A DNA stretch of 64,000 nucleotides. It comes from a virus. How positions within the stretch are numbered: the stretch's first letter is position 1; each line of letters starts with the position of its first letter. The notes beneath the pieces are model-generated. The model made no database searches and was not told where the DNA came from. It saw nothing but the letters and a program-made list of their open reading frames with translations. Where the stretch lies: IMG/VR virus record IMGVR_UViG_3300046171_000155, one strand, 5' to 3'. A program made the translations under genes and the position numbers. Positions 1 through 64,000 of the stretch are shown here, one piece after another.

Positions 1-268
1 AAGTAATACCTTCCAACCACTCAAGAACTTCCTTGTAACACTCAAGATCTTCGTCTAGGATGAGACTAATAGTGAGTTCGCCATAGTTGATAGTGTCTGG
101 TGGCAAAGGCAATCTTTGAACACGAGGCACTGCCATCTCAGCAGAAGTACCAGTAGCGCCAGGATGTGATACTGTATGCGCAAAAAACTTTAGATTGCCG
201 AACGCACGTTCTATGATAACACAGAATCCCGTAGGTTGCAAAAAGTTTTTGTTAGGTGTTAGGTCCAT
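1..268 (-). CDS. gp3: Tail completion / sheath stabiliser gp3 (5' part; runs off the window)
   Basis: Manual translation from ATG at 268: MDLTPNKNFLQPTGFCVIIERAFGNLKFFAHTVSHPG...LPPDTINYGELTISLILDEDLECYKEVLEWL. The NFLxPTGF and LILDEDLxxYxExxxW motifs are gp3-like, and the gene directly follows gene 23. Confidence 0.8.
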   Translation of the reverse strand, partial: MDLTPNKNFLQPTGFCVIIERAFGNLKFFAHTVSHPGATGTSAEMAVPRVQRLPLPPDTINYGELTISLILDEDLECYKEVLEWLEGIT

Positions 269-289
269 AATATATCCTCTTAGTCACTT

Positions 290-297
290 TATTTATA
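290..297 (-). promoter_or_regulatory. T4-type late promoter TATAAATA upstream of gene 3
   Basis: Exact consensus about 20 nt upstream of the ATG. Confidence 0.8.
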
Positions 298-302
298 CGC
301 AT

Positions 303-328
303 AAAAAAAGGGAGTCCGAAGACTCCCC
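303..328 (-). terminator. Rho-independent terminator after gene 23
   Basis: GGGAGTC-TTCG-GACTCCC followed by T7; cUUCGg tetraloop typical of T4-like phages. Confidence 0.9.
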
Positions 329-356
329 AAAATGACTAGTAGACTAGTTCTTTTTA

Positions 357-1679
357 TTATGCCTTGTCTAGGATGTTGTCTACACGGAAGATACGGTAGT
401 ACTGGTTTACACCCTTAGTTGCATCGATGTCGCTAGTTGGGTTGTCTGTGACGAATGGGTTTGCTGCCATGCCGTAACGAGTCTTGAAACCAATCTTAGG
501 CTGGAACGTGTTCTCAGCGACTGCTTTCATCATCTGTAGTGGGACGTATGGGCAGTAGAACATACCTGCGTCATATGCGTTTGTTCCCTTATAACCTACA
601 GTTACGTAATCAACGTCTGCGTATGGGTCGATAAAGACACGGATACGACCGTTGATTGTACCAGCGAATGTGTTACCTGTTGTATCAACAGTTAGACCAG
701 CGCCTGGCTGATAGTCTAGTGAACCAGCAGCTGCAAGTGCAGTTGCAACATCAGCAGAACAAACTACGATGTTACCCTTACCGCGACGTGTGTCCTTCGC
801 AATTGCGTTTGCTTCACGTTCGATCTGCATTGCAAGAGCCTTGAACTTCTCTGCTGACCAACGACCGTCTGCGTCTGTAGAGATATCAAAGATACCGCCA
901 CCAGATGTCGCAGAAGCGACGTTAGATGTTTGTGCACCTAGTACCGCCTGACCGTTGATTGTACGAATGATTTCGCGGTTGATTTCAGCAAGAATCTCTG
1001 TAGACAGAATGTTTGCTAGTTCTGTCTCAGCGTCAAGACCGTGGATTGCTTTCAAGTCTTGCGCTAGTTCTAGAGAGTACTCTGCCTTCAATGCGCGTGA
1101 CTTAGCAGTAACAGTCGCCTTGTCGATCGAGAAACCCATCTCTTGGAACGCTTGATCCGTTGGACCACCACGACCTAGAGTCTCAGCTTCTTGTGTTGAC
1201 ATTGGACGACCAGCAAGATCTAGTTCACGTGGAGTTACAGCATCGAATCCAGACATGCCTGAACCGTCTTCTGGTTGATCTAGAGTTCCACCTAGACCTG
1301 AGAAACGAGTTTCAACTTCGTCGAAGAATGTTTCTGGACCAGACATTCCGTTGTAACGTGACTTCATCGCGAAGATTAGACCAGTTGGTCCTGCCATTGG
1401 CTGGACACCACATAGGTCATATGCCATTAGGTTTGGCATTGCGCGACGTACTAGTGAGATTAGAACTGGATCCCAGTTCGCGATCTGACCGCCAGTTGCG
1501 TTAGTTGGTGCTTCTGTTAGAAAACCTTGCATTGAAGCGCGCTCTTCCATTAGAGCTTTTTCTTGGTTTTCTAGGACGGCAGCAGTTACTGCCTTACGTA
1601 GTGGATCAGTGATCTTGCCAGCAGATTCTTCGTTAAGTACTGGTGACCACTTCTCAATCAATGTATCGAATGATTGCAT
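357..1679 (-). CDS. gp23: Major capsid protein gp23
   Basis: Motifs KWSPVL, LISLVRRAMPNLMAYDLCGVQPM, KSRALKAEYSLELAQDLKAIHGLDAE, FYCPYVPLQM, FQPKIGFKTRYG. Confidence 0.98.
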   Translation of the reverse strand: MQSFDTLIEKWSPVLNEESAGKITDPLRKAVTAAVLENQEKALMEERASMQGFLTEAPTNATGGQIANWDPVLISLVRRAMPNLMAYDLCGVQPMAGPTGLIFAMKSRYNGMSGPETFFDEVETRFSGLGGTLDQPEDGSGMSGFDAVTPRELDLAGRPMSTQEAETLGRGGPTDQAFQEMGFSIDKATVTAKSRALKAEYSLELAQDLKAIHGLDAETELANILSTEILAEINREIIRTINGQAVLGAQTSNVASATSGGGIFDISTDADGRWSAEKFKALAMQIEREANAIAKDTRRGKGNIVVCSADVATALAAAGSLDYQPGAGLTVDTTGNTFAGTINGRIRVFIDPYADVDYVTVGYKGTNAYDAGMFYCPYVPLQMMKAVAENTFQPKIGFKTRYGMAANPFVTDNPTSDIDATKGVNQYYRIFRVDNILDKA

Positions 1680-1690
1680 TTTACTATTCC

Positions 1691-2708
1691 TTATTGCTTA
1701 GTGGTTTTACGAAGAGCGTGTAGGTAATTCTCCATTACAGATGAAACCTCTACTTCTTCCTCTGTCGTTTCTTCGACAGATTCTTCAAGTTGCTCTGGGA
1801 TTTCTTTTGAGAAGTATGATTCCTTGACAGTGTTAACTTTCGCAACGAAAGATTCTTCGTTCTCGAAGTCAACGCTTTCTAGGAGACCCTTTAGCTTCTC
1901 CGCTTGTGTATCTGCTAAATCACGTGATGCCTCAGCGATGATAGTGTTACGCTTGTAAGTCTCTAGTTCCTCAGCAAGTGAAATTGCATCACCAGTAGTT
2001 GCGTTTAGCTTTTCTTCTAATTCGCTTACTTGTTCTGCTAGTTCATCAACTAGGTCGACCTTAGTCTCTGGAACTTCAACATATGACTCAACGAATAGAT
2101 CACGCATACCGTTCATGAAACCTTCAGCGATTTCGGTACGTAGACCAGCTTCGATTGCCACCTTGTTTTCTTCCATCCAAGTTTCAACCACGTAGTTTAG
2201 GTATGAATCAACCTTACCGACTAGATCGGTCTTGATTGTTTCGACTTCTTCAGCAAGCTCTTCTGCGTACTGTTCCTCTAAACGAGTAACTTCTTCAGAT
2301 AACTTAGTCTTGACCGCAGTCTCAAAAATGATTGCAGTCTTCTCCTTGAACTCTTCAGATAGAGTCGCTTCACCTTCAACGATTGCAGATAGTTCTGCGC
2401 CTGTGTCTAGTTCTGCAACATCTTCTAGGTCAACGCCTTCGCATCTTGTCATAAGCAGCTTGAACATCTGCCTTAGTAGATGTCATTAGCTTATTATGCA
2501 TTGCGTTGATCATTCCCGCCTTGGTTTTTGGTGGGGTAGCCTTTGGAGCAGCTTTCGCAGCCTTGTCTACCGAAGCAATTGCTTCTGGCTCAGTGACTGC
2601 ATCTTTGTTTTCTGGAGCTGCTTCTTCGAGAGTTTCCTCCACGATTTCGTTAGTTTCAATCTCGGTATCGCGGATTTCACTTTCTACTGCTTGATTTAAA
2701 TCAGTCAT
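1691..2708 (-). CDS. gp22: Prohead core scaffold gp22 (split into two ORFs by an apparent indel near 2440-2460)
   Basis: Acidic coiled-coil with LSEEFKEKTAIIFETAV and KVDSYLNYVVETWMEENKVAIEAGLRTEIAE; ORFs 2430-2708 and 1691-2467 overlap in different frames. Confidence 0.9.
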
Positions 2709-2718
2709 AGTGACTCCT

Positions 2719-3382
2719 TTATAGTTTAGATTTGATTAACGAGAGGAAATTCTTGAATTCACGAATCTGCACTTCAGGACGATGTGTGATAGGTGCTTGC
2801 TTAATTTCAGTCTCTATATCTTCAATAGCTTGAGGTTCTAAGATTCCATTATTCCAGACCCAATCTACACCTTCCATAATCCCATTAACAAATGCTTCAG
2901 GTGCTGATGGATCTTGCACGATATCTACCGTATTAAGAATAAAATCATCTTTGACGTACATTACGCCGTTTCTGCTCTCAAGACTTCCCATTCCACGAGT
3001 TGACACACCTAGTTGAACACCACCTTCTAAGAGACCTTTCACTATCTTGCCCATTGGGGTATCCAATATTTGTGCCTTTCCAACCACATCATTGCCTTCA
3101 AATCGAAGATCAGTAATAAGGTGAGAAACTTTATCCAAGTTAACAGTCGGACCTTCAGGGTGATTGAGTTCCCCGACAGCACGCTTTTTGCTAACTTGAT
3201 CTTTCAACGTACGTGTCTACTGCCTTCTCCATAATTGGTTTAGGGTAGAACACGACCGTTACGATTCTTTTTGTCTGCCTGAGCGAATACACCTTCAATG
3301 ACGAAAGTTCTTATCACCATTCTCTTTGGCTTCAACGATGCATTGTAAAGTCGTTTTCTACGAATTCGCTAATCAGTTTCAT
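2719..3382 (-). CDS. gp21: Prohead protease gp21 (several apparent indels in the 5' part)
   Basis: GELNHP, GVSTRGMGSL and DIVQDPSAPEAFV in the called ORF. The N-terminus (MKLISEF...IEGVFAQADKKNRNGR...PKPIMEKAV) can be read across frames from the ATG at 3382. Confidence 0.92.
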
Positions 3383-3579
3383 TTTATTTTCCTAAGTCCT
3401 TGAGGACTTGCTTTCGCGGTTGACTCCGCTTCTTTTTGTGATTTGAAAGTATCGACCTTGTCACCATCTATCGTCAACTCGAACCCTTTTGAGGTCTTTG
3501 TGATAACGACAGGGTATCCACCCATCTTCTTTTTGAAGACTGGTTTAGATGATTCTCTTAATTGTCGAAAAGTTTTCAT
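3379..3579 (-). CDS. Small prohead core protein (gp68-position)
   Basis: MKTFRQLRE N-terminus, basic 66-aa protein directly upstream of gene 21; the C-terminus may be frameshifted. Confidence 0.55.
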   Translation of the reverse strand: MKTFRQLRESSKPVFKKKMGGYPVVITKTSKGFELTIDGDKVDTFKSQKEAESTAKASPQGLRKIK

Positions 3580-3597
3580 ACCACCTCTCTTTTGTAG

Positions 3598-3605
3598 TAT
3601 TTATA
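3598..3605 (-). promoter_or_regulatory. Late promoter TATAAATA
   Basis: Exact consensus upstream of the 3579 start, followed by a GAGGTGG ribosome-binding site. Confidence 0.8.
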
Positions 3606-3632
3606 CAAAAAAATTTTTTAACTGACATTTAG

Positions 3633-4286
3633 CTATAACTTTATCTTTTTATAGCGTCTTTTTGTGCTTCCCCACATCTGTTCAGCATATATTTTATCAT
3701 CACCTTTGTATGGTGTTGATCGAATCGAGTAATGTTTTGGTATCAAATAATGCGACGGCCAAATAATTAATTTATGTTGTTCTTTGTTCGGTACAAACTT
3801 AGACAACCAAGCATTACCTGTACTTTTCCAAGGAGCTGGTTGCAGTTGATTTGCAGGCAGTTTATGTAAAGTATCTATCAATAGTTTAACAAAAGTGTTT
3901 CCTGCATTACATGCCATAATTGGAGAGATATAGTTAGGTGCAAGGTGTTTGTCACGATCATTTTCATATACACTGTATGCATGATCTGGCGGACTCGTAA
4001 ATAACTCATCCGTATTGTGTAAACACACTGCATCTGCTGGGGGTAAAAACCCTCCTCCTTCATATAGCAGTTCGTATCGAATCAGATCAGCAACGCCTGC
4101 CCAAGTACCTCTTCTATAATATTCGTCAATTAGATGTTGATTATGCCACTTGCGCGACTTTAACATCTCATCTGTGAATACCATATACTCCCAATCTGGA
4201 TGTTTCTCCTTCCAAGTATTCATCCAATCTAAAGGTGGTTCATAAGGTCCTATCCAAATATGAACCATTCTTTTAGTGAGGTTCAT
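3633..4286 (-). CDS. Glycosyltransferase, GT32/OCH1-like sugar-binding fold
   Basis: VHIWIG, W..KHPDWEY, ADLIRYELLYEGGG and W.STG motifs; the DxD position reads PAD. Confidence 0.75.
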   Translation of the reverse strand: MNLTKRMVHIWIGPYEPPLDWMNTWKEKHPDWEYMVFTDEMLKSRKWHNQHLIDEYYRRGTWAGVADLIRYELLYEGGGFLPPADAVCLHNTDELFTSPPDHAYSVYENDRDKHLAPNYISPIMACNAGNTFVKLLIDTLHKLPANQLQPAPWKSTGNAWLSKFVPNKEQHKLIIWPSHYLIPKHYSIRSTPYKGDDKIYAEQMWGSTKRRYKKIKL

Positions 4287-4287
4287 A

Positions 4288-4662
4288 TTACTCTACTTCG
4301 ATAAAATCGTCTATCTCATCGAGATTTATGTCCTCGATTTCTTCTAATTCAGAAGTAACCTCAGAGTCGTCTTCACCGAACTCTTCTGCTTCTGAACCGT
4401 ATTCTACATCCTCAACGCCGTCTTCTTCATATTCTTCAGCGTCATATGGTTCTTCACCGTTGAAGATTTGACCTGCGACTGCGACTTTCTCTGCGTCAAG
4501 TGTGTCTTGTACTTTAGCGCCTAGTGTGTCTTGGAACAATTGGTCTGCCGCATTGAAGTCCCCTCGTTGTAACGCATTGATAAGATCAAGCGCAGGGTTA
4601 GACTCTGCTTCGACTTCTGTTTCTAGTTCTAGTTCTAGGTCTAGGTTTTCTGCTTCACTCAT
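4288..4662 (-). CDS. Prohead core protein (gp67-like), very acidic
   Basis: DLINALQRGDFNAADQLFQDTLGAKVQDTLDAEKVAVAGQIF; lies immediately after the portal gene. Confidence 0.65.
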   Translation of the reverse strand: MSEAENLDLELELETEVEAESNPALDLINALQRGDFNAADQLFQDTLGAKVQDTLDAEKVAVAGQIFNGEEPYDAEEYEEDGVEDVEYGSEAEEFGEDDSEVTSELEEIEDINLDEIDDFIEVE

Positions 4663-4670
4663 AATTTTTC

Positions 4671-6191
4671 TCACTGTTCATTGTCATTTTCATTTTCACC
4701 ACCGCCAGACGCTTCTGTCTCGACGTTGATTTGTTTGATCATTTCTTCGATGTCTTTCTCATCGAACATCATTACATTCTTCATAATCCATGTACGAGAG
4801 AAGTACTCGCCCACATATTGTGAAATCTGATCCATTGTTTGTAGACGTTCACGTAATAGTTCTGCGTCTTTCAGTTCTGAGAAGTGGTTGTCGCGATTAT
4901 AGTCGACCTGTATCTCATTCTTCCAAGACTCCCAGTCTTGTTCGGTACAGATACCTTTTAGTAGGCATTGCTTCTTTAGAATGCCAAGGAATAGGTTTGC
5001 AAACTTCTGACGAAGACGATCGATAAACTTCTGGAACTTCACTTCGTCTCGTGTAATCTCGGTTGAACGTCCTAGGGAGAACTGCGCTTCTTGCTCTAGC
5101 CTGTTGATCGGTACGTTCAGTGAACGATATAACTTCTTTTGAAAATAAATGATGTCATCGATCTGACCAAGGTTTTCACCGCCTGGTAGAGTACTGATCT
5201 CTGTTCCTCGACCGCCTTCGCGACGTGGTAACCAGAAGTCTTCTAGCATAGACATATGCTTGCGATCGTCTTTTATTTCGCCAGTGTTTGCATCATAGAC
5301 AACCTTGTTGCGATAACGCGCCATGATGTCTTTGATATGTTGCTCTGATTTACCTTTTGGTAAGTTACCGACATCGATATAGAAGATGCGGCGTTCAGGT
5401 GCACGTGCCATACGATAGATGACCAAAGAGTCTTCCATCATACGTAATTGATTCATTGGTTTGATTGCTTTTTGCAAGTAAGAAAGGACTCTCTTCTTGC
5501 TAGGGTCAAGCAGACCCGAAGTGACATACGAAATAGATTCCGGTGTCAATTTGATACCATTACTTGTACCAGCCTTTTCTTGATATAGGTAAAACTCATT
5601 TACTTTATCTACAAGTTTTGCGCCAGTTTTAGGATCTTTTTTGTGTGTAACTTCTTTGACTTTGCGGATCTTAGTTGCGTCAACAGGACGAATCTCTAAG
5701 ATACCCGACTTTAGATTAGATTCATTGACGACCAAATGGTGATACATTCTGCCATCTACATACCACGACCTAAAAATATCATGACCGTGTTCTTCAAAGT
5801 TTAGCATTCCAAGAATGCCTTCAAACTCTTCTGTCAATACTTTTTTGATTTTGTCGCTGGTTTCAACTTTGTCTAGGTTTAGAGAAACTGCAGATTCTAG
5901 TTCTCCAGAGACAACAGACTCATTGATGATATCTTCAATAGCAGCGTCACACTCTGGGTGTTCTGCCATCGCACGATATTTTCGGATGAGTTCTGAAGTG
6001 TCTTTGGCTGCAGTGCCTTCCATATCGACATACTGACCAAAGTAAGAACCTGAGGCAGTCACATATCCCGCACCATCCTCATCTACGCGAGGTACAATAG
6101 AAGGTGCTTTTGGATTCTCTTCTTGTTGTCTTGATACTCGTTTCAGTTCAAAACCGAATGCCGATAGAATACTGTTATTTGGTTCTGCCAT
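4671..6191 (-). CDS. gp20: Portal protein gp20
   Basis: YRAMAEHPECDAAIEDIINE, NQLRMMEDSLVIYRMARAPERRIFYIDVGNLP, EDFWLPRREGGRGTEISTLPGG; start placed at ATG 6191 after GAGGA. Confidence 0.97.
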   Translation of the reverse strand: MAEPNNSILSAFGFELKRVSRQQEENPKAPSIVPRVDEDGAGYVTASGSYFGQYVDMEGTAAKDTSELIRKYRAMAEHPECDAAIEDIINESVVSGELESAVSLNLDKVETSDKIKKVLTEEFEGILGMLNFEEHGHDIFRSWYVDGRMYHHLVVNESNLKSGILEIRPVDATKIRKVKEVTHKKDPKTGAKLVDKVNEFYLYQEKAGTSNGIKLTPESISYVTSGLLDPSKKRVLSYLQKAIKPMNQLRMMEDSLVIYRMARAPERRIFYIDVGNLPKGKSEQHIKDIMARYRNKVVYDANTGEIKDDRKHMSMLEDFWLPRREGGRGTEISTLPGGENLGQIDDIIYFQKKLYRSLNVPINRLEQEAQFSLGRSTEITRDEVKFQKFIDRLRQKFANLFLGILKKQCLLKGICTEQDWESWKNEIQVDYNRDNHFSELKDAELLRERLQTMDQISQYVGEYFSRTWIMKNVMMFDEKDIEEMIKQINVETEASGGGENENDNEQ

Positions 6192-6206
6192 ATAATCCTC
6201 TAAAAC

Positions 6207-6236
6207 AAAAATGGGGGTGGTGTTACCCACCCCATC
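6207..6236 (-). terminator. Hairpin/terminator after gene 19
   Basis: ATGGGGTGG...CCACCCCCAT followed by TTTTGTTTT. Confidence 0.65.
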
Positions 6237-6254
6237 ACATTACTTATTATACCA

Positions 6255-6779
6255 TTAACTTGTGGTATTTGACTCCCAATATTGAACTTGGAATTCTACT
6301 GTGAACTCTTCGATAGCGTCGTTAGTCTCATAACTTAGGTCAATTGCAGAGATGTTAGTCGGGAAACAACCACGGAAGTTGTATGTCTTAACTACATCAC
6401 CATCTTTATCTAGTTGATCTACAATTAGGTCTGCCTGATATGCAACTGGGTTAGTGATACCTACGTTCGCGCTGTGCGAGTTGATACCGTTCATCCAACG
6501 TTCCATTGCGTTACGAACTTCGAAACCTACATCATTGATGACTGTTACAGTCCATGGTTCGAAAGTACGATCTCCTGCGATCTTCAACTGACGTCCACGG
6601 AAAGGGACTTCGATAACATTCATTACAGATGCAGGCAACTGTGCGCCTTTGCACATGAATGAAGTTAGTTCGGCATCACCACCAGCGTATGCTGGAAAGT
6701 TGACTGTTGCACGGAACAGATTAGGACGAGCGCCACCACCACGGATTTTTGCTTTGAAATCATCTACTCTTAGTGACAT
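6255..6779 (-). CDS. gp19: Tail tube protein gp19
   Basis: GGGARPNLF, VPFRGRQLKIAGDRTFEPWTVTVIND, IEEFTVEFQVQYW. Confidence 0.97.
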   Translation of the reverse strand: MSLRVDDFKAKIRGGGARPNLFRATVNFPAYAGGDAELTSFMCKGAQLPASVMNVIEVPFRGRQLKIAGDRTFEPWTVTVINDVGFEVRNAMERWMNGINSHSANVGITNPVAYQADLIVDQLDKDGDVVKTYNFRGCFPTNISAIDLSYETNDAIEEFTVEFQVQYWESNTTS

Positions 6780-6781
6780 GA

Positions 6782-8434
6782 TTATACTCCCGATGTTCCG
6801 ACGACTTCTTCAAAGTCAACACCAGATCGAACCGCTACGAAGTTTAGAGTTACGTAGTTGATAGATCGTGCTGGTTTGATGAAGCAAGATGCGACGAATT
6901 CGTTACGGTCAATAACTTCTGTCGTGTTGTTTGTTGTGTCACAAACAAGACGGAAGTCAGTGATACCGCGACGACCCTGAATTTCACGTAGGAATGGTTC
7001 TACGATGTTAACGAACTCTGCACGAGTAAAGTCATCGTTGAACTCAAACATAACGTTTTGTGCTGCTTCTGCGATCGCACGTTCAATGACTAGGAATAGA
7101 CGACGAACGTTGATGCGGTCAAATGCAGATGGACGTGATAGGTGAGTCTTGTCACCGTAAAGCATAATACCTTGGCCTGGGAAGCTAACGATTGGGTTAA
7201 CACCTGCCTTGTATAGTGCATCACGCTGAGACTTAGATGGGTTGATTGCAATATCAGTAACGCCAATGTATTGACCGCGACGTGAACCTGCTGGCGAGAA
7301 CCAAGGCGCGGATGCCGCGTCGGTTGCAGCCATGATACCTGCAGTTGAAGATGCTGCTGGAATTGTTATGTACTTATCGTTATACTTGTCATAAATCTTC
7401 AACCAGTTACCATCGACAACTAGGTACGATGAATTCTGATTTAGTGCTGTAACATGATCAAGTACATCTTGTGCCGTTGAAGGAGCAGTGCCTGATGAAA
7501 CGACCGCAACACAGTCTTTACGTTGTTCTGCGATACTAACCAATTCTACTTGAACAGCAGTGTCTGTCATCTTTTGGCCTGGCGGAATCAAGAAGTCGAT
7601 CTGAATCGTATCTTTGTCAGCAAATAGACCGTATGCCGCAACAAAGTTTGGTGAAGTTCCGTTAGATCCGCTGATTAGAGTGTAGTCTGTTTTTGCAGGT
7701 AGACCGTCAATCTCAATCCATGAAGATGATGTATTGATAACATCTACGATGTAGTTAGTAGAACCGTTAGCCAGTTTTGCTGTCGGACTTGTCGATACGT
7801 ACTCATACGTTTCGAGTACAGATTCTTCGTCAGTGCCCTTCTTGAAAATAACAACGACATGTCTCTCAGAACCTTCTGGTGCTGAAGAGAAAAGGTCTTG
7901 ATATTCCCACGAATCAGTACTTGCATCTACCATCACAGGAACTTCCTGTGTCACAGGCGCACCGTCTGAATCAAGTACAGGCGCGCCGTCTGAGTCAAGT
8001 ACAGGAACAGTTTCAAAAACAAGTTCACCGTCTGAGTCTCTATCTTGGACTAGAGTGTCTGAAGTATCTGCCCAATGATCGGCATCACAAACGTGAACTG
8101 AAACTGAGTTACCTAGTTCGCCTGGATATTTTGCAGAAAATACACCGTCAGTTGCCGTAGTAGATCCATTGCCTACACGAACAACAAACGCGCTTGAAGA
8201 ATATTTTAGGAATTGCGCGACTGATAAAAAGTCTGCCGCATCACTTCCTGATAAAGGAGTCCCGAAAGTGGACGCGAGTTCTGATTCGTTACCGACAAGA
8301 ACTGGCGTGTTTACAGGGCCCCAACCGAAGTCACCTACAAAGGCACCCGTTGAAGATGTGACCGCAGGGACAATCCCTGACAAGTCGATCTCACGGATAC
8401 GTACTGCTGGTGACTCTGAAAATTTAAGAGCCAT
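6782..8434 (-). CDS. gp18: Tail sheath protein gp18
   Basis: SPAVRIREIDL, GDFGWGPV, PWFSPAG, GDKT...SAFDRINVRRLFL, FIKPARSINYVTLNFVA. Confidence 0.97.
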   Translation of the reverse strand: MALKFSESPAVRIREIDLSGIVPAVTSSTGAFVGDFGWGPVNTPVLVGNESELASTFGTPLSGSDAADFLSVAQFLKYSSSAFVVRVGNGSTTATDGVFSAKYPGELGNSVSVHVCDADHWADTSDTLVQDRDSDGELVFETVPVLDSDGAPVLDSDGAPVTQEVPVMVDASTDSWEYQDLFSSAPEGSERHVVVIFKKGTDEESVLETYEYVSTSPTAKLANGSTNYIVDVINTSSSWIEIDGLPAKTDYTLISGSNGTSPNFVAAYGLFADKDTIQIDFLIPPGQKMTDTAVQVELVSIAEQRKDCVAVVSSGTAPSTAQDVLDHVTALNQNSSYLVVDGNWLKIYDKYNDKYITIPAASSTAGIMAATDAASAPWFSPAGSRRGQYIGVTDIAINPSKSQRDALYKAGVNPIVSFPGQGIMLYGDKTHLSRPSAFDRINVRRLFLVIERAIAEAAQNVMFEFNDDFTRAEFVNIVEPFLREIQGRRGITDFRLVCDTTNNTTEVIDRNEFVASCFIKPARSINYVTLNFVAVRSGVDFEEVVGTSGV

Positions 8435-8498
8435 AATAGTTTCCTTTTGTTAAGGTATAATAAGAAGTCATAATACGAGATAATTCTATCAATGTATC

Positions 8499-8506
8499 TA
8501 TTTATA
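8499..8506 (-). promoter_or_regulatory. Late promoter TATAAATA upstream of gene 18
   Basis: Exact consensus in the intergenic region. Confidence 0.8.
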
Positions 8507-8518
8507 ATAACGCGATTT

Positions 8519-10135
8519 TTACCAAAAATCGTCTTCTGCAGTGCGATCTGGCAGCTGCCACCCAAATCCAGGATGCAGTACTTCTGCTTCTGGAACGAAG
8601 TCCCGACCGTCATCTATTATACCAAATGGTAGTATATCGTCTTCTATTTCTTTCATTCGTTGTTCAAACAACATAGACTTCAGGTCTACGTCATATAGGT
8701 CACCGAAAGACTGTGTGCTCAAGTAGTAACCAAACATCACTAGGTTCATCATCAAGTCGTCGTGGTTACCATCACTCGCTTCATACGACTGTCCTTTAGA
8801 AACAAACGTTGAGATTTCCATAATCGTGTTTTCATCGACGATCTCTAGTTTACCTGTTTCTAAAATGTCTTTGATCCCAGAGCACCCTATGCGTTTGGTC
8901 TTTCTGTTCATCGTGACACCGATAGCGTCTGATTTGACCGCAGACTCTAGGTGTATGTTTTCATATTCTAGGTCTTGATATAGACCTTGACACACAAGTA
9001 TCCCTGCATCATTATTTTCGATAATTACATATGCTTCGTTATAAAGAGTGCCATACTTATAAATAATGTTCGGGTAGAGTATTGGAGAAATAGAATTGTT
9101 TCGATATACACAAACTTGTTTGAATGGCCTTTGTGAAACGTCGATTACCGTAAATGTCGAGTAGTCCTGTCCTCTACCCTTACTAACATCCACAGTCATG
9201 ATGTACATGTGATCTTCTACAGGTTCTTCGTATATCAGCAGACTACCACCCTCGTGGTGTGATAGAGGTGCGCGTGACCTCAAGTCTAACAACACCTGTC
9301 CTTCGATCAGTGTATTACCTGTCCCGAAGAATGTATTTCCGAATTCTTGATCAAACTGTAGACTAGATGTGTTTGCAATCGTTTGTTCTTTCCACTTCTC
9401 ATCACGTCCTGGAACGTCCCACCAATCCACACGAAATGGTTTGTATTCGTTCACACCTTGTACGGCACCTTCCCAGATCTTATGATAAGTATTACCGATA
9501 CCATTCGCGGTACTTGTTATTATAACTTTTGTGTCCTTACCCGATGAGATTACCGGATAGGTCGACGTGTAGAACTCAGCAGCGTTTTCGACAAACGCAA
9601 ACTCATCTAGGAATAGAAGGTTGACTGACATACCACGAATAGACGAACCGGATGTTGCCGCAGCGATGATACGAGAGTTGTTGGACAGTTCTATAGAACC
9701 TTTGTTGAGCGCCTTACATCCTGGCTGAAGAAAGAACGGCAGATTCTCTAACATAAGCGTGACACGCGCCAGCATTTCTCTTGCAGTCATACCTTTGTTC
9801 GCGAGGATCGCGATGGTCTTCTCTGGGTGAAAGAGTGCGTACCACAACAAGTAACCAACCGAACTGATAGACTTACCGGACTGACGACATGCCAATACGA
9901 TATTGAATCGGTTGTTGTTGAAGTGTTCGAACATCTTTTCCTGATACGGATAGAGTTTGAACGGCACGAGACCTTTGTCTAGGTGAATGACCTTGACATA
10001 CTTCTTACAGAAATATGATGGGTCCTTCATGCATTTCTTATACTCACGCAGCTTCTTGGCGTCCCATTCTTCTGCGACACCATCTCTTTTTACGTTAGGA
10101 TTTCCGAGGTAAGATTCTTTTGTATAACTACTCAT
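8519..10135 (-). CDS. gp17: Terminase large subunit gp17
   Basis: Walker A-like RQSGKS, Walker B LFLDEFAF, ITSTANG, nuclease motifs DVSKGRGQDYS and HDDLMM. Confidence 0.97.
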   Translation of the reverse strand: MSSYTKESYLGNPNVKRDGVAEEWDAKKLREYKKCMKDPSYFCKKYVKVIHLDKGLVPFKLYPYQEKMFEHFNNNRFNIVLACRQSGKSISSVGYLLWYALFHPEKTIAILANKGMTAREMLARVTLMLENLPFFLQPGCKALNKGSIELSNNSRIIAAATSGSSIRGMSVNLLFLDEFAFVENAAEFYTSTYPVISSGKDTKVIITSTANGIGNTYHKIWEGAVQGVNEYKPFRVDWWDVPGRDEKWKEQTIANTSSLQFDQEFGNTFFGTGNTLIEGQVLLDLRSRAPLSHHEGGSLLIYEEPVEDHMYIMTVDVSKGRGQDYSTFTVIDVSQRPFKQVCVYRNNSISPILYPNIIYKYGTLYNEAYVIIENNDAGILVCQGLYQDLEYENIHLESAVKSDAIGVTMNRKTKRIGCSGIKDILETGKLEIVDENTIMEISTFVSKGQSYEASDGNHDDLMMNLVMFGYYLSTQSFGDLYDVDLKSMLFEQRMKEIEDDILPFGIIDDGRDFVPEAEVLHPGFGWQLPDRTAEDDFW

Positions 10136-10514
10136 CTTCGTCTTGGTCTATAACTTTCTCATCACCCAACAGCATACGCTGCAATTCTGTAGTAGACCCG
10201 ACAAATAGATTATTATTAGTAGTTTTTGCTTCGGCAGGTTTGTCTTCTTTCTGAAGTTCTTTTTGTTTCTTGTTGAGGTCCATCAACTTGTCATTGACAT
10301 CTGCGATGCCCTTGATCATGCCAGACAGAACCTCAAACGCACGAGGGTGTTCACTCTCCCGCGCGACTTCAATCATGAGTTCTAGGGACTCGCGACCTTT
10401 CTCAATTAAGTCATAGTAAGTATCGCGAGAGTACTCATAGTCCTGTTCATGGACAAAGTTCTTTTTCTGGTCTTCGTCAAAAAGTCCAGGTGGTTTACGA
10501 TTGTCTCTCATCAC
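10128..10514 (-). CDS. gp16: Terminase small subunit gp16
   Basis: DYEYSR, ESEHPRAFEV, NNNLFVGSTTELQRML. Confidence 0.92.
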   Translation of the reverse strand: MMRDNRKPPGLFDEDQKKNFVHEQDYEYSRDTYYDLIEKGRESLELMIEVARESEHPRAFEVLSGMIKGIADVNDKLMDLNKKQKELQKEDKPAEAKTTNNNLFVGSTTELQRMLLGDEKVIDQDEDE

Positions 10515-11253
10515 TTATCACCAAGTTAAAACCATAATCACTGTCTGGGGTCACATCAATCGGATCTGGAGTCACCGTTATTAATTCCGCAAACTCGTTG
10601 TCATTAGTATTTAGATCGACATTAACCTCGCGAATAACTGGTCCAGACTGTACAGGACCGTAGAAGTTCATCTTCATATCAAACGATAGAGTGTATATAA
10701 TAGTTCGTCTCTGTTCAATCGCGCCTTCGAAGTCGTCTGATAAATTGACACCAACAAGTGATACAGGGACGTCTTCTTTGATATCAGGTTCGTCTGTAAA
10801 TGGTTTGACTGTCAACGTATATTGCGGCGCAAAGTATGGTATGACTTGTTCTACGACTTGCAGCGCATCATCTTGTGACTTTGCATAAATGTGAAGTTCA
10901 AAACTAATTGTATAAGGTACGCCCACATATCTGCGAAATTGAGAGTCGTCGTTAGATGTAACATAACTATTAATCTTAGGAAGTTGTCGAGTAGGGTCAT
11001 ATATGATGGAGACGATCTCGAAAGACATCCTAGGAAGTTTAAGTGCGACCCTGCGTTCTGCTTCTTCGCCGTTTGTCATCTCCTCTAGACGCTCTATGAA
11101 CGATCTGGCGGGTGCATATGACAGAGGCACCTTTACTTGAGATAATACCTTTCCGCTTGATGCGGTGCGCAGTATATTGATGTTATCAAACATAGAACCA
11201 AACAGCGCAACACAAGTGCGCACACGTTTGTGATAGAAGTGTCCGCCCATCAT
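10495..11253 (-). CDS. gp15: Tail sheath stabiliser / terminator gp15
   Basis: FYHKRVR..VALFGSMF, KVPLSYAP, LPRMSFE, DALQVVEQVIPYFAP. Confidence 0.93.
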   Translation of the reverse strand: MMGGHFYHKRVRTCVALFGSMFDNINILRTASSGKVLSQVKVPLSYAPARSFIERLEEMTNGEEAERRVALKLPRMSFEIVSIIYDPTRQLPKINSYVTSNDDSQFRRYVGVPYTISFELHIYAKSQDDALQVVEQVIPYFAPQYTLTVKPFTDEPDIKEDVPVSLVGVNLSDDFEGAIEQRRTIIYTLSFDMKMNFYGPVQSGPVIREVNVDLNTNDNEFAELITVTPDPIDVTPDSDYGFNLVISDERQS

Positions 11254-12134
11254 GGTGTTAGATCTCCAAACGGATTAGACTCTGTGAAGTCTAGGAAGTC
11301 TTCTGCAAAGTCATCAAAGGTGCGTTTCTGCGCTAAGCGATCAATCTCGTTGATCCCCTCTTCTTCAGAAATAGGTGTGAGTGACGCATACTCACCAATA
11401 ACAGGTCTGTCTGTTGCCCACTCGTGATACTTACCATCTGTACCGCCAGTATGTGCAATCTTGAGAATACGCGTGTCGTGATTCCAAGAAGTGACTTCGC
11501 CCTCAAGACGGAAGTCATCGAACTCTTGATAAACATCTTCGCCGACAAGGTAATAGATCTCACGACCCATGCCTTCGTCTGGCATCTTGAGTTCGTATTG
11601 GAATGCGCCTTCGACTTCAACATTATCAATTCCAGGAATACCAGTGTCGAAGTCTTCGTCTGAGAACTCGAACAACTCGCATTGCATACGGAACAGAGGT
11701 AGTTGAGATAGCTGATAGAAAGGAGACTCGGTCTCTACTTTCATAACTTGGAATAATGATTCGGATAACGGCAAGTATATAACATCACCTTCACGTGGAC
11801 GGAATTGTGCATCTGAAAGACGATCACCAATCAAGTGTTTCCATCTACGACGTGCGATAACAAATGTCGCCTGATCACGCAACTCAATACCGAACTTAGT
11901 GAACAGATCGCCCTCTCCTTCGAAACCTTCTGTGTTCTCGATGTACACTTCTACTTTGTAGGCGTCAGAGAACTGAGACTGGATGCTGTCAAGGAAGATA
12001 TCCTCTGACGCCACAATCTCGCGAGGCAGATAATATACATCCTGACCATACATCTTGATCGACTCAATGATCAGATCTTCATACAAGTCTTGTTCTGGAC
12101 GATACTTCTGTGAAAAATATGGGTTAGTAGCCAT
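11250..12134 (-). CDS. gp14: Neck protein gp14
   Basis: NPYF..EQDLYEDLIIESIKMYGQDVYYLPRE, FTKFGIE, RPREGDVIYLP. Confidence 0.93.
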   Translation of the reverse strand: MATNPYFSQKYRPEQDLYEDLIIESIKMYGQDVYYLPREIVASEDIFLDSIQSQFSDAYKVEVYIENTEGFEGEGDLFTKFGIELRDQATFVIARRRWKHLIGDRLSDAQFRPREGDVIYLPLSESLFQVMKVETESPFYQLSQLPLFRMQCELFEFSDEDFDTGIPGIDNVEVEGAFQYELKMPDEGMGREIYYLVGEDVYQEFDDFRLEGEVTSWNHDTRILKIAHTGGTDGKYHEWATDRPVIGEYASLTPISEEEGINEIDRLAQKRTFDDFAEDFLDFTESNPFGDLTP

Positions 12135-12137
12135 AAC

Positions 12138-12920
12138 TTACCCCATGAAGAAAATTGGACCTTCGTCCTCTTCTTCTCTAAATTTAGTCATAATGCGTTC
12201 GATGTCTTGCAATGCATCTTCATAGATCTGCCTTGCATTGACCGTGGTGCCGCCTGGTAATACCATACCGTCAAACTTGATCAGATTGAGACCCCACTGT
12301 CTTTTGATAAGCGCAGTAGCGTATTCTTTTACAAACTTGTGGTTCCAGAGAGAGTTGTATTCGTTTACTGAGTCGTCTGGGTTTCGAATGCCATAAACCT
12401 CAAAAACGACATAATCACCTTCTGTCATATTGTGTTTCGAAATATGCAGATTGACACGGTTGTATTGTCTGTCGAATGTAATCTGTGGTGTGCCCACTAG
12501 TTTCATATCAAGTAATGACAGATGTTGTTGCATAGATTCGTAGTGCGCAAGGTCTGCCATATAACCACCACCACTTGTAAAGTCGGTGACAGTAAACTTG
12601 ACTAGTTGCCATGCATCACTAAACCAACCTGACTGGGTTGCAGTCCAAGACATAGGCAACATTCGAACTACCGCAGACAAGTCTAAATCATCAGCAAAGT
12701 CAATATACTTATTTTCAATATCTTGTGCGGTTAGTTGGTGCTTTAGATAGTAACGGCGAGAACCGTCTGGATGATGTTCACGAAACCACTGTAACGCTTC
12801 ATCTATGCGATCGTCTAATTGCTCTTCGTCAATGTTTATCTCAACGACAGGGTGACCTAACGCCCTCAAGCAATAATCTATCAATTCGTCTCGGTCAGTA
12901 GAATACATGTTAGTGTCCAA
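12138..12920 (-). CDS. gp13: Neck protein gp13
   Basis: LIDYCLRALGHPVVEINIDEEQLDDRIDEAL, YATALIKRQWGLNLIKFDGMVLPGG. Confidence 0.93.
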   Translation of the reverse strand: MDTNMYSTDRDELIDYCLRALGHPVVEINIDEEQLDDRIDEALQWFREHHPDGSRRYYLKHQLTAQDIENKYIDFADDLDLSAVVRMLPMSWTATQSGWFSDAWQLVKFTVTDFTSGGGYMADLAHYESMQQHLSLLDMKLVGTPQITFDRQYNRVNLHISKHNMTEGDYVVFEVYGIRNPDDSVNEYNSLWNHKFVKEYATALIKRQWGLNLIKFDGMVLPGGTTVNARQIYEDALQDIERIMTKFREEEDEGPIFFMG

Positions 12921-12933
12921 TAAAGATTATTTC

Positions 12934-12954
12934 TATTTATACCTTCTATTTATA
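12934..12954 (-). promoter_or_regulatory. Two tandem late promoters (TATAAATA at 12934-12941 and 12947-12954)
   Basis: Two exact consensus copies upstream of gene 13. Confidence 0.75.
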
Positions 12955-12961
12955 CAAATAT

Positions 12962-12988
12962 AAAAAAAGGGGACCGAAGTCCCCTTTC
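12962..12988 (-). terminator. Rho-independent terminator
   Basis: AAAGGGGAC-TTCG-GTCCCCTTT followed by a T-run. Confidence 0.9.
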
Positions 12989-13006
12989 TTATTCACTAAT
13001 CTGAGA

Positions 13007-16000
13007 TTAGTTAACTAGAGTACCAGCAACATTATAAACGTTGATACGGTAGTAAGTACCTTCCTGACCATCTAGCTTGTCAGCGTCATCTGAAGCAACA
13101 GACTCGGCAACACGTAGTGAAGACTCAGCTTCTGTTTCGTCAACTGAAATTTCACCAGTTGTTGAGTTGTACGTGATACATAGACCACCAGATAGGCAAT
13201 CTTTAGTGCGTTGCTCTGTCCAGTACTTGTTGACTGAACCTTCTGATACATTATCAGTGTTCCATGCTTCGATTCCTGTTACAGAACCTTCTAGTGCAGA
13301 GATGCGTGTGGTGTTAGAAGTAACAACACCTGTAATACTATCGTCTGCCGACTGGAATGCTGCAACGATCTCTGTTAGAGAATCTAGAGCAGCTGGATCA
13401 GTGTTAGAAGTGATGAAATCGATTTGAGCTTGAAGCGCACTATCGCCAGACTGACGATCACCGATCTCTGTGTTTAGAGCTGCAGTGATTGCGTTATCGC
13501 CTGCGATACGAGCATCTGCTTCGTCACTGATATCGCCAGCCAGAGCAAGATCTGCAGAGGCGCGAACTGCCGCTTCTGCGTCAATGTTATTCTGTAGGAC
13601 ACCGTCTGCCGCGATACGCGCAGCTTCTTCTGCATCGATTGCGTCTTGTAGGTCACTTACATCACCGCTTGTAGAACCGCTTAGTGCAGTGATTTGAGAC
13701 TGCAAATTAGCGTCTGCAGCGGTACGTGCCGTACTTTCAACTGCAAGTGCCGCAGCCGCAACCGCTGTTACATCCGAGTCACCACCATCAACATATGACT
13801 TGTTTGCAGCAAGATTTGCTGAAGTTGGTTCGTCAACGATTACTTGTGAACCACCGAAGTGTACTAGACCATCTTGCCAATCAATAGTTGATCCTGGCTG
13901 TTCTACCTTTAGTGTTCCTTCAACTACGATTTGGTTAGAAGCAATACGACCTTGAATGTAATCAGTGAACTCGTAGTCTGTTCCGTTCCACTTCAAGAAA
14001 TCACCAGAATCCGCAGCAGAAACATTCAAGTGTTGGTCGATCTCTGCCTTAGTAGCAGTACCGAAACCACCACCAGTGATTGTTGATGAACCGAAGTTTA
14101 TTATAGAACCTTCGAAATCAACAGTTCCTGTTTGAACTTTTAGGTCATTCGATTCAATTGTGTCAATGAATCCACGGTTAGCGTAAACATCATTAGCGTT
14201 CTTGATGTTGTTACTATCCATGTCAACTTCAGCAGTCATCTGAATATCAGTTGAACCTGAAGATGTGCTGATACCCGCAGTACGTGCGTTCGTTGCAGCA
14301 ATTGCCGAAGCGTTTACGCCTTCAGCAGCAGTTGCGCGAGCAACTTCTGCGTCATGGTCTACTTGACTTGCCTTAGTAGCAATCGAAGCAGTAACAGTTG
14401 ATGCGAAGTTCGCGTCGTCGCCAAGTGCCGCAGCTAGTTCGTTCAATGTGTCTAGTGCCGCAGGAGCAGCATCTACTGTAGCAGCAACAACCTGATCAGC
14501 ATATGCCTTGGCATCTGCTTCAGCAGCGTCTGCTTTCGCGGTTGCGTCAGCGGATGCAGTTGAGATTGCTTCTGACTTAGCAGTAGCGATTGCAGTAGTT
14601 AGAGATGAAGTATCTCCAGACTGAGTTGCAGCCAATGCGTCTAGTTCTGAGTGTACTTCGTTGATCGCTGGAACAACTTGAGTTGCAGTTGTGTCTAGTG
14701 AAACAGTTGGTGGTTCAGTAGTCTTTAAACTCAGACCAGAAAATCGCAAAGCTTTATCGGAACCCGCCTGATTAACAATGAATACTACATCCATACTTGT
14801 CTGTGTAGCAGTAAATGTTTCACTATACTCTGTAGCTACACCGTTGGTGATAGGTATATATTCGACAGTATTGCTAGGATGAGATCCGGAAGTGATTACA
14901 TCTCCGTCAGTAACTTGAATAGAACCACTACCAGTAGTAGATTGAGTAGTTGTTGATAATGTATATTCTTCCCCAACTGTCAATCCTGTGATTCTCTGGT
15001 GTGCAACATATGCCTGACCGCCTCTAGTAAAAGTTCCGATACCGCTTACCGAATTAGTAGCATTAGGGCCCCAATCATTGACATAATATGCAGAAGCACT
15101 GTTGCTATAGAGTTCTGCATGTACTGGTGGTGCGCCCTTAACATACGTGTCAAGTGTAGCAACCGTAGTCTTGTCTTCTTTCAGCGCAAGAGCAGCAGTA
15201 GTTGCGGCATCGTCTGCCTTAGTGGCAATCGAAGCAGTAACAGTTGATGCAAAGTTTGCGTCGTCACCAAGTGCAGCTGCCAACTCGTTAAGAGTATCCA
15301 GTGCAGCAGGAGCGGCGTCAACAGTTGCAGCGACAACTTGATCGGCATATGCTTTAGCGTCTGATTCTGCCTGATCTGCCTTAGTAGTTGCATCTGCAGC
15401 AGCAGTTGAGATTGCTTCTGACTTAGCAGTTGCAACAGCAACGGTCAGTGCATCGACTTCAGTGTGTAGTTCGTTGACCGCTGGAACAACTTGAGTTGCA
15501 GTTGTATCTAACGCAAGAGGACTAGTGACACTAGGTGATGATACTGTTATGTCAGAGAAACGCATCTGGTCCCCGTGACCATTAACAATGAACACTATGT
15601 CCATAGTTGATTCGGTAACAGTAAACTGCTGTTCTAGTGTTGTACCTGCATCGTCTCCAGTAACTAATAATGTAGCGCTAACAGTTCCTGGCGTTGGGAA
15701 GTTAGAGCTCTCAGGGAACGTCGCTGCACCATTAACCATGTAGATGTAACCAGTCTCAGTGGTTGTGTGTACAGATGCACTTAATGTATATGTCGCACCA
15801 ACTTCTAAGTTAGTTAGTCTCTTGTATGCAACATATGCATAACCACCATTGTATCTTTGGAAAGATACGTGGTCGCCATTGTTGTAGAAACTACCTTCAT
15901 GTACTGCACCTGCGTGGTACATGCCAGAAACAGTCGTAATATCACCGTATGCATCAAGAGGTTCACCATGACCTTTAACAAACGTGTCAAGTGCATCAAC

Positions 16001-16339
16001 ATCAGCAGGAGTCGCAACACCACTTGTTAAAGTAGCATTAATTGTAGCAATGTCGGATGAGTTAGACGCAACACTTGCCACTAGGTTTGTATCTGCATCT
16101 TGGAATGCAGTTACGATTTCTTGTAATGTATCCAGAGTTTCTGGAGACGTACCTAGAATCGCGGTAACTTGCGCTTGCAGGTCTGCGATGTCAGCAGCAG
16201 TTAACTCTGCTACTGCTTCTTGGATGGCACCTGCGACAACTTTGCCGTCAGCACCAATAACAATAACGTCGTCGATGGAAAGTCCACCACCGTGGATATC
16301 GGCTCCGTTCTGTATTCTAAATTTTTTATTTGTAGACAT
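13007..16339 (-). CDS. Fibre/whisker protein (1110 aa): coiled coil with two inserted carbohydrate-binding-like beta domains
   Basis: Phage fibre repeat ALDTLNELAAALGDDANFASTVT occurs twice; Ala-rich heptads; sits at the wac/fibritin position upstream of gene 13. Confidence 0.7.
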   Translation of the reverse strand: MSTNKKFRIQNGADIHGGGLSIDDVIVIGADGKVVAGAIQEAVAELTAADIADLQAQVTAILGTSPETLDTLQEIVTAFQDADTNLVASVASNSSDIATINATLTSGVATPADVDALDTFVKGHGEPLDAYGDITTVSGMYHAGAVHEGSFYNNGDHVSFQRYNGGYAYVAYKRLTNLEVGATYTLSASVHTTTETGYIYMVNGAATFPESSNFPTPGTVSATLLVTGDDAGTTLEQQFTVTESTMDIVFIVNGHGDQMRFSDITVSSPSVTSPLALDTTATQVVPAVNELHTEVDALTVAVATAKSEAISTAAADATTKADQAESDAKAYADQVVAATVDAAPAALDTLNELAAALGDDANFASTVTASIATKADDAATTAALALKEDKTTVATLDTYVKGAPPVHAELYSNSASAYYVNDWGPNATNSVSGIGTFTRGGQAYVAHQRITGLTVGEEYTLSTTTQSTTGSGSIQVTDGDVITSGSHPSNTVEYIPITNGVATEYSETFTATQTSMDVVFIVNQAGSDKALRFSGLSLKTTEPPTVSLDTTATQVVPAINEVHSELDALAATQSGDTSSLTTAIATAKSEAISTASADATAKADAAEADAKAYADQVVAATVDAAPAALDTLNELAAALGDDANFASTVTASIATKASQVDHDAEVARATAAEGVNASAIAATNARTAGISTSSGSTDIQMTAEVDMDSNNIKNANDVYANRGFIDTIESNDLKVQTGTVDFEGSIINFGSSTITGGGFGTATKAEIDQHLNVSAADSGDFLKWNGTDYEFTDYIQGRIASNQIVVEGTLKVEQPGSTIDWQDGLVHFGGSQVIVDEPTSANLAANKSYVDGGDSDVTAVAAAALAVESTARTAADANLQSQITALSGSTSGDVSDLQDAIDAEEAARIAADGVLQNNIDAEAAVRASADLALAGDISDEADARIAGDNAITAALNTEIGDRQSGDSALQAQIDFITSNTDPAALDSLTEIVAAFQSADDSITGVVTSNTTRISALEGSVTGIEAWNTDNVSEGSVNKYWTEQRTKDCLSGGLCITYNSTTGEISVDETEAESSLRVAESVASDDADKLDGQEGTYYRINVYNVAGTLVN

Positions 16340-16367
16340 TTTGTTTACCTTTTAGAATTTTGATTGA

Positions 16368-16390
16368 GGGGGAGAGCTGATCTCTCCCCC
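16368..16390. other. Intergenic GC-rich hairpin
   Basis: GGGGGAGAG-CTGAT-CTCTCCCCC with no clear U-tract; possibly an mRNA stability or processing element. Confidence 0.5.
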
Positions 16391-16409
16391 GACTATTGTA
16401 AAGTTGTTA

Positions 16410-19400
16410 TTATGCGTCAACGTAAGTTACTGAGACAGAAACTACAGCACCAGCAGATTCAGCAGTGTACAATAGTTCAACACTTGAACCGTTAACTTGT
16501 ACATCTGTATCACCTAGCAATGAAGATCCAGTAAATACGATACCGTATTCTACGATTGATGCGTTAGTTCCGTCGTGGACAACTAGACATTCGCGAGTCT
16601 CAAACTCACCACCATTCTCTACAGTAACGATGTACTTAGCAGAACGATATGTGCCTTTGTTGAATGCCGAAACGACTGTTGCAGATGTTCCTGCAATGAT
16701 GTCGTTACCCTGCTCGAACACCTTGATGTTGTCTGCAAGAGTTTCTAGACCAACCGACTTAGGATCTAGTACACCAACTGAGTTAGTAGACTGAGCAATT
16801 ACTACTGCCTGTGTACCAACTGGGATCGCACTGTTAAATGTGATCTGCTGGTTAACCGCATCGATAGAGTAGTGAGTACCTGGATCCTGAATAACACCAC
16901 CAACGAATACAATCGCGTTTTGATCTTGCGTGTAGAAGTTCAATGCGAATGTAGTCTGCGCACCGTCACCAGCCATTGTCTGACGCTGTGCGTTGTTGAA
17001 TGCCAACTGAGTTGGATCTTGTAGAGACATTCCGTCTAGAGTGTTATTTACACGTAGGACGTAACCATTCTTACCGTCGTATTCTGAATCAGTAACATCT
17101 GCAAGTTCTAGTAGAGTCTTAGCAGTGTCGATTGAGATTACACCAGTTGATGCGTTGTAAGATGCCTTACCTGCACCTTCAACATCTGTTAGAGATACTG
17201 AAGCACGAGCACGTTCTGTTGTGAAGTATTGGTTATCACCTTCTGCAACGTCATCTGTAGTGAACTGAGAGATATGTTGTGCCGCAAGACCTGCGTCCAA
17301 CTGACCCTTGTTTACTGCGTCTGTCGCTACTGTTCCGTTCGCAACACCCTCAACCTTGTTGCCAGACATGTCCAAGTTACCAGACATTGAATCGCCTGAC
17401 TTCTTGACACGAGCATCAATTTGAGTTTGTAGGTTTGCGTCCGCAGTAGCAAACTCACCACGAATCGCCGCACCCTGTGCCGCACGATCAATGATCTCTT
17501 GTGCAAGTCCAGAAGCGTTAGTAGCGATATCTGTTTGGTTAGTTTGGATTAGTGATAGTAGATCACCGTCTCCAGACTGTAGTGCAGCAACGATCTCTGT
17601 TAGAGAATCAAGTGCCGCAGAGTCTGTGTTAGATACGACAAAGTCGATCTGAGACTGTAGTGATGCTTCAACACCCTGTGCACGTGTAGACTCATCTACG
17701 ATTGACTGTGCGTTAGTTGTGATTAGTACACCGTTGGCAACTTCTGCCGCTGTTGCACGAGCAACTTCAGCAGCTAGTGAAGCACGGATGTCCGAATCTT
17801 CTGAAGCACGGAATGCAACTTCTGCGTCAATCTGTGACTGTAGGTTACCCTTGTTTCCGTTGTGAGAGTTATCAACCGCCTTGATTGCCGCGTCTAGTTT
17901 CGCAGCAGCATCTGCCAATGAAGTAGATGCATTCAGGTAGTTAGTTGTTGTTGGAGTGACATAAGTTCCGTCAGTTGCAAGACCTGCACCCAACTGTGTA
18001 GCAGACATCTCTGTTTCTAGTACAGTAGTACGAGAATCTAGAGCATTGTCGGCAGCAGCACGAGCGTTTGCTTCTGCTGTGATCTTACCATCTAGAACAT
18101 CATCTGCGTTTTCGCGTAGAGTTGCTTCGTTAGCAACGATTCCGTCTGCGTAAGTCTTAGCAGCAACTTCTGCGTCATCCGCTTCGTTTTCTGCGTAAGT
18201 CTGTGCAGAAGCAAGAACGACTGCGTCACGTGCGATGTAGTCTGTTTGATCGGTTGTACGATCAGCAGCTAGATCAATACGGATCTGTGTATCTGCAGCA
18301 GTACGATCAGCGATCTCTTGTACTAGAGCGTCACTGTCAGCGTCTGCGCGAGACTCAGCAGCAGTCATACGAGCTTCTACTGCGTCTACTTCACCGTGAA
18401 CTTCGTTTACTGCACCAGTGATTGTCTGTGCAGTTGTTTGGAATACACCAGTACCCAACTTAGTTTCTAGAGCGTCGATGTCACCTTCGTTGACAGTCAA
18501 ACGACCATCTTGTGCGGTGTTCTTAGTCTCAACCGCGTCCATGCGAGATTCTAGAGAATCGCCACGACCTTCGATTGAATCCATCTCTGTTTCTAGAGTT
18601 GAGATACGACCAGTATTAGAGTCTGCTTGAGTGTGTAACTCGTTTACAGCAGCAGTTACATTTGTCGCAACAGTTGCTAGAGTAGAAGTACCCATCTGAG
18701 ACTGTAGAGTGTCAACATGACCTTCTTCAGTAGTCATACGACCTTCTAGTGAAGTTGCACGACCTTCTACTGCGTCCATTTCAGACTGTAGAGTATCGAT
18801 TTCACCTTCAGCAGTTGTTACGCGACCTTCTAGAGCAGTTAGGTCACCAACTTCTATGTCTAGTTCAGCGTGCAGTTCGTTAACAGCAGCAGATAGATCA
18901 GTTGCAACAGTTGCTAGAGTAGCAGTTCCGACCTTAGTTTCTAGGTCGTCGATGTCACCTTCGTTTACAGTTGCGCGACCTTCTAGAGCAGTAGCACGTG
19001 CTTCAACAGCATCCATGTCTGCCTGTAGTTCGTCAACATGACCTTCTTCTGTAGTTACACGATTCTCTAGTGCAGTAAGATCAGCAGCTTCGCCGTCTAG
19101 TTCCGCATGTAGTTCGTTAATCGCGTCAGAAACATTTGTTGCAGTTGTGTGTAGAAGTGCAGAACCCTGCTTAGTTTCTAGGGCAGTTGCACGACCTTCA
19201 ACACCACTCAAACGACCGTTCTGAACTAGTTGATCAGAATCTAGACCGTTTAGACGGTTTGTGTGAGCAACATCTTTCGCTTCTAGGTCAGTAGCACGAA
19301 CTTCAACAGCGTCCATTTCTGATTCTAGAGTAGTTAGACGACCACCGTTAGCATCGATAACACCTTGTAGATCTGAATCTGCGTCTTGGAATGCAGTAAC

Positions 19401-22322
19401 GATCTCTGTTAGTGAATCTAGTGCAGCACCATCTTCGTTAGAAACGATGAAGTCAACACGACCTTCTAGAGTTGTTAGGTCTGTACGGATACCAGTTTCG
19501 ACACCAGTAGCACGTAAAACTTCTGCGTCTAACTGGTTCTGTAGGTCTGTAACATCACCTGCTTGTAGGCTTTGTAGAGCAAGGATATCAGAATCGTTTG
19601 CAGTAACCTGCGCCTGTACACTATCTACATCTGTGCGTAGACCAGATTCGATACCTTCAGCACGTGTCTTTTCTGCATCGATGTTAGACTGTAGGACGCC
19701 TTCAGCGGCAGTCGCACGGTTAACTTCAGCAGTGATCTGTGCTTGGTTATCATTGTGATCAGATGCCTGTAGGATCTGAAGTGCAAGGATGTCTGAATCG
19801 TTTGCAGTGATCTGTGATTGGTTCGCATCAATATCGGTACGTAGACCAGCTTCAACACCTGTCGCACGAGTAGTTTCAGCCGCAATCGCGTCTGCGTTAA
19901 CTACTTCAGCAGCAGTAGCACGAATAACTTCTGCGTCCAACTGAGCTTGTAGATCATCAACATCGTTACCTACTAAGTTTTGTAGAGCAGCGATATCTGA
20001 ATCGTTTGCAGTAATTTGTGCTTGGTTAGAATCAACGTCTGTACGTAGACCCGCTTCAACACCAGATGCACGAACAACTTCTGCAAGAATTGCAGCGTTT
20101 AGATCGGAATCTGCTTCGTTGAAGTCTGCTTCTACTGTATCTAAACGGTTGCTTAGACCTAGTTCAGCAGCAAGTGCACGAGTGCGTTCGATTGTGATAT
20201 CACCAGCATTAATCGAGATGTTTGAGATGTTAGTGTTGACTTGAGTCTGTAGACCTTGTTCAACACTTGTTGCGCGATTACGCTCTGTAACAACTGCGTC
20301 AGCGTTAACGCCCTCTGCAGTTGATGCACGGTTAACTTCCGCAGTGATCTGTGCTTGTAGATCATCAACATCGATTGTAGTGTTTGCATTCAATGCATCC
20401 AACTGACCCTGTAGGTCCGAATCTTTAGTAGCACGAGCAACTTCTTCTGCGCGTAGATCGATTTCGTTTTGAGCAGCAAGTGCTTCAACATCATCCATCT
20501 CGTCTTCTAGTACAGTAGTACGTAGAGACAGTGCAGTGTCAGCAGCGATACGAGCAGCTTCTTCAGCAGAAACGATTGTGTTAGCGTGAGCGATTGATTG
20601 TGACTTAGCAGTTGCGATACGGTCAGTGACAGTATTACCACCAGTTCCGTTTACAGTTGCGTCACCGATTAGAGCAGCGTCTTGTGCATCAGCGTGTGCG
20701 ATTGCAACAGCTTGATGTGCATCTGCTTCTTGATCTGTGTATGCCTTTGCTTCAGCAAGTACATCTTCTGTAGAAACATCAAGATCTAGTTCTAGTTGAT
20801 CAATCTGAGACTGTAGACTTGCGTCGGCAGCTGAACGAGTTGACGCTTCTGTATCGATATTGCTCTGTAGAGTAGTATCTGCAGACGAACGAGCGTTTGC
20901 TTCGTTTGTAATCGCAGTCGTGTTAGATGCGATAAGAGCAGACATATCTGAGTCAGCAGACTGGAACGCACCAACGATTTCTGTTAGTGAATCAAGAGCG
21001 GCTGGATCAGTGTTTGATGTGATGAAGTCAACTTGTGATTGTAGACCTGCTTCAACGCCTTCAGCACGTGCTTTCTCAGTAGCAACTTCTGCTGAGTTTG
21101 CAACATCACCAGCAAGACGATCAATGATTTCTTGATCAACGCGAGCGTTTAGATCTGAGTCAGCTGCAATACGAGCAGCGTTCTCGATAGCAACATTATT
21201 ACTTGATTCAGTGATTGCTTCTGCTTTTGCAGTTGCGATACGATCTGTGACAGTGTTGTTTGTCGAACCGTCAACAGTTGCATCACCGATCATTAGTGCG
21301 TCTTGTGCTTCAGCGTGTGCCTTAGCAGCATTTTCTGCAGTAACGATATCTGCGCCTAGGTCAGTACGGACTTGGTTGTCAGCAACTGCACGAGCAGCGA
21401 TTTCGTCTTGGATGCTCTGTGCGTTTGCTTGTTCTGCAAGACCTGCACGAGTAACTTCGTCAGTGATCTGAGTTTGTAGAGATGACTCAACACCAGTTGC
21501 ACGAGAGATCTCAGCAGCAAGGTCTGATTGTAGTTGATCTACATTACCTTCTTCTGTTGTCATTCGTGCTGCTAGTGCGTTGTCAGCAGCGATACGAGCA
21601 GTTTCTTCTACGCCGATTAGACCAGCAAGTGAAGATTCTGCAGATTGTGCGCGAGAGATCTCTGTAGTTACACGATCATCGATTGCTTGTTCAGCATTAG
21701 TTGCACGAGTAACTTCGTTAGAGATTGCAGTACTGTTTGCAATGATTGAACCAGAAAGTACATCATCTGCGTCTTCGAATGCTTCGATGATTTCTGCGAA
21801 CGAATCAAGCGAGTCTGAATCAGTGTTGTTTAGTACTAGATCGATACGAGCAGATAGTGCCGCGTCTGCTGATTGATATGCAGCTTCGATTGCGTTTTCA
21901 CGTAGAACCGCACGTGTATTCTCTGCGTCGATATTTGATTGTAGTATAATATCAGCAGCAGAACGAGTAGATGCTTCTGTGTCGATATTAGACTGTAGTA
22001 GTGATTCTGCAGCTAGTGCACGATTTGTCTCTACTAATACATCAGCATCAATCTGTGCCGCAACGTCTGCGTTCGCACGAGATGGTGTGTAGTAAAGGTT
22101 ATCGCCTTCTGCTAGATCATCTGTTGAGAATGAAGAGAAGAATGCGTCTGCACCAATCTTTTTCAGTGAGTCTGTACCTACGTCATATAGTAGGGTGAAA
22201 CACTGAGACGGGTCTAACATACCCGTTAGGGTTGATTGTCCCTGTACCGCACTTTCGTCAAGTTTGGTATTGATTACCGCCTTGTCCGCTAATGCTGGGG
22301 ATTTAATCTGCCTAAATGCCAT
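16410..22322 (-). CDS. Very long coiled-coil fibre protein (1970 aa)
   Basis: Extensive AExxRAxxAE and LExRxxxxE heptads; four ALDSLTEIVxAFQxAD-like motifs; C-terminal beta domains (VFVGGVIQDP..Y, YRSAKYIV) of the kind seen in marine T4-like virion proteins. Confidence 0.7.
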   Translation of the reverse strand: MAFRQIKSPALADKAVINTKLDESAVQGQSTLTGMLDPSQCFTLLYDVGTDSLKKIGADAFFSSFSTDDLAEGDNLYYTPSRANADVAAQIDADVLVETNRALAAESLLQSNIDTEASTRSAADIILQSNIDAENTRAVLRENAIEAAYQSADAALSARIDLVLNNTDSDSLDSFAEIIEAFEDADDVLSGSIIANSTAISNEVTRATNAEQAIDDRVTTEISRAQSAESSLAGLIGVEETARIAADNALAARMTTEEGNVDQLQSDLAAEISRATGVESSLQTQITDEVTRAGLAEQANAQSIQDEIAARAVADNQVRTDLGADIVTAENAAKAHAEAQDALMIGDATVDGSTNNTVTDRIATAKAEAITESSNNVAIENAARIAADSDLNARVDQEIIDRLAGDVANSAEVATEKARAEGVEAGLQSQVDFITSNTDPAALDSLTEIVGAFQSADSDMSALIASNTTAITNEANARSSADTTLQSNIDTEASTRSAADASLQSQIDQLELDLDVSTEDVLAEAKAYTDQEADAHQAVAIAHADAQDAALIGDATVNGTGGNTVTDRIATAKSQSIAHANTIVSAEEAARIAADTALSLRTTVLEDEMDDVEALAAQNEIDLRAEEVARATKDSDLQGQLDALNANTTIDVDDLQAQITAEVNRASTAEGVNADAVVTERNRATSVEQGLQTQVNTNISNISINAGDITIERTRALAAELGLSNRLDTVEADFNEADSDLNAAILAEVVRASGVEAGLRTDVDSNQAQITANDSDIAALQNLVGNDVDDLQAQLDAEVIRATAAEVVNADAIAAETTRATGVEAGLRTDIDANQSQITANDSDILALQILQASDHNDNQAQITAEVNRATAAEGVLQSNIDAEKTRAEGIESGLRTDVDSVQAQVTANDSDILALQSLQAGDVTDLQNQLDAEVLRATGVETGIRTDLTTLEGRVDFIVSNEDGAALDSLTEIVTAFQDADSDLQGVIDANGGRLTTLESEMDAVEVRATDLEAKDVAHTNRLNGLDSDQLVQNGRLSGVEGRATALETKQGSALLHTTATNVSDAINELHAELDGEAADLTALENRVTTEEGHVDELQADMDAVEARATALEGRATVNEGDIDDLETKVGTATLATVATDLSAAVNELHAELDIEVGDLTALEGRVTTAEGEIDTLQSEMDAVEGRATSLEGRMTTEEGHVDTLQSQMGTSTLATVATNVTAAVNELHTQADSNTGRISTLETEMDSIEGRGDSLESRMDAVETKNTAQDGRLTVNEGDIDALETKLGTGVFQTTAQTITGAVNEVHGEVDAVEARMTAAESRADADSDALVQEIADRTAADTQIRIDLAADRTTDQTDYIARDAVVLASAQTYAENEADDAEVAAKTYADGIVANEATLRENADDVLDGKITAEANARAAADNALDSRTTVLETEMSATQLGAGLATDGTYVTPTTTNYLNASTSLADAAAKLDAAIKAVDNSHNGNKGNLQSQIDAEVAFRASEDSDIRASLAAEVARATAAEVANGVLITTNAQSIVDESTRAQGVEASLQSQIDFVVSNTDSAALDSLTEIVAALQSGDGDLLSLIQTNQTDIATNASGLAQEIIDRAAQGAAIRGEFATADANLQTQIDARVKKSGDSMSGNLDMSGNKVEGVANGTVATDAVNKGQLDAGLAAQHISQFTTDDVAEGDNQYFTTERARASVSLTDVEGAGKASYNASTGVISIDTAKTLLELADVTDSEYDGKNGYVLRVNNTLDGMSLQDPTQLAFNNAQRQTMAGDGAQTTFALNFYTQDQNAIVFVGGVIQDPGTHYSIDAVNQQITFNSAIPVGTQAVVIAQSTNSVGVLDPKSVGLETLADNIKVFEQGNDIIAGTSATVVSAFNKGTYRSAKYIVTVENGGEFETRECLVVHDGTNASIVEYGIVFTGSSLLGDTDVQVNGSSVELLYTAESAGAVVSVSVTYVDA

Positions 22323-22384
22323 TAGGTTATCTCCTAAGTTAGTGTTATTGGATTTGAGGATATAATTAAACGTTTAATAATATA

Positions 22385-22746
22385 CTAACGAAATTTGATA
22401 TAGATGTCCGTTCCTTGCGGAGGGATCTCAAAAAACTGTATAGTATTACCGATGGTTTCATAGACTTCTTCAGGATGCTGAAGAACATCATTCACCCACA
22501 CATCAATTAAGTCATCACGAACTGGGGTACCATTCAGAGTAAAGAGTGCTGTATCTCCTGGAGCGATAAACGCTTGTGCTTCAGGAATAATAGTATCTTT
22601 ATTAGTTGATGAAGAGGTGCCTTCGATAAGATCAAATATCTGGGTTTCTTGACCTGGAGTTGCAGAGACTTCGATCCTTGCTTTTGTTTGGCCAAGTTAA
22701 AAAGACTTTCGGCAAGTACCCTATTGAAGGACTTATTATTGATCAT
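22385..22746 (-). CDS. Small virion structural protein (apparent indel near 22675)
   Basis: After the frameshift it reads ...GDTALFTLNGTPVRDDLIDVWVNDVLQHPEEVYETIGNTIQFFEIPPQGTDIYIKFR*, the same domain type as the fibre C-terminus. Confidence 0.6.
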
Positions 22747-22782
22747 ATCTCGGAATACTAAGAGTGGTTAATATACTGTTTT

Positions 22783-22790
22783 TATTTATA
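22783..22790 (-). promoter_or_regulatory. Late promoter TATAAATA
   Basis: Exact consensus, intergenic. Confidence 0.75.
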
Positions 22791-22825
22791 TCAAAAACAA
22801 GTTTAACCAATAAGTTATTTTTTTA

Positions 22826-23705
22826 TTACTGCCTGAACTGTAGTAGTTCCTGCAATAACTCCGTAACTTCTTGTAGGTCACTATCTAGATTATTAATTCT
22901 AGTATGTAATGCATCTACTTCAATTTGTGTGGCGACACTTTGTCCATTCAATGTATAGTTACCTAGAAGCTGTACTCCCGCGTCATCCATGATAAGTTTG
23001 TCATCATTCTGGTGTTGTATCTTGAACTGACTATCATTGAAACCTAAATGTTTAATAATAGTGTCAGTACCATTATGATAAAAACGAGTTTCTTCGTTGG
23101 TGCCTACAATAAAGGCAAAGTGGTCATCTATGATGAGGTCGTTTCCAAAAGAAACGCCAGTAGAATTGTAGGCGGCAACTTGTACAACTTGTTCTGCGTC
23201 TACAATGTGTGTTAAGGGAGATAGTACTCCCGTCATTCGCAACGTAATCTATTCCTTGATGGAGTAAGACACCGTTCAAATATACTTGAATTCTTGACGG
23301 ACTGTTTGGGTCTGGGTCATACTGCAATACGTTCCCAGCGTCGTCTGATCCCGCTATAACCTCTAATGTTCCGTCAGAGGTATAAATGTATGCGTTAAAT
23401 GTAGTTGTCGCAGAGAGACTCTCTTCTCCTACAGCGCCAATCTCTACAATCGTTTGAATACCGCCGTCATACTCTCGTTTAATATAGAGTTTGCCGTCCT
23501 GAGTATTTATACCAATCTCGCCCAGTTTTAACTCTTCAATACTGGGTATATCACCAAGACCGTCAAATGTTTTAATATTTGCCCCAATATTCTGAACTAC
23601 ATTACTAATAGGACGACCGACAGTAACTCGCTTGACTTTAGTTCCAGACCCGAATCCACTGATAGAGGATACACCTGTAACTCCACCGATTCTACGTATA
23701 GGCAT
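22826..23705 (-). CDS. Virion structural protein (one gene split by an apparent indel near 23215)
   Basis: LKLGEIGINTQDGKLYIK (fibre N-terminal motif) and IQVYLNGVLL...DY domain; the two overlapping ORFs read continuously across one shift. Confidence 0.6.
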
Positions 23706-23709
23706 GTCG

Positions 23710-24060
23710 TTACCTCGTTACAGAAGGGTTGACTTTTATCTTACCTTCTAGTATTCTTTCTATGATAGTATGTCCGTCTTCATCAACGAAACTGATTTCA
23801 ACATCATAGACATATCTACCACGAGTGGATAGTGTATCGGTTTGTAGGTTTGTTAGGGATATTGTGACGATTCCCTCTAAAGAGGGAGTGGGTATTACAG
23901 CAGTAAAGTCAACTGACTCTGCACTTCTGTAGGTCTTTTTCATTTTAGCTGCAGCAGAGTAACCAGTGAGATCTTTCTTTGATCCATCTGGGTTCACTAA
24001 CTCTATCTGTAGAGCTAGGTCCGCACCCTGATCAATTGTGAAATCTTCGTAAGTTGCCAT
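23710..24060 (-). CDS. Small virion adaptor protein (BppU-N-like beta fold)
   Basis: MATYEDFTIDQGAD...DLTGYSAAAKMKK...GRYVYDVEI...RILEGKIKVNPSVT; a conserved marine T4-like structural family. Confidence 0.7.
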   Translation of the reverse strand: MATYEDFTIDQGADLALQIELVNPDGSKKDLTGYSAAAKMKKTYRSAESVDFTAVIPTPSLEGIVTISLTNLQTDTLSTRGRYVYDVEISFVDEDGHTIIERILEGKIKVNPSVTR

Positions 24061-24072
24061 TCTGCTCAAACC

Positions 24073-24112
24073 CTGAGTGTTATAAACTTCTGTTTCTATT
24101 TATAACACTCAG
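24073..24112 (-). promoter_or_regulatory. Late promoter TATAAATA (24097-24104) overlapping a 14-bp perfect inverted repeat
   Basis: CTGAGTGTTATAAA at 24073-24086 and TTTATAACACTCAG at 24099-24112. Confidence 0.75.
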
Positions 24113-24128
24113 ATACTTGAGAATATAA

Positions 24129-24836
24129 TTATTCTGCAGAGATATCTTCTAGAACCATCTCACGGAAAGAATCAGACGCATCTGACCAATCGAAGATGTA
24201 AGATACTGTTACACGCCATGAGTCTTCAGAAGAAGCTGCGTGGTAAAGTACTTTATCTGGTTCGCCATACGGACCAAAGTAAGCAGCTTTACAAGTCCAC
24301 TTACCTACTTCGTCTTGACAACGAACAACTTCTTTTGTCTCTGGGTGAACATACTCGAAGTAACCGTCACCACCTTCTGAATAAGAGAAGATTAGGTTAT
24401 ATCCTGGCGCATTAGCGTTGTTGTGCCATGAGATAAATCCGCCTGGAGGGTAGATTGCGCACAGTGCATTATGCTTAGTGGATAAAAAATTCATCATACG
24501 GTCGTTTAGGTCACCTAGCTGGTGTGTTAGGTCTCTTTTGAAGATTGGATCTGCGCCCTCAGAGAAGATTTTGTGGTTCTTATCTGCAGTCTTTAAATTG
24601 TATCCTACCATCTCATCTGGAAATCCTTCGTGATTGATACCTTCACGTACGATTTCATCTTTATAACCATGACCAACGTAGTAAGGACGTTGACGCATAG
24701 CTTGAGCAGATGTCAAATGGCAGTTTTCTTCAAAGCCCTGCAATGTATGCACTTTGGCATATTCGTTTAGAATCTCAAGCAGTTCTGGGTTATTAACTGG
24801 AACATGCTTAAGATATTGGTCATTTACCTGTGTCAT
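24129..24836 (-). CDS. 2OG-Fe(II) oxygenase-like / cupin-fold protein
   Basis: IYPPGGFISWHNN...LYHAA...RVTVSY matches the YxxGxxxxxHxD...H...RxS pattern, but with HxN. Confidence 0.6.
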   Translation of the reverse strand: MTQVNDQYLKHVPVNNPELLEILNEYAKVHTLQGFEENCHLTSAQAMRQRPYYVGHGYKDEIVREGINHEGFPDEMVGYNLKTADKNHKIFSEGADPIFKRDLTHQLGDLNDRMMNFLSTKHNALCAIYPPGGFISWHNNANAPGYNLIFSYSEGGDGYFEYVHPETKEVVRCQDEVGKWTCKAAYFGPYGEPDKVLYHAASSEDSWRVTVSYIFDWSDASDSFREMVLEDISAE

Positions 24837-25570
24837 AAGATTGGTGTATCCTTATTTAAACCTGCAGAGAAGTGACGAATAATCACTGGTCCTGTTTCAG
24901 GTTTTGTGATCGCCCAGTTAAGAGCGTTATAATAGTTCCATCTCAAGTCGTCATCAAAGATACCGACTTTGAGATCCTTATACTTTTCTTCTTTCTCGGT
25001 CAACCACCAGAGTGAGAACTGATCCCAAGATTTGAGACTGTCTGCATACCCTTCTGGCCACCAAGAGTCATTCATTTGTCTGAATGTCAAGTCCCACCAA
25101 TCATCCATGAACTCACGTACAATCGGTTTGGACATATCATATAAACATACTGCTCCACACAATACAAACTTTGATACACCTTCCGGAGTGTCAAAGTCAC
25201 GTTCTGCATATATGTAGTCACGGTCATCTGTCAAAGCAGTAAAGACCACATCATGGTCCTTCATTTCATCCCATACTTTGACGATGTCTTCATGCTCTAC
25301 TTCCATATCAGCATCAATATACATCGTTAGGTCATACGGCGATTTCGCCATACCCCATAACTTAGCGCGGTAGTGATCGTCACATAAGAGAATATCGTCT
25401 GCGACATCTCGACCACGGTCATCAAGGAATCGTTCCTCAGTCACCAAACAGATCTTGCATTCCTCTTCTGGTTCATAGTAGTCCCGAAGAGACTCTGCAA
25501 GATTGATTGCGTACAAATAAAAGTTGCGTTTCTTAGACGCAACAATAATAAAACCTTTACTCTTTTCCAT
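24833..25570 (-). CDS. Glycosyltransferase (GT-A fold, GT8-like / nucleotide-diphospho-sugar transferase)
   Basis: KL.GM..SPYDLTMYIDADM (DxD), GAV.LY, DQFSL, RWNY, VIIRHF. Confidence 0.75.
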   Translation of the reverse strand: MEKSKGFIIVASKKRNFYLYAINLAESLRDYYEPEEECKICLVTEERFLDDRGRDVADDILLCDDHYRAKLWGMAKSPYDLTMYIDADMEVEHEDIVKVWDEMKDHDVVFTALTDDRDYIYAERDFDTPEGVSKFVLCGAVCLYDMSKPIVREFMDDWWDLTFRQMNDSWWPEGYADSLKSWDQFSLWWLTEKEEKYKDLKVGIFDDDLRWNYYNALNWAITKPETGPVIIRHFSAGLNKDTPIL

Positions 25571-26018
25571 CTGTCTCGGCCTCTAGTTGTTCTTGCAGAA
25601 TCATAATTGAGTACATATCTACTTCAATCTTTGACTTTGCCCGACGCAGTTTAGCCTTCAACTTGCGGTTCTTAGAGTTCTTAATCTCTTCAACCTCAAA
25701 CGCTTCTAGTTTGTAGTTGAACAGTTTTTCTAGTTTACGTGCCTTTTGGTGTTCTAAGTCACGTTGTTTTTCTTCTTCAGCTTCTGCCTTCTTACGAACA
25801 ACACGATCTTCAGTTTCTTTATTAATCGATTCTTCGCCTAGAGCATCAACTACTTCATTAAACAGTTCGTTCTCACTACCATCTTTGTTGTGACGTAATA
25901 AAAACATTTGCTGTCGTGTAACACGACCCACATCATCTTCAAGTTCTAAAATACAGTTGAGTTCTTTTTTCTCTTCTGTTTCCCAGAACGCATTATCCAT
26001 CCATTGCTTACGACTCAT
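25557..26018 (-). CDS. Hypothetical charged, partly coiled-coil protein
   Basis: 153-aa ORF with a GGAG ribosome-binding site; overlaps the glycosyltransferase start. Confidence 0.6.
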   Translation of the reverse strand: MSRKQWMDNAFWETEEKKELNCILELEDDVGRVTRQQMFLLRHNKDGSENELFNEVVDALGEESINKETEDRVVRKKAEAEEEKQRDLEHQKARKLEKLFNYKLEAFEVEEIKNSKNRKLKAKLRRAKSKIEVDMYSIMILQEQLEAETDGKE

Positions 26019-26062
26019 TCATATCTCCAAAGAGTTCATTAAATTATAATCTATATATGTCA

Positions 26063-26089
26063 AAAATAGTGGGGCATTTCTGCCCCACT
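26063..26089 (-). terminator. Hairpin terminator after the 1513-aa repeat protein
   Basis: AGTGGGGCA-GAAA-TGCCCCACT followed by ATTTTT. Confidence 0.75.
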
Positions 26090-26108
26090 TTCATTTCTAT
26101 TCGCGTTA

Positions 26109-29100
26109 TTATGCAACCCTTGCGTATAGAGTATACGTCTCGACCACATTAGTTAGTGAGTCAGAGATTGTTGCACCTACGTAGTTACCTAGGAACGATC
26201 GTGCGTAGTTACCTACGAAGTCACGGTTATAGTTTCCTTCGAATCCACGAGTATAGTTACCAGTGAAGTCACCTACGTATGTTGAAACACGATTACGTGA
26301 GTAAGCACCTGAGTAAGCAGATGTTCTGATACGTGCGTATGCAGATACGCGGACACGAGAGTAGTTACCTACAAAGTCACGAGAGTAAGTACCAGTGTAC
26401 TCACCTACGAAACCACGGTTGTAGTTACCTACATAGTTCCCTGCGAAGTCACGCGAGTAAGCACCTGTGTATTCACCAACGAATCCACGAGCATAGTTAC
26501 CTACATAATCACCAGCAAATCCGCGAGTGTATGCACCAGTGTATTCACCAGCGAATCCACGTGAGTAAGCACCTGTGTACTCACCTACGAAACCACGGTT
26601 ATAGTTTCCTACGAAGTCTCCGACAAAGTCACGAGCATATGCACCAGTGTACTCACCTGCAAACGTTCTTGCGTAGTTACCTACGAAGTCGCCGGCAAAT
26701 TGACGTGTGTACTGACCTGAGAAAGTACGCGCATAGTTACCAGTGAATGTTGTGTTATACGTACCAGCATATTCACCAACGAAACCTCTTGCGTAGTTAC
26801 CAGTATAGTCACCAGCGAAGTTACGGTTGTAAGTGCCAGAGTAAGCACCAGTGTACTCACCTACGAATCCACGAGAGTAAGCACCAGTGTACTGACCAGA
26901 GAATCCACGAGAGTAGTTACCCACATAGTTTCCACCGAAGTTACGTGCATAGTTACCTACATAGTTACCAGCGAAGTCCCCAACGAAATCACCGACGAAG
27001 TTGCCAGCGAAGTTGCGTGAGTAGTTGCCAGTAAATGTGCGAGAATAGTTACCAGTAAAGTCACCTGCAAAGTTAGTCACACGATCACGAGTGTATGCAG
27101 AAGAACGGTTGCGGACATATGCAGATACACGAGTTCGTGCGTATGCAGAGTAACGAGTGCGTGTTGATGTGCGAGTGTACTCACCAGTAAAGTTACCAGC
27201 AAAGTCACCTGCGAATCCACGCGCGTAGTTACCAACAAAGTCACCGACAAAGTCGCGAGCATAGTTGCCGCTGAAGTTACCTTCGAAGTTAGTTACACGA
27301 TCACGAGTAAAGTCACCAACATAGTTGGTTACACGAGTACGAGCATATGCTATTAGCATAGGTTGCGGTGAAAAGACCTGAGTCCTGTTACGAGTGTATT
27401 CGCCTACGAAGTCGCCTGCATAGGACCCAGTACGTGTGTAGTTACCAGTATTCGTGTATACTGCAGTGCGGTCACGAGTGAATGCACGAGCGTAGTTACC
27501 AGTGTAGTACAATGTACGAGTGTAGTAACCAGTGTTTGTAGAAGTACGTGTAGAAGTACGCGCATAGTTACCTGTATAAGATGCAGCGCGTGTACGAGAG
27601 TAGTTACCCACAAAGTTACCAGCGTAGTTAGTTACACGAGTACGACCGTAGTTACCAGTATAGTTACCTGCGCGAGTACGACCGTAGTTACCTACGAAGT
27701 TTCCAGTATAACCAGTTGCACGAGTTCGTGTGTATGCAGATGCACGATTACGCGTAAAGTTACGCGAGTAAGCGCCTGAGAAGTACTGGGTTCTCGTATA
27801 TGCAGATGCACGATTACGCGTAAAGTTACGCGAGTAAGCGCCTGAGTAGTACTGGTTTCTCGTATAGTTACCTGTATAGTTGCCAGCGTAAGAAAAATTA
27901 TTGTTATAAGAGAACGCATTTTGGGTAATTGAATAAAACACCTGTTGTCCAAGAGCGCTCTGATATGTACCACGCGACCAACTCATTCCGTTACTATTCG
28001 ATAGTGTTGATGCACCTGCGGTACCGATTGCTCTACTAAATCCGTTCCAATAAGCAAAAGCCATATAAGATTCATAATCAATTTCCCAATAAGTGCTATA
28101 TGCAACATATGTTGGTCCCTGTGCAGCCACACTTACTGTTGAGGTTCTAGTAGATGTTCGAGTGGAAGTTCTCGTAAAGGTTCCTACGCGACTATAATCT
28201 CCACCGTATGCACGTGAGTAGTTACCAGCAAAGTTGCGTGAATAAGATGCTGTGCGACTATAATCTCCACCGTATGCGCGTGAATAGTTGCCTGTAAAGT
28301 TACGTGAATAGTTACCTGCGAAGTTTCCAGTATAACCAGTTGCACGAGTTCGAGAATAGTTACCTGCATATGAGAATGCGCGGTTACGTGAGTAGTTACC
28401 AGCGAAGTTGCCTTCAAAGTTAGTAACGCGATCACGAGAGTAGTTACCTACATATGATGCAGCACGGTTACGAGTATAGTTACCTACGAAGTCACCTGCG
28501 TAGTATAGAGTACGAGTATATGATGGCGTAGTTGCATATGCGGCAGAATAGTTACGAGCATAGTTGCCTACGAAGTTACCAGTGTAGTACAATGTACGCG
28601 TATAGTTCAATGTACGAGTTGAAGTACGTGTTGAAGTACGCGCATAGTTACCAGTAAAGTCACCAGTGTAGTTGCCAGCATAGTTACGAGCATAGTTTCC
28701 TACGAAATCGCCAGTAAATGTAGTTGCATAGTTACCTACAAAGTTTCCGGCATAGTTAGTAACACGTAGTCGGGTAAAGTTGCCGACATAGTTAGTAACG
28801 CGTGTACGAGCATAAGCACTGTAACGAGTACGAGTAGATGTACGAGTTGAAACACGAGCATAGTTACCGACATAGTTGCCAGCAAAACCACGTGAGTAGT
28901 TACCTACAAAGTTACGTGCATAGTTGCCTTGGAAAGAACGCGAGTAGTTTCCTACGAAGTTACCAGCAAAGTTGGTTACACGGTTACGAGTATATGTTGA
29001 TACACGTGCACGAGAATAAACACCAGCAAAGTTGGTTACACGATCACGAGTGTAGTTAGTTACACGGGTGCGTGTGTAATCTGCAGAGTATGCAGAGACG

Positions 29101-30650
29101 CGTGTACGAGTTGAGGTACGAGCATACGCAGAAACACGGTTACGCGAGTAAGTTCCCGCATAAGCAGAAACACGGTTACGTGAGTAAGTGCCTGAGTAAG
29201 TACCTGTGTATGATGAAACGCGTGTGCGAGTATAGTTTGCAGAGTATGAAGAACTGCGTGTACGCGAGTAAGTACCTGCGTATGAAGAGACACGACCACG
29301 AGTGTACGAAGATGCACGACTACGTGAGAATGTTCCGGTGAAGTTAGTCACACGGTTACGAGTGTATGTTGATACACGTGCACGGTTATAAGTTCCTGCG
29401 AAGTAACCAGTAAATGCGGTCAATCGGTTACGAGTATATGATGAAACTCTTGTGCGAGCATATGTGCCCGAGTACGCAGAAGTACGAGTTCGCGAATAAG
29501 TTCCTGAGTAAGCAGAAACGCGAGTACGACCGTAGTTGTCTGAGTAAGACGAATTACGAGTACGCGAGTAAGTACCAGTGTATGAAGATACGCGAGTACG
29601 ACCATAGTCAGCAGCATATGCTGAACTGCGGTTACGTGAGTAAGTACCGTCATAAGTTGAAGTACGCGTACGAGCATAATTACCTTCAAATCCACGAGTA
29701 TAGTTACCAGTGAAGTCACGCGTATATGCACCAGTGTAATCCCCCACGAAAGTTCGTGAGAAAGTGTTGACACTGTTGCGAGTATATGATGAAATGCGGT
29801 CACGACTATATGCAGAAATACGAGTACGAGCATACGAAGAAACACGGTTACGAGTGTAATCGGTATCTATGATTGTGCGTCGTGAGTTCTCTGCACTACC
29901 ACGAGCATGCCATGTTCCTGGCAAGATAGGTGCACCCTGAGCAGAAGATCTTAACTGATAAGATCCAATTGCGCCTGGGACCGATCGTAATGTCTTAGCT
30001 CGTTGACCTAGAGTAAAAGACATTTGACCGTTGGTCATCTCTTTGAAACCATCAAAGGATGAACCATCATAACAGATGGCGACCGGACGTTCTTCATCAG
30101 GTGCTATGTATGAACCGTCTTTTTGATAAATGTGGTAAGCTGTTGTTGTGCCGTCACCAAGTGTATCGGTGAAGACATTAGAAATAGCAACCTTATAATC
30201 AGGACTTGGTGGAATAGAAGATAGTCTATAAATTCCATTCCATTGGTTTGTTTCCATTGTGCTTAATGCACGAGTTACAAGGAGGTCTAGATCACCATCC
30301 GTCATTTCATAGAAACCCGGATTGTCACCTAGCTCGTAATAACCAACAGGACGTACAAAATTTTCTCCAGACTCATCAGCAGTACCGCCTACTTGCTTTA
30401 GCGTAGTAGTTACGGTGGTACTAGTGATGTTAGATGCAGGGTGTGTTCCTGCCACTTCATTGTAGTATGTATCTACAAATGAACCAATATTAACACCATC
30501 AGTAAGACTGAGGTTGCCTGTGTCACTAGCAGCGGCCGCTGTTAGTGCTTCAGATACGGCATACGCAAGATATTCTTCTTGCGAAGGCGTAAATTCCTGT
30601 AAGTCACCATTAGCATTTTGAATTTTTAGTGGAATACTAGATGTTGACAC
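26109..30650 (-). CDS. Giant tetrapeptide-repeat virion protein A (1513 aa): globular base, two arms of about 570 aa and a central tip domain
   Basis: 4-residue periodicity (xRxR, xSxY, xGxY, xRxF) over about 1150 aa; own late promoter and terminator. Confidence 0.75.
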   Translation of the reverse strand: MSTSSIPLKIQNANGDLQEFTPSQEEYLAYAVSEALTAAAASDTGNLSLTDGVNIGSFVDTYYNEVAGTHPASNITSTTVTTTLKQVGGTADESGENFVRPVGYYELGDNPGFYEMTDGDLDLLVTRALSTMETNQWNGIYRLSSIPPSPDYKVAISNVFTDTLGDGTTTAYHIYQKDGSYIAPDEERPVAICYDGSSFDGFKEMTNGQMSFTLGQRAKTLRSVPGAIGSYQLRSSAQGAPILPGTWHARGSAENSRRTIIDTDYTRNRVSSYARTRISAYSRDRISSYTRNSVNTFSRTFVGDYTGAYTRDFTGNYTRGFEGNYARTRTSTYDGTYSRNRSSAYAADYGRTRVSSYTGTYSRTRNSSYSDNYGRTRVSAYSGTYSRTRTSAYSGTYARTRVSSYTRNRLTAFTGYFAGTYNRARVSTYTRNRVTNFTGTFSRSRASSYTRGRVSSYAGTYSRTRSSSYSANYTRTRVSSYTGTYSGTYSRNRVSAYAGTYSRNRVSAYARTSTRTRVSAYSADYTRTRVTNYTRDRVTNFAGVYSRARVSTYTRNRVTNFAGNFVGNYSRSFQGNYARNFVGNYSRGFAGNYVGNYARVSTRTSTRTRYSAYARTRVTNYVGNFTRLRVTNYAGNFVGNYATTFTGDFVGNYARNYAGNYTGDFTGNYARTSTRTSTRTLNYTRTLYYTGNFVGNYARNYSAAYATTPSYTRTLYYAGDFVGNYTRNRAASYVGNYSRDRVTNFEGNFAGNYSRNRAFSYAGNYSRTRATGYTGNFAGNYSRNFTGNYSRAYGGDYSRTASYSRNFAGNYSRAYGGDYSRVGTFTRTSTRTSTRTSTVSVAAQGPTYVAYSTYWEIDYESYMAFAYWNGFSRAIGTAGASTLSNSNGMSWSRGTYQSALGQQVFYSITQNAFSYNNNFSYAGNYTGNYTRNQYYSGAYSRNFTRNRASAYTRTQYFSGAYSRNFTRNRASAYTRTRATGYTGNFVGNYGRTRAGNYTGNYGRTRVTNYAGNFVGNYSRTRAASYTGNYARTSTRTSTNTGYYTRTLYYTGNYARAFTRDRTAVYTNTGNYTRTGSYAGDFVGEYTRNRTQVFSPQPMLIAYARTRVTNYVGDFTRDRVTNFEGNFSGNYARDFVGDFVGNYARGFAGDFAGNFTGEYTRTSTRTRYSAYARTRVSAYVRNRSSAYTRDRVTNFAGDFTGNYSRTFTGNYSRNFAGNFVGDFVGDFAGNYVGNYARNFGGNYVGNYSRGFSGQYTGAYSRGFVGEYTGAYSGTYNRNFAGDYTGNYARGFVGEYAGTYNTTFTGNYARTFSGQYTRQFAGDFVGNYARTFAGEYTGAYARDFVGDFVGNYNRGFVGEYTGAYSRGFAGEYTGAYTRGFAGDYVGNYARGFVGEYTGAYSRDFAGNYVGNYNRGFVGEYTGTYSRDFVGNYSRVRVSAYARIRTSAYSGAYSRNRVSTYVGDFTGNYTRGFEGNYNRDFVGNYARSFLGNYVGATISDSLTNVVETYTLYARVA

Positions 30651-30709
30651 GATATCGCTCTCTTTAAGTTAAAGTTAGTTTTGCCATCACTGCAGTAATG
30701 ACATAGGTA

Positions 30710-30717
30710 TATTTATA
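30710..30717 (-). promoter_or_regulatory. Late promoter TATAAATA
   Basis: Exact consensus upstream of repeat protein A. Confidence 0.8.
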
Positions 30718-30718
30718 A

Positions 30719-30743
30719 TAAAAAATCCCCTAAGAGTTAGGGG
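30719..30743 (-). terminator. Terminator overlapping the chaperone stop codon
   Basis: CCCCTAA-CTC-TTAGGGG followed by A and a T-run. Confidence 0.6.
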
Positions 30744-31215
30744 TTGTAGGCCAATTTACTTCCGCGACGGAAAGTATCGCTCCTAAATTATCTGTAACAT
30801 CTCTTAACGATTGACGGTAATTTTTCCATCCTATTCGTTGTTCTTCAGTCAAAGGACTGTCCGCCACTTGAGTCCAATCTGTTAATGACAATTTTCTATT
30901 TCTTTCTACCCTGATATCGTTCAGTAAATCTTCTCGGTTAAACTCCCATCCACCCAGTTCATTGCTCCAAGTGGCATGCCTATTAGGCGGACTACCAATA
31001 AAAATAAATTCTCCATCCGATGGAACATACCAATAATAACTCATAAAGTGACGAAGATCTTCGCACCCTGCAGGGACTCTATCTTCTGTTATGTGAAGTA
31101 TTAACTCTTTTCCATCTTCAGAGACACCGGCTGGATCTATTTTAAAAGTAGGGTATGAAATCCTATTTATTTTACCAGACACTTTATCTACGTAGACGAT
31201 GTATTTCAATTCCAT
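30730..31215 (-). CDS. Tail fibre assembly chaperone
   Basis: IRVERNRKLSLTDWTQVADSPL...WKNYRQSLRDVT...VNWPTTP. Confidence 0.85.
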   Translation of the reverse strand: MELKYIVYVDKVSGKINRISYPTFKIDPAGVSEDGKELILHITEDRVPAGCEDLRHFMSYYWYVPSDGEFIFIGSPPNRHATWSNELGGWEFNREDLLNDIRVERNRKLSLTDWTQVADSPLTEEQRIGWKNYRQSLRDVTDNLGAILSVAEVNWPTTPNS

Positions 31216-31243
31216 GATGAATTTACCTTTGATATCTGCCTTT

Positions 31244-31251
31244 TATTTATA
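31244..31251 (-). promoter_or_regulatory. Late promoter TATAAATA
   Basis: Exact consensus upstream of the chaperone gene. Confidence 0.75.
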
Positions 31252-31261
31252 TACTTTAAAT

Positions 31262-34200
31262 TCACTCAAGTCCAACATTTTCAGAAGTAAATGTTGTAGT
31301 AAATGTTGGGGTGTATGTTGGGGTGAATGTTGGAGTATATGTTGGGGTATATGTTGGTGTTGTAGAATCTGTTGATGTGCTTGACACCTTAGTGACTGTG
31401 TACTCTCCTGAGTTCAACCATTGACTTCCATTGTAGAAACCAATAGTGTATTGTTTTGTTTGTCCTTCTGCAGGTACATCTGAAACAGTAACGGTTTGAG
31501 CACCATTAGCGTTCTGTATAGAGAATGATTGAAGGAGAGTTAAGTTGTTATTATAAATTCGACCTTGAACTGACTGACCCCCTTGCGTATTAAAATCAAA
31601 CTCTACCGTATGTGTCGTCGCGCTATGGTGTACAACATTTTGAGTCGTTGATAAAATAGTGCCGATGTCATTATCATACAAAGTAAATGACTTTGAGTCA
31701 AGTACTCGCACATTAGATGATCCTCTAGGTTCAGACATTAAAGATGCGGTATTGCCTGTTCTCAATTCAGCAACGAATGTTTCTCCTTGCCAACCAATTT
31801 CAGAATCTTCTTGACTTCCTGTTCCAGTGCGTGTATAATTGCCTATGTAGTTTCCTGTATAGCCTCCTACAAATGTTCTCTCGTAAGCACCACCAAATGT
31901 ATTTGCATAGGAGCTAGATCTAGCGCGAGTACTGGTTCTATTATAAGTGCCTTCGTAAGCGCCAGTATATTCACCAACAAACCCTCTACTATAATTTTCT
32001 TCAAAAGGTCTTGTATAATCACGAGAATAATTTCCAGTATATTCACCGGCGTAGTTTCCAGAATAATTACCAGTGTAGTTAGAACCTATTGATCTAGCGA
32101 ACTCAACAGTATAGTTTCCGATGAATGGTGTTAAAAAATCACCTGTATAGTTACCAGCGAAGTTGCCTACATACTCTCCAACATACCCACGTGCATAGTT
32201 TCCAGTGTAATTGCCTACAAGGAAGTCTCTAGTAAAATATCCAGCCCCTTGTGTAACTCTTGTGCGAGTAAATTCTCTGCTATAATTTCCGCCGAAGTTG
32301 CGTGAATAGTTCCCTACGAAGTTTGCAGTATAGTTTCCAAAATAGTTTCTGCTATAATTACCAACAAAGGTGCCAGCAAAATCACCGACATAATCTCCAA
32401 CATACCCACGCGCATATTCACCTACAAACCCAGTACTATAGGACCTAGTATATGCCGAATCACGACTTCTAGAGTAATCTGTTATTCTTGTTCTGTTATA
32501 ATTGCCCGCAAAGTTGCCCACAGAAGTGCGTGAATAGTTCCCCTCAAAAGTAGAAGTTCTTATGAGAATGAAGTTTCTACTATAGTATAACGTTCTAGTG
32601 AAGTTGCGTGAATAGTTGATAGCATAATCTATGGATCTTGTATAATTACCTGTAAAGTTTCCAGCAAACCCTCTTGAATAATTACCTACATAATAAAGGG
32701 TTCTACTATAACTAGAGGACCTTACTCTAGCATACCCATCATGCGGAACCTCATATTCTATAGGATCACCATTTATATCAGTCTCAGGTAATGTAGATAT
32801 TCTGGTAGATGCATAGTATCCAGTTCCAGTTCTTGTGCGAGTGTATCCACGAATAAAGTCCCTCGCATAGTTAAAGTCTCGCGAGTAAGTGCCTGTAAAC
32901 GGAGCAGTAAATTCACTGGAATATGTCGCGCCGTTGGTAAATGATTGAGTACGATCCCTAGTAAAATTACGCGTATATTCAGTAGTTGTTCCAGTAGGGG
33001 CCGCGGTAGAACTTGTGGTTCCTTGACCAACTTCATAATACTTGGTGCCACCTATTGTAGCGATTAAATCACCTCTCCAGTAATAAATGTTATCGTTACC
33101 TTTTAACTTAGTTGGGCCGTTGCCATAATCCCGCGTGTCATTAAGTACTTTCGTTGTTCCGTTCCATTTAATATTGGTGACATGTACTGTGATCGAAAAC
33201 CCTTCGGAATTACTAGTATTAGTATCAACTGAGAAGAAAGTGTTGTTTGCAGTGTAAAAATATCCATCGCCAATGGTACGTGTATATCCACGAGAATAGT
33301 TACCAGTAAAAGTACTAATTCTTCCTGCTGCAGCGAAGTCGCCAACATAGTTGCCTGTGTAAGTGCCTTCGTAACCAACAGTTCTCGTAAAGTTGCGTGT
33401 GAATCCACGAGAATAGTTTCCTATATAATATAAGGTTCTTGTAGAGTCGGCTGGGAAATAAACTCCAGTAAATTCTCCGACATAAGAACCGACTGTTGTT
33501 CTGGTGCGACTATAGGCAGAATATCGCGTACGGGTAGATGTGCGAGTAAATTCTACTGCTGGGTTTACATAATTCCCAAGATAATTTCTAGCGTATGACC
33601 CCACCCTAGTATAGTCACCAGCATAGTTACCAGTGTAACTTGCGCTAGTCGTTCTCGCATAATCACCTACAAAATTCGTAACTCTGGTTCGCCCGTAGTT
33701 GCCAACAAAGTTCCCAGTAAAAGTTGCAGTATATGTACTAGAGTAATACTCGTTACGAGTCACGCCTCTAGTGCGACTATATGTAGAGTAACGTGTGCGA
33801 CTATATGTTACCGTACTTGGCATTCTAAAATAATACGCAACATCACCAGTGGGAAAGTCTCTAGAGTACTCTTGTGGTCCAGTTAATATAGCATTTCTTG
33901 TAAACTCTCTAGCGTAATATGCTGTATAGGATACAGTACGATCTCTGGTATACGCAGAAACTCTCGACCTTGTATAGTTTCTACTGTAGTAGCCAATATA
34001 TGATGCACCATAACTACGAGCATACGATGAAGTTCGGGTAGCTTGTCTGCTTCGGTTGTAGGTAGAGTAACGTGTACGACTATATGTCACCGTACTTGGC
34101 ATTCTAAAATAATACGCAACATCACCATTGGGAAGGTTTCTAGAGTACTCTTGTATTTCAGTTAATGTAGAATTTCTTGTGAAGTTTCCTGTGTAGGTCC

Positions 34201-35575
34201 CCAAGAACTCTCTAGAGTAATTCGTAGTATCTGTTCTGCTGTATCCCGCTACAAATGCAGAGGTTCTGGTTCTTGAATATGTCGCAGAAAAAGATCGCGC
34301 GTACCCTTCAACTCTTGTTCTATCATAAGTACTTGTTCTTGTTCGAGCGTATGCTCCAGAATACTCTCCGGTATATTCTCCAACATAATTACGAGCAAAA
34401 TCTCTTGAGAACGACCCTGCTACACTTCGAGAGTATGAAGATATTCTATTTCTTGAATATGTGCCTATGTAATCAGCAACATTGGTATATGAGACTGATC
34501 TCGATGAGGTGGGAGAAGTTGTTGTGAAGGTTGCGCTTTTAGTATCACCAAAGAAAGCTACTCTGTCCGACCCTAAGTCGTTCCCAGAACCAGAAGTTTG
34601 AAACACTCGAACATGATATGCACCTTCTTCAGAAGTATTCGCATTGAATGTAATAGAACTTCCTTCTGTAATTGCAGATCCTGATTGATATGTCAGAGAT
34701 CCAGTAGCGTTTTGATCTCCGGAACCGTCACCATCTGAGTCAACATCACCGCCACCACCAGGAGGTTCATAGGTACCAGACCCACCAGTTCTCAAGGTTG
34801 CGCCTAGAAGACTGCCTGTAGGATAAACTTTGAGTCTCTGGTCGCCATTTTGTAAATCCACAATAGCATCATAAGCTGAAGCTAATGTGCTACCAACCCT
34901 TAGACCAAAAAAGTCCGATCCGTGTGAGTTTTGAGCAGACCATTCAATATTTACATATTCGTTCGTATCTTTGGTCATTACATACGAGCTAGATTCTGTC
35001 CCTACTTCATTACTAAGAAGAGGTGGTAACCATGAAACGATATCAAAGTTAAAGTTTGTTCCTAATGCGCGACTATCAAACGCGACTTCTCCATAGCTTG
35101 TGACAATTCGCAGACCTCGGTCTATACTAGTATCATAACGGCTTGGGTCGGCCATAATGGTAGATGCTTTTCTGACAACAAAATAATCAAACTCTGTTTG
35201 CCAGTCATCATAAACTGCGAGTTTCCAATTTTCAAATTGTCCGTCTATTTGAGGGGTGTATGCTTCTATGCCTGTTCCAGTAAAGGTTACCGTTTCCCCA
35301 GAGACATTCATTTTGTGAAGATAAGGTGTATCAAAAGTGACCGTCATGATATCATCTGAAGGCACTTGAATATCAACAGAACTCCAGTCACCGCCACCAG
35401 GCGCGCTAGGGTTCTTAACAAATATCATATCACTTTCTAATAGACCGCCTGGAAGTGTGAACGAGTGTGCACGACCAGCATCTGTGACAATCAGATTAAG
35501 AATGTCCAGTTCTGTGTCCGATACAGTAAATGTTCCACCGGCATCATTGCCTATTATCTTTAATCCATATGACAT
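31262..35575 (-). CDS. Giant tetrapeptide-repeat virion protein B (1437 aa); repeat arms inserted within a Calx-beta/Ig-like domain
   Basis: MSYGL N-terminal domain; same xRxR/xGxY/xRxF units as protein A; C-terminal TPTY repeats. Confidence 0.72.
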   Translation of the reverse strand: MSYGLKIIGNDAGGTFTVSDTELDILNLIVTDAGRAHSFTLPGGLLESDMIFVKNPSAPGGGDWSSVDIQVPSDDIMTVTFDTPYLHKMNVSGETVTFTGTGIEAYTPQIDGQFENWKLAVYDDWQTEFDYFVVRKASTIMADPSRYDTSIDRGLRIVTSYGEVAFDSRALGTNFNFDIVSWLPPLLSNEVGTESSSYVMTKDTNEYVNIEWSAQNSHGSDFFGLRVGSTLASAYDAIVDLQNGDQRLKVYPTGSLLGATLRTGGSGTYEPPGGGGDVDSDGDGSGDQNATGSLTYQSGSAITEGSSITFNANTSEEGAYHVRVFQTSGSGNDLGSDRVAFFGDTKSATFTTTSPTSSRSVSYTNVADYIGTYSRNRISSYSRSVAGSFSRDFARNYVGEYTGEYSGAYARTRTSTYDRTRVEGYARSFSATYSRTRTSAFVAGYSRTDTTNYSREFLGTYTGNFTRNSTLTEIQEYSRNLPNGDVAYYFRMPSTVTYSRTRYSTYNRSRQATRTSSYARSYGASYIGYYSRNYTRSRVSAYTRDRTVSYTAYYAREFTRNAILTGPQEYSRDFPTGDVAYYFRMPSTVTYSRTRYSTYSRTRGVTRNEYYSSTYTATFTGNFVGNYGRTRVTNFVGDYARTTSASYTGNYAGDYTRVGSYARNYLGNYVNPAVEFTRTSTRTRYSAYSRTRTTVGSYVGEFTGVYFPADSTRTLYYIGNYSRGFTRNFTRTVGYEGTYTGNYVGDFAAAGRISTFTGNYSRGYTRTIGDGYFYTANNTFFSVDTNTSNSEGFSITVHVTNIKWNGTTKVLNDTRDYGNGPTKLKGNDNIYYWRGDLIATIGGTKYYEVGQGTTSSTAAPTGTTTEYTRNFTRDRTQSFTNGATYSSEFTAPFTGTYSRDFNYARDFIRGYTRTRTGTGYYASTRISTLPETDINGDPIEYEVPHDGYARVRSSSYSRTLYYVGNYSRGFAGNFTGNYTRSIDYAINYSRNFTRTLYYSRNFILIRTSTFEGNYSRTSVGNFAGNYNRTRITDYSRSRDSAYTRSYSTGFVGEYARGYVGDYVGDFAGTFVGNYSRNYFGNYTANFVGNYSRNFGGNYSREFTRTRVTQGAGYFTRDFLVGNYTGNYARGYVGEYVGNFAGNYTGDFLTPFIGNYTVEFARSIGSNYTGNYSGNYAGEYTGNYSRDYTRPFEENYSRGFVGEYTGAYEGTYNRTSTRARSSSYANTFGGAYERTFVGGYTGNYIGNYTRTGTGSQEDSEIGWQGETFVAELRTGNTASLMSEPRGSSNVRVLDSKSFTLYDNDIGTILSTTQNVVHHSATTHTVEFDFNTQGGQSVQGRIYNNNLTLLQSFSIQNANGAQTVTVSDVPAEGQTKQYTIGFYNGSQWLNSGEYTVTKVSSTSTDSTTPTYTPTYTPTFTPTYTPTFTTTFTSENVGLE

Positions 35576-35886
35576 TATGAAATTCTCAGTGCCATTACAA
35601 TACCACTCTGTGTACCGTAAGAACCACTATTATTTTGTAATTGGAAACCAGTCGAAGTCTTATTAATCACATCTACATATCTAGGGTTGCCCACAAATAC
35701 AATTAATATTTTAGAACCGTCATTGGCATTGGGGCAAGCATATACACTGCTTGTTTGATCTTTAGTCAGACTAAATGAAGAGTATACTTGGATATTAGAT
35801 GTTCGGATCGAATCAGAAAATACTAACTTAGAGGTAGTTGCATCACCATTGATGATTGGTCCATATATTTCTAATCCATACGACAT
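35575..35886 (-). CDS. Small tail-tip/adaptor protein resembling the N-terminus of protein B
   Basis: MSYGLEIYG...LVFSDSIR compared with MSYGLKIIG...FTVSDTEL. Confidence 0.55.
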   Translation of the reverse strand: MSYGLEIYGPIINGDATTSKLVFSDSIRTSNIQVYSSFSLTKDQTSSVYACPNANDGSKILIVFVGNPRYVDVINKTSTGFQLQNNSGSYGTQSGIVMALRIS

Positions 35887-35896
35887 GACGAATTCC

Positions 35897-36292
35897 TTAT
35901 GGTGATTCAGGCCAAACTACATCTTCTAAACTAGAATATTGGTTTGTGATATCCCTCAGTTCTTGACGATAGATTGCCCATATCTCACGATCGTCATCGT
36001 CTAGACCATTATCGTCCATACGAGTCCAATCTGTTTCAGAGAGTAACTGATTACGTTTTTTTCGTAAATTTTCTATACGGATTTTTTCTACAATTTCATC
36101 AGGAAATGGTAATACTAATTGTGCAACAATATCTTTTGATTCGATATACTTATCAACAAGTAAACAAAAATTAATGTCGTATTCTTCTTGAGTAGGAACA
36201 TATAATTTCCAATCATTAGACGGCAATATATTCCCATCAAAAGATTGAGGAGATCCTATTGGGTTTCCGTTTTCTATTCTTATAAATTGCAT
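35897..36292 (-). CDS. Tail fibre assembly chaperone (second copy)
   Basis: LRKKRNQLLSETDWT...WAIYRQELRDIT...VVWPESP. Confidence 0.85.
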   Translation of the reverse strand: MQFIRIENGNPIGSPQSFDGNILPSNDWKLYVPTQEEYDINFCLLVDKYIESKDIVAQLVLPFPDEIVEKIRIENLRKKRNQLLSETDWTRMDDNGLDDDDREIWAIYRQELRDITNQYSSLEDVVWPESP

Positions 36293-36316
36293 TATTCAAT
36301 CTTCCTCTTGGGTATA

Positions 36317-39300
36317 TCAAGGATTACCGGTAAACTCTTCATTTGTGTTATTTGGATTATTTGTATTATTATTTGTATCAAAATAATCATCCCAATTTAT
36401 GGTGCCTAGAAGATCTGATGTGGTGGATGTAATATAAGAAGAATATTCGCTCCATATTGCCGAACCATCTAAAGATTCTCCCCCCGCACCAATACCACTG
36501 ACAGTGGATTGCCCTGTATCATCTTGTGTACCAGATCCTGAATCTGTATCGGTATTAGTAGATGCTACAAGACCTGCGACTGTTCCTGACCAACTATTGT
36601 TTGACGATCTAGATTGACTTGTATTACCAGAACCATTATCACCTCTCATCAACACAGAAATTTTAAATTCAACATCAACATCTACCGGAGTTGCATATGA
36701 ACCAACGACAGGAATTGTAGTCCATGCGTTACCGCCTCCGCCAGTCTTATGCGTCATAATCTGTATTGTTTCGTAACTGCCCCAAGCGCTATTGGTTTCT
36801 TTGCCTAACTTCTTTCTCATTTCTAGTTTTACATATGCTGTATCAGTAGCAAATACGCCAGAGAATGCCATATTTATTGTGGCCATATGAGAAATATCTT
36901 GAACCTCAGTTCTCATTACGCCTTCGGCATCTAAACCTATATTCCGCACAACTGTATTTCTAGGAAGGTTGATCTTAGTTAATTCTTTATACTGATCATT
37001 ACCGTTTGAATCTCTGGTTGGTCCCCATGACCTATAACCAGTTCCTGCGAAAGGAGTAATTGTATTCACATTACCTTTAAGGGACTTCACAGTTAGAGAG
37101 TCAGTGATAAGGGCTTCTGCTTCTAACGACCCCGTTGTGATCTTACCCCCATCAATGGTTGTTACCGATGCACTGAACCGATCCCCTAACTCTTGATTTA
37201 AGTTCTGGAAGGTTACTAGTCCATTAAAACTATAATTTACAAATGGAGTGCTAAAGGTAATATTACCCCCTGTTGCGATAGCAGGGTTACTACCAGCAAC
37301 ATCTTGGAATGCTCTGTATCTTGAAGCGAATAATGTTCCTGATAGATTAGTTCCATCTGGCGGACTTAAAGACCAAGGTATTACGCCATCGTCATTTTCT
37401 TCAAAACTTCCTCCAGAAAAACTTCCTGGTGCGGAGAAATTGTATTGGCTAGCTGTGGGAGTGCTTGGAACTGCTCTATTATCACCTTCAGAAAGATCTG
37501 AATTATACTCTCTAAAGTAGTAGACATAACCCTCAGAGGCCGCAGGAATGTCCGATGGATTCACTGTTACTGGGTCTGGGTCAACTGAGTATAGTGTTGG
37601 ATCACCCCAAGACAAAGTGGTATCAGTGCCCGAAAGACTCTGAGATGATGCTAATGTTTTGACTCTCCACAAAGCAGGTTTACTATTATCAGTCGGCGCT
37701 GCTGGTGGTTCTTCGTACCAACCATCATAATTGTTTCCGACAGGGAATACAAAACTGTCACTACCGAAATTGTAGTCAATAGTGTTTGCAGGTGGTTTAG
37801 TGAAAGTAGAAGTTCTAACGCCTCTCTTATACAAGAAACCGCTGTATGTAGTAAAACCATCTTCACCGTTATTGTGGTCTTCATAAGGAGTGGCCCAATC
37901 TACAATAGTGTCAGTCCCAGTCTCACCTATGACTGAGAAAACTGCTTGAGATTCCCATATCTTACCGCTAGGATTATAACCCACACCACTGTTGTGGTCA
38001 TTCATTTCACCGACACTATCAAACCACAGATAATTTCCGTCTGAGTCGGTAGGCATTGTGACGGTGCCTTCTCCCGTGAAGTCTACAGAACCGCCTACTG
38101 GAGCGGGTGGTCCAGCGTCATCCTTATTTACTGTACGCGTTACAACTCGCAATAGGAATGTGGACTTACCAGCGGCACCGTTAGCACCAGATGAGGTTCT
38201 CTCTGGGGCATCCCACTCAATCGAATCATCAATTAGGTCAGTTGTTGCTTCTGGGTCATTAACGACCGACGCAACACCTACAGTTGCCCATAGTTGAATG
38301 TTTTGACCCTCTGGGTTTTCAGGTACTGTCTTAGACCATGCATATCCATTTGGTAGTGTAAATGTTTTATCGGTGAAATTAAACGCGACTCCATCTGACG
38401 GTTGAGGTGTAGCAGGACCATCTACAGAATCGTCTCTGATATACATTGTCAGTTGAGTAACAAGTTGACCTTCACTAGCGTCGATCGCGTGTTTAGTCAC
38501 CATCTTAGGTGGAGAGAATACTAGACTGTTGTCCAGACCAGAGTTCCCTCGTATAGTCGCTAGAGTAGTAGACTCCCAAAGGTTTCTTCGATTGCCCAAA
38601 GCATCTAATTCTGGTGGTGGGATTTCATACCAGTTCTGAGTACTTGAAGTACCGGCAACAATTGTGCCGTCATGGTCAGTAGGGTTTTGACTTGGTGCAA
38701 GGAACCTACTCTCATCGAAACTATATGTCACCGTATTAGCATCAATATCTTGTGGTGTAACACCTTCGATAGTTCTAGTGAACAGAGATTTACGATATGT
38801 AGATACTGTCTCTAAAATCTGAGGAACTGGGTCGCTCCACTGACCGTTAACAACATCGATACCTGTATCACCTTCTATACTAAATGAGTATACAGAAGAC
38901 CACACATCACCCTGGCTGTCCTACGATAGAATTCTGTGAAGAAACCCAAGGAGAGGATAACTCTGGATAATCTTGTGATCCGTCGTCGTCGAAATAGTTA
39001 CCATCGGAAGACCAAATGTAAGCACCACCAGTAGGTCTAGGTATTGATGGGAATGCATCTCCCTCTTCCCAAGTGTTATCAAGTGCTGCGTATTGTTCTG
39101 CCGTGACTCTTCGGTATACTGCCTTCTCTACGGTCGATCGACCATTTGTTCCTGTTGAAGATCGTACTGGGTCCGACCAAACGATGCTGGTATCTAGGTC
39201 GCCGTCTGCATCTGTTGCAATACCCTGAACTTACATAGAGTTCGCCCTCGCCACTATATTCAGACTCTTCCCACCCTGTAGGCGCTACATAGAATCTTGT

Positions 39301-40312
39301 ACTGAACCTGAATTGACCGCCTGTTGGTGTATCTTGAGCAGTAAGTTCAGTTGTTGACCTTTTGTACGCAGACAGTTGTGCATATGAAGCGACCGCGTCT
39401 GCGTCTACTGGTGGTCCACCTACTAGGTATGGTGTAGACCAAGTACCTGCTACGATAGTATCTGTCTCTGACTGAAAGTCTACAAACCTATATGTACATG
39501 CCCAAATATCTTTATCGCCATCGGGCGCTGGAATTGATGCGGACCAAGTAACATCGGGATCTGTAGGGAACTACAAGATTTCCTTGATTGTCATTACCTG
39601 AGAATGTATACTGACCGCCAGTAGGAGTTGTTGGTTGCGATGTGCGACCGGATCTAGTGTAAATCGTTGCTTGAAAAGAAGAAGTGCCTGACGGTCCAGT
39701 TTCGCCACCACCAGAACCTGTACTGTCTGGTAAGTTGGTCCACTTTGTTCCGTCCCACTTTATAACTTGACCGCTTGTAGGAGAAGAAACCGTCACATCA
39801 CTTAATTCGTCTAATGAGGATACGCCGCCATTAGCAGCATCCCACTCAGTACCTGTCCATCGTAGAACTTGACCTGCTTGTTTGCCAGAAGTGTCTACAT
39901 CCGAAAGTTCGTCGAGCGATGTTGCGCCGCCACCACCTTCACCTGCGTTCGCAAGTTTTACCCACTGACCTGCGTGAGAGTAATATGCGCCGGTGTCTGG
40001 TGCATTGTGGACATGCGCGAACATACCATGATAGGTTGATGCGTCTGGTAGGTCTGACTTGTTGCTATACGCGTTGCTGTATAGAATCTTATTGCCACCA
40101 AGATCTAATGTAGTAGACGCAAGAAATGCACGAATTTCGGACTCAGTGAATCCAGTATCATCATTAATCTTGCTGATTTCGGACAATATAAGAGCAATAA
40201 CTTCTGCCTCAGTAAGACCCGCATTGGCCATAACCTCAACAAAGTTTTCATTGATCTTATCGATAGCAGAATTAATATGATCTGCAAGATTAATGGTCTT
40301 TATGTTACTCAT
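36317..40312 (-). CDS. Long tail fibre with tandem beta domains of about 100 aa (one gene broken by several apparent indels between about 38910 and 39570)
   Basis: The repeat Y.R...P..PTGG.Y.F....P..W...P....W....W..P can be read through the gap between ORFs 39512-40312 and 36317-38905; the N-terminus has LDELSDV..GQV..W.G..W fibre repeats. Confidence 0.65.
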
Positions 40313-40538
40313 TCACTTCCCCTGATAAACTCATAAGCAGTTCTTTGATCTGTCGCATGTCATCTTTTAATCCCTTCACTTCTTCTGTAAGAGAGTTAAT
40401 GTGATCTTGCCTTTCTCGTTGTACTCTGCTTTGGTTCCTCGCGTTTTGTATTTCGGATTTGTTTGTATTTAGTATGGCACCAGTACGACTATCTCGCACT
40501 AGGTTCGCATGCCCCTTTACTTTTACATGACTGTTCAT
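40305..40538 (-). CDS. Conserved small protein of marine T4-like phages
   Basis: VKVKGHANLVRDSRTGAILNTN followed by a C-terminal coiled coil. Confidence 0.65.
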   Translation of the reverse strand: MNSHVKVKGHANLVRDSRTGAILNTNKSEIQNARNQSRVQRERQDHINSLTEEVKGLKDDMRQIKELLMSLSGEVNE

Positions 40539-43500
40539 TAGGTCAGAGTCCTAGAGATACGATAGAACCAAGTGGTGATGTCCATTCCATTTGACGGAAT
40601 ATACTGCTCTAGATCGCCCCTCGTATAAGTGTACCCGTCATTAGCAACAATAGAGACAATCTGTTCCTGATCTAAACCAGCGATTTGCGATGTATTAAAC
40701 TGAACTATTGTATCGTTCCAGTTTAGAATTACGCCGTTAATAGGTTCTCCTTCGCTAGATGTAAATTGTACGATTGAGAAGTAATACTGTGGCGAAACTC
40801 GCGAGAACAGATTAGTCTCTGGTTCAGGTTCCGGCTCAGGTTCTGGTTCTGGTTCAGGTTCCGGCTCAGGTTCTGGTTCTGGTTCTGGTTGTGGTTCCGG
40901 CTCAGGTTGTGGTTCTGGCTCTGGCTCCGGTTCTGGTTCAGGTTCTGGTTCAGGTTCTGGACTTGGAGCAGGAGTATCTACTGGATTCAAGTTTAAGTCA
41001 AACAACTCTCCAAACTTCTGTAGACCGCTAGCAGTGATCAATGAAATCGCACGTAGGTCTGTGATCATTGGTGACTTAGATGAGTTATTAGACTTCATCA
41101 CAATCAAAACTTGGAATACAGTAAATGGTTCTGCGTCTAGTGTGTACTCATAGTCACGGAAAATGTCTGGGTTCTCATCAGTTGGCATTGGAGTATCAAT
41201 TTCGATCTTTGCCCACAACGCATCTGCAAATGCGTTTTCATCTAGAGAAGTACGTGCGTACACTTCAAACTCTGCACCACGTGCACGGTTTGCAGCGAAG
41301 ATAATCTTCAGTCCTTCTGACAACTCATCAATAATCACAGGTGTTGTGATGTGTTGAGTTGCGTTTGAGTTATCGATCACATTCTCTAGAGCAATAACTG
41401 AGACTCGCTGTAGATCAATCACAGGCGAAACTTTAGAGTCGCCAGTCGAAAGGTTCAATGCAAACTCTAGTGTCTTCGCAGTAGAGTTTTGTGATGTCGC
41501 AACTACATTCGGATGAGTGTTGACATTTAGATCATTGAGTGATACAGTTGAAGTCGGATCTTTCTCGTAATTAAGAGGTGTTATCTTACGGTCTGTGCCG
41601 TAAGACGCGCCAACTGTTTTAGTTACAGTCGCTTGAATTGATGTAGAGTTAGGTGTGAATGACTGAACTTGTGGAATGTACTGATCAAACATTACTTGCT
41701 GAGTTGCAGTTACGTTATTACCGCCACCCTGCGCAGAACCTGTCGCATTCGTCGCCACTTGAATTGTATATCCGTCCCATGAAGGGAAATTAACTGCAAA
41801 TGATCCGTTTAAGTCACTATCTGTAAGTCCGCCCACGACACTTGATACATCTGCGAATGTAACTGTATCACCTTCAGTGAACCCGTGACCTTGGTGTTGT
41901 ACCTTAACTATATCTGATCCTGCAGTTGTCTCAAATGGACTCTGGATCAATGTGACCTTTGGAAGTTCTGCGTTCTCTAGGTGTAGTACACCATCAAATT
42001 CAAACTCTGCACGTTCTAGTTCAAACATCAAATCCTTAGTTTGATCTGGCGTCCAAGTCGAACCGTTCTGAGACATAAACAATGAACCCAGTGTTGGTTG
42101 ACGTGACACTCGCTCTTCACGAGATGGACCTAGGACGAACTCATATGTCTGAGCAGTGTATACATTATAGTCTACTGATTCTGCAAGCAACACTATAGCA
42201 TATTCTTCGCCTGGAGTCAAGTAAATTGGTTGATCAAATTCAACAACTGTCGGCCGAGTTCTGACTGTAGCGATATCAGTCTCTTCAGTAAGTGGCGTTA
42301 CTGGAATGTTAGCCGGATCTACGAACTTAACTGATCCTGGAACTAGACGATTCGTAGGAACGCCATTCTCTACAGCACGGATTTGAACCTGCATAGGAAT
42401 GATAGAGTCTTTACTCTCTACATAGACACGCGCTTTAGTGATAAAGATACCGTTTGGATTCTCTACTTGATCAACGAAGAATGTCTGAGCAAGAGGATCT
42501 CGCCAGTAAGTTGTTTCAATAACTTCTGTTGTGCGTATTGTGCGTTGGACTGTTTGAATCGTACCGACCGAAGTGTATCCGGCACGGCTGATAGAAGTAG
42601 CGCCACCATCGTTATTCAAGTTGATGTCAAGCAGTTTAAATTCTTGACGACCCGTACGGAAACTAATGTCTGGAGTGTTCGGCAAGAAGAACGAACCGAT
42701 CAATTCACCCTTACTGTCTGTGACTAGATCACCTTTGCCACCTAGTGCAGATGGGTACGAAGTCGCGTTCGCATATTCGTTACCATACTCTGTCGGATCG
42801 TCCGAGAAGTTTACATAAGTAGACTCTGGACGTACCCAATCAGATACATTCTTGTTTCCGAAATAAGCGAACATACGGGTGTTAGGTCGTAGTCCCTGAA
42901 CTCGGAAACTAATCTTGCGCGAGCGCATGAACGGAATAATTTCTACATCCAAGATGCGTTCGCCAATAAATTCTTGAATCGTCTTTGATGTAACTCTAGA
43001 ACGAATTCTTGCATTAGGTCGAGAGAAGAAAGTAGGTAGGTATGTGTTGATACGACGTACAACATTCTGCATAATGTCTGGTAGTCGCTTCACTTCTACC
43101 CATTCGTCTGAAGACGGAGACAACGTCATATGTCCGTTCGATGTGATTACCGCAAACGGGTTGATATTGTCTGTGCCTGTCGCCAGAACCTGAGATACAA
43201 ACTTTGTGCTTGTATGCGGAAGAGTAACGATGTCGCTCTTCTTAGAAATATTGTTGTTTAGGTTCGAAGGGTTGTACGCTAATCGTATCGAGTTTTCAAC
43301 GAACGATGGGCGCAGTAGACCTTCTGGATCAACCGAAGCGCGATACGCTGGGTTGTGTACGTCACAGAAATTCAGTGTGCTGAAGTTGTCTGCGATGAAC
43401 CCTGCCTTAGTACGAGGGTTGCCGTTCGCATCTAAAACTTGCAAGACGTTTGTGTTAGTCTCAAGGAAACTTAGCGCAGTCAATTCATATAGAGTCTCTA

Positions 43501-45976
43501 CACGATCAGACAGCTTAGAGATGTCTTTCATCGTGAATCGACGATTAGGGATGAACATGCTTACGACATCTGAACGGTCAAATGTATATGCGTTCAATGT
43601 GAACTTGTATAGAGGCAATGCGCCCGCAGGTACTTCTGGTTCGCGAGGATCAATAGCAGGTTGTCCGCGAACGACTTGTAGCTCGCCTAACCCTATACCC
43701 CCACGACTGTCTGTCGCGTTCACTACAAGAACATCTGTACGTGGTAAGTAGTAGTCTACCTCATCAATTATAATCGAAGAGGCGTTCTGTGGTAACTCTG
43801 AGATGTCGAAAGGTATTTGTGTTCCGCTAGTAACTCGATCTGGCCTGAAGTCTAACACATCACGTAGAGAGATTGTCTCTCCAGTGCTGAGTGTTGTATG
43901 TCCTGGGATTTCGTTATAATCTACTCCGGAATACGAACTTGCCGCGAAGAACTTGCCACTATTTGTGCGGGCGTAGTAAGTAAAGTTGACTTGTAATTCT
44001 TCACCGCCGGTTGGTAATGTGTACCCTTCTTTTACAATAGCATACGCAATACCATAATAGTTGTCACGTTGACCACCATCAAGTTTAAACTGGAATGTGA
44101 TGTCTTCCCACTCCGTGGCCGCAGGCGGTTTAATCTTTACAGAATCGATCGATATGACATCGACAGCACTTAAATTCACAGAAGTTGCTGCATCAGGTCC
44201 GGACAAAAATACTGAAGTTGTCCCTGAAGTTGCCGTCTTTGCCTTAGGTGCAGATGTTACTTCATCATAGTAAGCGATTGTATATGTTTTAGTATCATCT
44301 AAAATTGGATCTGAATATGTAAATGTGCCGTCGTTGTTTGGTGTAGGCGTGATTGCAAGAATAGGTCCATTTATTTCTGAAATGACCCAACTTCCCTCTT
44401 CAACGCCCCCAACTGTTATTGAATTGCCAACAGGTTGCTCCGCCTTAAACTTTTGGGCGGTGTAAGTAACATTTTGAATACTAGACTGCTCTGGCGACTT
44501 GTACGGTAACGCAAACAATAAATCGTTATTAGATGTACCATACAATGTGGTATCAAATGTTAGAGGTGTTTGGTCGGGATCTGTATCAAACGATAATGGC
44601 CTTAATGGAATATCATTGTTAAACTCATCTCTCAGCGTAGTAACTGCAGAGAAAGGAAAACGTGCATTTCCGCCCGAAGGAATATAGTCCATTTTAATAT
44701 CAAAGAGATATAGACGATATCCAACAGCATCGCGTTGAATGCCTCTAATATGAGCGGAACCTACGGATTGACCAACATCTTGATAAACACCAAGTAAATC
44801 TACTCTGCCAAATGTGTCTAGTTGACCAAACCCTTCAGTACGATCTGGGTCAATGTATACCCAGTTACCATATACCGCCGGCACTGCTTCTAGTTCTTGT
44901 GTACGTGTATCACGCGCCTTCGGTACAGTGATGTCTGTAGTACCGACCTCTAAACGATATCCGTCTACATACGCGACACCCTCTGTCACATCTAGATTCA
45001 GACTTGTTTCATCGTCGTCTAGGTCTTCAAAGATTGCTCTGAATTCTTCTACAACATAATCACCAGACTCTTCTTTTGTACGTAATGCAAGTAGGTCATT
45101 GACTCGGTTGTATGCGTCAAATGTACTAATTTCACGAGTAATAACACCATCAACAATACGAGCAGCGAAGACAAAGTTCTGTTCTGTCGATACTTGATCT
45201 CGTGTTGTAGGAATTAGTTTGATCTGATATCGGTGTGCGCCTGGAGAGGTTAGGTTAGGAACCTCGCCTTGATTGTCGTGTAGGTCTTCGTCTTCGCTTT
45301 CTGTAACGATATTCTGTTCTACGACGAAACCGAAGTCTGCGTCTGGAGTGCTGCTGTACTTATCTATGAATGCACTTCCGCCACTTAGATAAACGAAGTG
45401 CCCTTGTACAAAGAAATCACCAGAAGCAAAGTATGCCTTTGTTCCTTTGCCAGAACCTCTGATTACTATTGGATCGCCATTTGAATCGATAGATGTGATG
45501 TCGTCAGCAACAACCATTGAAGGAACTGTCGCACCGTCAACACGAACAATCGTATCACCCTGCTCAACACGAGGAGCAATAGTTGCGTCTATCACTGCAA
45601 TTGTATTTGTGTATTGGACGTATAACGTGATAGGGTCACTACCAGTAGAATTGTACATCTCTAAGACTTTAAACTCGACCGCTCCGTTTGTTAGCAGTTC
45701 GCCAACAAGAGATTCGTCGTAAACGCTTGTTGAAGTTAGTCGTATATACTCTAGACCATTATCAACCGTCGCACCGCCTGGATTTACCATCGCACCTTCT
45801 TTGAAGATATTCTGACCAAATCGTGCGATCTCTTCGTGAATAATGCGTTGAGATTCTGTTAGTTCTCGCGCTTGTAGTGCGCGACCTGAATTGTACAATA
45901 CACGATGATACCCATCTTCCTTATCATAGAAGTCTCGGTATGTTTCGCGAAAAACTTTATTGGTATAATCAGTCAT
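40538..45976 (-). CDS. Large baseplate-associated structural protein (DUF4815/VrlC-like) with a C-terminal Pro-Glu stalk and tip domain
   Basis: Y.DF...[54 protein letters not shown]. Confidence 0.8.
40818..40962 (-). repeat. (Pro-Glu)n coding tandem repeat
   Basis: 6-bp unit CCA/CCT/CCG-GAA/GAG repeated about 24 times. Confidence 0.95.
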
Positions 45977-45984
45977 CGTGTATC

Positions 45985-47340
45985 CTATATTGTAATAACG
46001 ACTTTAATGTCTTCTTGTTGTTCTGCGTCTCTTATGATTCGGTAGCGGTTTTCAATGTATAGAACATCTCCGCTATGTCTATCTATCTCTGGCTGATCAG
46101 TCAGTCCTGTGACGGTCTGTTGTAGCGATGTGCCGACTTGCTCAACAATCTCGCCTACTCCAAACGGTACAAACCCTGTACTCTCGTTCTGGTGATAGTA
46201 AACAAAATTATTGACTGACTCATTGACATATGCCTCGGCACCGTTAGTAAGTCCCCTGACCAAACTTCCAGAAGAGAAAGGTGAGTTTGCATCTAAGTGC
46301 AACACAGGAAGTACTTTTCCAGAAACTTCTGTGTATGGTGTACCGTCTGGTTTAGTTGGGTCTTGAAGAACTCCAATCTGACGGAACTCATTCTCTACGA
46401 TAAATGTATTGCCTTCTGTACCGTCTGGTTTGATATTCAACATAACCGAACTTGTTTTTAAATCATCTACTGGATCATTACCCATGTGTCGAGTAATCAC
46501 TGCGCGAGTTTCGCATTCAGTAGTAGGTGTTCCGTCTAGGACAAACGATGCACGAGTATAACCCGAACCGTAGTTTGTCATCGTAATCTTTACGATCTCG
46601 CCACCGACCATAGTCGCAACCGCTGTTGCTCCATTTCCGTCACCAACTACTGTGACAGTAGGTGTCGTCGTATAACCAGACCCTTTACTAGTCACTTCAC
46701 AACGAATGATCTCACCCTTGACTGCGGCATTGATTACATTCATCTGCAAGTCTTCAATCGCAGAGTTGTCACAGTTAGATACTGGACCTGTCAGACTGAC
46801 TGGTACATGGTTGCTAGAAAGGTATTGGAAGATTTGTTGCGGAGTTAACTTGTATAGGAACTTCCATACATAACCGTCCGATGTTCGGAACGGTCGCGTG
46901 TAGTCTACATTGAGTTCGCAATAACTAGGCTTGACAGTAGAAGTAACTATGTTACCATCACCATCACGACCCGTCTCTAGACAGACATAGACCTCTTTTG
47001 CGTCATTTAAAACATAGAATGCGGTATCTTCTTCAGCATTCTTAACATCCGACCACTCATGATATATCGCGTCTGACACCCAGTTGTTTCGTTTCGCGAC
47101 GATGATCGCACCTTCTACTTTCTTGATAGACTGTAGATTGTGACGAAACTCACTCTCTTCTAGGTTACCGTCTGCTGGCAAATAAGGATAGTCAACGATA
47201 GTTTCTCCATCAACTACTGCGGTTGGGAAAACATCTGACTTACCAATACCGATATAAAATTCTTTTTCTGTACCAATAACATCTGCGAGAAACTGTCTCG
47301 CTAAAGTTTGGTTAAGTGTTTGTCTTACTGTTGCTGGCAT
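45985..47340 (-). CDS. gp8: Baseplate wedge subunit gp8
   Basis: FYVLN...[35 protein letters not shown]...QQEDIKVVI. Confidence 0.85.
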
Positions 47341-47391
47341 TATATTTTCCCATTAAAAAGGTATAACTTATATATAGTGGTCGTTTCAAGG

Positions 47392-50300
47392 TTATGACAA
47401 CTGTCCTAGTATAACTCTTGTTCTTGTTCCATCGTGAATAGTGATGGCTGTATTTGTAATTCTCATTCCTGGAGCATTTTCGATGCCGATATCCAAACTG
47501 CCCGTGACTTGAGCGTTACTCAACTCAACTTTGTTTGTTGTTGTATTCACGGAGAAAGGACTGATAGATGAGTTAGTGCCATTAACAACCTTGAAATCAT
47601 TCGCTTTAATCGTGAACGATGATACACTGTCCCCGTTGATTACTTCGAATCCGGTGAATGTGTTTCCGTCGTCTAGTGCGACGAAGTATTTCTGGCTAAT
47701 AGTTTGAAGTTCATCGCTATTTCCATTGACACGCTGTACTAGACCTGCTTGCGCAGTAGCAATAGAACCTATCGCACCTGTAGAGTCAAGGAGAGCAGTT
47801 TCGAAACTATCGATTGCACTAGTGGAGATAGAGTAGATTCCAGCAGAATCGATTATCTCTAGTCGCAATTCACTCTTCGCTGAGTTTACTAGTGAATTAG
47901 CGGTTCCCGCAGAATCAAATAGAAGCGTTGTCTCGAAACTATCGATCGCAGAATTTACAATACTAAGTATATCGCTATCTTTCTTGATAGTTAGTTCCAG
48001 TGCAGAACGAGCAGAGGCCTCTGCGCCTATATCGCTATCTAAATTTCCTTGAAGTTGAGTGATCTTAGACTGTAGTGCATTTAGACCAGTCGAATCGTCA
48101 GTGATCTGAGATTGTAACCCGTCAATAGCACTAAAGGTAGATCCACTCTCTAGATTTACATTTAGTTGAGTGATCTTAGATTGTAATGCACTTAGACCAG
48201 TAGAGTCATCTGTGATTGCTTGATCTAGTGCATCGATAGCAGTGAAGGTAGTTCCACTCTCTAGATTTACATTTAGTTGAGTGATCTTAGATTGTAATGC
48301 ACTTAGACCAGTAGAGTCATCTGTGATTGCTTGATCTAGTGCATCGATAGCAGTGAAGGTCGTACCACCGCTATCTAATCTTGCAGTTAGAGAAACAACA
48401 TGTCCTTGCACAATAGACAGATCTGATTCTGTATCTGAAATGTTTTGCGATAGTCCTGATCTTGCGGCAGCATTGTACCCTCTGTCACTATCAACATCTG
48501 CTGTTAGTTCAGTAATCTTAGACTGTAGTGCACTTAGACCAGTAGAGTCGTCTGTGATTGCTTGATCTAGTGCGTCGATAGCACTAAAGGTTCCACCACC
48601 TTCAGCGAGGTCTACTTCAAGCGCAGTAACTTTACCTTGAGTAATGCTCAAGTCAGAATCAACGCTGTTTATATCTTGTGTTAGTCTGTCCTCGGCATCG
48701 ACAATCAACTTGCCGACACTGTCAGTGCCGATACCAATCTCTGCACGGAATGTCGTTAGACGTTCGTTGGTGATCGAAAGTATGTCTGAGTCTGATTTAA
48801 TGTCTGATCGGATACCGTCTTCTACATCGTTCAGTAGTTTACCAACACTATCATCGCCAAACCCAAGTTCAGTTTTGAAAGTTGTTAATCGTGAGTTTGT
48901 AATCCCTAGTATGTCGGAGTCAGATTTAATGTCAGCACGAATGCCATCTTCTACATCGTTTAATAACTTGCCAACACTATCATCGCCAAACCCAAGTTCA
49001 GTTTTGAAAGTTGTTAATCGTGAGTTAGTGATCGAAAGTATGTCTGAGTCTGATTTAATGTCTGATCGGATACCGTCTTCGACATCGTTCAGTAGAGTCG
49101 TGATGTCACTTCCTTCACCTAAACCGATCTCAGTCCTAAATCCAGTCAATCGATCGTTAGTGATCGAAAGTGAACCAGCAGAGTCTAACATCTCTCCGCG
49201 CAGTTCATCTTTCACCGCGTTGGTCGCTGCGACAAGACCGTCACTATCTACGCGATCTAGTGACTGATCAAATGTAGTGATCTTAGAATCAACGATTGAT
49301 GTTATATCTGAGTCACTTCGGATCTCAGACCGCAATGCATCTTCTACAGTACTAATTGCAGAAATTACAGCTCCTGAATCTGCTTTGCTTTCGAGCGACT
49401 GAGTCAGCGTTGTGACATCACCTGCAAGCGCAAACAGTTCATCTGAGTTTTGACCTACAAGCGCATAAAGTTCGTTGGTTGTGTTCGAAAGAATAGCACG
49501 AACTAAGTCGGAATCAATACCTTCTTGTAACGCGGCATCTAGTTCTTGTATGCGCGAGGAGATTACTTGTAGATCACTGTCTGTCTGAATAATCAATGTT
49601 GCCATACTGTCCATGGCAAGACCATTCGCGGCAATGTCTGCGCGAAGATCGCTGTCATTGATTGAGTTTAGATCAACCCGCAGTTCGGTAACGTCTGCTG
49701 ATAATACCGAAAGTGTTTCACTATCTTGATCAATACGAGACACCAGTTCGCTTCGGGCAGTCGATTCAGCATCAATGCGAGCGCCTAAGTCCGAGTCGAT
49801 CTGATTTAGAGTGGCGCCTAAATTAGTCACGTCTTGTGACACAATAGTGAGTGAATCACTGTCTTGATCAATACGAGATGATAACTCTTGGCGAGCAGTT
49901 CCCTCTGCATCAATACGAGCACCCAGATCTGAGTCGATCTGATTTAGAGTGGCGCCTAAATTAGTCACGTCTTGTGACACGATAGAGAGCGCGGCACTGT
50001 CTTGAGTAACACGAGTTTCTAGCGCCTGTCTCGCAGTCGCTTCTGCATCGATACGGACACCTAGATCGGAATCAATCTGATTTAGTGATGCGCCCAGATT
50101 CGTAACATCTTGTGACACGATAACAAGAGATGCACTGTCCTGAGTTACGCGAGTTTCGAGTGCCTGCCTTGCAGTCGCTTCCGCGTCAATACGAACACCT
50201 AGATCTGAATCTATCTGGTTTAATGTTGCGCCCAGATTCGTAACATCTTGTGATACAATAGAAAGTGATGCGCTGTCTTGATCAATACGCGTAGATAGTT

Positions 50301-52389
50301 CTTGTCGCGCAAGACCTTCTGCGTCAATACGAGCACCCAAATCGGAATCTATCTGTGTCAATGAAGCGTCTAGTTGTGTAACATCAGACGACAGTATTGA
50401 AAGTGAGTCGCTGTCTTGGTTGATGCGGGTGATTAGTTCTTGACGTGCATCTGCCTCGGCATCGATACGAACACCTAGATCTGAATCAATGCTTGACAGC
50501 GAAGCATCTAGTTCTGTGATGCGTTGCGATTGTATTGTGATGTCGCTATCTGTCAGATCAATCCTAGAAGAAAGTTCGTCACGAGCATTCGCGGCAGCAT
50601 CCAGTTGCGACTGCAAATCCGAATCAAGAATTTGTAAGTCAACGCCTAGATCCGTTACAGACTGAGACAGGATGGATAATGAATCGCTATCTGCGTCGAT
50701 ACGCGAAGTAAGGGAGTTGATTGCATTTGAGTTGGCAGAAATAACTGCGCCGTTGTCTAAGATATCGTTTAGTAGATTACTGTCCAATCCATCTAAGTTC
50801 GCGTTAAGAGCCGTGATACTTTGTGATAGAACTGAAACGCCACTATCAGTAAGGTCGATACGTGCTGTTAGCTCATCACGAGCATTAGCGGCCGCTGCAA
50901 ACCCTACACCCATATCAGAGTCTAAGTTGCTTAGGTCTGCGCTTAGGTCTGTGATAGATTGAGAAACGACCGATAAACCACTGTCTGTCAAATCAATACG
51001 AGCAGTAAGTTCATCACGTGCTCTTGCGCTTGCCGTAAGTGCCGAATCCATTTCAGAGTCTAAGGCGCTTAAGTCTGCACTCAGGTCCGTTATAGACTGA
51101 GAAAGAACAGATAAACCACTGTCTGTCAAATCAATACGAGCAGTAAGTTCGTTCCGCGCTCTTGATGAAGCATCGAAACCGGAATCCATATCAGAATCTA
51201 GAGCGCTTAGATCTGCGCTTAGGTCTGTAATTGATTGAGAAAGCACTGACAGACCGCTATCGGTGAGATCGATACGAGCAGTAAGTTCGTTCCGCGCTCT
51301 TGATGCAGCATCAAGACCTGAGTCCATATCAGAATCTAGGGCACTTAAGTTCGCTTCAAGGTCGATAACAGACTGAGATAAAACTGTTAGGTCGCTCTCA
51401 GTTAAAGTAACTCGAGCAGTAAGTGATTGTATCGCCGTTGAGTTAGCTGCGATGATCGCACCGTTGTCTAAGATAGACTGAAGTAAGTCGCTATCAAACG
51501 TCTCTAGTGCAGCATTGAGTGTTGTTATAGATGAAGAAACTACACTCAAACGATCACTATCTAAATCAATACGAGAAGACAATGATTCACGTGCCGTAGC
51601 AGCCGCAGACAATTTTTCATTCAGGTCTGAATCTAGTATGTTTAGTTCAGCAGAAAGACTTGTAATAGATTGCGACCATATTGAGAAAGTATCTGAATCT
51701 ACATATCCAGCAGTTTGAATAACAGAGATGGCCTGTGCCAAGGCATTAATGTCAGAATCTATGTAAGTCAGTGATGCAGAATCAAGTAGATTTAGAGATT
51801 GTATGAAATCAGAATCAATAAATCCAAGAGCACGTATAGACGCAGAGTCGATTAAATCTAAACCTCGGATCGCGTCTGAATCTAGGAAACCTAATGCACG
51901 AATATCGTCTGAGTCGAAAAGGGTTAGATTATTTAATGCGTCAGAGTCTAAGAATCCTAATGCACGAATATCGTCTGAGTCGAAAAGGGTTAGATTATTT
52001 AATGCGTCAGAGTCTAAGAATCCTAATGCACGAATATCGTCTGAGTCAAGAATACTCAAATTGTTGATCGCGTCTGAATCTAGGAATCCAAGATTGCGAA
52101 TAAAGTCTGAATCGATTCCACCAACAACACCATCTATTAAACTATTCACATACGCAGAGTCTACAGTACCACCACCGCCAGAACCATCTAAGATACTCTT
52201 AATAAAATCTGAGTCTAGTAGCTGCAATAGAAAATCAGAATCGATACCGCCGGAATCACCAATAGCAATCTCTTCAATTAGCTCATAAACCTCTGTGAAG
52301 TTCTCATTGATTTTCTCACCAGCACTTCGTAAAGTGTCTCCAGTGCCATCGTTAGCACCTACGCCGAGATTTAGTTTTTGCTGAGACAT
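47392..52389 (-). CDS. Fibre with a gp9/gp10-type N-terminal anchor, DSD-rich coiled coil and DUF1983-like C-terminal tip (1665 aa)
   Basis: N-terminus NLGVGANDGTGDTLRSAGEKINENF; C-terminus G..FTGF...F.I.A..F.V...PF.V...RVILGQL. Confidence 0.7.
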   Translation of the reverse strand: MSQQKLNLGVGANDGTGDTLRSAGEKINENFTEVYELIEEIAIGDSGGIDSDFLLQLLDSDFIKSILDGSGGGGTVDSAYVNSLIDGVVGGIDSDFIRNLGFLDSDAINNLSILDSDDIRALGFLDSDALNNLTLFDSDDIRALGFLDSDALNNLTLFDSDDIRALGFLDSDAIRGLDLIDSASIRALGFIDSDFIQSLNLLDSASLTYIDSDINALAQAISVIQTAGYVDSDTFSIWSQSITSLSAELNILDSDLNEKLSAAATARESLSSRIDLDSDRLSVVSSSITTLNAALETFDSDLLQSILDNGAIIAANSTAIQSLTARVTLTESDLTVLSQSVIDLEANLSALDSDMDSGLDAASRARNELTARIDLTDSGLSVLSQSITDLSADLSALDSDMDSGFDASSRARNELTARIDLTDSGLSVLSQSITDLSADLSALDSEMDSALTASARARDELTARIDLTDSGLSVVSQSITDLSADLSNLDSDMGVGFAAAANARDELTARIDLTDSGVSVLSQSITALNANLDGLDSNLLNDILDNGAVISANSNAINSLTSRIDADSDSLSILSQSVTDLGVDLQILDSDLQSQLDAAANARDELSSRIDLTDSDITIQSQRITELDASLSSIDSDLGVRIDAEADARQELITRINQDSDSLSILSSDVTQLDASLTQIDSDLGARIDAEGLARQELSTRIDQDSASLSIVSQDVTNLGATLNQIDSDLGVRIDAEATARQALETRVTQDSASLVIVSQDVTNLGASLNQIDSDLGVRIDAEATARQALETRVTQDSAALSIVSQDVTNLGATLNQIDSDLGARIDAEGTARQELSSRIDQDSDSLTIVSQDVTNLGATLNQIDSDLGARIDAESTARSELVSRIDQDSETLSVLSADVTELRVDLNSINDSDLRADIAANGLAMDSMATLIIQTDSDLQVISSRIQELDAALQEGIDSDLVRAILSNTTNELYALVGQNSDELFALAGDVTTLTQSLESKADSGAVISAISTVEDALRSEIRSDSDITSIVDSKITTFDQSLDRVDSDGLVAATNAVKDELRGEMLDSAGSLSITNDRLTGFRTEIGLGEGSDITTLLNDVEDGIRSDIKSDSDILSITNSRLTTFKTELGFGDDSVGKLLNDVEDGIRADIKSDSDILGITNSRLTTFKTELGFGDDSVGKLLNDVEDGIRSDIKSDSDILSITNERLTTFRAEIGIGTDSVGKLIVDAEDRLTQDINSVDSDLSITQGKVTALEVDLAEGGGTFSAIDALDQAITDDSTGLSALQSKITELTADVDSDRGYNAAARSGLSQNISDTESDLSIVQGHVVSLTARLDSGGTTFTAIDALDQAITDDSTGLSALQSKITQLNVNLESGTTFTAIDALDQAITDDSTGLSALQSKITQLNVNLESGSTFSAIDGLQSQITDDSTGLNALQSKITQLQGNLDSDIGAEASARSALELTIKKDSDILSIVNSAIDSFETTLLFDSAGTANSLVNSAKSELRLEIIDSAGIYSISTSAIDSFETALLDSTGAIGSIATAQAGLVQRVNGNSDELQTISQKYFVALDDGNTFTGFEVINGDSVSSFTIKANDFKVVNGTNSSISPFSVNTTTNKVELSNAQVTGSLDIGIENAPGMRITNTAITIHDGTRTRVILGQLS

Positions 52390-52420
52390 GAATAATCTAC
52401 CCGTTAAAGTTTTATTGTTC

Positions 52421-52428
52421 TATTTATA
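52421..52428 (-). promoter_or_regulatory. Late promoter TATAAATA overlapping the upstream stop codon
   Basis: Exact consensus about 30 nt upstream of ATG 52389. Confidence 0.7.
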
Positions 52429-53998
52429 CGCTATCGGCTAATGTGTAATCGAACCTGAATGAATTTTCTGAAGGAAGCATTGAAGGCGCTTCTCCATTGA
52501 CACTGAAAGTGATAATCGCATATCCCGAATAGTCCTGATTCAAAGCAGGGTCTGTTTCTGTGAACTTCAAATGACCTGCAGCGACTTCTGACTGAGAAAC
52601 GTGGTTCCATCCAGACATATAAGAAGGTCTCACGCCGCTCCCAGCGAGCGTCACTCCAGGAACTAATGCGTTCTCGTTGTCACCCTCTAATATAAATCTA
52701 CCATCTCCATTTGTCTGAGTAAGGCTAAATGGAGATCCATTTATTTCACTTGCATGGCAAGCGATTGAATATGTGACGCCGTAAGGCATAGGCCCAGATA
52801 ACCAATTACCATAATAGTCTACCCTTTCTGTTGTTGACGCAAAGGTCCAAACTCTCCAAGTTCCGTCTGGATAAAAATTCCAATAAACTCCAGCAAATTT
52901 ACCTAAATTATTAGGCGGTCCACTCACTAAAGATATATCTGGGATAGGGTTTTGACCAACAACACTCACTGGAGTTACCGCAGATGAAATGTCGAATTCA
53001 GGGTCCATGTGCTTAGTTGTAGAATTGTTGGCACTAGGATATTGCCCAGCATCACCCGCTAATCTAAAAGCTCTTTTGTGTTCGTTGAAAATAGTGACAC
53101 TACCACTGATACCTTCTCTAATAGTTACATCGTCTGATACAATCAAATCAACATTGTCGCTGCCATCGGTGTACCCTTCAGAGATTAGTTCTACAGTAGT
53201 CGATGGTGATGTTTCCCAAGAGTTGGTTGAAGTGTTGTATTCAAAGACAATCTTTTGATCAACGATTTGCATAGTAACTCTATCGGTCTCTGTAGATGAT
53301 GTGTGATACAAACCATCAGATAAACCAAACCCGCCCGAAGGAAGAGGGATAATTATCGTATTGTTGAGATCTCTGTATGAGAATACATTACCGTCACCAT
53401 ACGCCGAAGTCGGCAGAGACAACATTTCTTGAATGTCTACAATATGAAGTTCGCTTTGACTTCCATCTCTTGTGTCCCGTTTAGTAGCTAACTTTTCAAC
53501 TCCGTTTTCGGAAATCAATTTTAGTCCACCAAGGGTCCAAGCGCTAGATGCAGATGCGCCGCCATCTGGGTTATAGATTGCTACTTTAGGATAAGTATAC
53601 TCCTTACCGTCAATAGTATACTGATATTGTGCAAGTTCGTTCAAATCATAAACGAATATTCCACCATTCAGTAGTCCATTCGAATACGTTCTAAACTGAG
53701 CGTAATCTACTATTAAGTATCGGTCATCATAGACCACCATATTCGAAGGCGCAGTTGATCCAACATAATAAGTTACGCCTGAATTAGTAGTACCTCCTCT
53801 AGGATAGATCCTCGTGATTTTATTCAAAGACCCACCTACCGGAGCATCTTCATATACATCTATCGATAAGTTATTCATTTCCGACACAAGATTGGACGAA
53901 TTATTCGTATATCCGACATTATATGTTACCAGCAACTTATCGGCCGCATGTATAACTTTATCGCCGAACTTAGCGTTGTAGTCGTATAAGTATGCCAT
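52424..53998 (-). CDS. Hypothetical beta-rich structural protein (possible FG-GAP-like propeller fragments)
   Basis: KFGDKVI..DKLLV and GGIFVYDL motifs; 524-aa ORF among virion genes. Confidence 0.45.
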   Translation of the reverse strand: MAYLYDYNAKFGDKVIHAADKLLVTYNVGYTNNSSNLVSEMNNLSIDVYEDAPVGGSLNKITRIYPRGGTTNSGVTYYVGSTAPSNMVVYDDRYLIVDYAQFRTYSNGLLNGGIFVYDLNELAQYQYTIDGKEYTYPKVAIYNPDGGASASSAWTLGGLKLISENGVEKLATKRDTRDGSQSELHIVDIQEMLSLPTSAYGDGNVFSYRDLNNTIIIPLPSGGFGLSDGLYHTSSTETDRVTMQIVDQKIVFEYNTSTNSWETSPSTTVELISEGYTDGSDNVDLIVSDDVTIREGISGSVTIFNEHKRAFRLAGDAGQYPSANNSTTKHMDPEFDISSAVTPVSVVGQNPIPDISLVSGPPNNLGKFAGVYWNFYPDGTWRVWTFASTTERVDYYGNWLSGPMPYGVTYSIACHASEINGSPFSLTQTNGDGRFILEGDNENALVPGVTLAGSGVRPSYMSGWNHVSQSEVAAGHLKFTETDPALNQDYSGYAIITFSVNGEAPSMLPSENSFRFDYTLADSV

Positions 53999-53999
53999 T

Positions 54000-54971
54000 T
54001 TATTGCGCCTCTCTTATTACGCCATAGTATTTGGGGTCATTTCCATAAGTGTTTTGTAATGCGCCACGAGTATAAGTTCTTCCATCACTGCCTGTAACAC
54101 TTGTAGGAATATCGTCAAATGAAGGGTAGAAAATTTGATACTTAGATTGATTGTTCCAAACGATGATCACGCTGATCTCTGTTGTACCGTCATCCGGATC
54201 ATCATACTCTGACCACTCATATCTCGGTTCATCTTCACTCCAATGATCAACGCCATCAGGCAAATCTGGTTCTGGTTCTGGTTCTGGTTCTGGCACATGA
54301 GGTGGGTGCGTGTATTCAGATGTTACCCGAATAGGTGGAGAAGATAGATCAGAAAGCGCATATATGTATATCGCACCGACCTTTCCGTCTAGATGCTCAT
54401 CCGGCGCAGTGATGTATAGTCTATTGCCGCTTATGGTTACATCGTGACCGAAAGAATCTTCTCCTGAAGAAGTAGGCTCTGCGTAGTCTTGGTCCCAATC
54501 ATGATCGCGATTGATTCCTAGACCTGAGAGTGTTGTCCACTTAGGAGAGATCAAAGAGTACGAAGGTTTGTATATTGCGTGATCGTATAGAGTGCCTTCG
54601 TCACCTGCCTGAATATCAGACTCTTTATAAATGTCTACAACAGAAACCGTCGTCCATGGAATTGTTGTTGTCATTGACCCTTTTCTCTTGACGATAATAA
54701 AATTGTCGTCTACTGGTTCCGGTTCTGGTTGAGGTTCTGGTTCTGGTTCTGGTTGAGGTTCTGGTTCCGGTTCTGGCTCAGGTTCTGGTTCTGGCTCTGG
54801 TTGTGGTTCAGGTTCGGGTTCTGGTCCTGGTGGATCTACAATAATGCCACCATCGAGATCTTTGATGAAATACAATGTGTTTTCATCTTTCGATGTTATC
54901 GCATCATACTCAGACTGTGTACCAACCCATACGTTGATTGCCTCACCTGAGTTTTGATCTATAATACTCAT
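54000..54971 (-). CDS. Decorating protein: short fibre-anchor motif, Pro-Glu stalks, FG-GAP-like repeat and tip domain
   Basis: [23 protein letters not shown]; two (PE)n runs; [17 protein letters not shown]...GAIYIY. Confidence 0.6.
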
Positions 54972-54972
54972 G

Positions 54973-56097
54973 TTAGTTTCCTACGATTATTTGATCGTTA
55001 CTATATTCTATAAACGTTATGTTTTCTTCGCCTAGTTTTATTGTTTCAATTCTTGTGGTGCCGAAGAATACATTGAACCCTAGTTCTTGGTCTTGTTTGT
55101 CTACAGGGTCTACAGGGTCCGGCACTGGATCTGGCTGAACTCTTCCAACTCTCGATCTGTCAATAAGACTTACATCGATTGTAGTTTCTGCAAAGTCAGC
55201 ATCTTTACAATCAAACACATCTGATAGGTATATATCGTCTTGTCCTACCAAGCAGGATCCTGGCGCTTGTGCTGCAGCAAGGGTGCCATACAAGTCATTC
55301 ATTCTTTGCAGCGTCATACCCTCAAACAACCGCAGCGTTACTTCTGAACTTAGAATGAAAGGCTCGTCCGCTGGATCAGTCTCTCGCATCGTCATCAAGT
55401 CATACTGCGGTGTAGTTGAGGCATGTGCCTCTGTCTCAAGGAACAGGTACGGAGTCTCTAATGGATCTGTACCTTCACCTACAGTATCAAACTTCCCGAC
55501 ACCCTTTGTCGCAACATCCGCAGCAAGATAGAATCCTGCAGGGTGTACGAACTTCTTATAGAGAGAGTCGTAGTCGGCAGAAGACAAACCTGTTTTCAAA
55601 AGAATTGAAAAGATTTGATATCTGCGGTTGTCTGTGATAAACTTGACAGACTCAGGTCCGATCAACGAATTTCCTGGTTTGTCGTTTAAGTAGAAGATGT
55701 TCTCTTTCGGATAAAAGACTTCAACATCTTCATTAAAGAACATCTTGAAAAATTGTTCAGCAGAATTCTGTGTACCCTTAGTACGATAGAAATTTGCTAA
55801 AAGTCTTGCAGAGAGTCTCGCACGTTCTTCGCGAATCTCTTCTGGGAATATTGTATGATCGACACCATTGCCGATCTCTCTTAGTAAATAGTCTAATGCG
55901 TCTAGTTCTGTTGTAGTGATGTCACGAAGGTCAAACAACTCTTTGATCTTTGCTTCATACGAAATAGAATCGTCTTCTTTCGTATACGCGTAGTACCTCT
56001 CTAGAAACTTGACTAGTAAAGGATACTCAGAATCAAAAAAGTCAGGCAGTAATTCTGATACCTGACTATTATGTAGTTTGACATTCGCTCGTTGCAT
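54973..56097 (-). CDS. Baseplate wedge initiator, gp7-like
   Basis: [25 protein letters not shown]...FFKMFF, VHPAG; follows gene 6. Confidence 0.7.
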
Positions 56098-57932
56098 TAC
56101 AATAGGACCTTAGTTCCGTCTCGCTCTACATTGACATTTACGATGGAATCATCGTCCAGTTCAAACAAGTAGTTTCTCAGAGGCATAATCGTACTCTGAT
56201 TCGCAGGAGTCGCATTTACTTTGATAATGTCGTTTGTTTCTCTCTCCATGCGCCATGATCTGAAGTTGACTGTACCATCTGCAGGTTGATAGTCACCTAC
56301 ATTAGACACCAATACATTGCCACTCGTGTCCATAACTTGTAGGGTAATCGAACCCAGTTTGTTTTTAATTACTGCGTTTTGGTTGTAATATCTGAAAGGA
56401 GATGTTACAATAACATGATCGTCATTATCAGGTGTCGCGAGCAAGAACGGGAAGTTGACTGTAATGTCTTGTTCAATGAAGTCTGGTGGTGTCGTACCCT
56501 TCGTTTGATGGTATGCATCAACTTCATCGAAGAACGGTCGTATGTTTATCTGACGTAGTGCACTGACGGTCATCTTAGAGTTCAGTATCGCTGGGCTTGA
56601 ATCGTCAATAAGACTCAATAGGTTTGATCGACGAAAGATAGATCCAAACTCATCCATCTCATTCAAGAAGTAGTTAGAGATTAGTTCTTTAATTTGTTGT
56701 CGGTACGATTCAGAATTTGTCGTTGAAAGTGTAGAATCTATATTGAAGGATGTCATCAACTTAAGGTAGACGATCTCTGGATCTACGAATTCAGTCTCGA
56801 TAGACATAATGGATCGGAAGTCTGTGAGGTTCTCACGGATCAAAGTCTTAACTTCTTCTTTTACTGAATCCGAATATCCAGGTTGGAAATTAAGCGCAAC
56901 GAAGACCGACCCAAACTTAGGCGGTACGTTATCGTTGCCACCCCAAGAGATCACATCTCTAACATACTGACCATAGTTACTTTCGATCATGGCAGTGTAG
57001 TCGTCCGCAGTAACCAATCGTTGCTGCGCCGCAAACGCACGTGGTGCGTTGATCTTAATTTGATCGATAGATTCTTTTTCTGACCCTCCAGCAGAAGGCA
57101 TTACTGTTGAGATTGTTACGTCTTGCCCACCGAACAGGTTGGTTCTGAATACTGCCGCGCCGTTAGCGTCCGTTTTTGAAGTAGAAATGTAACTGACCTC
57201 AATCACATTACCTGTCTGAGGTCTATTTCCCAATAGTTCTCCGTCACCGAAGTACATCTCATAATCACCGTTAGGTGACTCGCGTAACATGTACACACGT
57301 GAATCATTAGTGATTGCGGCGACATCCAAAATGTTTTTATAACGTACATACACATCAGCGTTCGAGTTTTCGAATACACTAACGATCATGGTTGATGTAT
57401 CGATGTCCTCATCAGGAATAACAAAAACAGTGTCGACGGTATCATCTGCGAAGAAAGTTTTTGTACGCTCTTCACCTTCATACACCTTAATGTCCGAGAA
57501 TACGAACTCATCGTTCTCGTTTCTTAATGCAGTATAATTCTGATTAGTATAGAATAAAAACGCAGTTTCGTCAATAGCAGTGACGAAAGGAGTTCGGGCA
57601 GGAATCGTCTCTTGTTCTGTAATCCCGCCTGGGTCTGAAATTGTAACGTTTAACACTGCTATGGATGATGACTTAGACCTAGGAGTGTACCCTAATGCTT
57701 CAGCATGACCAACAGCAGAAGATCTTAGTTGCGATGTAGATAGAAAAGACTCGTTGATTGCCATGTTGGCGATTAATGCGTTAATGTGTGTATTGTACGC
57801 AAGAACATCTAGGATGCTAGACAATCCACTCGCATCGAAGTCATAGTCTTTGAATTCGGATGTGTTTTTAAAATAAGACTTTAACTTACTTTTAATGTTT
57901 ATGAAGTCTAGATCACTTGTATTGACTGTCAT
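56097..57932 (-). CDS. gp6: Baseplate wedge subunit gp6
   Basis: LDF..IK..L..Y, FKDYDF.ASGLS.ILDVLAYNTH, FGDG.LG, AQQRLVTADDY. Confidence 0.93.
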   Translation of the reverse strand: MTVNTSDLDFINIKSKLKSYFKNTSEFKDYDFDASGLSSILDVLAYNTHINALIANMAINESFLSTSQLRSSAVGHAEALGYTPRSKSSSIAVLNVTISDPGGITEQETIPARTPFVTAIDETAFLFYTNQNYTALRNENDEFVFSDIKVYEGEERTKTFFADDTVDTVFVIPDEDIDTSTMIVSVFENSNADVYVRYKNILDVAAITNDSRVYMLRESPNGDYEMYFGDGELLGNRPQTGNVIEVSYISTSKTDANGAAVFRTNLFGGQDVTISTVMPSAGGSEKESIDQIKINAPRAFAAQQRLVTADDYTAMIESNYGQYVRDVISWGGNDNVPPKFGSVFVALNFQPGYSDSVKEEVKTLIRENLTDFRSIMSIETEFVDPEIVYLKLMTSFNIDSTLSTTNSESYRQQIKELISNYFLNEMDEFGSIFRRSNLLSLIDDSSPAILNSKMTVSALRQINIRPFFDEVDAYHQTKGTTPPDFIEQDITVNFPFLLATPDNDDHVIVTSPFRYYNQNAVIKNKLGSITLQVMDTSGNVLVSNVGDYQPADGTVNFRSWRMERETNDIIKVNATPANQSTIMPLRNYLFELDDDSIVNVNVERDGTKVLL

Positions 57933-58376
57933 TTATCTCGCCCTTGATATTGCAAGTTCCATCGTTACAACTTTAGGTGTATTGATCACCTGAAAGACAA
58001 TAGTAAGAGAAACTGAATTGTAATCACCTTGAATGTTTGCAGTCACACGTCGGAGTACTGCACGAGGTTCAAATAGTTCTATCTGAGTTCTCACGGCTTC
58101 TTCAATATCGTATGTTTCAATCTCTGTGTCTAATTGAAACAAGAACGACTCTAAATTACCGCCATATACAGGTTTAAATGGAACCGAACCGCGATTGGTC
58201 ATCAATAGGTTCTTGATTGACTGACGAACGGCAGCTGCTTCCGTTTTCTTATGAACGTCGTTCGTATATACGTTTCGTTCAAACGAACAATCTATATCTG
58301 AGTTAGTGCGCCTTACCGATGTGGTGATTGGCGCATTACTTAGATTGCCGTCTTCAATTGAGAATTGCTTACCCAT
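57933..58376 (-). CDS. gp25: Baseplate wedge subunit gp25
   Basis: AVRQSIKNLLMTNRG.VPF.P.YG..L...LF, FEPR. Confidence 0.9.
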   Translation of the reverse strand: MGKQFSIEDGNLSNAPITTSVRRTNSDIDCSFERNVYTNDVHKKTEAAAVRQSIKNLLMTNRGSVPFKPVYGGNLESFLFQLDTEIETYDIEEAVRTQIELFEPRAVLRRVTANIQGDYNSVSLTIVFQVINTPKVVTMELAISRAR

Positions 58377-58397
58377 GTCGTGAAACTCTTTTATTTG

Positions 58398-58405
58398 TAT
58401 TTATA
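58398..58405 (-). promoter_or_regulatory. Late promoter TATAAATA upstream of gene 25
   Basis: Exact consensus overlapping the upstream stop codon. Confidence 0.7.
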
Positions 58406-59786
58406 CAGAAAGTTCTAAGGTTGGTTCAGGTAATTCAGGTAAAGTAATATCGAATGAAGTCGGCACCCCTAATAACTCAAGAACATCACAGAAAGACAAT
58501 GTTAAGAAATCAAGTAGTTTACCAAGACCTATCAGGTCCAAAAACTTTTTGATTACCTTGACCCATAAAAAGAGCAACTCTTTCATAACGATCGTTTTCC
58601 ACTCTTTCGCTGCGGCGACCAACTTGTCAATCTCTTGTTCGATAGAGACCACTGTCTTATCAATGTCGCCGCCTAGTATCTCTTTCAGTGAGATGTCGAA
58701 CGGAGAAGGTAGTGGGACCTTTAGGTTCATGATCTCATCGACCATCTGTTGCTTGACCTTGCTTATCTCTTCTTGCGCATCAAAGTTCTCGATGTCTTCT
58801 TGTAATTGTTCTGCCTTTTGTTCCAATTCTTTCGCTTGATCTTCTATTCGTTGTATCTCACGATCCATTTTTTCTTTCGCGAGATCAACCATTGCACGAA
58901 TCCATTCTCCCATATCAAGAGATAACGGAATCGGTAGATCGGGCAACCCTAATGCGTCCCAGATCTCATCAAACAAATCAATAAGTTTTTCGAATAACTT
59001 GAACAGAGTCATGGTACACCAGTCCATGATCTCGCCCTTGATATATTTCCAAGTGAGTTTCGCCTTATACTCGTTGACGACCAGACCGAACTCACCATCA
59101 TAGTACCGCAGTTCTTCTGGCACTAGTTTGTAAATCGCGTCTAGTACTTTAGCCGCTTCGTCATTCAACATGCCTCTTGCACTGTCGTATGCGTCTTGTT
59201 CTAACTTACCGCTCTTGAAGTCTGCTTCTAGTTGTTCTAGTTTGGCAAAGTATTCGTCTGTATATCCTGATATCTGATTGATCAACTCTTCTTGATATGC
59301 TGGGTCGGTAATCTTGAGGACATCAATTGACAACCCCAATATATCGACTTCGAAAGATATAGGTATGATCTTGTTGATCAACTCCATGATCTTGACAGGG
59401 ATAAAGATATGAAACTCTTGTATCAATTCTTCGATGGCATCTTCTGCCTCTTTCTCCCAGTCCCTTATACGACCTTTCTTCCAGTATGGGGAGAGTAGAT
59501 CTGCGATACCTTCCATGATATCTTCGAGTTCTTCGATCTTGCTTTCGATCTCTTCTATTACTTGTAGTTCTGCTTTACCTATCTCTTCGTCTATGCCTTT
59601 CTCGATCTCTTCAAGTGACAGACCTTTCAGTTTTTTCTCGGCGTCATTGACCTTTGATTCTATCTGAGTCTTATATTGTTCTACTTGCCGTTGTAGATCT
59701 GTAGGGATCTCCGCAATCTGATTGAATAGATTGACAAAGTCTGCCTTTGAAGGCAAAGTAGAGTCGCTGCAAGGAAGTTCTATCAT
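58401..59786 (-). CDS. Hypothetical acidic alpha-helical protein between genes 5 and 25
   Basis: 461-aa ORF, translationally coupled to gene 5. Confidence 0.55.
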   Translation of the reverse strand: MIELPCSDSTLPSKADFVNLFNQIAEIPTDLQRQVEQYKTQIESKVNDAEKKLKGLSLEEIEKGIDEEIGKAELQVIEEIESKIEELEDIMEGIADLLSPYWKKGRIRDWEKEAEDAIEELIQEFHIFIPVKIMELINKIIPISFEVDILGLSIDVLKITDPAYQEELINQISGYTDEYFAKLEQLEADFKSGKLEQDAYDSARGMLNDEAAKVLDAIYKLVPEELRYYDGEFGLVVNEYKAKLTWKYIKGEIMDWCTMTLFKLFEKLIDLFDEIWDALGLPDLPIPLSLDMGEWIRAMVDLAKEKMDREIQRIEDQAKELEQKAEQLQEDIENFDAQEEISKVKQQMVDEIMNLKVPLPSPFDISLKEILGGDIDKTVVSIEQEIDKLVAAAKEWKTIVMKELLFLWVKVIKKFLDLIGLGKLLDFLTLSFCDVLELLGVPTSFDITLPELPEPTLELSV

Positions 59787-60364
59787 GAGTTGATTCTAAT
59801 TGATTTACCGTTGATCTTGACTTCACCATCACCAGAGGCAGTGATGTTGACATTGCCGTCTTCATCCATGATAATACTTGCACCAGAGTTATGTTTGATA
59901 GTAAATTTGTCGTTGGTTATCTCCCAGTGAGTTCCACTAGTATGATACTCTTTGATGCGTTCTTTCTCTGGCGTATCATCATACTCTTTATAGTGACCAC
60001 TGATAGTGTCATACACTTTGTTGTGAGGGTAGTTTTCGTTAGACTTTACTTGAGAGTCACCTTCTTTCGGGATTGATCCAACGATCAAAGGCAACTGTGA
60101 GTTCTGTCCATCTAAGAATATACCAAACACCTGTGCGCCGACCAACAGACCCAAAGTCTGTCCATTGCCTCGGTTGACAGAGTGTGTCACTGGAACAACA
60201 ATCTGCGCCCATGGTAGATCTTCTTCTTCGATCTCATCGTACACACCGAAAATACGTACGCGTGCACGACCCAACTTCAGGGGATCGTCTGCGATGTTGA
60301 CAACCTCGCCTAAGAACCATCGAGTCTGGTCGCCATAGTAATCAATAAAACTCTTTGGTATCAT
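59783..60364 (-). CDS. gp5: Baseplate spike gp5 (OB fold plus short beta-helix; no lysozyme domain)
   Basis: WFLGEV...DPLKLGRARVRIFG...LPWA, V.GIFLDG...Q.P.I.G, YPHNKV..T.SGH..EYDDTP..ERI...H.SGT. Confidence 0.85.
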   Translation of the reverse strand: MIPKSFIDYYGDQTRWFLGEVVNIADDPLKLGRARVRIFGVYDEIEEEDLPWAQIVVPVTHSVNRGNGQTLGLLVGAQVFGIFLDGQNSQLPLIVGSIPKEGDSQVKSNENYPHNKVYDTISGHYKEYDDTPEKERIKEYHTSGTHWEITNDKFTIKHNSGASIIMDEDGNVNITASGDGEVKINGKSIRINS

Positions 60365-61735
60365 ATCAAAGTAACCTCTGGTGAGTCAACATCAACTTTT
60401 ACGAGAGACATAGAGACAGTGTACCCCTCTTGTCGTATCGAGTGCTTACAGGCATAGATGAGGAAGTCACCTGACTTTTTCTTGTCGAAGAGAGTCTCTT
60501 TATTCGATTCTTCACCCTCTGGCACCTTATCGTTCTTAACGAACATCACCCTTATCTTTCTTCCGATAGATCTATTCGTCTTACCGTCGAAGAAATCTTG
60601 CCCGTTGACTGAAATAAGGATAGGGTCTTTTGTGACAACATTTGCCATAGACCGTGCAGTAACTTTATTCTTATATGAAGCAACATCTTCGTTCTCTGAC
60701 AAAGATGTCCAGTTCTTGTAAGAAGATGTCCCACCTATTTGGGTAATAGATCTTGTTCTTGGAGTTTCACTTCGCATCCAATCATATTGGAATGTGTCGA
60801 TGTTTGCTTTCTCTTTGACTATCTTCTTAGATTTAAATTTTTTGTTAACATCTAACTCAACATCAAACACGAATTCGTTTCTTTGATTCTTTGTCACATC
60901 GATGTAAGTGTAGTCAGCGCCTATCAATCCTTTGTCAAGTAATGAAAACATATCGGAAGTATTTCGAGACTCGTAACTAAGGATGGTCCTTCTATGAAGT
61001 TTCTGTGTCGGATCAGATTTAGAGATAGTCGATTCAGAGAAAGTGAAGGGGACGTCCCCAGTTATCAACTGGTTGAGTCAACAGATACCCTAGATCAACC
61101 AGTTGAAGTTCTTCTCCTATGAAAGAAGAATACAAGTAAAGTGGAAATCCTTGATTGGTCGCTAGTTGATTTTTCACCCAGTGTATAGACTCAATAGGGT
61201 TCATATTAGGGACGATCAACTTCATAGAATCTTGTTCTGCGTCACCATACATATCAATCTTTTTAGTCTCGCCTTCCTCATCGGTTTTTAAGAACTCGTT
61301 TGAAATCTTAGAAATGATATCACTCCCGCTACCTGAGTAAGCCCGGTTGATATTCGTCGTCTTAGAAAGGAACGCAATATCTTCGATTAGATGGGCGACG
61401 TATTGTTCCTGATCGTCTTTAATTTTCTCAGATTTAATCAACTTGTCTAAGTAGAATGTCTTCTTGATTAACTCCGGTTTTCGGCAACTGTGGTCATCTT
61501 CTTCTTGCACCATCACCTCAATCCGTACTCTTTCGCCACCGTCAATACCCAGAAAGTCAATTGAAGCATCGAAACTTACAAAACTCATTACTGCTGTGAG
61601 GTAGGGTTTGTCTATGTGTTCGAAGAAATCTAGATCAAGCACACTAGGCGCAATCTCAACAGGTATGCCATCTATAACTTCAAACTCAACGCTCGAAAGT
61701 GCAATGTGTGTTTTGTATTCGGATGGACCGCTCAT
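60361..61735 (-). CDS. Putative baseplate hub protein (gp27-like), split by an apparent indel near 61050
   Basis: Position between genes 53 and 5; FE.I.KPYLTA, IVPNM.P, SGDFLIYACKH motifs. Confidence 0.55.
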
Positions 61736-62454
61736 TATGACCTAGCCGCTCTAGCAAACATAGAAGTGACTGTAGCGATTGAACTTGGTTTAATCGCGCG
61801 GATCTGCCTTGAGTCTTCATTCTGTTTCTGATAGTATTCAAGGTTTGTCATTTCAAATAGACCAGTATTCCAACCATCTTTGGTTCGGTAGTCTGTAAGG
61901 TTGCCCTCACTATCTACATAGTGGTGAGCAGAAAGGTATTCACTATTAACAGACATCAACGTTGGTGTTTGTGTAACAATACCATCAAGGTCTGATATAG
62001 TATCGCCAGCAACAAACTCAGAATCGTCAATAGGGTCTATGACAACTTGACCCATGCTTGTATCGATACGTATAAGTCTACCAGTAGCACCGCTTTGTGA
62101 TACGACTTTCGTTACTTTTGAAAACATATCAATATCGTCTTGGGTGTTTAACGTAACGTTAGGAAAGTCTTCTTTCGCTTTCTCTATGATTGCTGTTTGA
62201 GTCAACGGCCACCCCTGTTCGCGTATGTGGTTGTTCATTAGATAGAACGTCCAATGTAATGTAGGGTTATTATACAATCTATGTGAGACATTGTCTGGAC
62301 GTTCGCCATCTCGTATGTAGAAGTCTTGATAGAACGCAGAGTTTTCTTTTAATTGATCTATGATCTCAACGTACAGAGAAATATTCTGCATGAGTGCGGT
62401 ATCTCCGTTCGCGAACTGATAAAACTCTTTTGGAAATTCTCGGAAGTATGACAT
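61735..62454 (-). CDS. gp53: Baseplate wedge subunit gp53
   Basis: MSYFREFP, I.DGERPDNVSHRLY....HWTF.LMN, WPL, Y....NE..R.I..IKP. Confidence 0.9.
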   Translation of the reverse strand: MSYFREFPKEFYQFANGDTALMQNISLYVEIIDQLKENSAFYQDFYIRDGERPDNVSHRLYNNPTLHWTFYLMNNHIREQGWPLTQTAIIEKAKEDFPNVTLNTQDDIDMFSKVTKVVSQSGATGRLIRIDTSMGQVVIDPIDDSEFVAGDTISDLDGIVTQTPTLMSVNSEYLSAHHYVDSEGNLTDYRTKDGWNTGLFEMTNLEYYQKQNEDSRQIRAIKPSSIATVTSMFARAARS

Positions 62455-63681
62455 TAGTAACCGTCCTTAACATCTCTTCTGCTGATAGTTTCTTCTTCAA
62501 CAAAGTTTAGCGATAAGTCTATCTCAACTGGGCGACCGTCTGGGTGGAATGCCATAGAAGATGCGTTATAGTTAGTGGAAACAGATCGTAGGTAACAATC
62601 TTTGATTTTGTTACCAACAAGAACCTGTTTAGTTTCTTCTACTTCGGTCTTATTTCCTTCTTCATCCACCTTTTCGACCATTACCTTTTGCTCAACATAA
62701 ACACTAATACTGAACAGGTCAGGGTATTTGTATCCGGCAGCAACTGGTCCCATATCGATCACTTCTGGATATGAGTATGTTCTAAAGGTTCTGATTATTT
62801 TCTCGACTATTTCTGCCTCTTTCTTAGATTTCGGCAAAAACTTGAACTGGAAAGAATACTCACGCAAGTTCACACCTTTGAAGACACTTCGTAAATTAGG
62901 GTTTACTGTAACACCTGCGGCGAGAGAAAACGCTGAAGCAACTTCAGACGGCGTGAATTTACTTGCCAGTCTCGCGGTAACTACAGCAGCTTGTGATGCG
63001 TTCAAGTTTCCCTTCGCCATATCAAATACACTTCCCAACCCTTGTGAGAACTGATCCATGGTGGACTTAAGCAGACCACTTCCAGAATTCATCCCCGCAA
63101 GCGCACCTGCACCGAGTAGACCCAACTCTGTTCCAGGGATAGAAAAACTATCGTTTTGCTGAAACGCAACAGGTAGGTATAGTTGTATGGTAGGAACACC
63201 GTCTCTTTTTATGACCTTTCTATCGGTAAAATTTGAAGATGATGTGAAATCATCGAATGCTTCTTTTAAGAAATTCGCGCCAGCTTTAGCGTGTTGCAAG
63301 GATTGTTGCGATAGTTTTTCGGATTCTTCCGCGAGTTGTTTTGACTTTATTTTTTGAGCACTTTGAGTTGATAGATTGCTAGGTCTTTTAGATTCATTCA
63401 AACATTGTTCTAGACGCATTCTTCGCTTCTCTAGAAGCTCTGTTAGCCTCCTTCGCTGCTTTAAAAGACTCGTTCGCCTCTTTGATATGTTCGCCGCCTT
63501 CGTTACCTATGGAAACGGGTGAGATAACTTGCATTATATTAAAATCTATTTTTGCTTTGTGACCATCGTTTTTAAGCGGATACTGCAATTTTGACTCAGC
63601 AGCTATATCCTCAATCATATCATCAATAGACTCGGAACTATATTCTGAATAATCGACTGTTGTTTTTGTAGTGTCTGCCAT
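62454..63681 (-). CDS. gp48: Baseplate tail-tube cap gp48 (apparent indel near 63410)
   Basis: LQYPL, I.LYLP, NP....FKGV..R.YSF.FKF.PKS..EA..V..II..F, YPD.F, C.L.SV..NY, L.F.E. Confidence 0.8.
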
Positions 63682-63697
63682 ATCGCATAACCCAATC

Positions 63698-63722
63698 TAT
63701 AAATATTGTTAGACTATTTATA
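63698..63722. promoter_or_regulatory. Face-to-face late promoters: + strand TATAAATA at 63698-63705 (gene 4) and - strand TATAAATA at 63715-63722 (gene 48)
   Basis: Both are exact consensus copies in the 53-bp divergent intergenic region. Confidence 0.8.
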
Positions 63723-63734
63723 CTCGAAATTCGA

Positions 63735-64000
63735 ATGAAGACTTACAAAGGCAGATACAAACCAAAGAACGCATTCAAGTACGCGGGTGACATTGACAAT
63801 GTCGTCTACCGATCGGGGTGGGAACGTCATGTCATGAAGTGGTGCGATGAGAACTCGGATGTGGTCGAATGGATGTCAGAAGATCTTATCATACCCTATA
63901 TCTGCGGGACCGACAAGAAACCTCACCGATACTTCGTAGACTTCGTGATCAAGTATAAATCAGGACGCGTTTGTACTCGTTGAGGTCAAACCTGCCAAGA
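63735..64000 (+). CDS. gp4: Head completion nuclease gp4 (5' part; apparent indel near 63965; runs off the window)
   Basis: YKGRYKPKN..KY.GD...VVYRS.WE...M.WCD.N..V..W.SE...IPY...D.K.HRYFVDF, then LVEVKP in another frame. Confidence 0.9.

Follow-up and report, generated by a model that had tools for sequence, protein, structure and literature searches.

Protein A, a putative fiber protein of an uncultured marine T4-like myophage, contains two long repetitive arms that are mirror-complementary in one antiparallel register, equal or nearly equal in length, co-evolving, and anchored to the conserved ends of the chain. The best explanation of these features is that the protein folds back on itself as an intramolecular antiparallel beta-hairpin fiber with a register-locking code and a swappable distal tip, to which we assign a probability of about 80%.

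Organization of protein A and its gene

The gene of protein A lies on the minus strand of the window, the whole analyzed stretch of 64,000 nucleotides, and its product can be divided into a base domain, two arms separated by a tip island, and a C-terminal tail:

26109–30650, minus strand: whole gene of protein A, 1513 residues, GTG start (open reading frame list and translation)
29856–30650, minus strand: conserved N-terminal base domain, residues 1–265 (homologue matches)
28137–29855, minus strand: N-arm, residues 266–838, 573 residues (mirror-register tests)
28176–28307, minus strand: 22-residue tandem duplication in the N-arm, residues 782–803 and 804–825 (read from the protein)
27897–28136, minus strand: tip island, residues 839–918, non-repetitive, hypervariable, and located at the symmetry centre
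26181–27896, minus strand: C-arm, residues 919–1490, 572 residues, mirror-complementary to the N-arm
27732–27863, minus strand: 22-residue (66-bp) tandem duplication in the C-arm, residues 930–951 and 952–973 (TRF)
26109–26180, minus strand: conserved C-terminal tail, residues 1491–1513, ending in TYTLYARVA, and the stop codon (family-wide conservation)

The GTG start matches the N-termini of homologues, and the arm boundaries agree to within a few bases with those of an earlier sequence-only reading of the window. The genes around that of protein A belong to a structural module with baseplate wedge, sheath, and tail fiber proteins, and protein A is probably located in the virion. Immediately upstream is a gene for a tail fiber assembly chaperone (PF16778, E = 5e-18), and a fiber protein of 1437 residues is also encoded upstream. 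The match of the downstream gene to LtfC is weak, with an E-value of 6e-4 that is below the Pfam cut-off.

The N-arm consists of about 141 units, most of four residues and some of six. Every fourth position of the arms is occupied by an aromatic residue or arginine, and periodicities of 4, 8, and 12 residues are strong in both arms. The arms are rich in Gly (9–15%), Thr (12–16%), and Tyr (13–14%), have Leu or Ile at only 12 of 1145 positions, and contain no Lys. Histidine is also absent from all 1145 arm residues, which bears out the earlier statement that the arms lack His-iron sites. The odd face is formed by the small residues Val, Ala, Thr, and Ser together with Asn and Asp, neither face has a classical hydrophobic core, and the net charge of the arms is +108 per chain. 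The period-2/4 patterns and the composition suggest that the arms adopt a beta conformation. Judging from the sequence itself, an antiparallel coiled coil of the SMC/Rad50 type does not appear compatible with the period of four and the Gly/Thr/Tyr-rich composition, which have no heptad or alpha-helical features.

Mirror register and pairing code of the arms

The N-arm read forward matches the C-arm read backward in one register over approximately 573 pairs, in which the residue numbers add up to i + j = 1755 and then 1754, so that a single one-residue offset is the sole break. The sequence-only reading had proposed such mirror complementarity, and the signal is stronger than it claimed. At the level of units, 98 units from the base pair with zero indels, and the mutual information of unit classes reaches 0.77 bit at mirror shift 0, compared to 0.12 ± 0.08 at other antiparallel shifts and 0.42 at the best parallel shift. 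At the level of residues, the mutual information has its maximum of 1.354 at i + j = 1755, against 0.975 ± 0.029 for shuffled units and 1.058 for the highest of 500 shuffles. Scoring the arms at every offset and against shuffled arms, which had been suggested as a check, therefore gives a register-specific peak above both. The side peaks, diagonal neighbors from which register 1755 is not rigorously separable, occur only at odd sums (1753 and 1757), which indicates that paired residues share one face of the strand, as in a beta ladder.

When the tip-proximal third of the arms was scored using a matrix trained on the base alone, just one of the 157 ungapped registers tested, i + j = 1754, had a positive score. 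Six-residue units in this part are located opposite six-residue units, for example TRTLNY opposite TRTGSY and SRTASY opposite TRTQYF. The number of Arg-Arg oppositions provides a training-free check of the register: there are none at the true register and 4–25 at each even shift beyond ±2, up to ±48. In this count, Arg-Tyr oppositions are likewise absent from the true register. The 22-residue duplications of the two arms differ in sequence from each other and are positioned exactly opposite (782 + 973 = 804 + 951 = 1755); TRF detected that of the C-arm with a period of 66, 2.0 copies, and 97% matches at 27733–27866. A search for a DNA inverted repeat found none, and the symmetry is thus confined to the protein level.

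The three simplest tetrapeptide rules are satisfied by 79% of unit pairs, compared to 45 ± 8% at other shifts. As read from the unit table, 97 of the 98 unit pairs at the base are explained once the rule placing xTN(F/Y) opposite xG(D/N)F and the GY/RF pair after it are added. The rules are better stated per residue than per tetrapeptide. At position 2 of the units, Arg is opposite Gly or Ser, and Gly is opposite Gly or Thr, whereas at position 4 Tyr is opposite Tyr, and Arg is opposite Phe. The choice between Phe and Tyr is set by the partner across the whole arms, with 45 R-F and 59 Y-Y pairs versus 4 R-Y pairs. The position-2 pairs are complementary in size, as the standard deviation of their summed volume is 46, versus 71 ± 3.6 for shuffles, none of 2000 of which was as low. 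The opposite face contains small or polar pairs of Val, Thr, Ala, or Ser with Asn, Asp, or Thr. The even positions of the four-residue units would lie on one face and give rise to two kinds of rung. The order of unit types is aperiodic, with the occasional six-residue units mirrored. A slip of at least four residues creates many Arg-Arg clashes, and the pairing code thus acts as a register lock. We infer that the arms pair through steric fit and cation-pi contacts between side chains facing each other in the beta ladder, according to a degenerate rule set.

Mirror complementarity is preserved in homologues of protein A

The N-terminal domain matches 326 clusters (50% identity) at E ≤ 1e-3 among 1.84 billion proteins; most of the best 150 matches listed begin in the first few residues, and a few are internal. 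In 20 distinct complete proteins (protein A and 19 homologues), the arms range in length from 204 residues in homologue L016 to 670 in L022, and they are equal or nearly so within each protein. Ungapped mirror blocks extend to up to 670 pairs. The 19 homologues have 0–2 Arg-Arg oppositions at the register, compared to medians of 6–23 elsewhere. The register is tied to conserved N- and C-terminal anchors, since K − L − pos(GTW) equals −3 or −2 in 15 of 15 lineages, and the C-terminal tail is conserved throughout the family.

Cognate arms score 0.94 bit per residue, versus 0.32 for non-cognate ones. The complementarity scores separate the arms into about six groups, with cross-group values from about −0.3 to 0.5, and arms complement their cognate or same-clade partners, not those of other clades; the mirror tests lack adequate power for distant members with other repeat dialects. 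Homologue C48C1, with 3347 residues, has a mirror dynamic programming score of 615, compared to 56 ± 12 after unit shuffling, 246 ± 21 after shuffling of 12-residue blocks, and 70 for the parallel orientation, and its mirror blocks skip five globular domains inserted in the C-arm. The scoring matrix was trained on protein A, which is offset by the Arg-Arg count, the register predicted from the anchors, and the base-trained scoring of the tip-proximal part. In the near-identical relative L002, the N-arm is longer by eight residues and the C-arm by about eight near the mirror position, and its tip cassette is different from that of protein A. The insert joining the arms is compact (61–170 residues) in the family, and an alignment of the tips of 15 homologues shows little conservation beyond scattered residues (Trp, Gly, and Tyr-x-Gly). 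As judged from these sequences, the pairing of the arms co-evolves like an RNA stem. The arm lengths, anchors, cognate specificity, and mirrored indels support the previously suggested antiparallel fold-back hairpin with the island at its turn.

The code might instead be a by-product of two compositionally different periodic arrays that make no contact with each other, for instance in a local parallel beta-solenoid or in a sticky region that lacks ordered structure. The strong 4-, 8-, and 12-residue periodicity does cause partial compliance with the rules at in-phase offsets (45–67%), there are many local 32-residue matches, and structure predictors do not build the hairpin. However, the register-specific peak exceeds all in-phase shifts, the frame-shifting six-residue units are mirrored, block shuffling removes most of the C48C1 score, arm lengths are near-equal in all 20 proteins, and non-cognate arms fail to complement each other. 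Periodicity alone predicts none of these mirror features, and we consider an absence of arm contacts extremely improbable. A parallel beta-solenoid repeat protein of the pentapeptide-repeat or autotransporter-passenger type is likewise disfavoured by the mirror peak, mirrored units, arm lengths, and cognate specificity.

Predicted structure of the base

The N-domain of homologue L016 was predicted by AlphaFold2 with pLDDT values mostly of 80–96, and its C-terminal tail belongs to a long strand, for which the values are 83–95. The confident strands 249–274 and 820–848 have residue sums of 1094–1097, compared to the value of 1094 derived from sequence. The N-domain is confidently predicted to be beta-rich, monomeric, and self-contained, with the C-terminal strand of its own chain incorporated. 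Neither AlphaFold2 nor ESMFold2 provided a usable model of the arms, and the base alone could be modeled; the AlphaFold2 pLDDT was approximately 25 in the L016 arms and 36 in a tip construct of protein A. VIA-align matched the N-domain to 8b6v (Z = 6.7), 2qp2 (6.4), and 3tow (5.7) over approximately 110–120 residues with rmsd of 3.6–3.7. The resemblance to a beta-prism (MABP/MACPF C-terminal domain) is weak, as its Z-score of 6.7 is below the approximately 8 that is common for unrelated folds. A phmmer search of all PDB chains with the whole protein and with the N-domain gave no match at E ≤ 1, no Pfam family matched any part of protein A, and the only PHROGs match was phrog_15773, of unknown function, to repeat residues 342–443 (E = 3.8e-6).

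The arms could also pair in trans, with each N-arm bound to the C-arm of a different chain, to form an antiparallel domain-swapped dimer or polymer, that is, a double-length filament or a network with the islands at mid-filament. That arrangement would likewise require arms of equal length in an identical register, and the sequence tests separate cis from trans pairing in no case. Nevertheless, the compact insert that joins the arms strongly favors pairing in cis. Moreover, the N-domain and C-terminal tail of one chain are predicted to contribute confident strands consistent with one domain, and the hypervariable, cassette-like nature of the island is in keeping with a distal tip rather than a mid-filament position. 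Pairing in trans is therefore improbable, and we infer that the arms pair within one chain.

Proposed model of the fiber

In the proposed intramolecular hairpin, the N-domain and the last 23 residues would form a single base domain, from which the chain would emerge as a beta strand of 573 residues. The approximately 80-residue hypervariable knob at the turn is most likely the distal, receptor-contacting tip, beyond which the chain would return over 572 residues, antiparallel and hydrogen-bonded to the outgoing strand. With 0.33 nm per arm residue, the upper bound of the ribbon length is ~190 nm, and the same calculation sets the limit at ~70 nm for L016 and at ~220 nm for L022. The fiber length would evolve through matched duplications at mirror positions, and host-range changes probably occur through tip-cassette swaps by recombination within the arms. 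The Arg/Tyr/Ser/Gly surface of the ribbon may be adhesive in itself.

The odds between a lone two-stranded ribbon and a bundle of three hairpins are close to even, leaning slightly towards the ribbon. We tentatively propose, as something that could well prove wrong, a free-standing monomeric two-stranded beta ribbon of almost 0.2 µm without a hydrophobic core, the register of which is set by a pairing code that evolves like an RNA stem through compensatory substitutions and matched indels. It is possible, with somewhat lower odds, that three hairpins assemble as a six-stranded needle or prism, which would resemble a very long gp37 tip devoid of histidines and have one face of each ribbon buried on the threefold axis. 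Phage fibers are nearly always homotrimers, the PF16778 chaperone gene is directly upstream and the LtfC-like gene downstream, and the small residues of the odd face could surround a narrow core along the axis, in which cations might be bound. However, the chaperone may act on the upstream 1437-residue fiber, the N-domain is predicted as a self-contained monomer with its own C-terminal strand, neither face offers a classical hydrophobic core, and the net charge of +108 would triple in a thin bundle.

Comparison with known structures

The closest topological relative of the hairpin is the needle domain of the phage T4 long tail fiber tip gp37 (PDB: 2XGF), reportedly described by Bartual et al. 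in 2010. As in gp37, the chain of protein A would extend to a small head that binds the receptor and then turn back antiparallel, so that the N- and C-terminal flanks are at the same end and the variable tip is at the turn; this fold-back topology is indicated by the single mirror register and the predicted base strands of L016. The needle of gp37 measures roughly 15 nm, its arms comprise some tens of residues each, and it is an intertwined trimer held together by His-x-His iron sites. Protein A differs in its ~573-residue arms, absence of histidines, and explicit mirror pairing code, and does not resemble gp37 or other fibers of solved structure in sequence (phmmer against PDB, Pfam).

By analogy, not homology, protein A resembles SMC and Rad50, in which N- and C-terminal segments form one base ("head") domain, a small domain is at the turn of long antiparallel arms, and the lengths and irregularities of the arms are matched to each other. 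However, the arms of SMC and Rad50 are alpha-helical, have heptads, and belong to ATPases acting on DNA, whereas those of protein A have a period of 2/4 and are encoded in a virion structural module. The G5-E repeats of Staphylococcus SasG and the central sheet of Borrelia OspA are thin beta sheets that are stable although they expose both faces and lack a hydrophobic core, and cross-strand aromatic pairs stabilize tryptophan-zipper hairpins. A free-standing ribbon would require both a coreless thin sheet and aromatic cross-strand pairs. Nevertheless, SasG and OspA are assembled from a series of short hairpins or three-stranded units, tryptophan zippers are peptides of ~12 residues, and none of them has a lone hairpin whose arms span hundreds of residues or a register code that acts over a long range. 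Protein A shares with RNA and DNA stem-loops a small pairing alphabet, mirror complementarity, compensatory changes, matched indels, and a functional loop, but it is a polypeptide with a degenerate set of rules.

A literature search for such a self-pairing hairpin fiber found no description, and the family of 326 clusters is without annotation in Pfam and PHROGs. Protein A also marks a blind spot of structure prediction, since AlphaFold2 and ESMFold2 gave no usable arm model despite the overwhelming sequence signal. If correct, the fold would be the protein counterpart of a hairpin in nucleic acids, in which a readable long-range code fixes the register over hundreds of residues, and it would supply protein design with natural rules for register-specific beta pairing, which has long been difficult to achieve. 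Known phage fibers are built as triple beta-helices, beta-spirals, coiled coils, or collagen-like structures, to which a new architecture would be added. A single chain would reach about 0.17 nm per residue, whereas the reach of a trimeric fiber is estimated to be far less. A lone ribbon would represent a natural, programmable code for beta pairing, and it would found a new class of viral tethers that are ultra-thin and tunable in length. The hairpin would give marine phages a route to tune the length of their fibers by matched duplications and to swap their receptor-binding tips.

Genomic context and organization of protein A

Protein A can be divided into an N-terminal domain (N-domain), N-arm, island, C-arm, and tail.

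Features of protein A, its neighboring genes, and the C48C1 orthologue
26109–30650, minus: protein A gene, single ORF, 1513 aa, GTG start
aa 1–265 of protein A: N-domain
aa 266–838 of protein A: N-arm
aa 839–918 of protein A: island
aa 919–1490 of protein A: C-arm
aa 1491–1513 of protein A: tail
31262–35575, minus: protein B, 1437 aa, upstream of protein A
25557–26018, minus: small gene in the run directly after protein A (span 23710–26018)
24833–25570, minus: small gene of the same run
24129–24836, minus: small gene of the same run
23710–24069, minus: small gene of the same run
L001:5138–15181, minus: C48C1 orthologue (OQ984149), 3347 aa

The window is a T4-like myophage structural module and also encodes a gp6-like baseplate wedge subunit, a baseplate-wedge/tail-fiber connector, a tail sheath, a large terminase, and several tail-fiber-like proteins. 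The sheath shares 68% identity with its Phage C48C1 counterpart (OQ984149, a record filed under Kyanoviridae), ~42% with those of Methylophilales Melnitz phages, and ~39% with those of Sinorhizobium phiM12-like phages and Pelagibacter phage Mosig. A tail-fiber assembly chaperone (PF16778, E 5e-18) and the 1437-aa protein B are encoded directly upstream of protein A. The four genes downstream occur in the same order in Phage C48C1, the ~80% identical DNA match of which spans only part of the 24–36 kb query. The 245-aa downstream product has a sub-threshold GT2 match only (PF00535, E 0.032), and for the 119-aa product, the LtfC-like match is weak (PF23926, E 6e-4) and the C48C1 counterpart is annotated as L-shaped tail fibre assembly. 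The four genes may provide assembly or modification factors for the putative hairpin fiber. Readings of genes neighboring protein A as Calx-beta and 2OG oxygenase were unsupported by Pfam.

The arms of protein A draw on a very limited set of residues (T, R, Y, S, N, G, A, V, F, and D), are devoid of His, Lys, Cys, and Trp (aa 266–838 and 919–1490), and have a net charge of +108. The 4-residue units have Tyr, Phe, or Arg at position 4 and Arg, Gly, Ser, or Thr at position 2, with small or polar residues at positions 1 and 3, an alternation that would be expected for a two-faced beta strand.

The arms are complementary in one antiparallel register

The sequence-only reading held that units of the N-arm read forward pair in register with those of the C-arm read backward. 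This was confirmed in the clean-frame base region, which was cut into 98 units per arm with the C-arm reversed: unit classes share 0.77 bit of mutual information at mirror shift 0, as compared to 0.12 ± 0.08 at other antiparallel shifts and a maximum of 0.42 at parallel shifts. The three simplest pairing rules account for 79% of the 98 unit pairs, versus 45% at other shifts. The 21 exceptions are themselves regular, with x(T/A/D)x(Y/F) opposite xGx(Y/F), often followed by xGxF opposite xRxF, and five rules cover 97 of the 98 pairs in our own count from the unit table. The register-specific peak over shuffled arms that the reading entailed was also present at the level of residues, where the mutual information is maximal at i+j = 1755 (1.354, unit-shuffle null 0.975 ± 0.029). 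The side peaks are at odd sums only, which together with the main peak puts the members of a pair on a common face, in the manner of a beta ladder. Global residue mutual information over the whole arms is dominated by the period-4 phase and was misleading until clean-frame regions were used.

When the tip-proximal third was scored with a matrix trained on the base only, one of 157 ungapped registers was positive (i+j = 1754), and six-residue units were positioned opposite six-residue units. The two arms thus keep a single register over their full length, with a sole one-residue offset at SPQPM (aa 1094–1098). In a training-free count, no Arg is opposite Arg or Tyr in the true register, whereas 4–25 Arg-Arg oppositions occur at every other even shift beyond ±2, to ±48. 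Given the aperiodic order of unit types, slipped registers are costly because they bring about Arg-Arg clashes, and from these sequence patterns we read the aperiodic order as a putative register lock.

The position-2 rungs are R-G, S-R, G-R, G-G, T-G, and R-S, and their size complementarity is strong: the standard deviation of summed volumes is 46, compared to 71 ± 3.6 in the null, with none of 2000 shuffles as low. At position 4, Y-Y or R-F rungs are formed. Counted along the full arms, there are 67 R-G, 45 R-F, 27 R-S, and 59 Y-Y pairs, as opposed to four R-Y pairs and three R-R pairs (10 expected by chance); the choice between Phe and Tyr therefore depends on a residue 900–1200 positions away in the chain. 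On the other face, Val, Thr, Ala, or Ser is opposite Asn, Asp, or Thr.

Protein B likewise has mirror-complementary repeat arms (~aa 366–747 against 962–1210, island ~776–875), with a mirror dynamic-programming (DP) score of 78 (unit shuffle 23 ± 3, 12-mer shuffle 36 ± 8, parallel 31) and its indels and side inserts far outnumber those of protein A. Neither Pfam nor PHROG contained a family matching protein B, and its reading as a split Calx-beta had no Pfam support.

Arm lengths, register, and compensatory changes in homologues

Searching with the N-domain identified 29 IMG/VR loci, including 20 complete ORFs of 850–2101 aa (19 distinct sequences), and 326 clusters in metagenomes by HMMER; C48C1 is the only GenBank phage with this domain. 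The longest ungapped blocks of the self-mirror alignments are 670 pairs in L022, 609 in L005, 596 in L004, and 204 in the short homologue L016. Arm lengths are exactly equal in 18 of the 20 rows of this analysis, window included; small differences of 1–4 residues occur (579/580 in the window protein, 514/518 in L020), and the gapped mirror alignment of L024/L025 gave 895/914. The anchor-register rule, K = L + pos(GTW) − 3 (or −2), is common to 15 of 15 lineages, which indicates that the register is not fitted but set by the C-terminus and the conserved final strand of the N-domain. In the anchored register, homologues have 0–2 Arg-Arg oppositions, compared to medians of 6–23 at other shifts.

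In a cross-pairing test, the N-arm of one protein was set against the C-arm of another in the same anchored register. Scores were ~1 bit per residue for cognate and same-clade pairs and about −0.3 to 0.5 for cross-clade pairs, with means of 0.94 for cognate and 0.32 for non-cognate pairs and approximately six groups. The excess of cognate over cross-clade complementarity shows that the arms have co-evolved.

Insertions and duplications are also matched between the arms. L002, which is near-identical to the window protein except for a different tip cassette, has 8 additional residues in the N-arm and, close to the mirror position, an insertion of ~8 in the C-arm. A 22-aa tandem duplication in the N-arm of the window protein (aa 782–825) is exactly matched in position by a 22-aa duplication of another sequence in the C-arm (aa 930–973; 66-bp period, 97% matches), and the mirror positions of a pair of 28-aa duplications overlap approximately. 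L002 (IMGVR_UViG_3300017782_000206) differs from the window protein almost exclusively in the island and adjoining parts of both arms (aa ~706–1000), a distribution that resembles the outcome of recombination within the arms that exchanged the tip cassette. Outside the cassette, L002 has two scattered substitutions at directly paired positions (628/1127, L-S to T-V; 632/1123, N-E to D-A). The tips of 15 homologues could be aligned with only a few conserved residues, and thus are homologous but hypervariable.

The 3347-aa C48C1 homologue has a mirror alignment score of 615 with the window-trained matrix (unit shuffle 56 ± 12, 12-mer block shuffle 246 ± 21, parallel alignment 70). The aligned blocks are consecutive in the N-arm and pass over five globular inserts of the C-arm. 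Gapped DP with shuffle controls was used because anti-diagonal matches in 32-aa windows were too repeat-driven. The five globular domains are inserted in the C-arm only, the ~1030-aa arms would correspond to at most ~340 nm of ribbon, and a ~80-aa segment occurs twice in tandem (~aa 2009–2168), which may reflect either a genuine duplication or an assembly artefact.

The family members P0003–P0021 and P0022–P0162 share the N-domain and end in a ...TYTLYVR(I/V)x tail. Other 4-residue dialects (for example NYTKAYTS..., QFAGVRTFSGPR...) are found in most of the family, often with large central non-repeat regions. In P0002 (1798 aa, truncated), the N-domain is split by a ~650-aa insertion carrying FG-GAP-like and LamG-like domains (PF14312, PF13385), so the base domain tolerates large inserted modules. 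Distant xxxY-dialect members were analyzed by aromatic autocorrelation, a 160-residue mutual information scan, pooled mutual information, and cognate versus non-cognate aromatic overlap; P0009 and P0015 peaked near the anchor-predicted register in these low-power tests, which did not single out the window protein itself.

Structure prediction

AlphaFold2 prediction of the 850-aa L016 from a 31-row alignment gave pLDDT values of mostly 80–96 for the N-domain and 83–95 for the C-terminal tail. The long predicted strands 249–274 and 820–848 have residue sums of 1094–1097, in agreement with the sequence-derived register of 1094. The arms were left unmodeled (pLDDT ~25), and a single-sequence prediction of the window protein tip (aa 770–985, pLDDT 36) was uninformative. 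Fold matches of the N-domain are weak and beta-prism-like only (Z 6.7), Foldseek identified no match in BFVD at E ≤ 0.001, and ESM Atlas features point to unnamed viral clusters only (0.78–0.79). No part of protein A has a match to a Pfam family, annotated PHROG, or PDB sequence.

A predicted hairpin fiber

A DNA inverted repeat was sought as the source of the symmetry, and none was found. Mirror complementarity at the protein level cannot come by descent. In combination with the matched lengths of the arms and the compensatory changes, it requires that physical pairing of the arms in antiparallel orientation has been selected for; a local solenoid, in which the arms would make no contact, is effectively excluded. 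The hairpin proposed from the sequence alone is supported by the same matched lengths and compensatory changes and by the register anchored across homologues, and an intramolecular beta hairpin would be the simplest structure. Domain-swapped pairing of arms in trans is formally possible but unlikely. The ribbon would be at most ~190 nm long (573 × 0.33 nm).

We lean slightly towards a lone ribbon over a bundle of hairpins. Most phage fibers are trimers, and the adjacent chaperone gene also speaks for a bundle; however, the base domain was modeled as a self-contained monomer, neither face of the ribbon has a hydrophobic core, and the arms are strongly cationic. Complex prediction of three tip-hairpin copies from a 15-row alignment (score 0.00, partner fold uncertain) bears neither way on a trimer.

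The nearest functional relative is the phage T4 gp37 needle, which matches the proposed hairpin in its fold-back topology and in the placement of the tip at the turn, but is far shorter, at roughly 15 nm, trimeric, and His-iron based; its His feature was looked for in the arms of protein A and is absent. The nearest topological analogue is the fold-back coiled coil of SMC/Rad50. Such a fiber was not described in the open-access papers and bioRxiv preprints searched, and the architecture of protein A appears to be undescribed. The conserved base is presumably attached to the virion, and the variable knob would form the distal tip. The Arg/Tyr/Ser/Gly chemistry exposed on the arms resembles that of minimalist antibody binding surfaces, and by this analogy the shaft may itself be adhesive.

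Follow-up and report, generated by a model that had tools for sequence, protein, structure and literature searches.

P0001, the 1513-residue product of a gene in a 64,000-nt stretch of viral DNA (the window), is very likely a tail fibre with a giant fold-back shaft, in which a matched pair of 22-residue duplications, one in each arm of the shaft, keeps the arms in register. According to this model, the chain would leave a base domain, extend outward for ~575 residues in four-residue repeats, form a small variable and probably host-binding tip domain at the far end, return for ~570 residues antiparallel to and in register with the outgoing arm, and dock its final ~24 residues on the base domain. 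Residue i of the N-arm would face residue ~1755-i of the C-arm and, because of this arrangement, a length change in one arm would break the register unless the facing site changed to match. The two 22-residue duplications would be one such matched pair. Each unit consists of four 4-residue steps and one 6-residue stutter, with the stutters lying opposite one another across the arms, and the pair would add one 22-residue module to the fibre, or ~7 nm if the chain is extended. Comparison of P0001 with its relatives established, at the level of sequence, that the arms are equal, that indels and repeats are mirror-paired, and that a single complementary register joins the arms, while structure predictions for two homologues dock the C-terminus on the base domain.

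Layout and setting of the fibre gene

The whole fibre gene, taken from the open reading frame list with its translation, spans 26109..30650 on the minus strand, as do all of its parts named below. It belongs to a marine T4-like myovirus and lies among its tail and baseplate genes, in one module with them, and the baseplate wedge, sheath, portal and major head genes were all found in the window. The neighbouring gene (30730..31215, minus strand) encodes a tail-fibre-assembly (chaperone) domain matching phrog_4912 'tail fiber assembly' (E=1.4e-16), placing a Tfa/gp38-like chaperone next to the fibre gene in the tail-fibre module, and a PHROGs match identified a second tail-fibre-assembly gene at 35897-36292. 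The same phage carries a second putative fold-back protein, P0177, at window positions 31262-35575. P0177 has four-residue arms of the same kind and a related tip, with 33% identity over P0001 residues 770-990, but it differs from P0001 in its base domain (N-terminus MSYGLKI…) and does not have the ETYTLYVRxA end. A Pfam search assigned P0001 to no family, and a PHROGs search returned one weak match of unknown function. Phmmer against all PDB chains found no match for the whole protein and a single one for its N-terminal domain, to an unrelated protein (E=0.48). The DNA around the gene had no megablast match among GenBank phages, and our literature search found no description of this fibre family or of phage C48C1, which encodes a homologue.

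P0001 is laid out as a base domain, an N-arm, a tip, a C-arm and a C-terminal strand. The N-arm (28137..29855, residues 266-838) is a series of four-residue units in which each fourth position holds Tyr/Phe or Arg, and its register is intact from residue 266 to ~800 (~535 residues). The C-arm (26184..27887, residues 922-1489) is made of four-residue units of the forms xGxY and xRxF. A composition model put the arm lengths at 579 and 581 residues; P0001 has, that is, equal four-residue aromatic-repeat arms around a non-repeat centre. Gly, Ser and Thr are abundant in both arms, which may adopt a beta-type conformation. Histidine is absent from both of them, and the HxH motif from the whole protein.

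The globular domain between the arms (27888..28136, residues 839-921) is the presumed host-binding tip. The most variable part of P0001 surrounds it, with identity to close relatives falling to 16-50%, and the tip cassette is swapped between P0001 and a related gene, L002. A search for the same cassette found no relative in IMG/VR, and among 5.8 billion proteins no match exceeded 35% identity over the full region. When the central 280 residues of P0001 were aligned with 54 full-length relatives (A2), they scattered over 2900 columns, too widely for the alignment to serve in folding. Elsewhere in the protein, an irregular patch at residues 1091-1102 was checked as a compensated frameshift relative to L002, which was ruled out.

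Matched duplications and residue register

The N-arm contains a tandem duplication of 2 x 66 bp at 28176..28307, encoding residues 782-825 (SRNFTGNYSRAYGGDYSRTASY / SRNFAGNYSRAYGGDYSRVGTF). Its full 66-nt units (28242-28307 vs 28176-28241) are 82% identical and agree at 17/22 residues, and the 57-nt copies at 28188-28244 and 28254-28310 have 6 mismatches (89% identity). The C-arm duplication, of 2.2 x 66 bp, lies at 27720..27863 (residues 930-977) and reads TRNQYY SGAYSRNFTRNRASAY / TRTQYF SGAYSRNFTRNRASAY / TRTR. Its protein units are TRNQYYSGAYSRNFTRNRASAY and TRTQYFSGAYSRNFTRNRASAY (residues 930-973), and the DNA identity of the copies is 95% in the 930-973 frame and 89% in the 934-977 frame (3-7 mismatches in 66). 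Tandem Repeats Finder reported it at 27733-27866, with period 66, 2.0 copies and 97% matches. An earlier note on this DNA had described a 22-residue unit occurring twice in each arm, at similar distances from the tip, and each of these observations was recovered. The 24-mer that it singled out in the N-arm recurs at 28188 and 28254, the longest identical run at offset 66 in the C-arm is 48 bp from 27733, and the duplications lie 14-57 residues before the tip in the N-arm and 13-56 residues after it in the C-arm.

Both 66-bp duplications are real. Assembly from short reads can lose or gain copies of a tandem repeat, and an assembly artefact of this repetitive region would be one explanation for the duplications, which we regard as having a negligible chance of being right. 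Arguing against it, several sites distinguish the duplicate copies, which preserve the reading frame, and Logan contigs from four independent seawater metagenome runs, drawn from four studies, match the duplications without differences. Both N-arm copies are spanned by Logan pieces 27817-28341/28348/28352, and the junction of the C-arm copies is bridged by piece 27751-27828, with contigs from four runs.

The internal structure of the units corresponds across the arms. A 6-residue stutter closes every N-arm 22-residue unit and opens every C-arm unit, and the only +2 breaks in the four-residue register, at N ~800, C 932 and C 954, fall within these units, face to face. Five repeat pairs of matching period (24, 12, 12, 28 and 22 residues), the 22-residue duplications among them, lie opposite one another across the arms with one mirror constant, K=1751-1761. 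The 28-residue pair, consisting of an N-arm tandem repeat at 28311..28478 (residues 725-780) and its C-arm mirror partner at 27555..27722 (residues 977-1032), is older, the 22-residue pairs being the youngest repeats in the gene. Under one constant, 5/9 N-arm repeats have a C-arm partner of equal period, a number reached in 0/5000 random placements, and other values of K gave at most three equal-period pairs. Homologues show the same mirror-repeat pattern with other periods (14, 16, 26, 28, 30 and 44), and their best K falls at the tip.

The pairing of residues provided evidence separate from the repeats. In a register scan of unit position 2 over N-arm residues 266-653 (~97 units), i+j=1755 gave 45 Arg:Gly and 0 Arg:Arg pairs, compared with 15-40 Arg:Gly and 6-25 Arg:Arg at the remaining in-phase K values. 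The antiparallel register is i+j=1755 in the proximal part of the arms and is best at 1754 in the distal part. When positions are counted from the conserved ends, 17 homologues share this register, with zero Arg:Arg pairs and z of 3.1-6.0. This Arg:Gly register, too, sets the 22-residue duplications face to face.

Arm lengths and paired indels among relatives

Arms are equal in 18 distinct homologues of 850-3347 residues (r=0.997, mean difference 11.5, lengths 262-1060, N/(N+C) = 0.49-0.52), which are kin, so that their mutual agreement is not fully independent. The composition model was used to segment this close subfamily; a periodicity-only model mislabels STRTSTRT linkers and some tips. 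The homologue from phage C48C1 (3347 aa) has five globular inserts, all in the C-arm, and its repeat lengths are still 1060 vs 1079. Between close relatives, indels come in mirror-placed pairs of equal length: three of 28/28, one of 16/16, two of 12/12, one of 4/4, one of 66/68 and a net -12/-12. Two of the 28/28 pairs are changes in tandem-unit copy number that are concordant between the arms, 2+2 vs 1+1. L004 and L030 differ by +28/+28 on either side of a diverged tip, and in the comparison of L004 with L010, arm sequence of 92-98% identity lies between the 28/28 pair and the tip.

These comparisons bear on the central proposal of the earlier note, that elongation of one arm must be compensated in the other, and on its argument that the duplications support a hairpin. 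The check that it suggested, correlated arm lengths and equal mirror indels in homologues, came out in its favour: arms are equal, indels are mirrored, and in two cases copy number changes in both arms together. The hairpin is likewise supported by the mirror repeats, the paired indels and the Arg:Gly register. The alternative is that the arms are not coupled at all, and that two unrelated slippage events coincided by chance in period and in distance from the centre. Short tandem repeats abound in the gene, where Tandem Repeats Finder lists 30 rows, and mirror placement alone, given one 22-period repeat per arm, has P ~0.06, which leaves room for chance. We nevertheless consider an absence of coupling very improbable, as it is opposed by the five matched pairs under one constant and their counterparts in homologues, and contradicted by the paired indels, the unique register and the arm-length correlation.

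Strongly unequal arms, the finding that the earlier note had named as fatal to its proposal, were seen in 0/18 close relatives, and the proposal stands for this group; some distant members, with 2:1 or 1:2 arms, depart from it. Of 72 single-tip proteins in the wider family, 22 have an N/(N+C) beyond the range 0.40-0.60; a second mode lies around 0.65-0.70, and a few proteins lie around 0.26-0.33, corresponding to 2:1 or 1:2 arms. Mis-segmentation accounts for some of these unequal ratios (P0014), but the inequality looks genuine in the P0190-like and P0077-like groups. A local antiparallel dot-plot, tried as a way of finding which segments pair in the 2:1 and 1:2 proteins, did not pass its positive control, P0001.

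A narrower alternative accepts the constraint and concerns how it was satisfied. The two 22-residue duplications may have arisen together instead of as successive compensating events, for example by one patch recombination between two genomes, with each of its ends shifted by one repeat unit, or by import, already balanced, with the central cassette. Such a joint origin would fit the youth of both 22-residue pairs, whose divergence is not clearly different between the N- and C-arms, and the central region does swap as a cassette between near-identical genes (P0001 vs L002; L004 vs L030). On the other hand, the copies are alike within each arm, which indicates that the units were duplicated in place and are not foreign sequence, and the highly similar arm sequence that parts the 28/28 pair from the tip in L004 vs L010 is unlike a swapped cassette. 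There is no direct evidence for either a joint or a stepwise route, and we view a joint origin as possible, if the less probable of the two.

Probable chain path and likeness to known systems

The N-terminal base domain (29865..30650, residues 1 to ~262) recurs, as a homologous stretch of ~260 residues, in 324 cluster representatives at E<=0.001 (108 at E<=1e-30), with homologues also at 29 IMG/VR loci and in phage C48C1. The C-terminal strand (26112..26183, …GATISDSLTNVVETYTLYARVA) is predicted to dock on it. P0001 ends in ETYTLYARVA, and the family motif …ETYTLY(V/A)R(V/I/T)(A/S) was present in every complete relative inspected. We obtained AlphaFold2 models of two homologues, P0037 (496 aa, 49-sequence alignment) and L016 (850 aa, 37 sequences). 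In both, the base domain was modelled with pLDDT >90 and the C-terminal ~25 residues as a confident strand (E470-494 and E825-848, pLDDT up to 95-98), placed alongside the long strand that ends the base domain. These confidence values make contact between the two probable, as do the fold alignments, which extend over residues 40-496 as a single domain. Foldseek against the PDB gave no match. The VIA-align matches were weak, with the best, MABP/MACPF-C-terminal-like (Z 7.2-5.2), within the range of chance arrangements, and a Z of 2.3 for gp11 (1el6), representing the gp10/gp11/gp12 collar fold. The arms and tip had pLDDT <50 in both P0037 and L016 despite the alignments, so the hairpin is deduced and not seen; at this low confidence, the models had no helices in the arms.

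A different arrangement would have the arms pair antiparallel between different chains, head-to-tail, with the central domain in mid-rod, a rod of doubled length and the C-terminal strand on the base domain of a neighbour. Equal arms, mirror indels and the Arg:Gly register fit intermolecular antiparallel pairing just as well, and AlphaFold monomer models are blind to the difference between a chain's own and a swapped C-terminal strand. We nonetheless judge it unlikely, since a phage fibre requires unlike ends, one for the virion and one for the host, whereas the ends of a head-to-tail rod are identical; since a hypervariable, cassette-exchanged centre is what is expected of a distal receptor-binding tip; and since T4 gp37 provides a precedent for folding back inside each chain (PMC6957217). 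Pairing most probably lies within one chain, and the fibre is presumably an oligomer.

In the T4 gp37 needle (domains D10 and D11), a stem is formed by residues 882-931 and 960-1009, segments of 50 and 50 residues with the receptor-binding tip (932-959) inserted mid-stem, and is itself inserted into a collar formed by 811-881 and 1010-1026 (PMC6957217). The indels, the register, the equal arms and the models suggest that P0001 follows the same type of chain path, from base domain to tip and back to the same domain. As in gp37, its stem would be built from two segments of one chain on a base ('collar') domain, with the tip inserted between them and a fibre-assembly chaperone gene nearby. The two differ in scale and composition: arms are ~575 residues each in P0001 (up to ~1060 in C48C1) vs 50 in gp37; the fold-back would make up the whole P0001 shaft and just the last 15 nm of gp37; and the P0001 arms, unlike those of gp37, are strict four-residue Tyr/Phe-Arg/Gly units, in which the lack of histidine means that gp37-type His-x-His iron sites are absent. 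Searches with phmmer against all PDB chains and with Pfam detected no homology to gp37 or its collar. The gp37 needle is the closest known design, much shorter than P0001 and not homologous to it.

Two further systems offer analogies. SMC and Rad50 proteins have antiparallel intramolecular coiled-coil arms, in which the chain reaches a hinge or hook and then doubles back, and the arm halves must match in length and so co-vary across species. The likeness to P0001 lies in the out-and-back chain and the length-matched halves. SMC and Rad50 are chromosome proteins with alpha-helical heptad coiled coils, whereas P0001 is a virion fibre of period 4 with an aromatic at each fourth residue, and its period, its composition and, at low confidence, the helix-free models speak against alpha-helical heptad repeats in its arms; in P0001, unlike SMC and Rad50, recent tandem duplications are visible as matched pairs. 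P0001 also resembles an RNA stem, as distant segments would pair antiparallel, a change would be tolerated only with a matching change opposite, and a complementarity rule (Arg:Gly; aromatic opposite aromatic or Arg) sets the register. It differs from an RNA stem in being a protein, with co-variation shown mainly in length and repeat period. We lean towards the view that this is an as yet undescribed fibre fold, a 'tetrad zipper' of two arms with a residue-level code, in which Arg would lie opposite Gly and an aromatic opposite an aromatic or Arg, and with a length tuned from ~10 to ~350 nm by mirror-paired duplications.

What was a guess at the shape of the fibre becomes a rule that can be tested. 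Comparative sequence data alone here fix the facing residues over >1100 residues, a resolution normally attained only for RNA, and the 2+2 vs 1+1 copy-number states are a clear case of compensatory indel evolution in a protein. These results also concern the failure of structure predictors on proteins of the P0001 type and the engineering of fibres to a set length. For an abundant group of marine T4-like phages, they point to fold-back fibres of great length (~190 nm in P0001, assuming an extended chain), in which the host-binding tip would be encoded in mid-gene and the length adjusted by modules. As the variable part is central and not C-terminal, host-range annotation in marine viromes would be affected. 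If true, the tetrad zipper would be a protein counterpart of RNA-stem evolution, and these fibres would be natural, modular, length-programmable nanofibres with an exchangeable tip.

Fibre gene and genomic setting

The fibre gene, defined by its open reading frame and translation, lies on the minus strand at window 26109-30650 and encodes 1513 residues. A non-repetitive N-terminal domain (residues 1 to about 262) is followed by an outgoing arm of four-residue units (N-arm, residues 266-838), a small aromatic globular domain (tip, residues 839-921) and a returning arm of four-residue units (C-arm, residues 922-1489), and the protein carries a conserved C-terminal segment, GATISDSLTNVVETYTLYARVA. 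Every fourth residue of the arms is Tyr or Phe, except in part of the N-arm, where it is Arg. His, Lys, Cys and Trp are absent from both arms, Arg being the sole basic residue, and the net charge of the arms (window 26184-29855) is +72 for the N-arm and +36 for the C-arm. Such extremely basic arms are unusual for a virion fibre and suggest Arg-Tyr stacking or binding to a polyanionic surface.

The window, which encodes major head, portal, terminase, sheath and baseplate wedge proteins, is a T4-like myovirus structural module; genes with tail-fibre-assembly domains are found at 30730-31215 and 35897-36292. A second large repeat protein (P0177, 1437 aa) is encoded on the minus strand at 31262-35575. 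It shares 33% identity with the tip plus inner arms of the fibre protein (residues 770-990) and represents a parallel family, whose N-terminus is different (MSYGLKI…).

Mirrored duplications in the two arms

The 66-bp tandem duplication that the earlier note had described in each arm is present. In the C-arm, Tandem Repeats Finder placed it at 27733-27866 (period 66, 2.0 copies, 97% matches; residues 930-977), with 48 identical bases in one run from 27733. In the N-arm, the 24-mer picked out in that note is found at both 28188 and 28254; identity is 89% between the 57-nt cores and 82% between the complete 66-nt units, 28242-28307 and 28176-28241 (residues 782-825). An assembly artefact was ruled out by exactly matching contigs from four seawater metagenomes (four studies), which are identical over 27817 to 28341, 28348 or 28352, both N-arm copies included, and over 27751-27828, across the junction of the C-arm copies.

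Each 22-residue unit is composed of four 4-residue steps and a single 6-residue step, which reads SRTASY or SRVGTF in the N-arm units and TRNQYY or TRTQYF in those of the C-arm. Tracing the repeat register by dynamic programming gave a single N-arm break (+2, around residue 800) and three in the C-arm (+2 at 932, +2 at 954 and +1 at 1095); therefore, all +2 stutters of the protein fall inside the 22-residue units. The C-arm contains a single non-repeat patch, QVFSPQPMLIAY (window 27345-27380, residues 1091-1102), which moves the four-residue register by one and stands where the near-identical protein of the IMG/VR locus L002 has STRDSTRNRGSAY; a compensated frameshift relative to L002 was checked and ruled out.

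To define which residues face each other, we scanned all in-phase values of the mirror constant K (the sum of the positions of facing N-arm and C-arm residues), comparing the residues at unit position 2. Over N-arm residues 266-653, K=1755 was unique, with 45 Arg:Gly and 0 Arg:Arg, compared to 15-40 Arg:Gly and 6-25 Arg:Arg at other in-phase values. At this K, every fourth residue, aromatic or Arg, lies opposite an aromatic along ~97 gap-free units; the best K becomes 1754 past the one-residue C-arm irregularity near residue 1095. K=1755 is also what the conserved domains give as arm start plus arm end (265+1489, plus 1), a relation found in 17 homologues with zero Arg:Arg in each. At K=1754-1755, N-arm residues 782-825 lie opposite C-arm residues 929-973, so the two duplications are face to face, and the 6-residue stutters of the two arms coincide to within one residue. 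The facing arms may belong to one chain or to different chains, which sequence alone does not tell apart.

The mirrored placement extends beyond this pair. Arm tandem repeats with a period of 6-89 residues and at least 62% identity were listed, and K was scanned for coinciding equal-period repeats. At K=1751-1761, five of the nine N-arm repeats (periods 24, 12, 12, 28 and 22) have an equal-period partner, compared to at most two at other K beyond the flanks of this peak, and five matches arose in none of 5000 trials in which the C-arm repeats were re-placed at random. Taken alone, the 22-residue pair was matched in 6% of random trials. It is the youngest of the repeat pairs, the DNA identity of older ones being 70% and 74% (28-residue pair) and 62% and 81% (24-residue pair), and may have arisen either by two successive events or by one double recombination. 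Homologues show the same mirror pattern with other periods (14, 16, 26, 28, 30, 44), the best K sitting at the position of each one's own tip.

Arm lengths and paired indels in homologues

Homologues were found at 29 IMG/VR loci (complete proteins of 850-2101 residues) and in phage C48C1 (GenBank OQ984149, Kyanoviridae; 3347 residues). The proposal that elongation of one arm of a hairpin is compensated in the other was borne out among them. Measured by a composition model, arms range from 262 to 1060 residues in 18 distinct proteins and their lengths correlate at r=0.997, with a mean difference of 11.5 residues and N/(N+C) of 0.492-0.516. C48C1 carries five inserted globular domains, all of them in the C-arm, and its repeat parts are balanced anyway (1060 vs 1079). 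Its gene (L001:12001-22044) is annotated 'hypothetical protein', one C-arm insert resembles an insert in the IMG/VR locus L024, and residues 2009-2081 are repeated exactly at 2082-2154, a 73-residue tandem duplication (L001:18025-18462) that is either real or an assembly error.

Pairwise alignment of close relatives (IMG/VR loci) showed indels as equal pairs at mirror positions. Changes of 28 residues separate L004/L010 (-28 at N-arm 674 and at C-arm 1152, each lying 412-440 residues from the base), L004/L030 (+28 at 872 and 991) and L013/L026 (-28 at 811 and 1050). Smaller pairs were seen in L013/L023 (-16 at 610 and 1256), L013/L017 (+12 at 337 and 1551) and L004/L005 (+12 at 590 and +4 at 631, mirrored by +12 at 1277 and +4 at 1229), while L013/L029 differ by a net -12 in each arm and L004/L022 by +66 (N-arm) and +68 (C-arm) adjoining the tip. 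In L004/L010 and L013/L026, one phage has two copies of a tandem unit in each arm and its relative has one copy in each, with no discordant copy number between arms in these comparisons. These are the same type of event as the 22-residue pair of the window, seen as polymorphism.

The equal-arm expectation holds in the 18 proteins but fails in part of the wider family. N/(N+C) is 0.45-0.55 in half of the 72 proteins that have a single non-repeat centre; a second group clusters at about 0.65-0.70 (P0190-like), and a few proteins (P0077, P0078, P0129) have about 0.26-0.33, part of the unequal ratios being segmentation error. Repeat length before versus after the main globular domain is ~2:1 in P0190, P0192, P0215, P0120, P0123 and P0127 and ~1:2 in P0077, P0078 and P0129; P0219 has three repeat segments (133, 122 and 115 residues) split by two globular domains. 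The remaining unequal ratios could reflect an additional stretch of repeats close to the tip or a third chain pass.

Probable base closure and the variable centre

AlphaFold2 models of 496- and 850-residue homologues gave a confident N-terminal domain (pLDDT >90) and a confident ~25-residue C-terminal strand (E470-494; E825-848; pLDDT up to 95-98) adjoining the long last N-domain strand (E244-266; E249-269), and fold alignments handled residues 40-496 as one domain. These models suggest that arms plus tip, where everything between the N-domain and the C-terminal strand has pLDDT <50, behave as one giant insertion in the base domain. The modelled base domain, which takes in the C-terminal strand (window equivalents 29865-30650 plus 26112-26183), weakly resembles MABP/MACPF-C-terminal beta-prism-like domains (Z 5-7, too weak to call).

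Among described designs, the T4 gp37 needle comes closest: its tip (932-959) lies between stem segments 882-931 and 960-1009, all inserted in the collar domain (PMC6957217). The window protein works alike, yet is not a member: it has neither sequence similarity nor His-x-His iron sites, and its arms are ~eleven times longer. Arm lengths are matched in SMC and Rad50 coiled coils too, but those are helical. Our literature search found no paper describing this fibre family.

Nine linked single-base variants cluster at 27549-27609 (C-arm, ~residues 1014-1034) on contigs of three seawater metagenomes, which indicates that alleles of the fibre gene co-exist in nature. Compared to L002 (L002:10001-14578), the protein is near-identical over residues 1-705 and from ~1010 on, while window 27621-28535 (residues ~706-1010) holds a different central cassette, so that tip and inner arms differ; L002 is without the 22-residue units. 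This amounts to a mosaic exchange of the module presumed to bind the host. Around the tip of other close pairs, identity drops to 16-50%. Such central variability is as would be expected for a receptor-binding module and supports a tip placed at the fibre's distal end.

Follow-up and report, generated by a model that had tools for sequence, protein, structure and literature searches.

The window, by which we mean the whole 64,000-nucleotide stretch of viral DNA analysed here (IMG/VR record IMGVR_UViG_3300046171_000155), is the structural module of a T4-like myovirus, and its closest deposited relative is phage C48C1 (Kyanoviridae). Its tail and baseplate proteins contain exactly four copies, here called A to D, of an all-beta domain that is some 75 residues long and has not been described before. 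The copies and the proteins that carry them are located as follows.

26109..30650, minus strand: carrier A, a fibre-like protein of 1513 residues with period-4 aromatic repeats; the repeat stretches are residues 271-844 and 908-1488
27912..28124, minus strand: copy A, residues 843-913 of P0001, the sole non-repeat island of the 1513-residue repeat protein
31262..35575, minus strand: carrier B, a repeat protein of 1437 residues with non-repeat N- and C-terminal regions
33014..33271, minus strand: copy B, residues 769-854 of P0002, in the centre of the repeat arrays of the 1437-residue protein
40538..45976, minus strand: carrier C, a virion protein of 1812 residues with DUF4815
40541..40801, minus strand: copy C, residues 1726-1812 of P0003, the C-terminus of the DUF4815 protein
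40817..40972, minus strand: Pro-Glu linker before copy C, 52 residues (P0003 1669-1720), located by a regular expression on the translation
54000..54971, minus strand: carrier D, a baseplate-region protein of 323 residues
54003..54236, minus strand: copy D, residues 246-323 of P0004, the C-terminus of the 323-residue protein

The surroundings of the carriers are a baseplate and fibre region, with DUF4815, Phage_tail_C and neighbours matching the gp6, Baseplate_wedge, gp8 and gp9/10 families, as well as two tail-assembly-chaperone genes. Carrier C matches DUF4815 (PF16075, E 4.4e-53, 180.9 bits, gathering cut-off 30) and phrog_358 (E 2.8e-303), and its tip, copy C, lies outside the DUF4815 match. 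A Trypan_PARP Pfam match in the same protein is spurious and marks the Pro-Glu run. Carrier D, whose gene adjoins genes matching the Baseplate_wedge and gp6-like families, consists of an N-terminal Phage_tail_C motif (PF24243, residues 13-37, E 1.8e-13, 50 bits, gathering cut-off 23.7), a 40-residue Pro-Glu linker (residues 47-86), a middle domain, a 9-residue Pro-Glu linker (residues 227-235) and the domain itself. For carriers A and B no Pfam family was found, and megablast of the D region against phage records returned no match.

A preliminary description of this DNA had quoted one motif string for each copy, and all four were found, on the minus strand; its coordinates were correct for A, C and D, whereas those of B (33030-33270) are one base out of frame. 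It had also placed every copy behind an extended spacer, at the distal end. This is literally true of C, which follows the 52-residue Pro-Glu run, and of D, which follows the 9-residue run with the 40-residue run further upstream. Copies A and B, however, are central in their repeat arrays, and to call them distal presupposes an unproven hairpin topology.

Three sequence features identify the family: W-N-(G/N/D) forms a turn, Y-x-R-G comes after a D-G turn, and the last strand reads Y-Y-x-(V/I). In a six-frame database of 52,335 amino acids, pairwise matches reached E of about 0.015 for B-D and 0.03-0.15 for C-D, and copy A had no significant pairwise match to the other copies; in the alignments the other paralogues share only some 22-30% of their residues with copy D. 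It was the profiles that decided the matter. A 13-sequence profile run against all six frames found exactly four sites (E 1.4e-34, 1.1e-25 for C, 1.4e-17 for B and 1.1e-11 for A), the next match standing at 0.26. Leave-one-out profiles regained B at E 1.7e-5, C at 1.1e-3 and D at 1.2e-9, and a profile made from A, B and C alone regained D at 3.8e-6. A possible fifth copy, in an 862-residue protein of the window (E 0.17-0.23 with one profile), was lost with a richer profile and was rejected.

Copy A requires separate treatment. Every HMM built without it missed it (E above 3), a profile that includes it detects the C48C1 homologue only at E 0.013, and similar local motifs give partial matches in unrelated bacterial Ig-like and transthyretin-like repeat proteins. 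Its likeness could thus be convergent, a matter of short beta-turn motifs in an aromatic-rich protein, in which case the family would have three copies in the window. We consider this improbable. Aligned by hhalign to a 16-sequence profile of the rest, copy A and its C48C1 homologue match end-to-end over 74-79 collinear columns (score 35.6, P 3e-6, probability 88%), about 13 sd above shuffles: 150 column shuffles had a mean score of 9.9 (sd 2.0, maximum 17.8), and natural non-member segments scored at most 18.7. Moreover, copy A has every motif block in unchanged order, occupies the same architectural position as copy B, and is predicted by AF2 with high confidence to have its six strands at the same aligned columns. 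Copy A therefore probably belongs to the family, on profile-profile evidence only.

The analysis supports the view that the four segments, on four different tail and baseplate carriers, belong to a single diverged domain family. This agrees with the preliminary description, which had called the copies highly diverged and had taken them for one family. The sequence profiles are joined in this by a shared predicted six-strand topology and by further architectures in related phages.

AlphaFold models were made of D and A only, and their strands were compared by aligned column. The D model (pLDDT 84.5, pTM 0.71) has six strands, and the A model (domain pLDDT 84-94) has six at the aligned columns of D. 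The two models have many weak PDB neighbours in common; they are not independent, because the input alignments overlap. The domain is thus predicted to be a six-strand up-and-down beta meander. The residues that the paralogues conserve are those of the predicted turns (N-G, D-G, G) and aromatic ones on the strands; they look structural, unlike a shared ligand site, and therefore define no common ligand pocket.

Searches of the databases gave no clear match. No family member matched Pfam below E 0.027 or PHROGs below E 0.016, and each weak PHROGs match came from a single member; the ESM Atlas held no usable match. Foldseek against PDB and BFVD returned nothing below E 0.04, and a wide VIA-align 2 search reached a best Z of only 3.8-4.1 across the D and A models, which is not significant, the level indicating common ancestry being about 8 according to the tool notes. 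By these measures (best VIA Z 3.8-4.1, Foldseek E at least 0.04) there is no likeness to a known adhesin, lectin or carbohydrate-binding fold. The structure searches are a lack of a clear match and not proof of a new fold, and we regard the domain as a candidate new small beta fold.

The nearest structural neighbours of the A model belong to the Rhs/YD-repeat shell (7pq5_L, Z 4.1, rmsd 3.6, 60 aligned; 8qja_A, Z 3.8), and the D model gives Z 3.2 against 7pq5_L. Both systems are built from beta hairpins in succession, whose D-G turns lead into aromatic residues, but the Z values are far below the level of common ancestry, the domain has no RHS_repeat Pfam match, and it is a three-hairpin unit and not a large shell. 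The top PDB sequence match, over the part from W-N-G to Y-Y-x-V, is the Cache/PAS-like sensor of the chemoreceptor TlpB (3ub6). It is not significant (E 0.15, 56 profile positions only); the domain lacks the Cache helices, and PAS structures reach only Z 2.2-2.7. Phage structural proteins also carry Ig-like decoration domains, such as Hoc and those of Big_2 type, which resemble our domain in being accessory beta domains, modular on several virion proteins and possibly weak surface adhesins. In contrast to these, the domain is predicted to be a plain six-strand meander; neither Ig-like nor other beta-sandwich structures exceeded VIA Z 3.5, and the Ig-related signal is limited to a many-stretch partial match in one Bacteroidota-type Ig_7 protein.

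Among 1.84 billion (1.84e9) representative proteins the domain had only 14 matches at E<=1e-3, 12 of which come from phage proteins, either of type B, C or D or of a related two-copy type (L009). Single-domain locus scans recovered close relatives and one D-type locus, L009, that is 42% identical. A protein homologue search gave one close match for D and, with the family profile among longer proteins, six; with copy A it gave no match. P0009 is a relative of B (63% identical in the domain), and P0016 and P0017 are relatives of copy C. Two candidates from bacteria, P0010 (Ig_7 / Por_Secre_tail) and P0018 (transthyretin-like repeats), were set aside as partial, repeated local-motif matches of 33-45 columns. 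A homology between the body of the L009-type protein and carrier B was likewise rejected, only the first few residues being alike. When 50,697 phage records were searched by tblastn, the B, C and D domains and the relatives L009, P0013 and P0017 had no match; only A matched, in C48C1 (43.5% identity, E 2e-6). Our literature search found nothing on the domain or on C48C1.

C48C1 carries the A type only, in a 3347-residue orthologue of carrier A with N- and C-terminal sequence matches. Its DUF4815 homologue matches only residues 1-1652 of the 1812 in carrier C, and the linker and tip of carrier C are therefore without a match in C48C1. Related contigs have two to four detected copies each, some in tandem, as in a 581-residue protein. 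In a 476-residue D-like protein, one copy is flanked by two Pro-Glu runs and a further one stands at the C-terminus, and on another contig a second D-like gene adjoins the first; the tandem copies are separated by acidic or Pro-Glu linkers. Because relatives have tandem copies and extra carriers, and C48C1, the nearest complete genome, lacks the domain on its DUF4815 protein, the conclusion that the domain is a mobile module within a small clade is well supported.

The rates at which tips and carriers diverge differ between types. In the C type the body is 78% identical and the tip 44%, and in the D type the N-terminus is 78-87% identical and the tip 42-48%, the middle domain being not detectably similar. 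Close D-type relatives retain the middle domain better than the tip (84-88% versus 76%), and in close C-type relatives tip and body are equally diverged (90%). In the B type the domain is better conserved than the arms (63% and 53%).

In carriers A and B the domain lies at the midpoint of the repeats. In carrier A the domain is preceded by 574 repeat residues and followed by 556; the corresponding numbers are 318 and 317 in carrier B and, by manual recount, about 1000 and 1030 in the A-type protein of C48C1, despite several other non-repeat inserts in the second half of the latter. The period-4 phase of carrier A is coherent in both arms. These equal halves fit a position at the tip of a hairpin. 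AF2 did not confirm the hairpin, the arms having pLDDT below 50, so that to speak of A and B as tips depends on a model supported indirectly, by the equal repeat mass on either side.

Could the domain be a cap that sets folding and register, and not a binder? In A and B a small, fast-folding beta unit would nucleate the register of both repeat arms and lock it, and in C and D it would serve as a C-terminal folding or oligomerisation nucleus. A comparable unit is the foldon of T4 fibritin, a beta structure of about 30 residues at the C-terminus that nucleates trimerisation: our domain too is small, all-beta and placed where an elongated phage fibre protein ends, and it could set the register of a long repetitive shaft. 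It differs in having about 75 residues, six strands and no sequence similarity to the foldon, and in being also internal (A, B) and in tandem. The halving of the repeat mass in A and B, and in C48C1, speaks for such a cap, and the meander could join the first and last strands and run on into two antiparallel arms. Turn-forming and aromatic conserved residues are typical of a structural core, and the better conservation of the B-type domain over its own arms points in the same direction. In C and D, however, a flexible Pro-Glu tether precedes the domain, which ends a large protein that already has recognisable domains, where there is no register to set, and tandem copies with acidic or Pro-Glu linkers are hard to explain as folding nuclei. 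On balance we find a cap without binding somewhat unlikely. Both roles might be combined in one module, which would be the register-setting folded turn of two-armed beta-ribbon fibres (roughly 320 to 1000 repeat residues per arm) as well as a host-contact tip, later copied onto the Pro-Glu rods of baseplate proteins, with a fold that has no solved relative. This combined reading is a speculative one that we hold to be unlikely; if it were true, the virion would carry related sensors that extend to several fixed distances.

The explanation that we prefer, and to which as a whole we would give about an even chance, takes the four segments for paralogues, each a copy of one all-beta domain that is mobile within a small clade of uncultured T4-like myoviruses. 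On this view the domain has been grafted via Pro-Glu tethers onto the C-termini of baseplate and virion proteins (C, D), and in the giant period-4 repeat fibres (A, B) it stands at the midpoint. Its position suggests a host-contact tip, and its likeliest role would be that of a contact module, distal and exposed to solvent. Each paralogue would use surfaces of its own to bind structures of the host surface, at several distances from the baseplate, and the tandem copies of relatives would increase avidity. The analysis shows homology, a count of exactly four, a modular distribution, the absence of any known family and the midpoint position; exposure at the tip, binding and the type of ligand are what we infer, and an adhesin function, as first proposed, is plausible and putative. 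The different distances from the virion, also part of that proposal, follow inferentially from linker and arm lengths and, for A and B, from the hairpin model too.

On a further explanation the domain would serve for docking within the virion. All copies would attach to a single common site, on the sheath, the baseplate or each other, and would stow or bundle the fibres until a host is met, much as the whiskers of T4 hold its long tail fibres. One conserved scaffold on four different virion proteins of the same particle would suit this role, and the tethers and long arms would permit reach-back to the particle. But with the paralogues sharing so little with copy D (about 22-30% identity), a common docking surface is unlikely, and no docking partner has been identified. 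We regard docking as very improbable.

A contact module of the preferred kind would resemble the exchangeable C-terminal receptor-binding tips and carbohydrate-binding modules of phages. In both cases fibre or baseplate proteins carry a small beta-rich module at their far end, which is shuffled between carriers, is duplicated in tandem and diverges faster than its anchor, here in the C and D types. In contrast, the domain matched no such module in Pfam, PHROGs, PDB or BFVD by sequence or by fold, its binding is putative, and one module occurs four times within a single virion, on unrelated carriers. It is a new domain family with a familiar way of use.

The immediate impact is limited by the rarity of the domain, which is confined to a handful of metagenomic contigs, and by a function that, judged from sequence, is putative. 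As far as we are aware, little is known about the receptor-binding parts in T4-like phages of marine and environmental origin. The domain would justify a new Pfam or PHROG entry and would offer a starting point for expression and binding work. In the unusual repeat fibres A and B it marks the centre of symmetry, and as a recognisable and portable tip module it would mark the host-contact proteins in an uncultured clade.

The window covers the structural gene module of a T4-like myovirus, with every gene on the minus strand. Genes recognised by profile matches include those for the major head protein, portal, sheath, large terminase and a head-closure protein and, for the baseplate, a gp6-like wedge protein and a Baseplate_wedge protein, with weaker N-terminal gp8-like and gp9/10-like matches. 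Phage C48C1 (OQ984149, Kyanoviridae) has the most similar capsid protein, with 76.6% identity; the next-best matches, near 58-61%, are to Stenotrophomonas, Synechococcus, Methylophilales and Prochlorococcus phages. The four copies of the domain, A to D, are carried by the proteins listed here with two adjoining genes.

Carriers of the domain and neighbouring chaperone genes
26109-30650, minus strand: carrier A, 1513 aa, mostly period-4 repeats, no Pfam family
30730-31215, minus strand: tail-assembly chaperone (Phage_tail_APC; profile match, E about 5e-18), just upstream of gene A
31262-35575, minus strand: carrier B, 1437 aa, mostly period-4 repeats, no Pfam family
35897-36292, minus strand: tail-assembly chaperone (Phage_tail_APC; profile match, E about 5e-18), upstream of gene B, from which a 103-aa ORF separates it
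40538-45976, minus strand: carrier C, 1812 aa, DUF4815
54000-54971, minus strand: carrier D, 323 aa, Phage_tail_C motif at the N-terminus

The gene placement suggests that each repeat fibre has its own dedicated chaperone; the two chaperone genes are paralogous. Two giant fibre-like proteins are also encoded, one of 1970 aa (16410-22322, minus strand) with a sub-threshold YadA_stalk match and one of 1665 aa (47392-52389, minus strand) with a weak T4 gp9/10 N-terminal match slightly under the Pfam cut-off.

The preliminary description had reported a shared motif in these four proteins, and all of the motif strings it quoted are present in them; its span for copy B (33030-33270) missed the reading frame by one base, and the domain in frame covers 33014-33271. 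Do the four copies form one family, or is the likeness due to chance? Pairwise scores in the six-frame translation are weak, but B, C and D are still best or near-best non-self matches of each other. A profile of eight domain sequences found the four sites only, with nothing more below E 0.17, and a 13-sequence profile found them at E 1.4e-34, 1.1e-25, 1.4e-17 and 1.1e-11, the next match being at 0.26. Leave-one-out profiles recovered B at 1.7e-5, C at 1.1e-3 and D at 1.2e-9, and the profile of A, B and C alone recovered D at 3.8e-6. By these sequence comparisons B, C and D almost certainly belong together. Copy A was not found by any HMM built without it, and has one relative, within the carrier A orthologue of C48C1, a protein of 3347 aa. 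The two-sequence profile of this pair is collinear over 74-79 columns with a profile of the 16 other sequences (hhalign score 35.6, P 3e-6, probability 88%), compared with a mean of 9.9 (sd 2.0, maximum 17.8) for 150 column-shuffled versions and at most 18.7 for non-members among 150 natural segments of 90 aa taken from proteins of the window. Copy A is thus very probably a member, if a weak one. A single diverged, mobile domain family on four tail proteins is well supported.

The domain has no match in Pfam or PHROGs, the ESM Atlas returned nothing for it, and a PDB sequence search gave the TlpB Cache domain only (E 0.15). HMMER over 1.84 billion representative proteins gave 14 with E<=1e-3, 12 of them phage proteins of recognisable types.

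Phage relatives found with HMMER
D-like: P0005, P0011-P0015
C type, domain at the C-terminal end of DUF4815 proteins: P0016, P0017
B-like: P0007, P0009
Protein of 568-581 aa with a tandem pair of copies: P0006, P0008; also in the related locus L009

The tandem protein (L009:1444-3186, plus strand, and P0008; ~570-581 aa) contains a ~35-residue Gly/Ala/Leu-rich hydrophobic stretch, an unusual feature in a virion protein and similar in appearance to a membrane or fusion segment. The remaining two matches, P0010 and P0018, come from bacteria and contain repeats of Ig_7 or transthyretin-like domains, in which central profile columns are matched in 17 and 4 stretches, respectively. With only 33-45 columns matched per stretch, these were rejected as family members and treated as local-motif matches; they probably reflect convergent hairpin-turn motifs, a remote link to the domain being possible.

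AlphaFold2 predicted six strands in up-and-down order for the D domain (16-row alignment; pLDDT 84.5, pTM 0.71). For carrier A we modelled a 191-aa stretch comprising the domain flanked by some 60 aa of arm on either side (11-row alignment); the domain reached pLDDT 84-94, with six strands at the same aligned columns as D, and the arms were not resolved (pLDDT < 50). Because the two alignments overlap, this agreement shows compatibility of the models and not independent proof. Foldseek gave no clear match (best E 0.14 against the PDB, 0.044 against BFVD), nor did VIA-align on a set of 48,161 chains (highest Z 3.8 for D, 4.1 for A). The best VIA-align neighbour of A, the Rhs shell 7pq5_L (Z 4.1), is also matched by D (Z 3.2), and 6hg9_B, 7x80_A, 7dvi_A, 2r6g_F and others are likewise weak neighbours of both, indirect evidence that the two models are alike. 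They may represent a new small fold. Since the W-N-(G/N/D) motif is predicted at the two-residue turn that joins strand 2 to strand 3, and D-G in the loop ahead of strand 5, and Asn-Gly is a classic tight-turn sequence, the conserved residues look structural.

Copy C is preceded by a 52-residue Pro-Glu run. In carrier D the N-terminal motif is followed by a 40-residue Pro-Glu run, with a 9-residue run ahead of the domain; its middle domain has a weak FG-GAP_2 match (E 0.0048). Carriers A and B have the domain as the sole non-repeat island between two period-4 arrays, in which every fourth position is aromatic and the phase is coherent across hundreds of residues. Repeat residues before and after it number 574 and 556 in A, 318 and 317 in B, and about 1000 and 1030 in the C48C1 orthologue of A, where we recounted the printed segments manually as the script had merged the domain into one segment. 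There the balance is kept although the second half is interrupted by several other non-repeat inserts. A fibre folded back on itself as a hairpin, carrying the domain where it turns, would predict this halving of the repeat mass in three proteins, which supports it indirectly. The C48C1 protein (L003:2089-12132, OQ984149) matches carrier A in sequence at both termini and has arms nearly twice as long, with the extra inserts in the second half only. In it, a ~70-aa segment at around aa 2010-2080 has a nearly verbatim second copy ~75 residues further along, owing to recent duplication or else to an artefact of assembly.

Identity between C and P0016 is 44% in the tip (the ~75-residue domain) and 78% in the body; between D and P0012, P0014 and P0015 it is 42-48% in the tip and 78-87% at the N-terminus, with no detectable similarity in the middle domain. 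Closer relatives give 76% (tip) and 84-88% (middle domain) for D, and 90% for both tip and body for C; B and P0009 share 63% in the tip and 53% in the arms. By these figures the tip is kept while adjoining parts are exchanged, and it evolves faster than its anchor in many comparisons but not in all. Among the D-type proteins (54000-54971, P0012, P0014, P0015, P0019) the N-terminal Phage_tail_C motif and C-terminal tip are kept and the middle domain is swapped; P0019 (646 aa) has a different ~330-aa N-terminal region fused instead.

Profile searches of related contigs found one with four matches: one of B type, one of C type that is diverged and preceded by a long Pro-Glu run, and two in a 476-aa D-like protein, of which one is flanked by Pro-Glu runs on both sides and the other is C-terminal. 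Three occur in another contig (one of C type, one of D type in a 646-aa protein, and one in an adjoining second D-like gene of 316 aa), two in the L009 record and one in another fragment. The complete C48C1 genome has the A type only (E 0.013); its DUF4815 homologue covers residues 1-1652 of carrier C, with no match to the linker and tip. The domain was otherwise not found in the deposited phage collection. Therefore, the module is mobile and limited to a small, mostly uncultured clade.

What might the domain do? Because it sits at free ends or fibre midpoints and is tethered, tandem-duplicated and modularly exchanged, our leading model, to which we give roughly an even chance, is that it would be a module for contact with the host surface, presented at several reaches. 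Counted against this are the lack of a known binding fold, conserved residues of structural appearance and mixed evidence on rates; the main rival, in our view rather unlikely, is a foldon-like folding or register cap. Docking within the virion is less likely still, and we regard it as improbable. As a contact module, the domain represents a new family put to a use already familiar from phage fibre tips; the repeat fibres that bear two of the copies are unusual, and more striking than the domain family itself.

Follow-up and report, generated by a model that had tools for sequence, protein, structure and literature searches.

Protein B, encoded in the 64,000-nucleotide stretch of viral DNA analysed here (the window; IMG/VR record IMGVR_UViG_3300046171_000155), is very probably best explained as a whole as a split-domain protein, from which a stalk with a tip runs out and back, is matched by a pairing code and is adjustable in length. 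Full-length homologues of this architecture number 35. Protein B would serve a marine phage of T4-like (Kyanoviridae-related) type as a virion fibre or adhesin, its presence in the virion being surmised. No description of this fibre design, a fold-back stalk inside a split sandwich domain, was found in the literature. The segment singled out by a sequence-only reading of the same DNA (31680-34700) corresponds to residues ~292-1299 and takes in two flanks, two arms and a central island (Table 1).

Table 1. Protein B, its parts and neighbouring genes, in positions of the window
Feature	Position	Strand	Basis
Protein B gene, putative fold-back fibre protein	31262..35575	minus	ORF and translation, 1437 aa
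B N-terminal domain and Gly/Asp-rich linker, residues 1-290	34706..35575	minus	common to all B-type relatives and armless P0125
Calx-beta-like sandwich, first half, residues 291-365, ~five predicted strands	34481..34705	minus	pLDDT 64-90
B N arm, proposed outward strand, residues 366-772, 407 aa	33260..34480	minus	unit parse, antiparallel alignment, compensating indels
B tip island, predicted small beta domain, residues 773-866, 94 aa, non-repeat	32978..33259	minus	pLDDT 61-79, six predicted strands
B C arm, proposed return strand, residues 867-1249, 383 aa	31829..32977	minus	unit parse, antiparallel alignment, compensating indels
Calx-beta-like sandwich, second half, residues 1250-1305 (SEIGWQGETFVAELR...FTLYDNDxG)	31661..31828	minus	pLDDT 85-87
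B Ig-like domain (putative), residues 1306-1398	31382..31660	minus	kept in all B-type relatives and P0123-P0125
B C-terminal tail, six TPTY/TPTF tetrads, residues 1399-1437 and stop	31262..31381	minus	sequence
Tail-fibre-assembly-chaperone-like gene, directly downstream of B	30730..31215	minus	PHROG 4912 'tail fiber assembly', E 1.4e-16
103-aa ORF, overlaps B start	35575..35886	minus	42% identity, E 1e-22, to ORF upstream of armless P0125
Protein A, putative first fold-back protein, 1513 aa, other scaffold (N domain and closing strand)	26109..30650	minus	gapless register, family classification

The base domain of protein B

The segments on either side of the arms had been read as two halves of one domain resembling Calx-beta, and both structure prediction and natural homologues support this. 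In an AlphaFold2 model of residues 285-1335 the flanks are confidently predicted (pLDDT in Table 1) and pack as one beta sandwich, and ~90-100 flank residues spread across model positions 4..1020 superpose on single beta-sandwich domains of ~100 residues (7lr3_D: Z 9.1, rmsd 2.5, 97 residues aligned). The flank motifs that the sequence-only reading quoted are there and rank as the best-conserved segments of the B family, and the second half carries invariant E, G, E, L, R, G, F, D, D and G columns in the family alignment. Homologues that lack the insertion, for which that reading had proposed a search, do exist. The domain is uninterrupted in P0125 (635 aa) and P0124 (682 aa), where it reads '...TKTHTVPTFNDSVKELGWQGEEF...', and a full HMMER scan found ~12 more (those named besides these two are P0126-P0135, P0137, P0139 and P0141). 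P0125 additionally has an N domain related to that of B (35% identity, E 2e-36) and is syntenic with it, with the small upstream ORF in common. The model and these sequences show that the stalk is inserted at one point, in a single loop of the sandwich.

The nature of the sandwich was approached through the uninterrupted domain, which was modelled with a pLDDT of 85.9. Its top Foldseek matches are Calx-beta domains (PF03160), namely NCX1 CBD1 (2dpk, E 8e-5; 3gin), NCX1 CBD2 (2qvm) and integrin beta4 (3h6a), with E values of 8e-5 to 1e-3 and TM scores of 0.47-0.58; of the CALX structures (3e9t, 3ead), 3ead was aligned by VIA with Z 8.3 and rmsd 2.9 over 97 residues. Generic sandwich domains (macroglobulin MG, HAP2 D3) match or exceed the VIA score of Calx-beta. 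At the sequence level, phmmer matched each of the 12 repeats in a genuine 12-fold Calx-beta protein from end to end (E 2.3e-5 library-wide) and hhalign to such repeats reached 79%, with the second sandwich half aligning to their 'NDTTDES-DETFTVTL'. Common to Calx-beta and the B-type domain are the sandwich fold, the TEG start and the acidic motifs 'ND..sE..GE.F..L' and terminal 'D.D'. Because the Pfam Calx-beta model reaches no score on the B flanks or on P0124 and P0125, the base domain is here named Calx-beta-like.

Arm pairing and length variation

The two arms correspond to each other in antiparallel order. Within them, 68% of residues fall into 4-residue ([A/V/T/S]-[G/R]-[N/D/E/T]-[Y/F]) or 8-residue (x-R-x-R-x-S/T-x-Y/F) units and 32% lie outside; the two kinds are irregularly intermixed, with xRxRxSxY octads more frequent near the base of the N arm and xGxY tetrads near the base of the C arm, and the pattern is kept position-specifically in homologues with as little as 30% identity. 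Under a pair matrix trained solely on protein A, the gapped antiparallel alignment of the B arms scores 41.5 against 2.1 for the parallel control, and none of 60 unit-shuffled C arms (20.2 +/- 7.2) reaches that value. Counted from the base, the first 118 residues align gap-free. ARTRTSTY lies opposite the reverse of YSRGFVGE, precisely as the sequence-only reading had placed it, whereas its other two pairings were off by about one unit; SRNRISSY faces the reverse of YERTFVGG, and DRTRVEGY that of YTRPFEEN.

The resulting pairs R:G, R:F, S:R and Y:Y are those of protein A, in which observed counts exceed expectation (Y:Y 44 vs 9.8, R:G 31 vs 12.7, R:F 27 vs 7.0) and the antiparallel register i+j=1755 is gapless over ~560 pairs, Y opposite Y. 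That B would follow this code less strictly, with arms of about 400 and 385 aa, agrees with the measured lengths and with a code that in B alone is modest (z ~3); its arms differ by 24 aa and are broken up by three non-repeat knuckles. On the non-aromatic face small apolar residues alternate with Asn/Asp/Glu and form no obvious core, and neither strand face is clearly hydrophobic. AlphaFold2 leaves the arms unmodelled (pLDDT ~25) and unpaired, with some local hairpins of low confidence in the N arm, and so lends the pairing no support. No DNA inverted repeat was found beneath the arm symmetry.

Across the family the arms vary together. Their lengths correlate with r 0.92 in 32 homologues (N arm 251-448 aa, C arm 221-465 aa), and with the protein A matrix the antiparallel score exceeds the parallel one in 31/31 members and all 12 shuffles in 28/31. 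At least eight times, independently, an indel in one arm is matched by one of the same length in the other, at a mirrored distance from the base (Table 2); every length is even, which would be expected if strand facing has to be preserved. Some larger length differences lack an exact match, for instance those between P0013 and P0017 (54 vs 108 aa) and between P0031 and P0036 (96 vs 107 aa). Covariation of paired columns in the 31-sequence alignment is marginal (0.23-0.24 at shift 0/+2 vs ~0.22 at other even shifts), and arm autocorrelation is about equal at all multiples of 4, no longer period being preferred. An out-and-back topology, which the sequence-only reading held to be forced, is indeed imposed by insertion at a single point, and the equal-length indels support it independently.

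Table 2. Compensating indels in the B family; the position is the distance from the base in residues, N arm / C arm
Comparison	Indel, N arm / C arm	Position
B clade vs P0006-P0012	+22 / +22	30 / 35
P0018 vs P0020	+52 / +52	47 / 50
P0025 vs P0030	+38 / +38	183 / 159
P0026 vs P0029	+16 / +16	331 / 312
P0026 vs P0028	+36 / +36	157 / 124
P0036 vs P0037	+18 / +18	216 / 200
P0014 vs P0015	+18 / +18	316 / 315
P0014 vs P0015	14+4 / 18	234-243 / 208

Proposed architecture and its alternatives

The chain would begin with the N-terminal anchor domain and then form most of the Calx-beta-like sandwich, which it leaves at the loop before the 'SEIGWQGETF' strand. This site, after the fifth predicted strand, we take to be the E-F loop in NCX1 CBD1 numbering, presumably at the acidic end of the domain; a Calx-beta domain with 885 residues inserted in a loop is not known to us. 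An extended strand would then run ~400 residues outward to a tip domain of ~94 residues, and ~385 residues would return antiparallel to it, re-entry completing the sandwich. With the arms probably in beta-strand conformation, the stalk would be ~120 nm long (360-380 paired residues x 0.33 nm). On one face, a side-chain code would keep the arms in register (Tyr-Tyr; Arg-Gly or Arg-Phe/Tyr; Ser/Thr-Arg), and one xRxRxSxY octad would therefore stand opposite two tetrads, typically xRxF and xGxY or two xGxY. Such a stalk would act as a length-adjustable spacer, which evolution makes longer or shorter through indels of equal size in the two arms.

The island is the most variable part of the protein (41% identity between B and P0005, with flanks at 93-96%), and presumably forms the receptor-binding, host-binding tip. 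Profile comparison relates it by homology to C-terminal domains in two other tail proteins: hhalign gave 88% to the C-terminal ~85 aa of a 1812-aa DUF4815 protein and 92% to the C terminus of a 323-aa 'Phage_tail_C' protein, as well as 91% to the island of protein A. Pro/Glu-rich linkers precede the island-homologous domain in two other proteins encoded by the same phage.

The same topology could also be realised in a homotrimer, whose three hairpins would together make up a single needle of six strands; the N arms would pair also, or instead, with the C arm of a neighbouring chain, similar to the needle at the tip of the T4 long tail fibre. This possibility, to which we give appreciable but less than even weight, overlaps the preferred explanation and rivals it in oligomeric state only; the compensating indels and the code fit it as well as they fit a single-chain ribbon. 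A chaperone-like tail-fibre-assembly gene directly follows B, and phage tail fibres are generally trimeric and depend on a chaperone (PMC3004832). Against a trimer, armless relatives such as P0125 resemble strings of sandwich domains and not trimeric shafts, gp37-type His-x-His metal motifs are absent from B, clearly hydrophobic strand faces are lacking, and the tip homologues behind linkers suggest an autonomous, possibly monomeric module.

Readings without a closed hairpin fare worse. Each arm might instead form a compact repeat rod of its own, such as the tyrosine-ladder beta solenoid modelled for ice-nucleation proteins; the two rods would then pack antiparallel next to each other, the mirror match would reflect this packing and not pairing between strands, and the projection would be only ~10-15 nm long. 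Solenoids built from short Tyr/Gly/Thr/Ser-rich repeats with aromatic ladders are known from other proteins (PMC3196904), and the low-confidence hairpins in the AlphaFold2 N arm point the same way, but a fixed coil length is contradicted by the even autocorrelation, by the irregular mix of units and by indels of many even sizes (16, 18, 22, 36, 38, 52) that are not multiples of one coil; together with the gapless residue-level register of protein A, this makes rods improbable. About as little credit is given to head-to-tail pairing between molecules, which would give dimers, open-ended polymers or nets. Antiparallel N and C arms are all that the code and the equal-length indels call for, whether or not they belong to one chain, but the two ends of the arms run into a single loop of a small domain that is contiguous in relatives, so the intramolecular partner is always nearest, and a swap would part the sandwich halves or need a swapped sandwich too. 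Unstructured low-complexity linkers, whose symmetry would have arisen incidentally as the repeats expanded, would suit the low AlphaFold2 confidence and biased composition, yet they are hardly compatible with a position-specific unit pattern and the antiparallel preference of every member scored, and they leave the eight paired indels without explanation.

Related stalks and the tail module

The sequence-only reading had proposed a portable stalk set in two unrelated scaffolds, and the survey of relatives supports portability: of 120, 35 have the B scaffold, 84 that of protein A and 1 neither, and similarity between the A and B N domains is undetectable. Protein A and its family, including a 3347-aa protein of phage C48C1 (OQ984149), have in common with B the 4/8-residue units, the antiparallel pairing rules, the homologous tip island and a place in the tail module behind a chaperone gene. 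The arms of protein A emerge from an N domain of ~257 aa and come back to a closing strand of 12-20 aa, whose presence had been noted earlier and which is kept in the A family as ...ETYTLYVRxA, whereas in B they occupy a loop of the Calx-beta-like sandwich and further domains follow. The B arms are also shorter and less regular, with their three knuckles.

Among known systems, the tip needle of the T4 long tail fibre protein gp37 (2XGF), reportedly described by Bartual et al. in 2010, is said to have chains that extend to a receptor-binding tip at the distal end and return antiparallel, and so resembles B as a phage fibre in which the chain terminus is proximal to the tip. Its arms are ~50 residues long and its trimer is held by iron ions on His-x-His motifs; B has arms of ~400 residues, none of these motifs and no sequence similarity to gp37. 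Moreover, the gp37 needle ends a conventional trimeric shaft, whereas the B stalk is inserted in a sandwich loop. In streptococcal antigen I/II, on which Larson et al. reportedly worked in 2010, an alpha helix is said to pair with a polyproline II helix (the A3-V-P1 stalk). There, too, complementary repeats flank a tip adhesin domain on a long out-and-back stalk far from the anchor, but this is a bacterial cell-wall protein without homology to B and its pairing is helical, while the strands of B are probably of beta type. The OspA central sheet and the SasG G5-E repeats are single-layer beta rods in which small repeated domains supply meanders of three short strands. These rods are like B as long, thin beta structures with cross-strand side-chain ladders and no conventional hydrophobic core, and unlike it in having no continuous two-stranded hairpin of hundreds of residues with a complementarity code.

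The protein B gene sits in a baseplate/tail-fibre module with gp6-, gp8- and gp10-like genes, and the downstream chaperone-like gene matches five further related PHROG families. The start of the B gene overlaps the upstream 103-aa ORF in the ATGA manner, and the product of this ORF begins with MSYGL, as does B. The N-terminal domain of B, presumably the virion anchor, has no Pfam or PHROG family match, and residues 1306-1398 are probably Ig-like on their sequence pattern, their fold not being confidently modelled. In the C-terminal tail, the TPTY/TPTF tetrads have a 4-residue aromatic period that matches the period of the arms.

Gene setting and anatomy of protein B

Protein B (P0001) is encoded on the minus strand, which holds all large ORFs of the window, and these are arranged as a T4-like baseplate and fibre module. 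Its gene belongs to this tail/baseplate module and is adjacent to a fibre-assembly chaperone gene, with the baseplate wedge genes close by. The closest cultured relative is phage C48C1 (Kyanoviridae), whose gp6-like protein is 51% identical. A 103-aa ORF (window 35575-35886) overlaps the start codon of B, and its MSYGLEIYGP start resembles the MSYGLKIIGN of B; its product may serve the N domain of B as partner or adaptor.

Two unit types make up the repeat arms of B, a tetrad of the form [A/V/T/S]-[G/R]-[N/D/E/T]-[Y/F] and an octad of the form x-R-x-R-x-[S/T]-x-[Y/F], and 68% of all arm residues fall within 94 tetrads and 20 octads. The position-specific composition of these units is similar to that of protein A (P0002), the first fold-back protein of the same phage, and autocorrelation of the arms yields a period of 4, with harmonics at 8 and 12 and no further favoured length. 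Searches of Pfam and PHROGs with the whole of B and with each of its parts returned nothing above noise. The arms also hold three non-repeat "knuckles", all with motifs of the LP(N/T/E)xD type. The two N-arm knuckles are near-identical and stem from a 150-nt direct DNA repeat of 85% identity. The knuckles may be bulges or hinges, and their arrangement would explain why the N arm is longer by 24 residues. The C-terminal tetrads of B keep the aromatic period of the arms, yet carry Pro at position 2; they could dock on another tetrad protein as an edge strand.

Features of protein B and of its genomic surroundings
Feature	Residues of B	Window position	Strand	Remark
gp6-like wedge protein		56097-57932	minus	
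gp10-like N terminus		47392-52389	minus	
gp8-like protein		45985-47340	minus	
DUF4815 protein		40538-45976	minus	1812 aa
Second PHROG tail fibre assembly match		35897-36292		chaperone-like gene behind 862-aa protein upstream
Protein B gene (P0001)		31262-35575	minus	single ORF, 1437 aa
N domain and Gly/Asp linker	1-290			
Flank N	291-365			
N arm	366-772			407 aa
N-arm knuckle	468-506	34058-34174		
N-arm knuckle	561-599	33779-33895		
Non-repeat island	773-866			
C arm	867-1249			383 aa
C-arm knuckle	926-955	32711-32800		
Flank C	1250-1305			
Ig-like domain	1306-1398			
Six TPTY/TPTF tetrads	1399-1437	31262-31381		
Tail-fibre-assembly-chaperone-like gene		30730-31215	minus	PHROG tail fibre assembly match; directly downstream of B
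Protein A gene (P0002)		26109-30650	minus	1513 aa; next downstream after B and the chaperone-like gene

A base domain interrupted at one loop

The sequence-only reading had held that the flanks of B are two halves of one domain, and both structure prediction and natural relatives bear this out. In an AlphaFold2 run on residues 285-1335 with a 32-sequence alignment, pLDDT was 64-90 and 85-87 for the two flanks and 61-79 for the island; the arms, at about 25, gave no structural model of the stalk. On exhaustive structural comparison, 90-100 residues drawn from model positions 4 to 1020 match individual ~100-residue sandwich domains, among them HAP2 domain 3 (7lr3_D; Z 9.1, rmsd 2.5 A, 97 residues) and complement MG domains (Z 7.5-8.0), and thus both flanks pack as one domain in the model. 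A check for homologues without the insertion was run on natural sequences, using flank C and the Ig-like domain as the query for shorter relatives. In two of these, P0125 (635 aa) and P0124 (682 aa), the halves are contiguous, reading '...TKTHTVPTFND-SVKELGWQGEEFTATLRTG...FTLYDNDG'. The N domain of P0125 matches that of B (35% identity, E 2e-36), and the ORF preceding it is a homologue of the 103-aa ORF (42% identity, E 1e-22) that shares the start/stop overlap; P0125 is an armless counterpart of B in a matching genomic context. When 1.8 billion representatives were scanned in full by HMMER for the uninterrupted domain, 19 proteins were retrieved, mostly with the domain in one piece.

In B there is a single insertion point in this one small domain, namely the loop that links the '...ATFTTT' strand to the strand 'EIGWQGETFVAEL'. 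Because the stalk starts from and returns to a single loop of a domain that is uninterrupted in relatives, the ends of the arms must meet, as had been proposed, and B is the cleanest proof of this topology. In a two-chain prediction run without controls, each base half with 118 arm residues (columns 4-199 and 848-1026 of the family alignment) gave ipSAE values of 0.25 and 0.28 against a mark of 0.32.

The proposed resemblance to Calx-beta holds for the fold, but finds no counterpart in the Pfam model or in PDB profiles. An AlphaFold2 model of the uninterrupted domain (pLDDT 85.9, pTM 0.79) is superposable on solved Calx-beta domains as a seven-strand beta sandwich. Among Foldseek matches in the PDB, ranks 1-4, 6, 7 and 9 are the NCX1 CBD1/CBD2 and integrin beta4 Calx-beta domains (E 8e-5 to 7e-4); the best is NCX1 CBD1 (2dpk; E 8e-5, TM 0.58), and the other top matches include 3gin, whole NCX1, CBD2 (2qvm), integrin beta4 (3h6a) and CALX CBD1. 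VIA-align placed CALX CBD1 (3ead_A) at Z 8.3 (rmsd 2.9, 97 residues), below the generic MG sandwiches at Z 9-10. At the level of sequence, Pfam Calx-beta (PF03160; gathering score 27 bits) had no match at E up to 10 in the flanks of B, P0124 or P0125, while the positive control P0140, which has 12 Pfam Calx-beta domains, scored 572 bits; the base domain thus falls outside the Pfam family as defined. In sequence-profile searches of the PDB, run for each flank and for the uninterrupted domain, the only matches were weak Ig-like ones, and none was Calx-beta. By phmmer, residues 300-416 of P0125 match each of the 12 P0140 repeats end to end, at 8-12 bits apiece and with a whole-protein E of 2.3e-5 among 1.8 billion sequences. 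The alignment of uninterrupted domains matches the same repeats by hhalign (79%, E 1.6e-5, 83 columns), which sets 'TEG' against 'AEG' and 'ND..sE..GEsFt..L' against 'NDTTDES-DETFTVTL'. We read the base domain of B as a divergent Calx-beta-like sandwich. The point of insertion matches what we take to be the E-F loop, at the acidic, calcium-binding end of NCX1 CBD1, and flank C carries invariant E, E and D.D columns at places corresponding to the Calx-beta acidic cluster. That the root of the stalk binds calcium is speculation.

Antiparallel correspondence and paired length changes of the arms

In protein A the arms pair in a gapless register (i+j=1755) across about 560 pairs, with excesses over expectation for Tyr:Tyr (44 vs 9.8), Arg:Gly (31 vs 12.7), Arg:Phe (27 vs 7.0) and Ser:Arg (21 vs 8.3). 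A symmetric log-odds matrix from these counts, whose cross-validation inside A succeeded in one direction only, was applied unchanged to B. Global alignment of the N arm with the reversed C arm scored 41.5, compared with 2.1 for the unreversed, parallel control and 20.2 +/- 7.2 (maximum 39.0) for 60 C arms of shuffled unit order, none of which reached the observed value. The B arms are gapless for the first 118 residues from the base, where all aromatics oppose aromatics, and octads lie opposite 'xRxF xGxY' or 'xGxY xGxY', so that octads face two tetrads as the earlier reading described. Protein B thus follows the pairing code, and does so less strictly than A, as had also been noted, because its alignment farther out requires gaps; these coincide with the three knuckles.

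Other measures were less telling. When B and A were scanned without gaps for R facing G, neither showed a single register peak. The smoothed R-minus-G tracks of A correlate most strongly at the expected register (r -0.52), but this measure was dropped as a test because the parallel control reached -0.48; in B the track is uninformative because of indels. Mutual information between paired columns of the small family alignment has a marginal maximum at shift 0/+2. No DNA-level inverted repeat behind the symmetry of the arms was found.

A word-indexed search retrieved 35 full-length relatives (30-99% identity) with the five-part architecture of B. The antiparallel score under the A-derived matrix exceeds the parallel score in 31/31 members tested, and lies above all 12 unit shuffles in 28 of them. 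Arm lengths range from 251 to 448 aa (N) and from 221 to 465 aa (C), with both minima in P0036, and are correlated across relatives (r = 0.92). Pairwise comparison of related members identified eight events in which indels of equal length affect the two arms at mirrored positions relative to the base. Since these eight paired indels are independent, residue n from the base in each arm must be a structural neighbour of its counterpart. Thus, the arms of B correspond in antiparallel fashion and change length together, although among distant members some larger length differences are not exactly matched between the arms. The paired lengths are all even, as they must be for the side chains of a strand to keep their facing, and are not multiples of a single value. 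A structural quantum of 22 aa (one solenoid coil) was rejected, as the paired indels measure 16, 18, 22, 36, 38 and 52 aa and the arms have no 22-residue periodicity.

Paired indels in the two arms (positions in residues from the base)
Members compared	Indel, N arm / C arm (aa)	Position, N arm / C arm
B clade vs P0006-P0012	22 / 22	30 / 35
P0018 vs P0020	52 / 52	47 / 50
P0025 vs P0030	38 / 38	183 / 159
P0026 vs P0029	16 / 16	331 / 312
P0026 vs P0028	36 / 36	157 / 124
P0036 vs P0037	18 / 18	216 / 200
P0014 vs P0015	18 / 18	316 / 315
P0014 vs P0015	14+4 / 18	234-243 / 208

Tip, stalk and portability of the module

The island profile matches the island of A (hhalign 91%, E 1e-6), the last ~85 residues of the 1812-aa DUF4815 protein (88%; window 40538-40900) and the last ~70 residues of a 323-aa 'Phage_tail_C' protein that begins with a 'Phage tail tip' motif (92%; window 54000-54362). 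Pro/Glu-rich linkers precede the homologues in the latter two proteins, which they end; the same small domain is therefore a terminal module elsewhere in the virion, and is displayed four times in the virion module. Protein B thus holds a terminal-type domain in its middle. Between B and P0005, which are 77% identical, the island retains 41% identity and the flanks 96%, the pattern that would be expected of a host-recognition part. An ESM Atlas feature search with the N domain and the island returned nothing usable.

From the 2-residue alternation, the position-specific pattern and the even length of all indels, we infer that the arms are extended strands. These would form a ladder with an unbroken stack of Tyr/Phe and Arg along one face, in which Gly makes the space. 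The 360-380 paired residues, each adding ~0.33 nm, would give a stalk of ~120 nm, a length comparable to that of the T4 long tail fibre, although that of B comes from one gene. Its function would be that of a long-reach adhesin, its length tuned by paired indels and its tip exchanged. Out-and-back stalks with a tip domain occur in other chemistry in the T4 gp37 needle and in streptococcal antigen I/II, and the known length devices of phage fibres are trimeric beta helices, beta spirals, coiled coils and strings of domains. A trimer as the functional unit, a six-stranded needle like the gp37 tip, is favoured by the adjacent chaperone gene and by fibre biology in general, whereas the armless relatives, which are strings of domains, and the linker-tethered copies of the tip domain speak for a single chain. 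Needles of the gp37 type also carry iron-binding His-x-His repeats, whereas the arms of B are without an HxH motif; they hold one His (residue 945, in the C-arm knuckle), and the sole HH of the protein lies in the Ig-like domain. Plausible, if somewhat short of probable, is a single-chain, two-stranded beta zipper of more than 100 nm with no hydrophobic core and a one-face code (Tyr:Tyr, Arg:Gly, Arg:Phe/Tyr, Ser:Arg). This would constitute a new fibrous fold class, its length set digitally by paired even-length indels, its cassette and tip graftable into a loop or terminus of unrelated domains, and would offer a natural design principle for rigid programmable spacers.

A literature search found no paper describing such a protein, nor was a family annotation found, and the construction principle of the stalk may be new in itself. 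New here are the second scaffold, the split domain shown by armless relatives, the link to Calx-beta and the paired indels. One chain appears to devote about 800 residues to a stalk that runs out and returns, with register held by a simple complementarity code and the receptor-binding part apparently in mid-sequence rather than at the C terminus. For annotation, host-range determinants of this abundant marine phage group would lie mid-gene; in evolution, paired indels would tune stalk length while tips were swapped as cassettes; and protein design would gain a sequence-programmable beta zipper. For structure prediction, the arms are a clear blind spot of AlphaFold2.

The suggestion that the module is portable between two unrelated scaffolds agrees with its distribution. 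Among 120 repeat-module relatives, 35 have the B scaffold, 84 that of A and one neither, and no similarity was found between the N domains of A and B. The A scaffold consists of its N domain with, in most members, a closing strand ...ETYTLYVRxA, and A-type proteins range from ~550 aa to 3347 aa. Matches by tblastn to a 'structural protein' of Synechococcus phage S-RIM2 (1912 aa; L002:1390-7128) were weak and arose from its long (TGNV/TGNL/TGDL)n tetrad runs; as (TGNV)n repeats without aromatics, these were rejected as a fold-back module, and are a different repeat class, perhaps distantly analogous. A 276-aa ORF (P0153; L004:3600-4430), directly behind a Phage_tail_APC chaperone gene, has the N domain of A and the end '...GTAQNTIHVLEETNYTFS', and may be an armless A scaffold on a contig covered only ~4x. 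The largest A homologue, the 3347-aa protein of phage C48C1 (OQ984149; L001:7143-17186), shares the N domain and closing strand of A, and has a first arm of ~1000 aa; non-repeat domains of ~1400 aa in all interrupt its return path.
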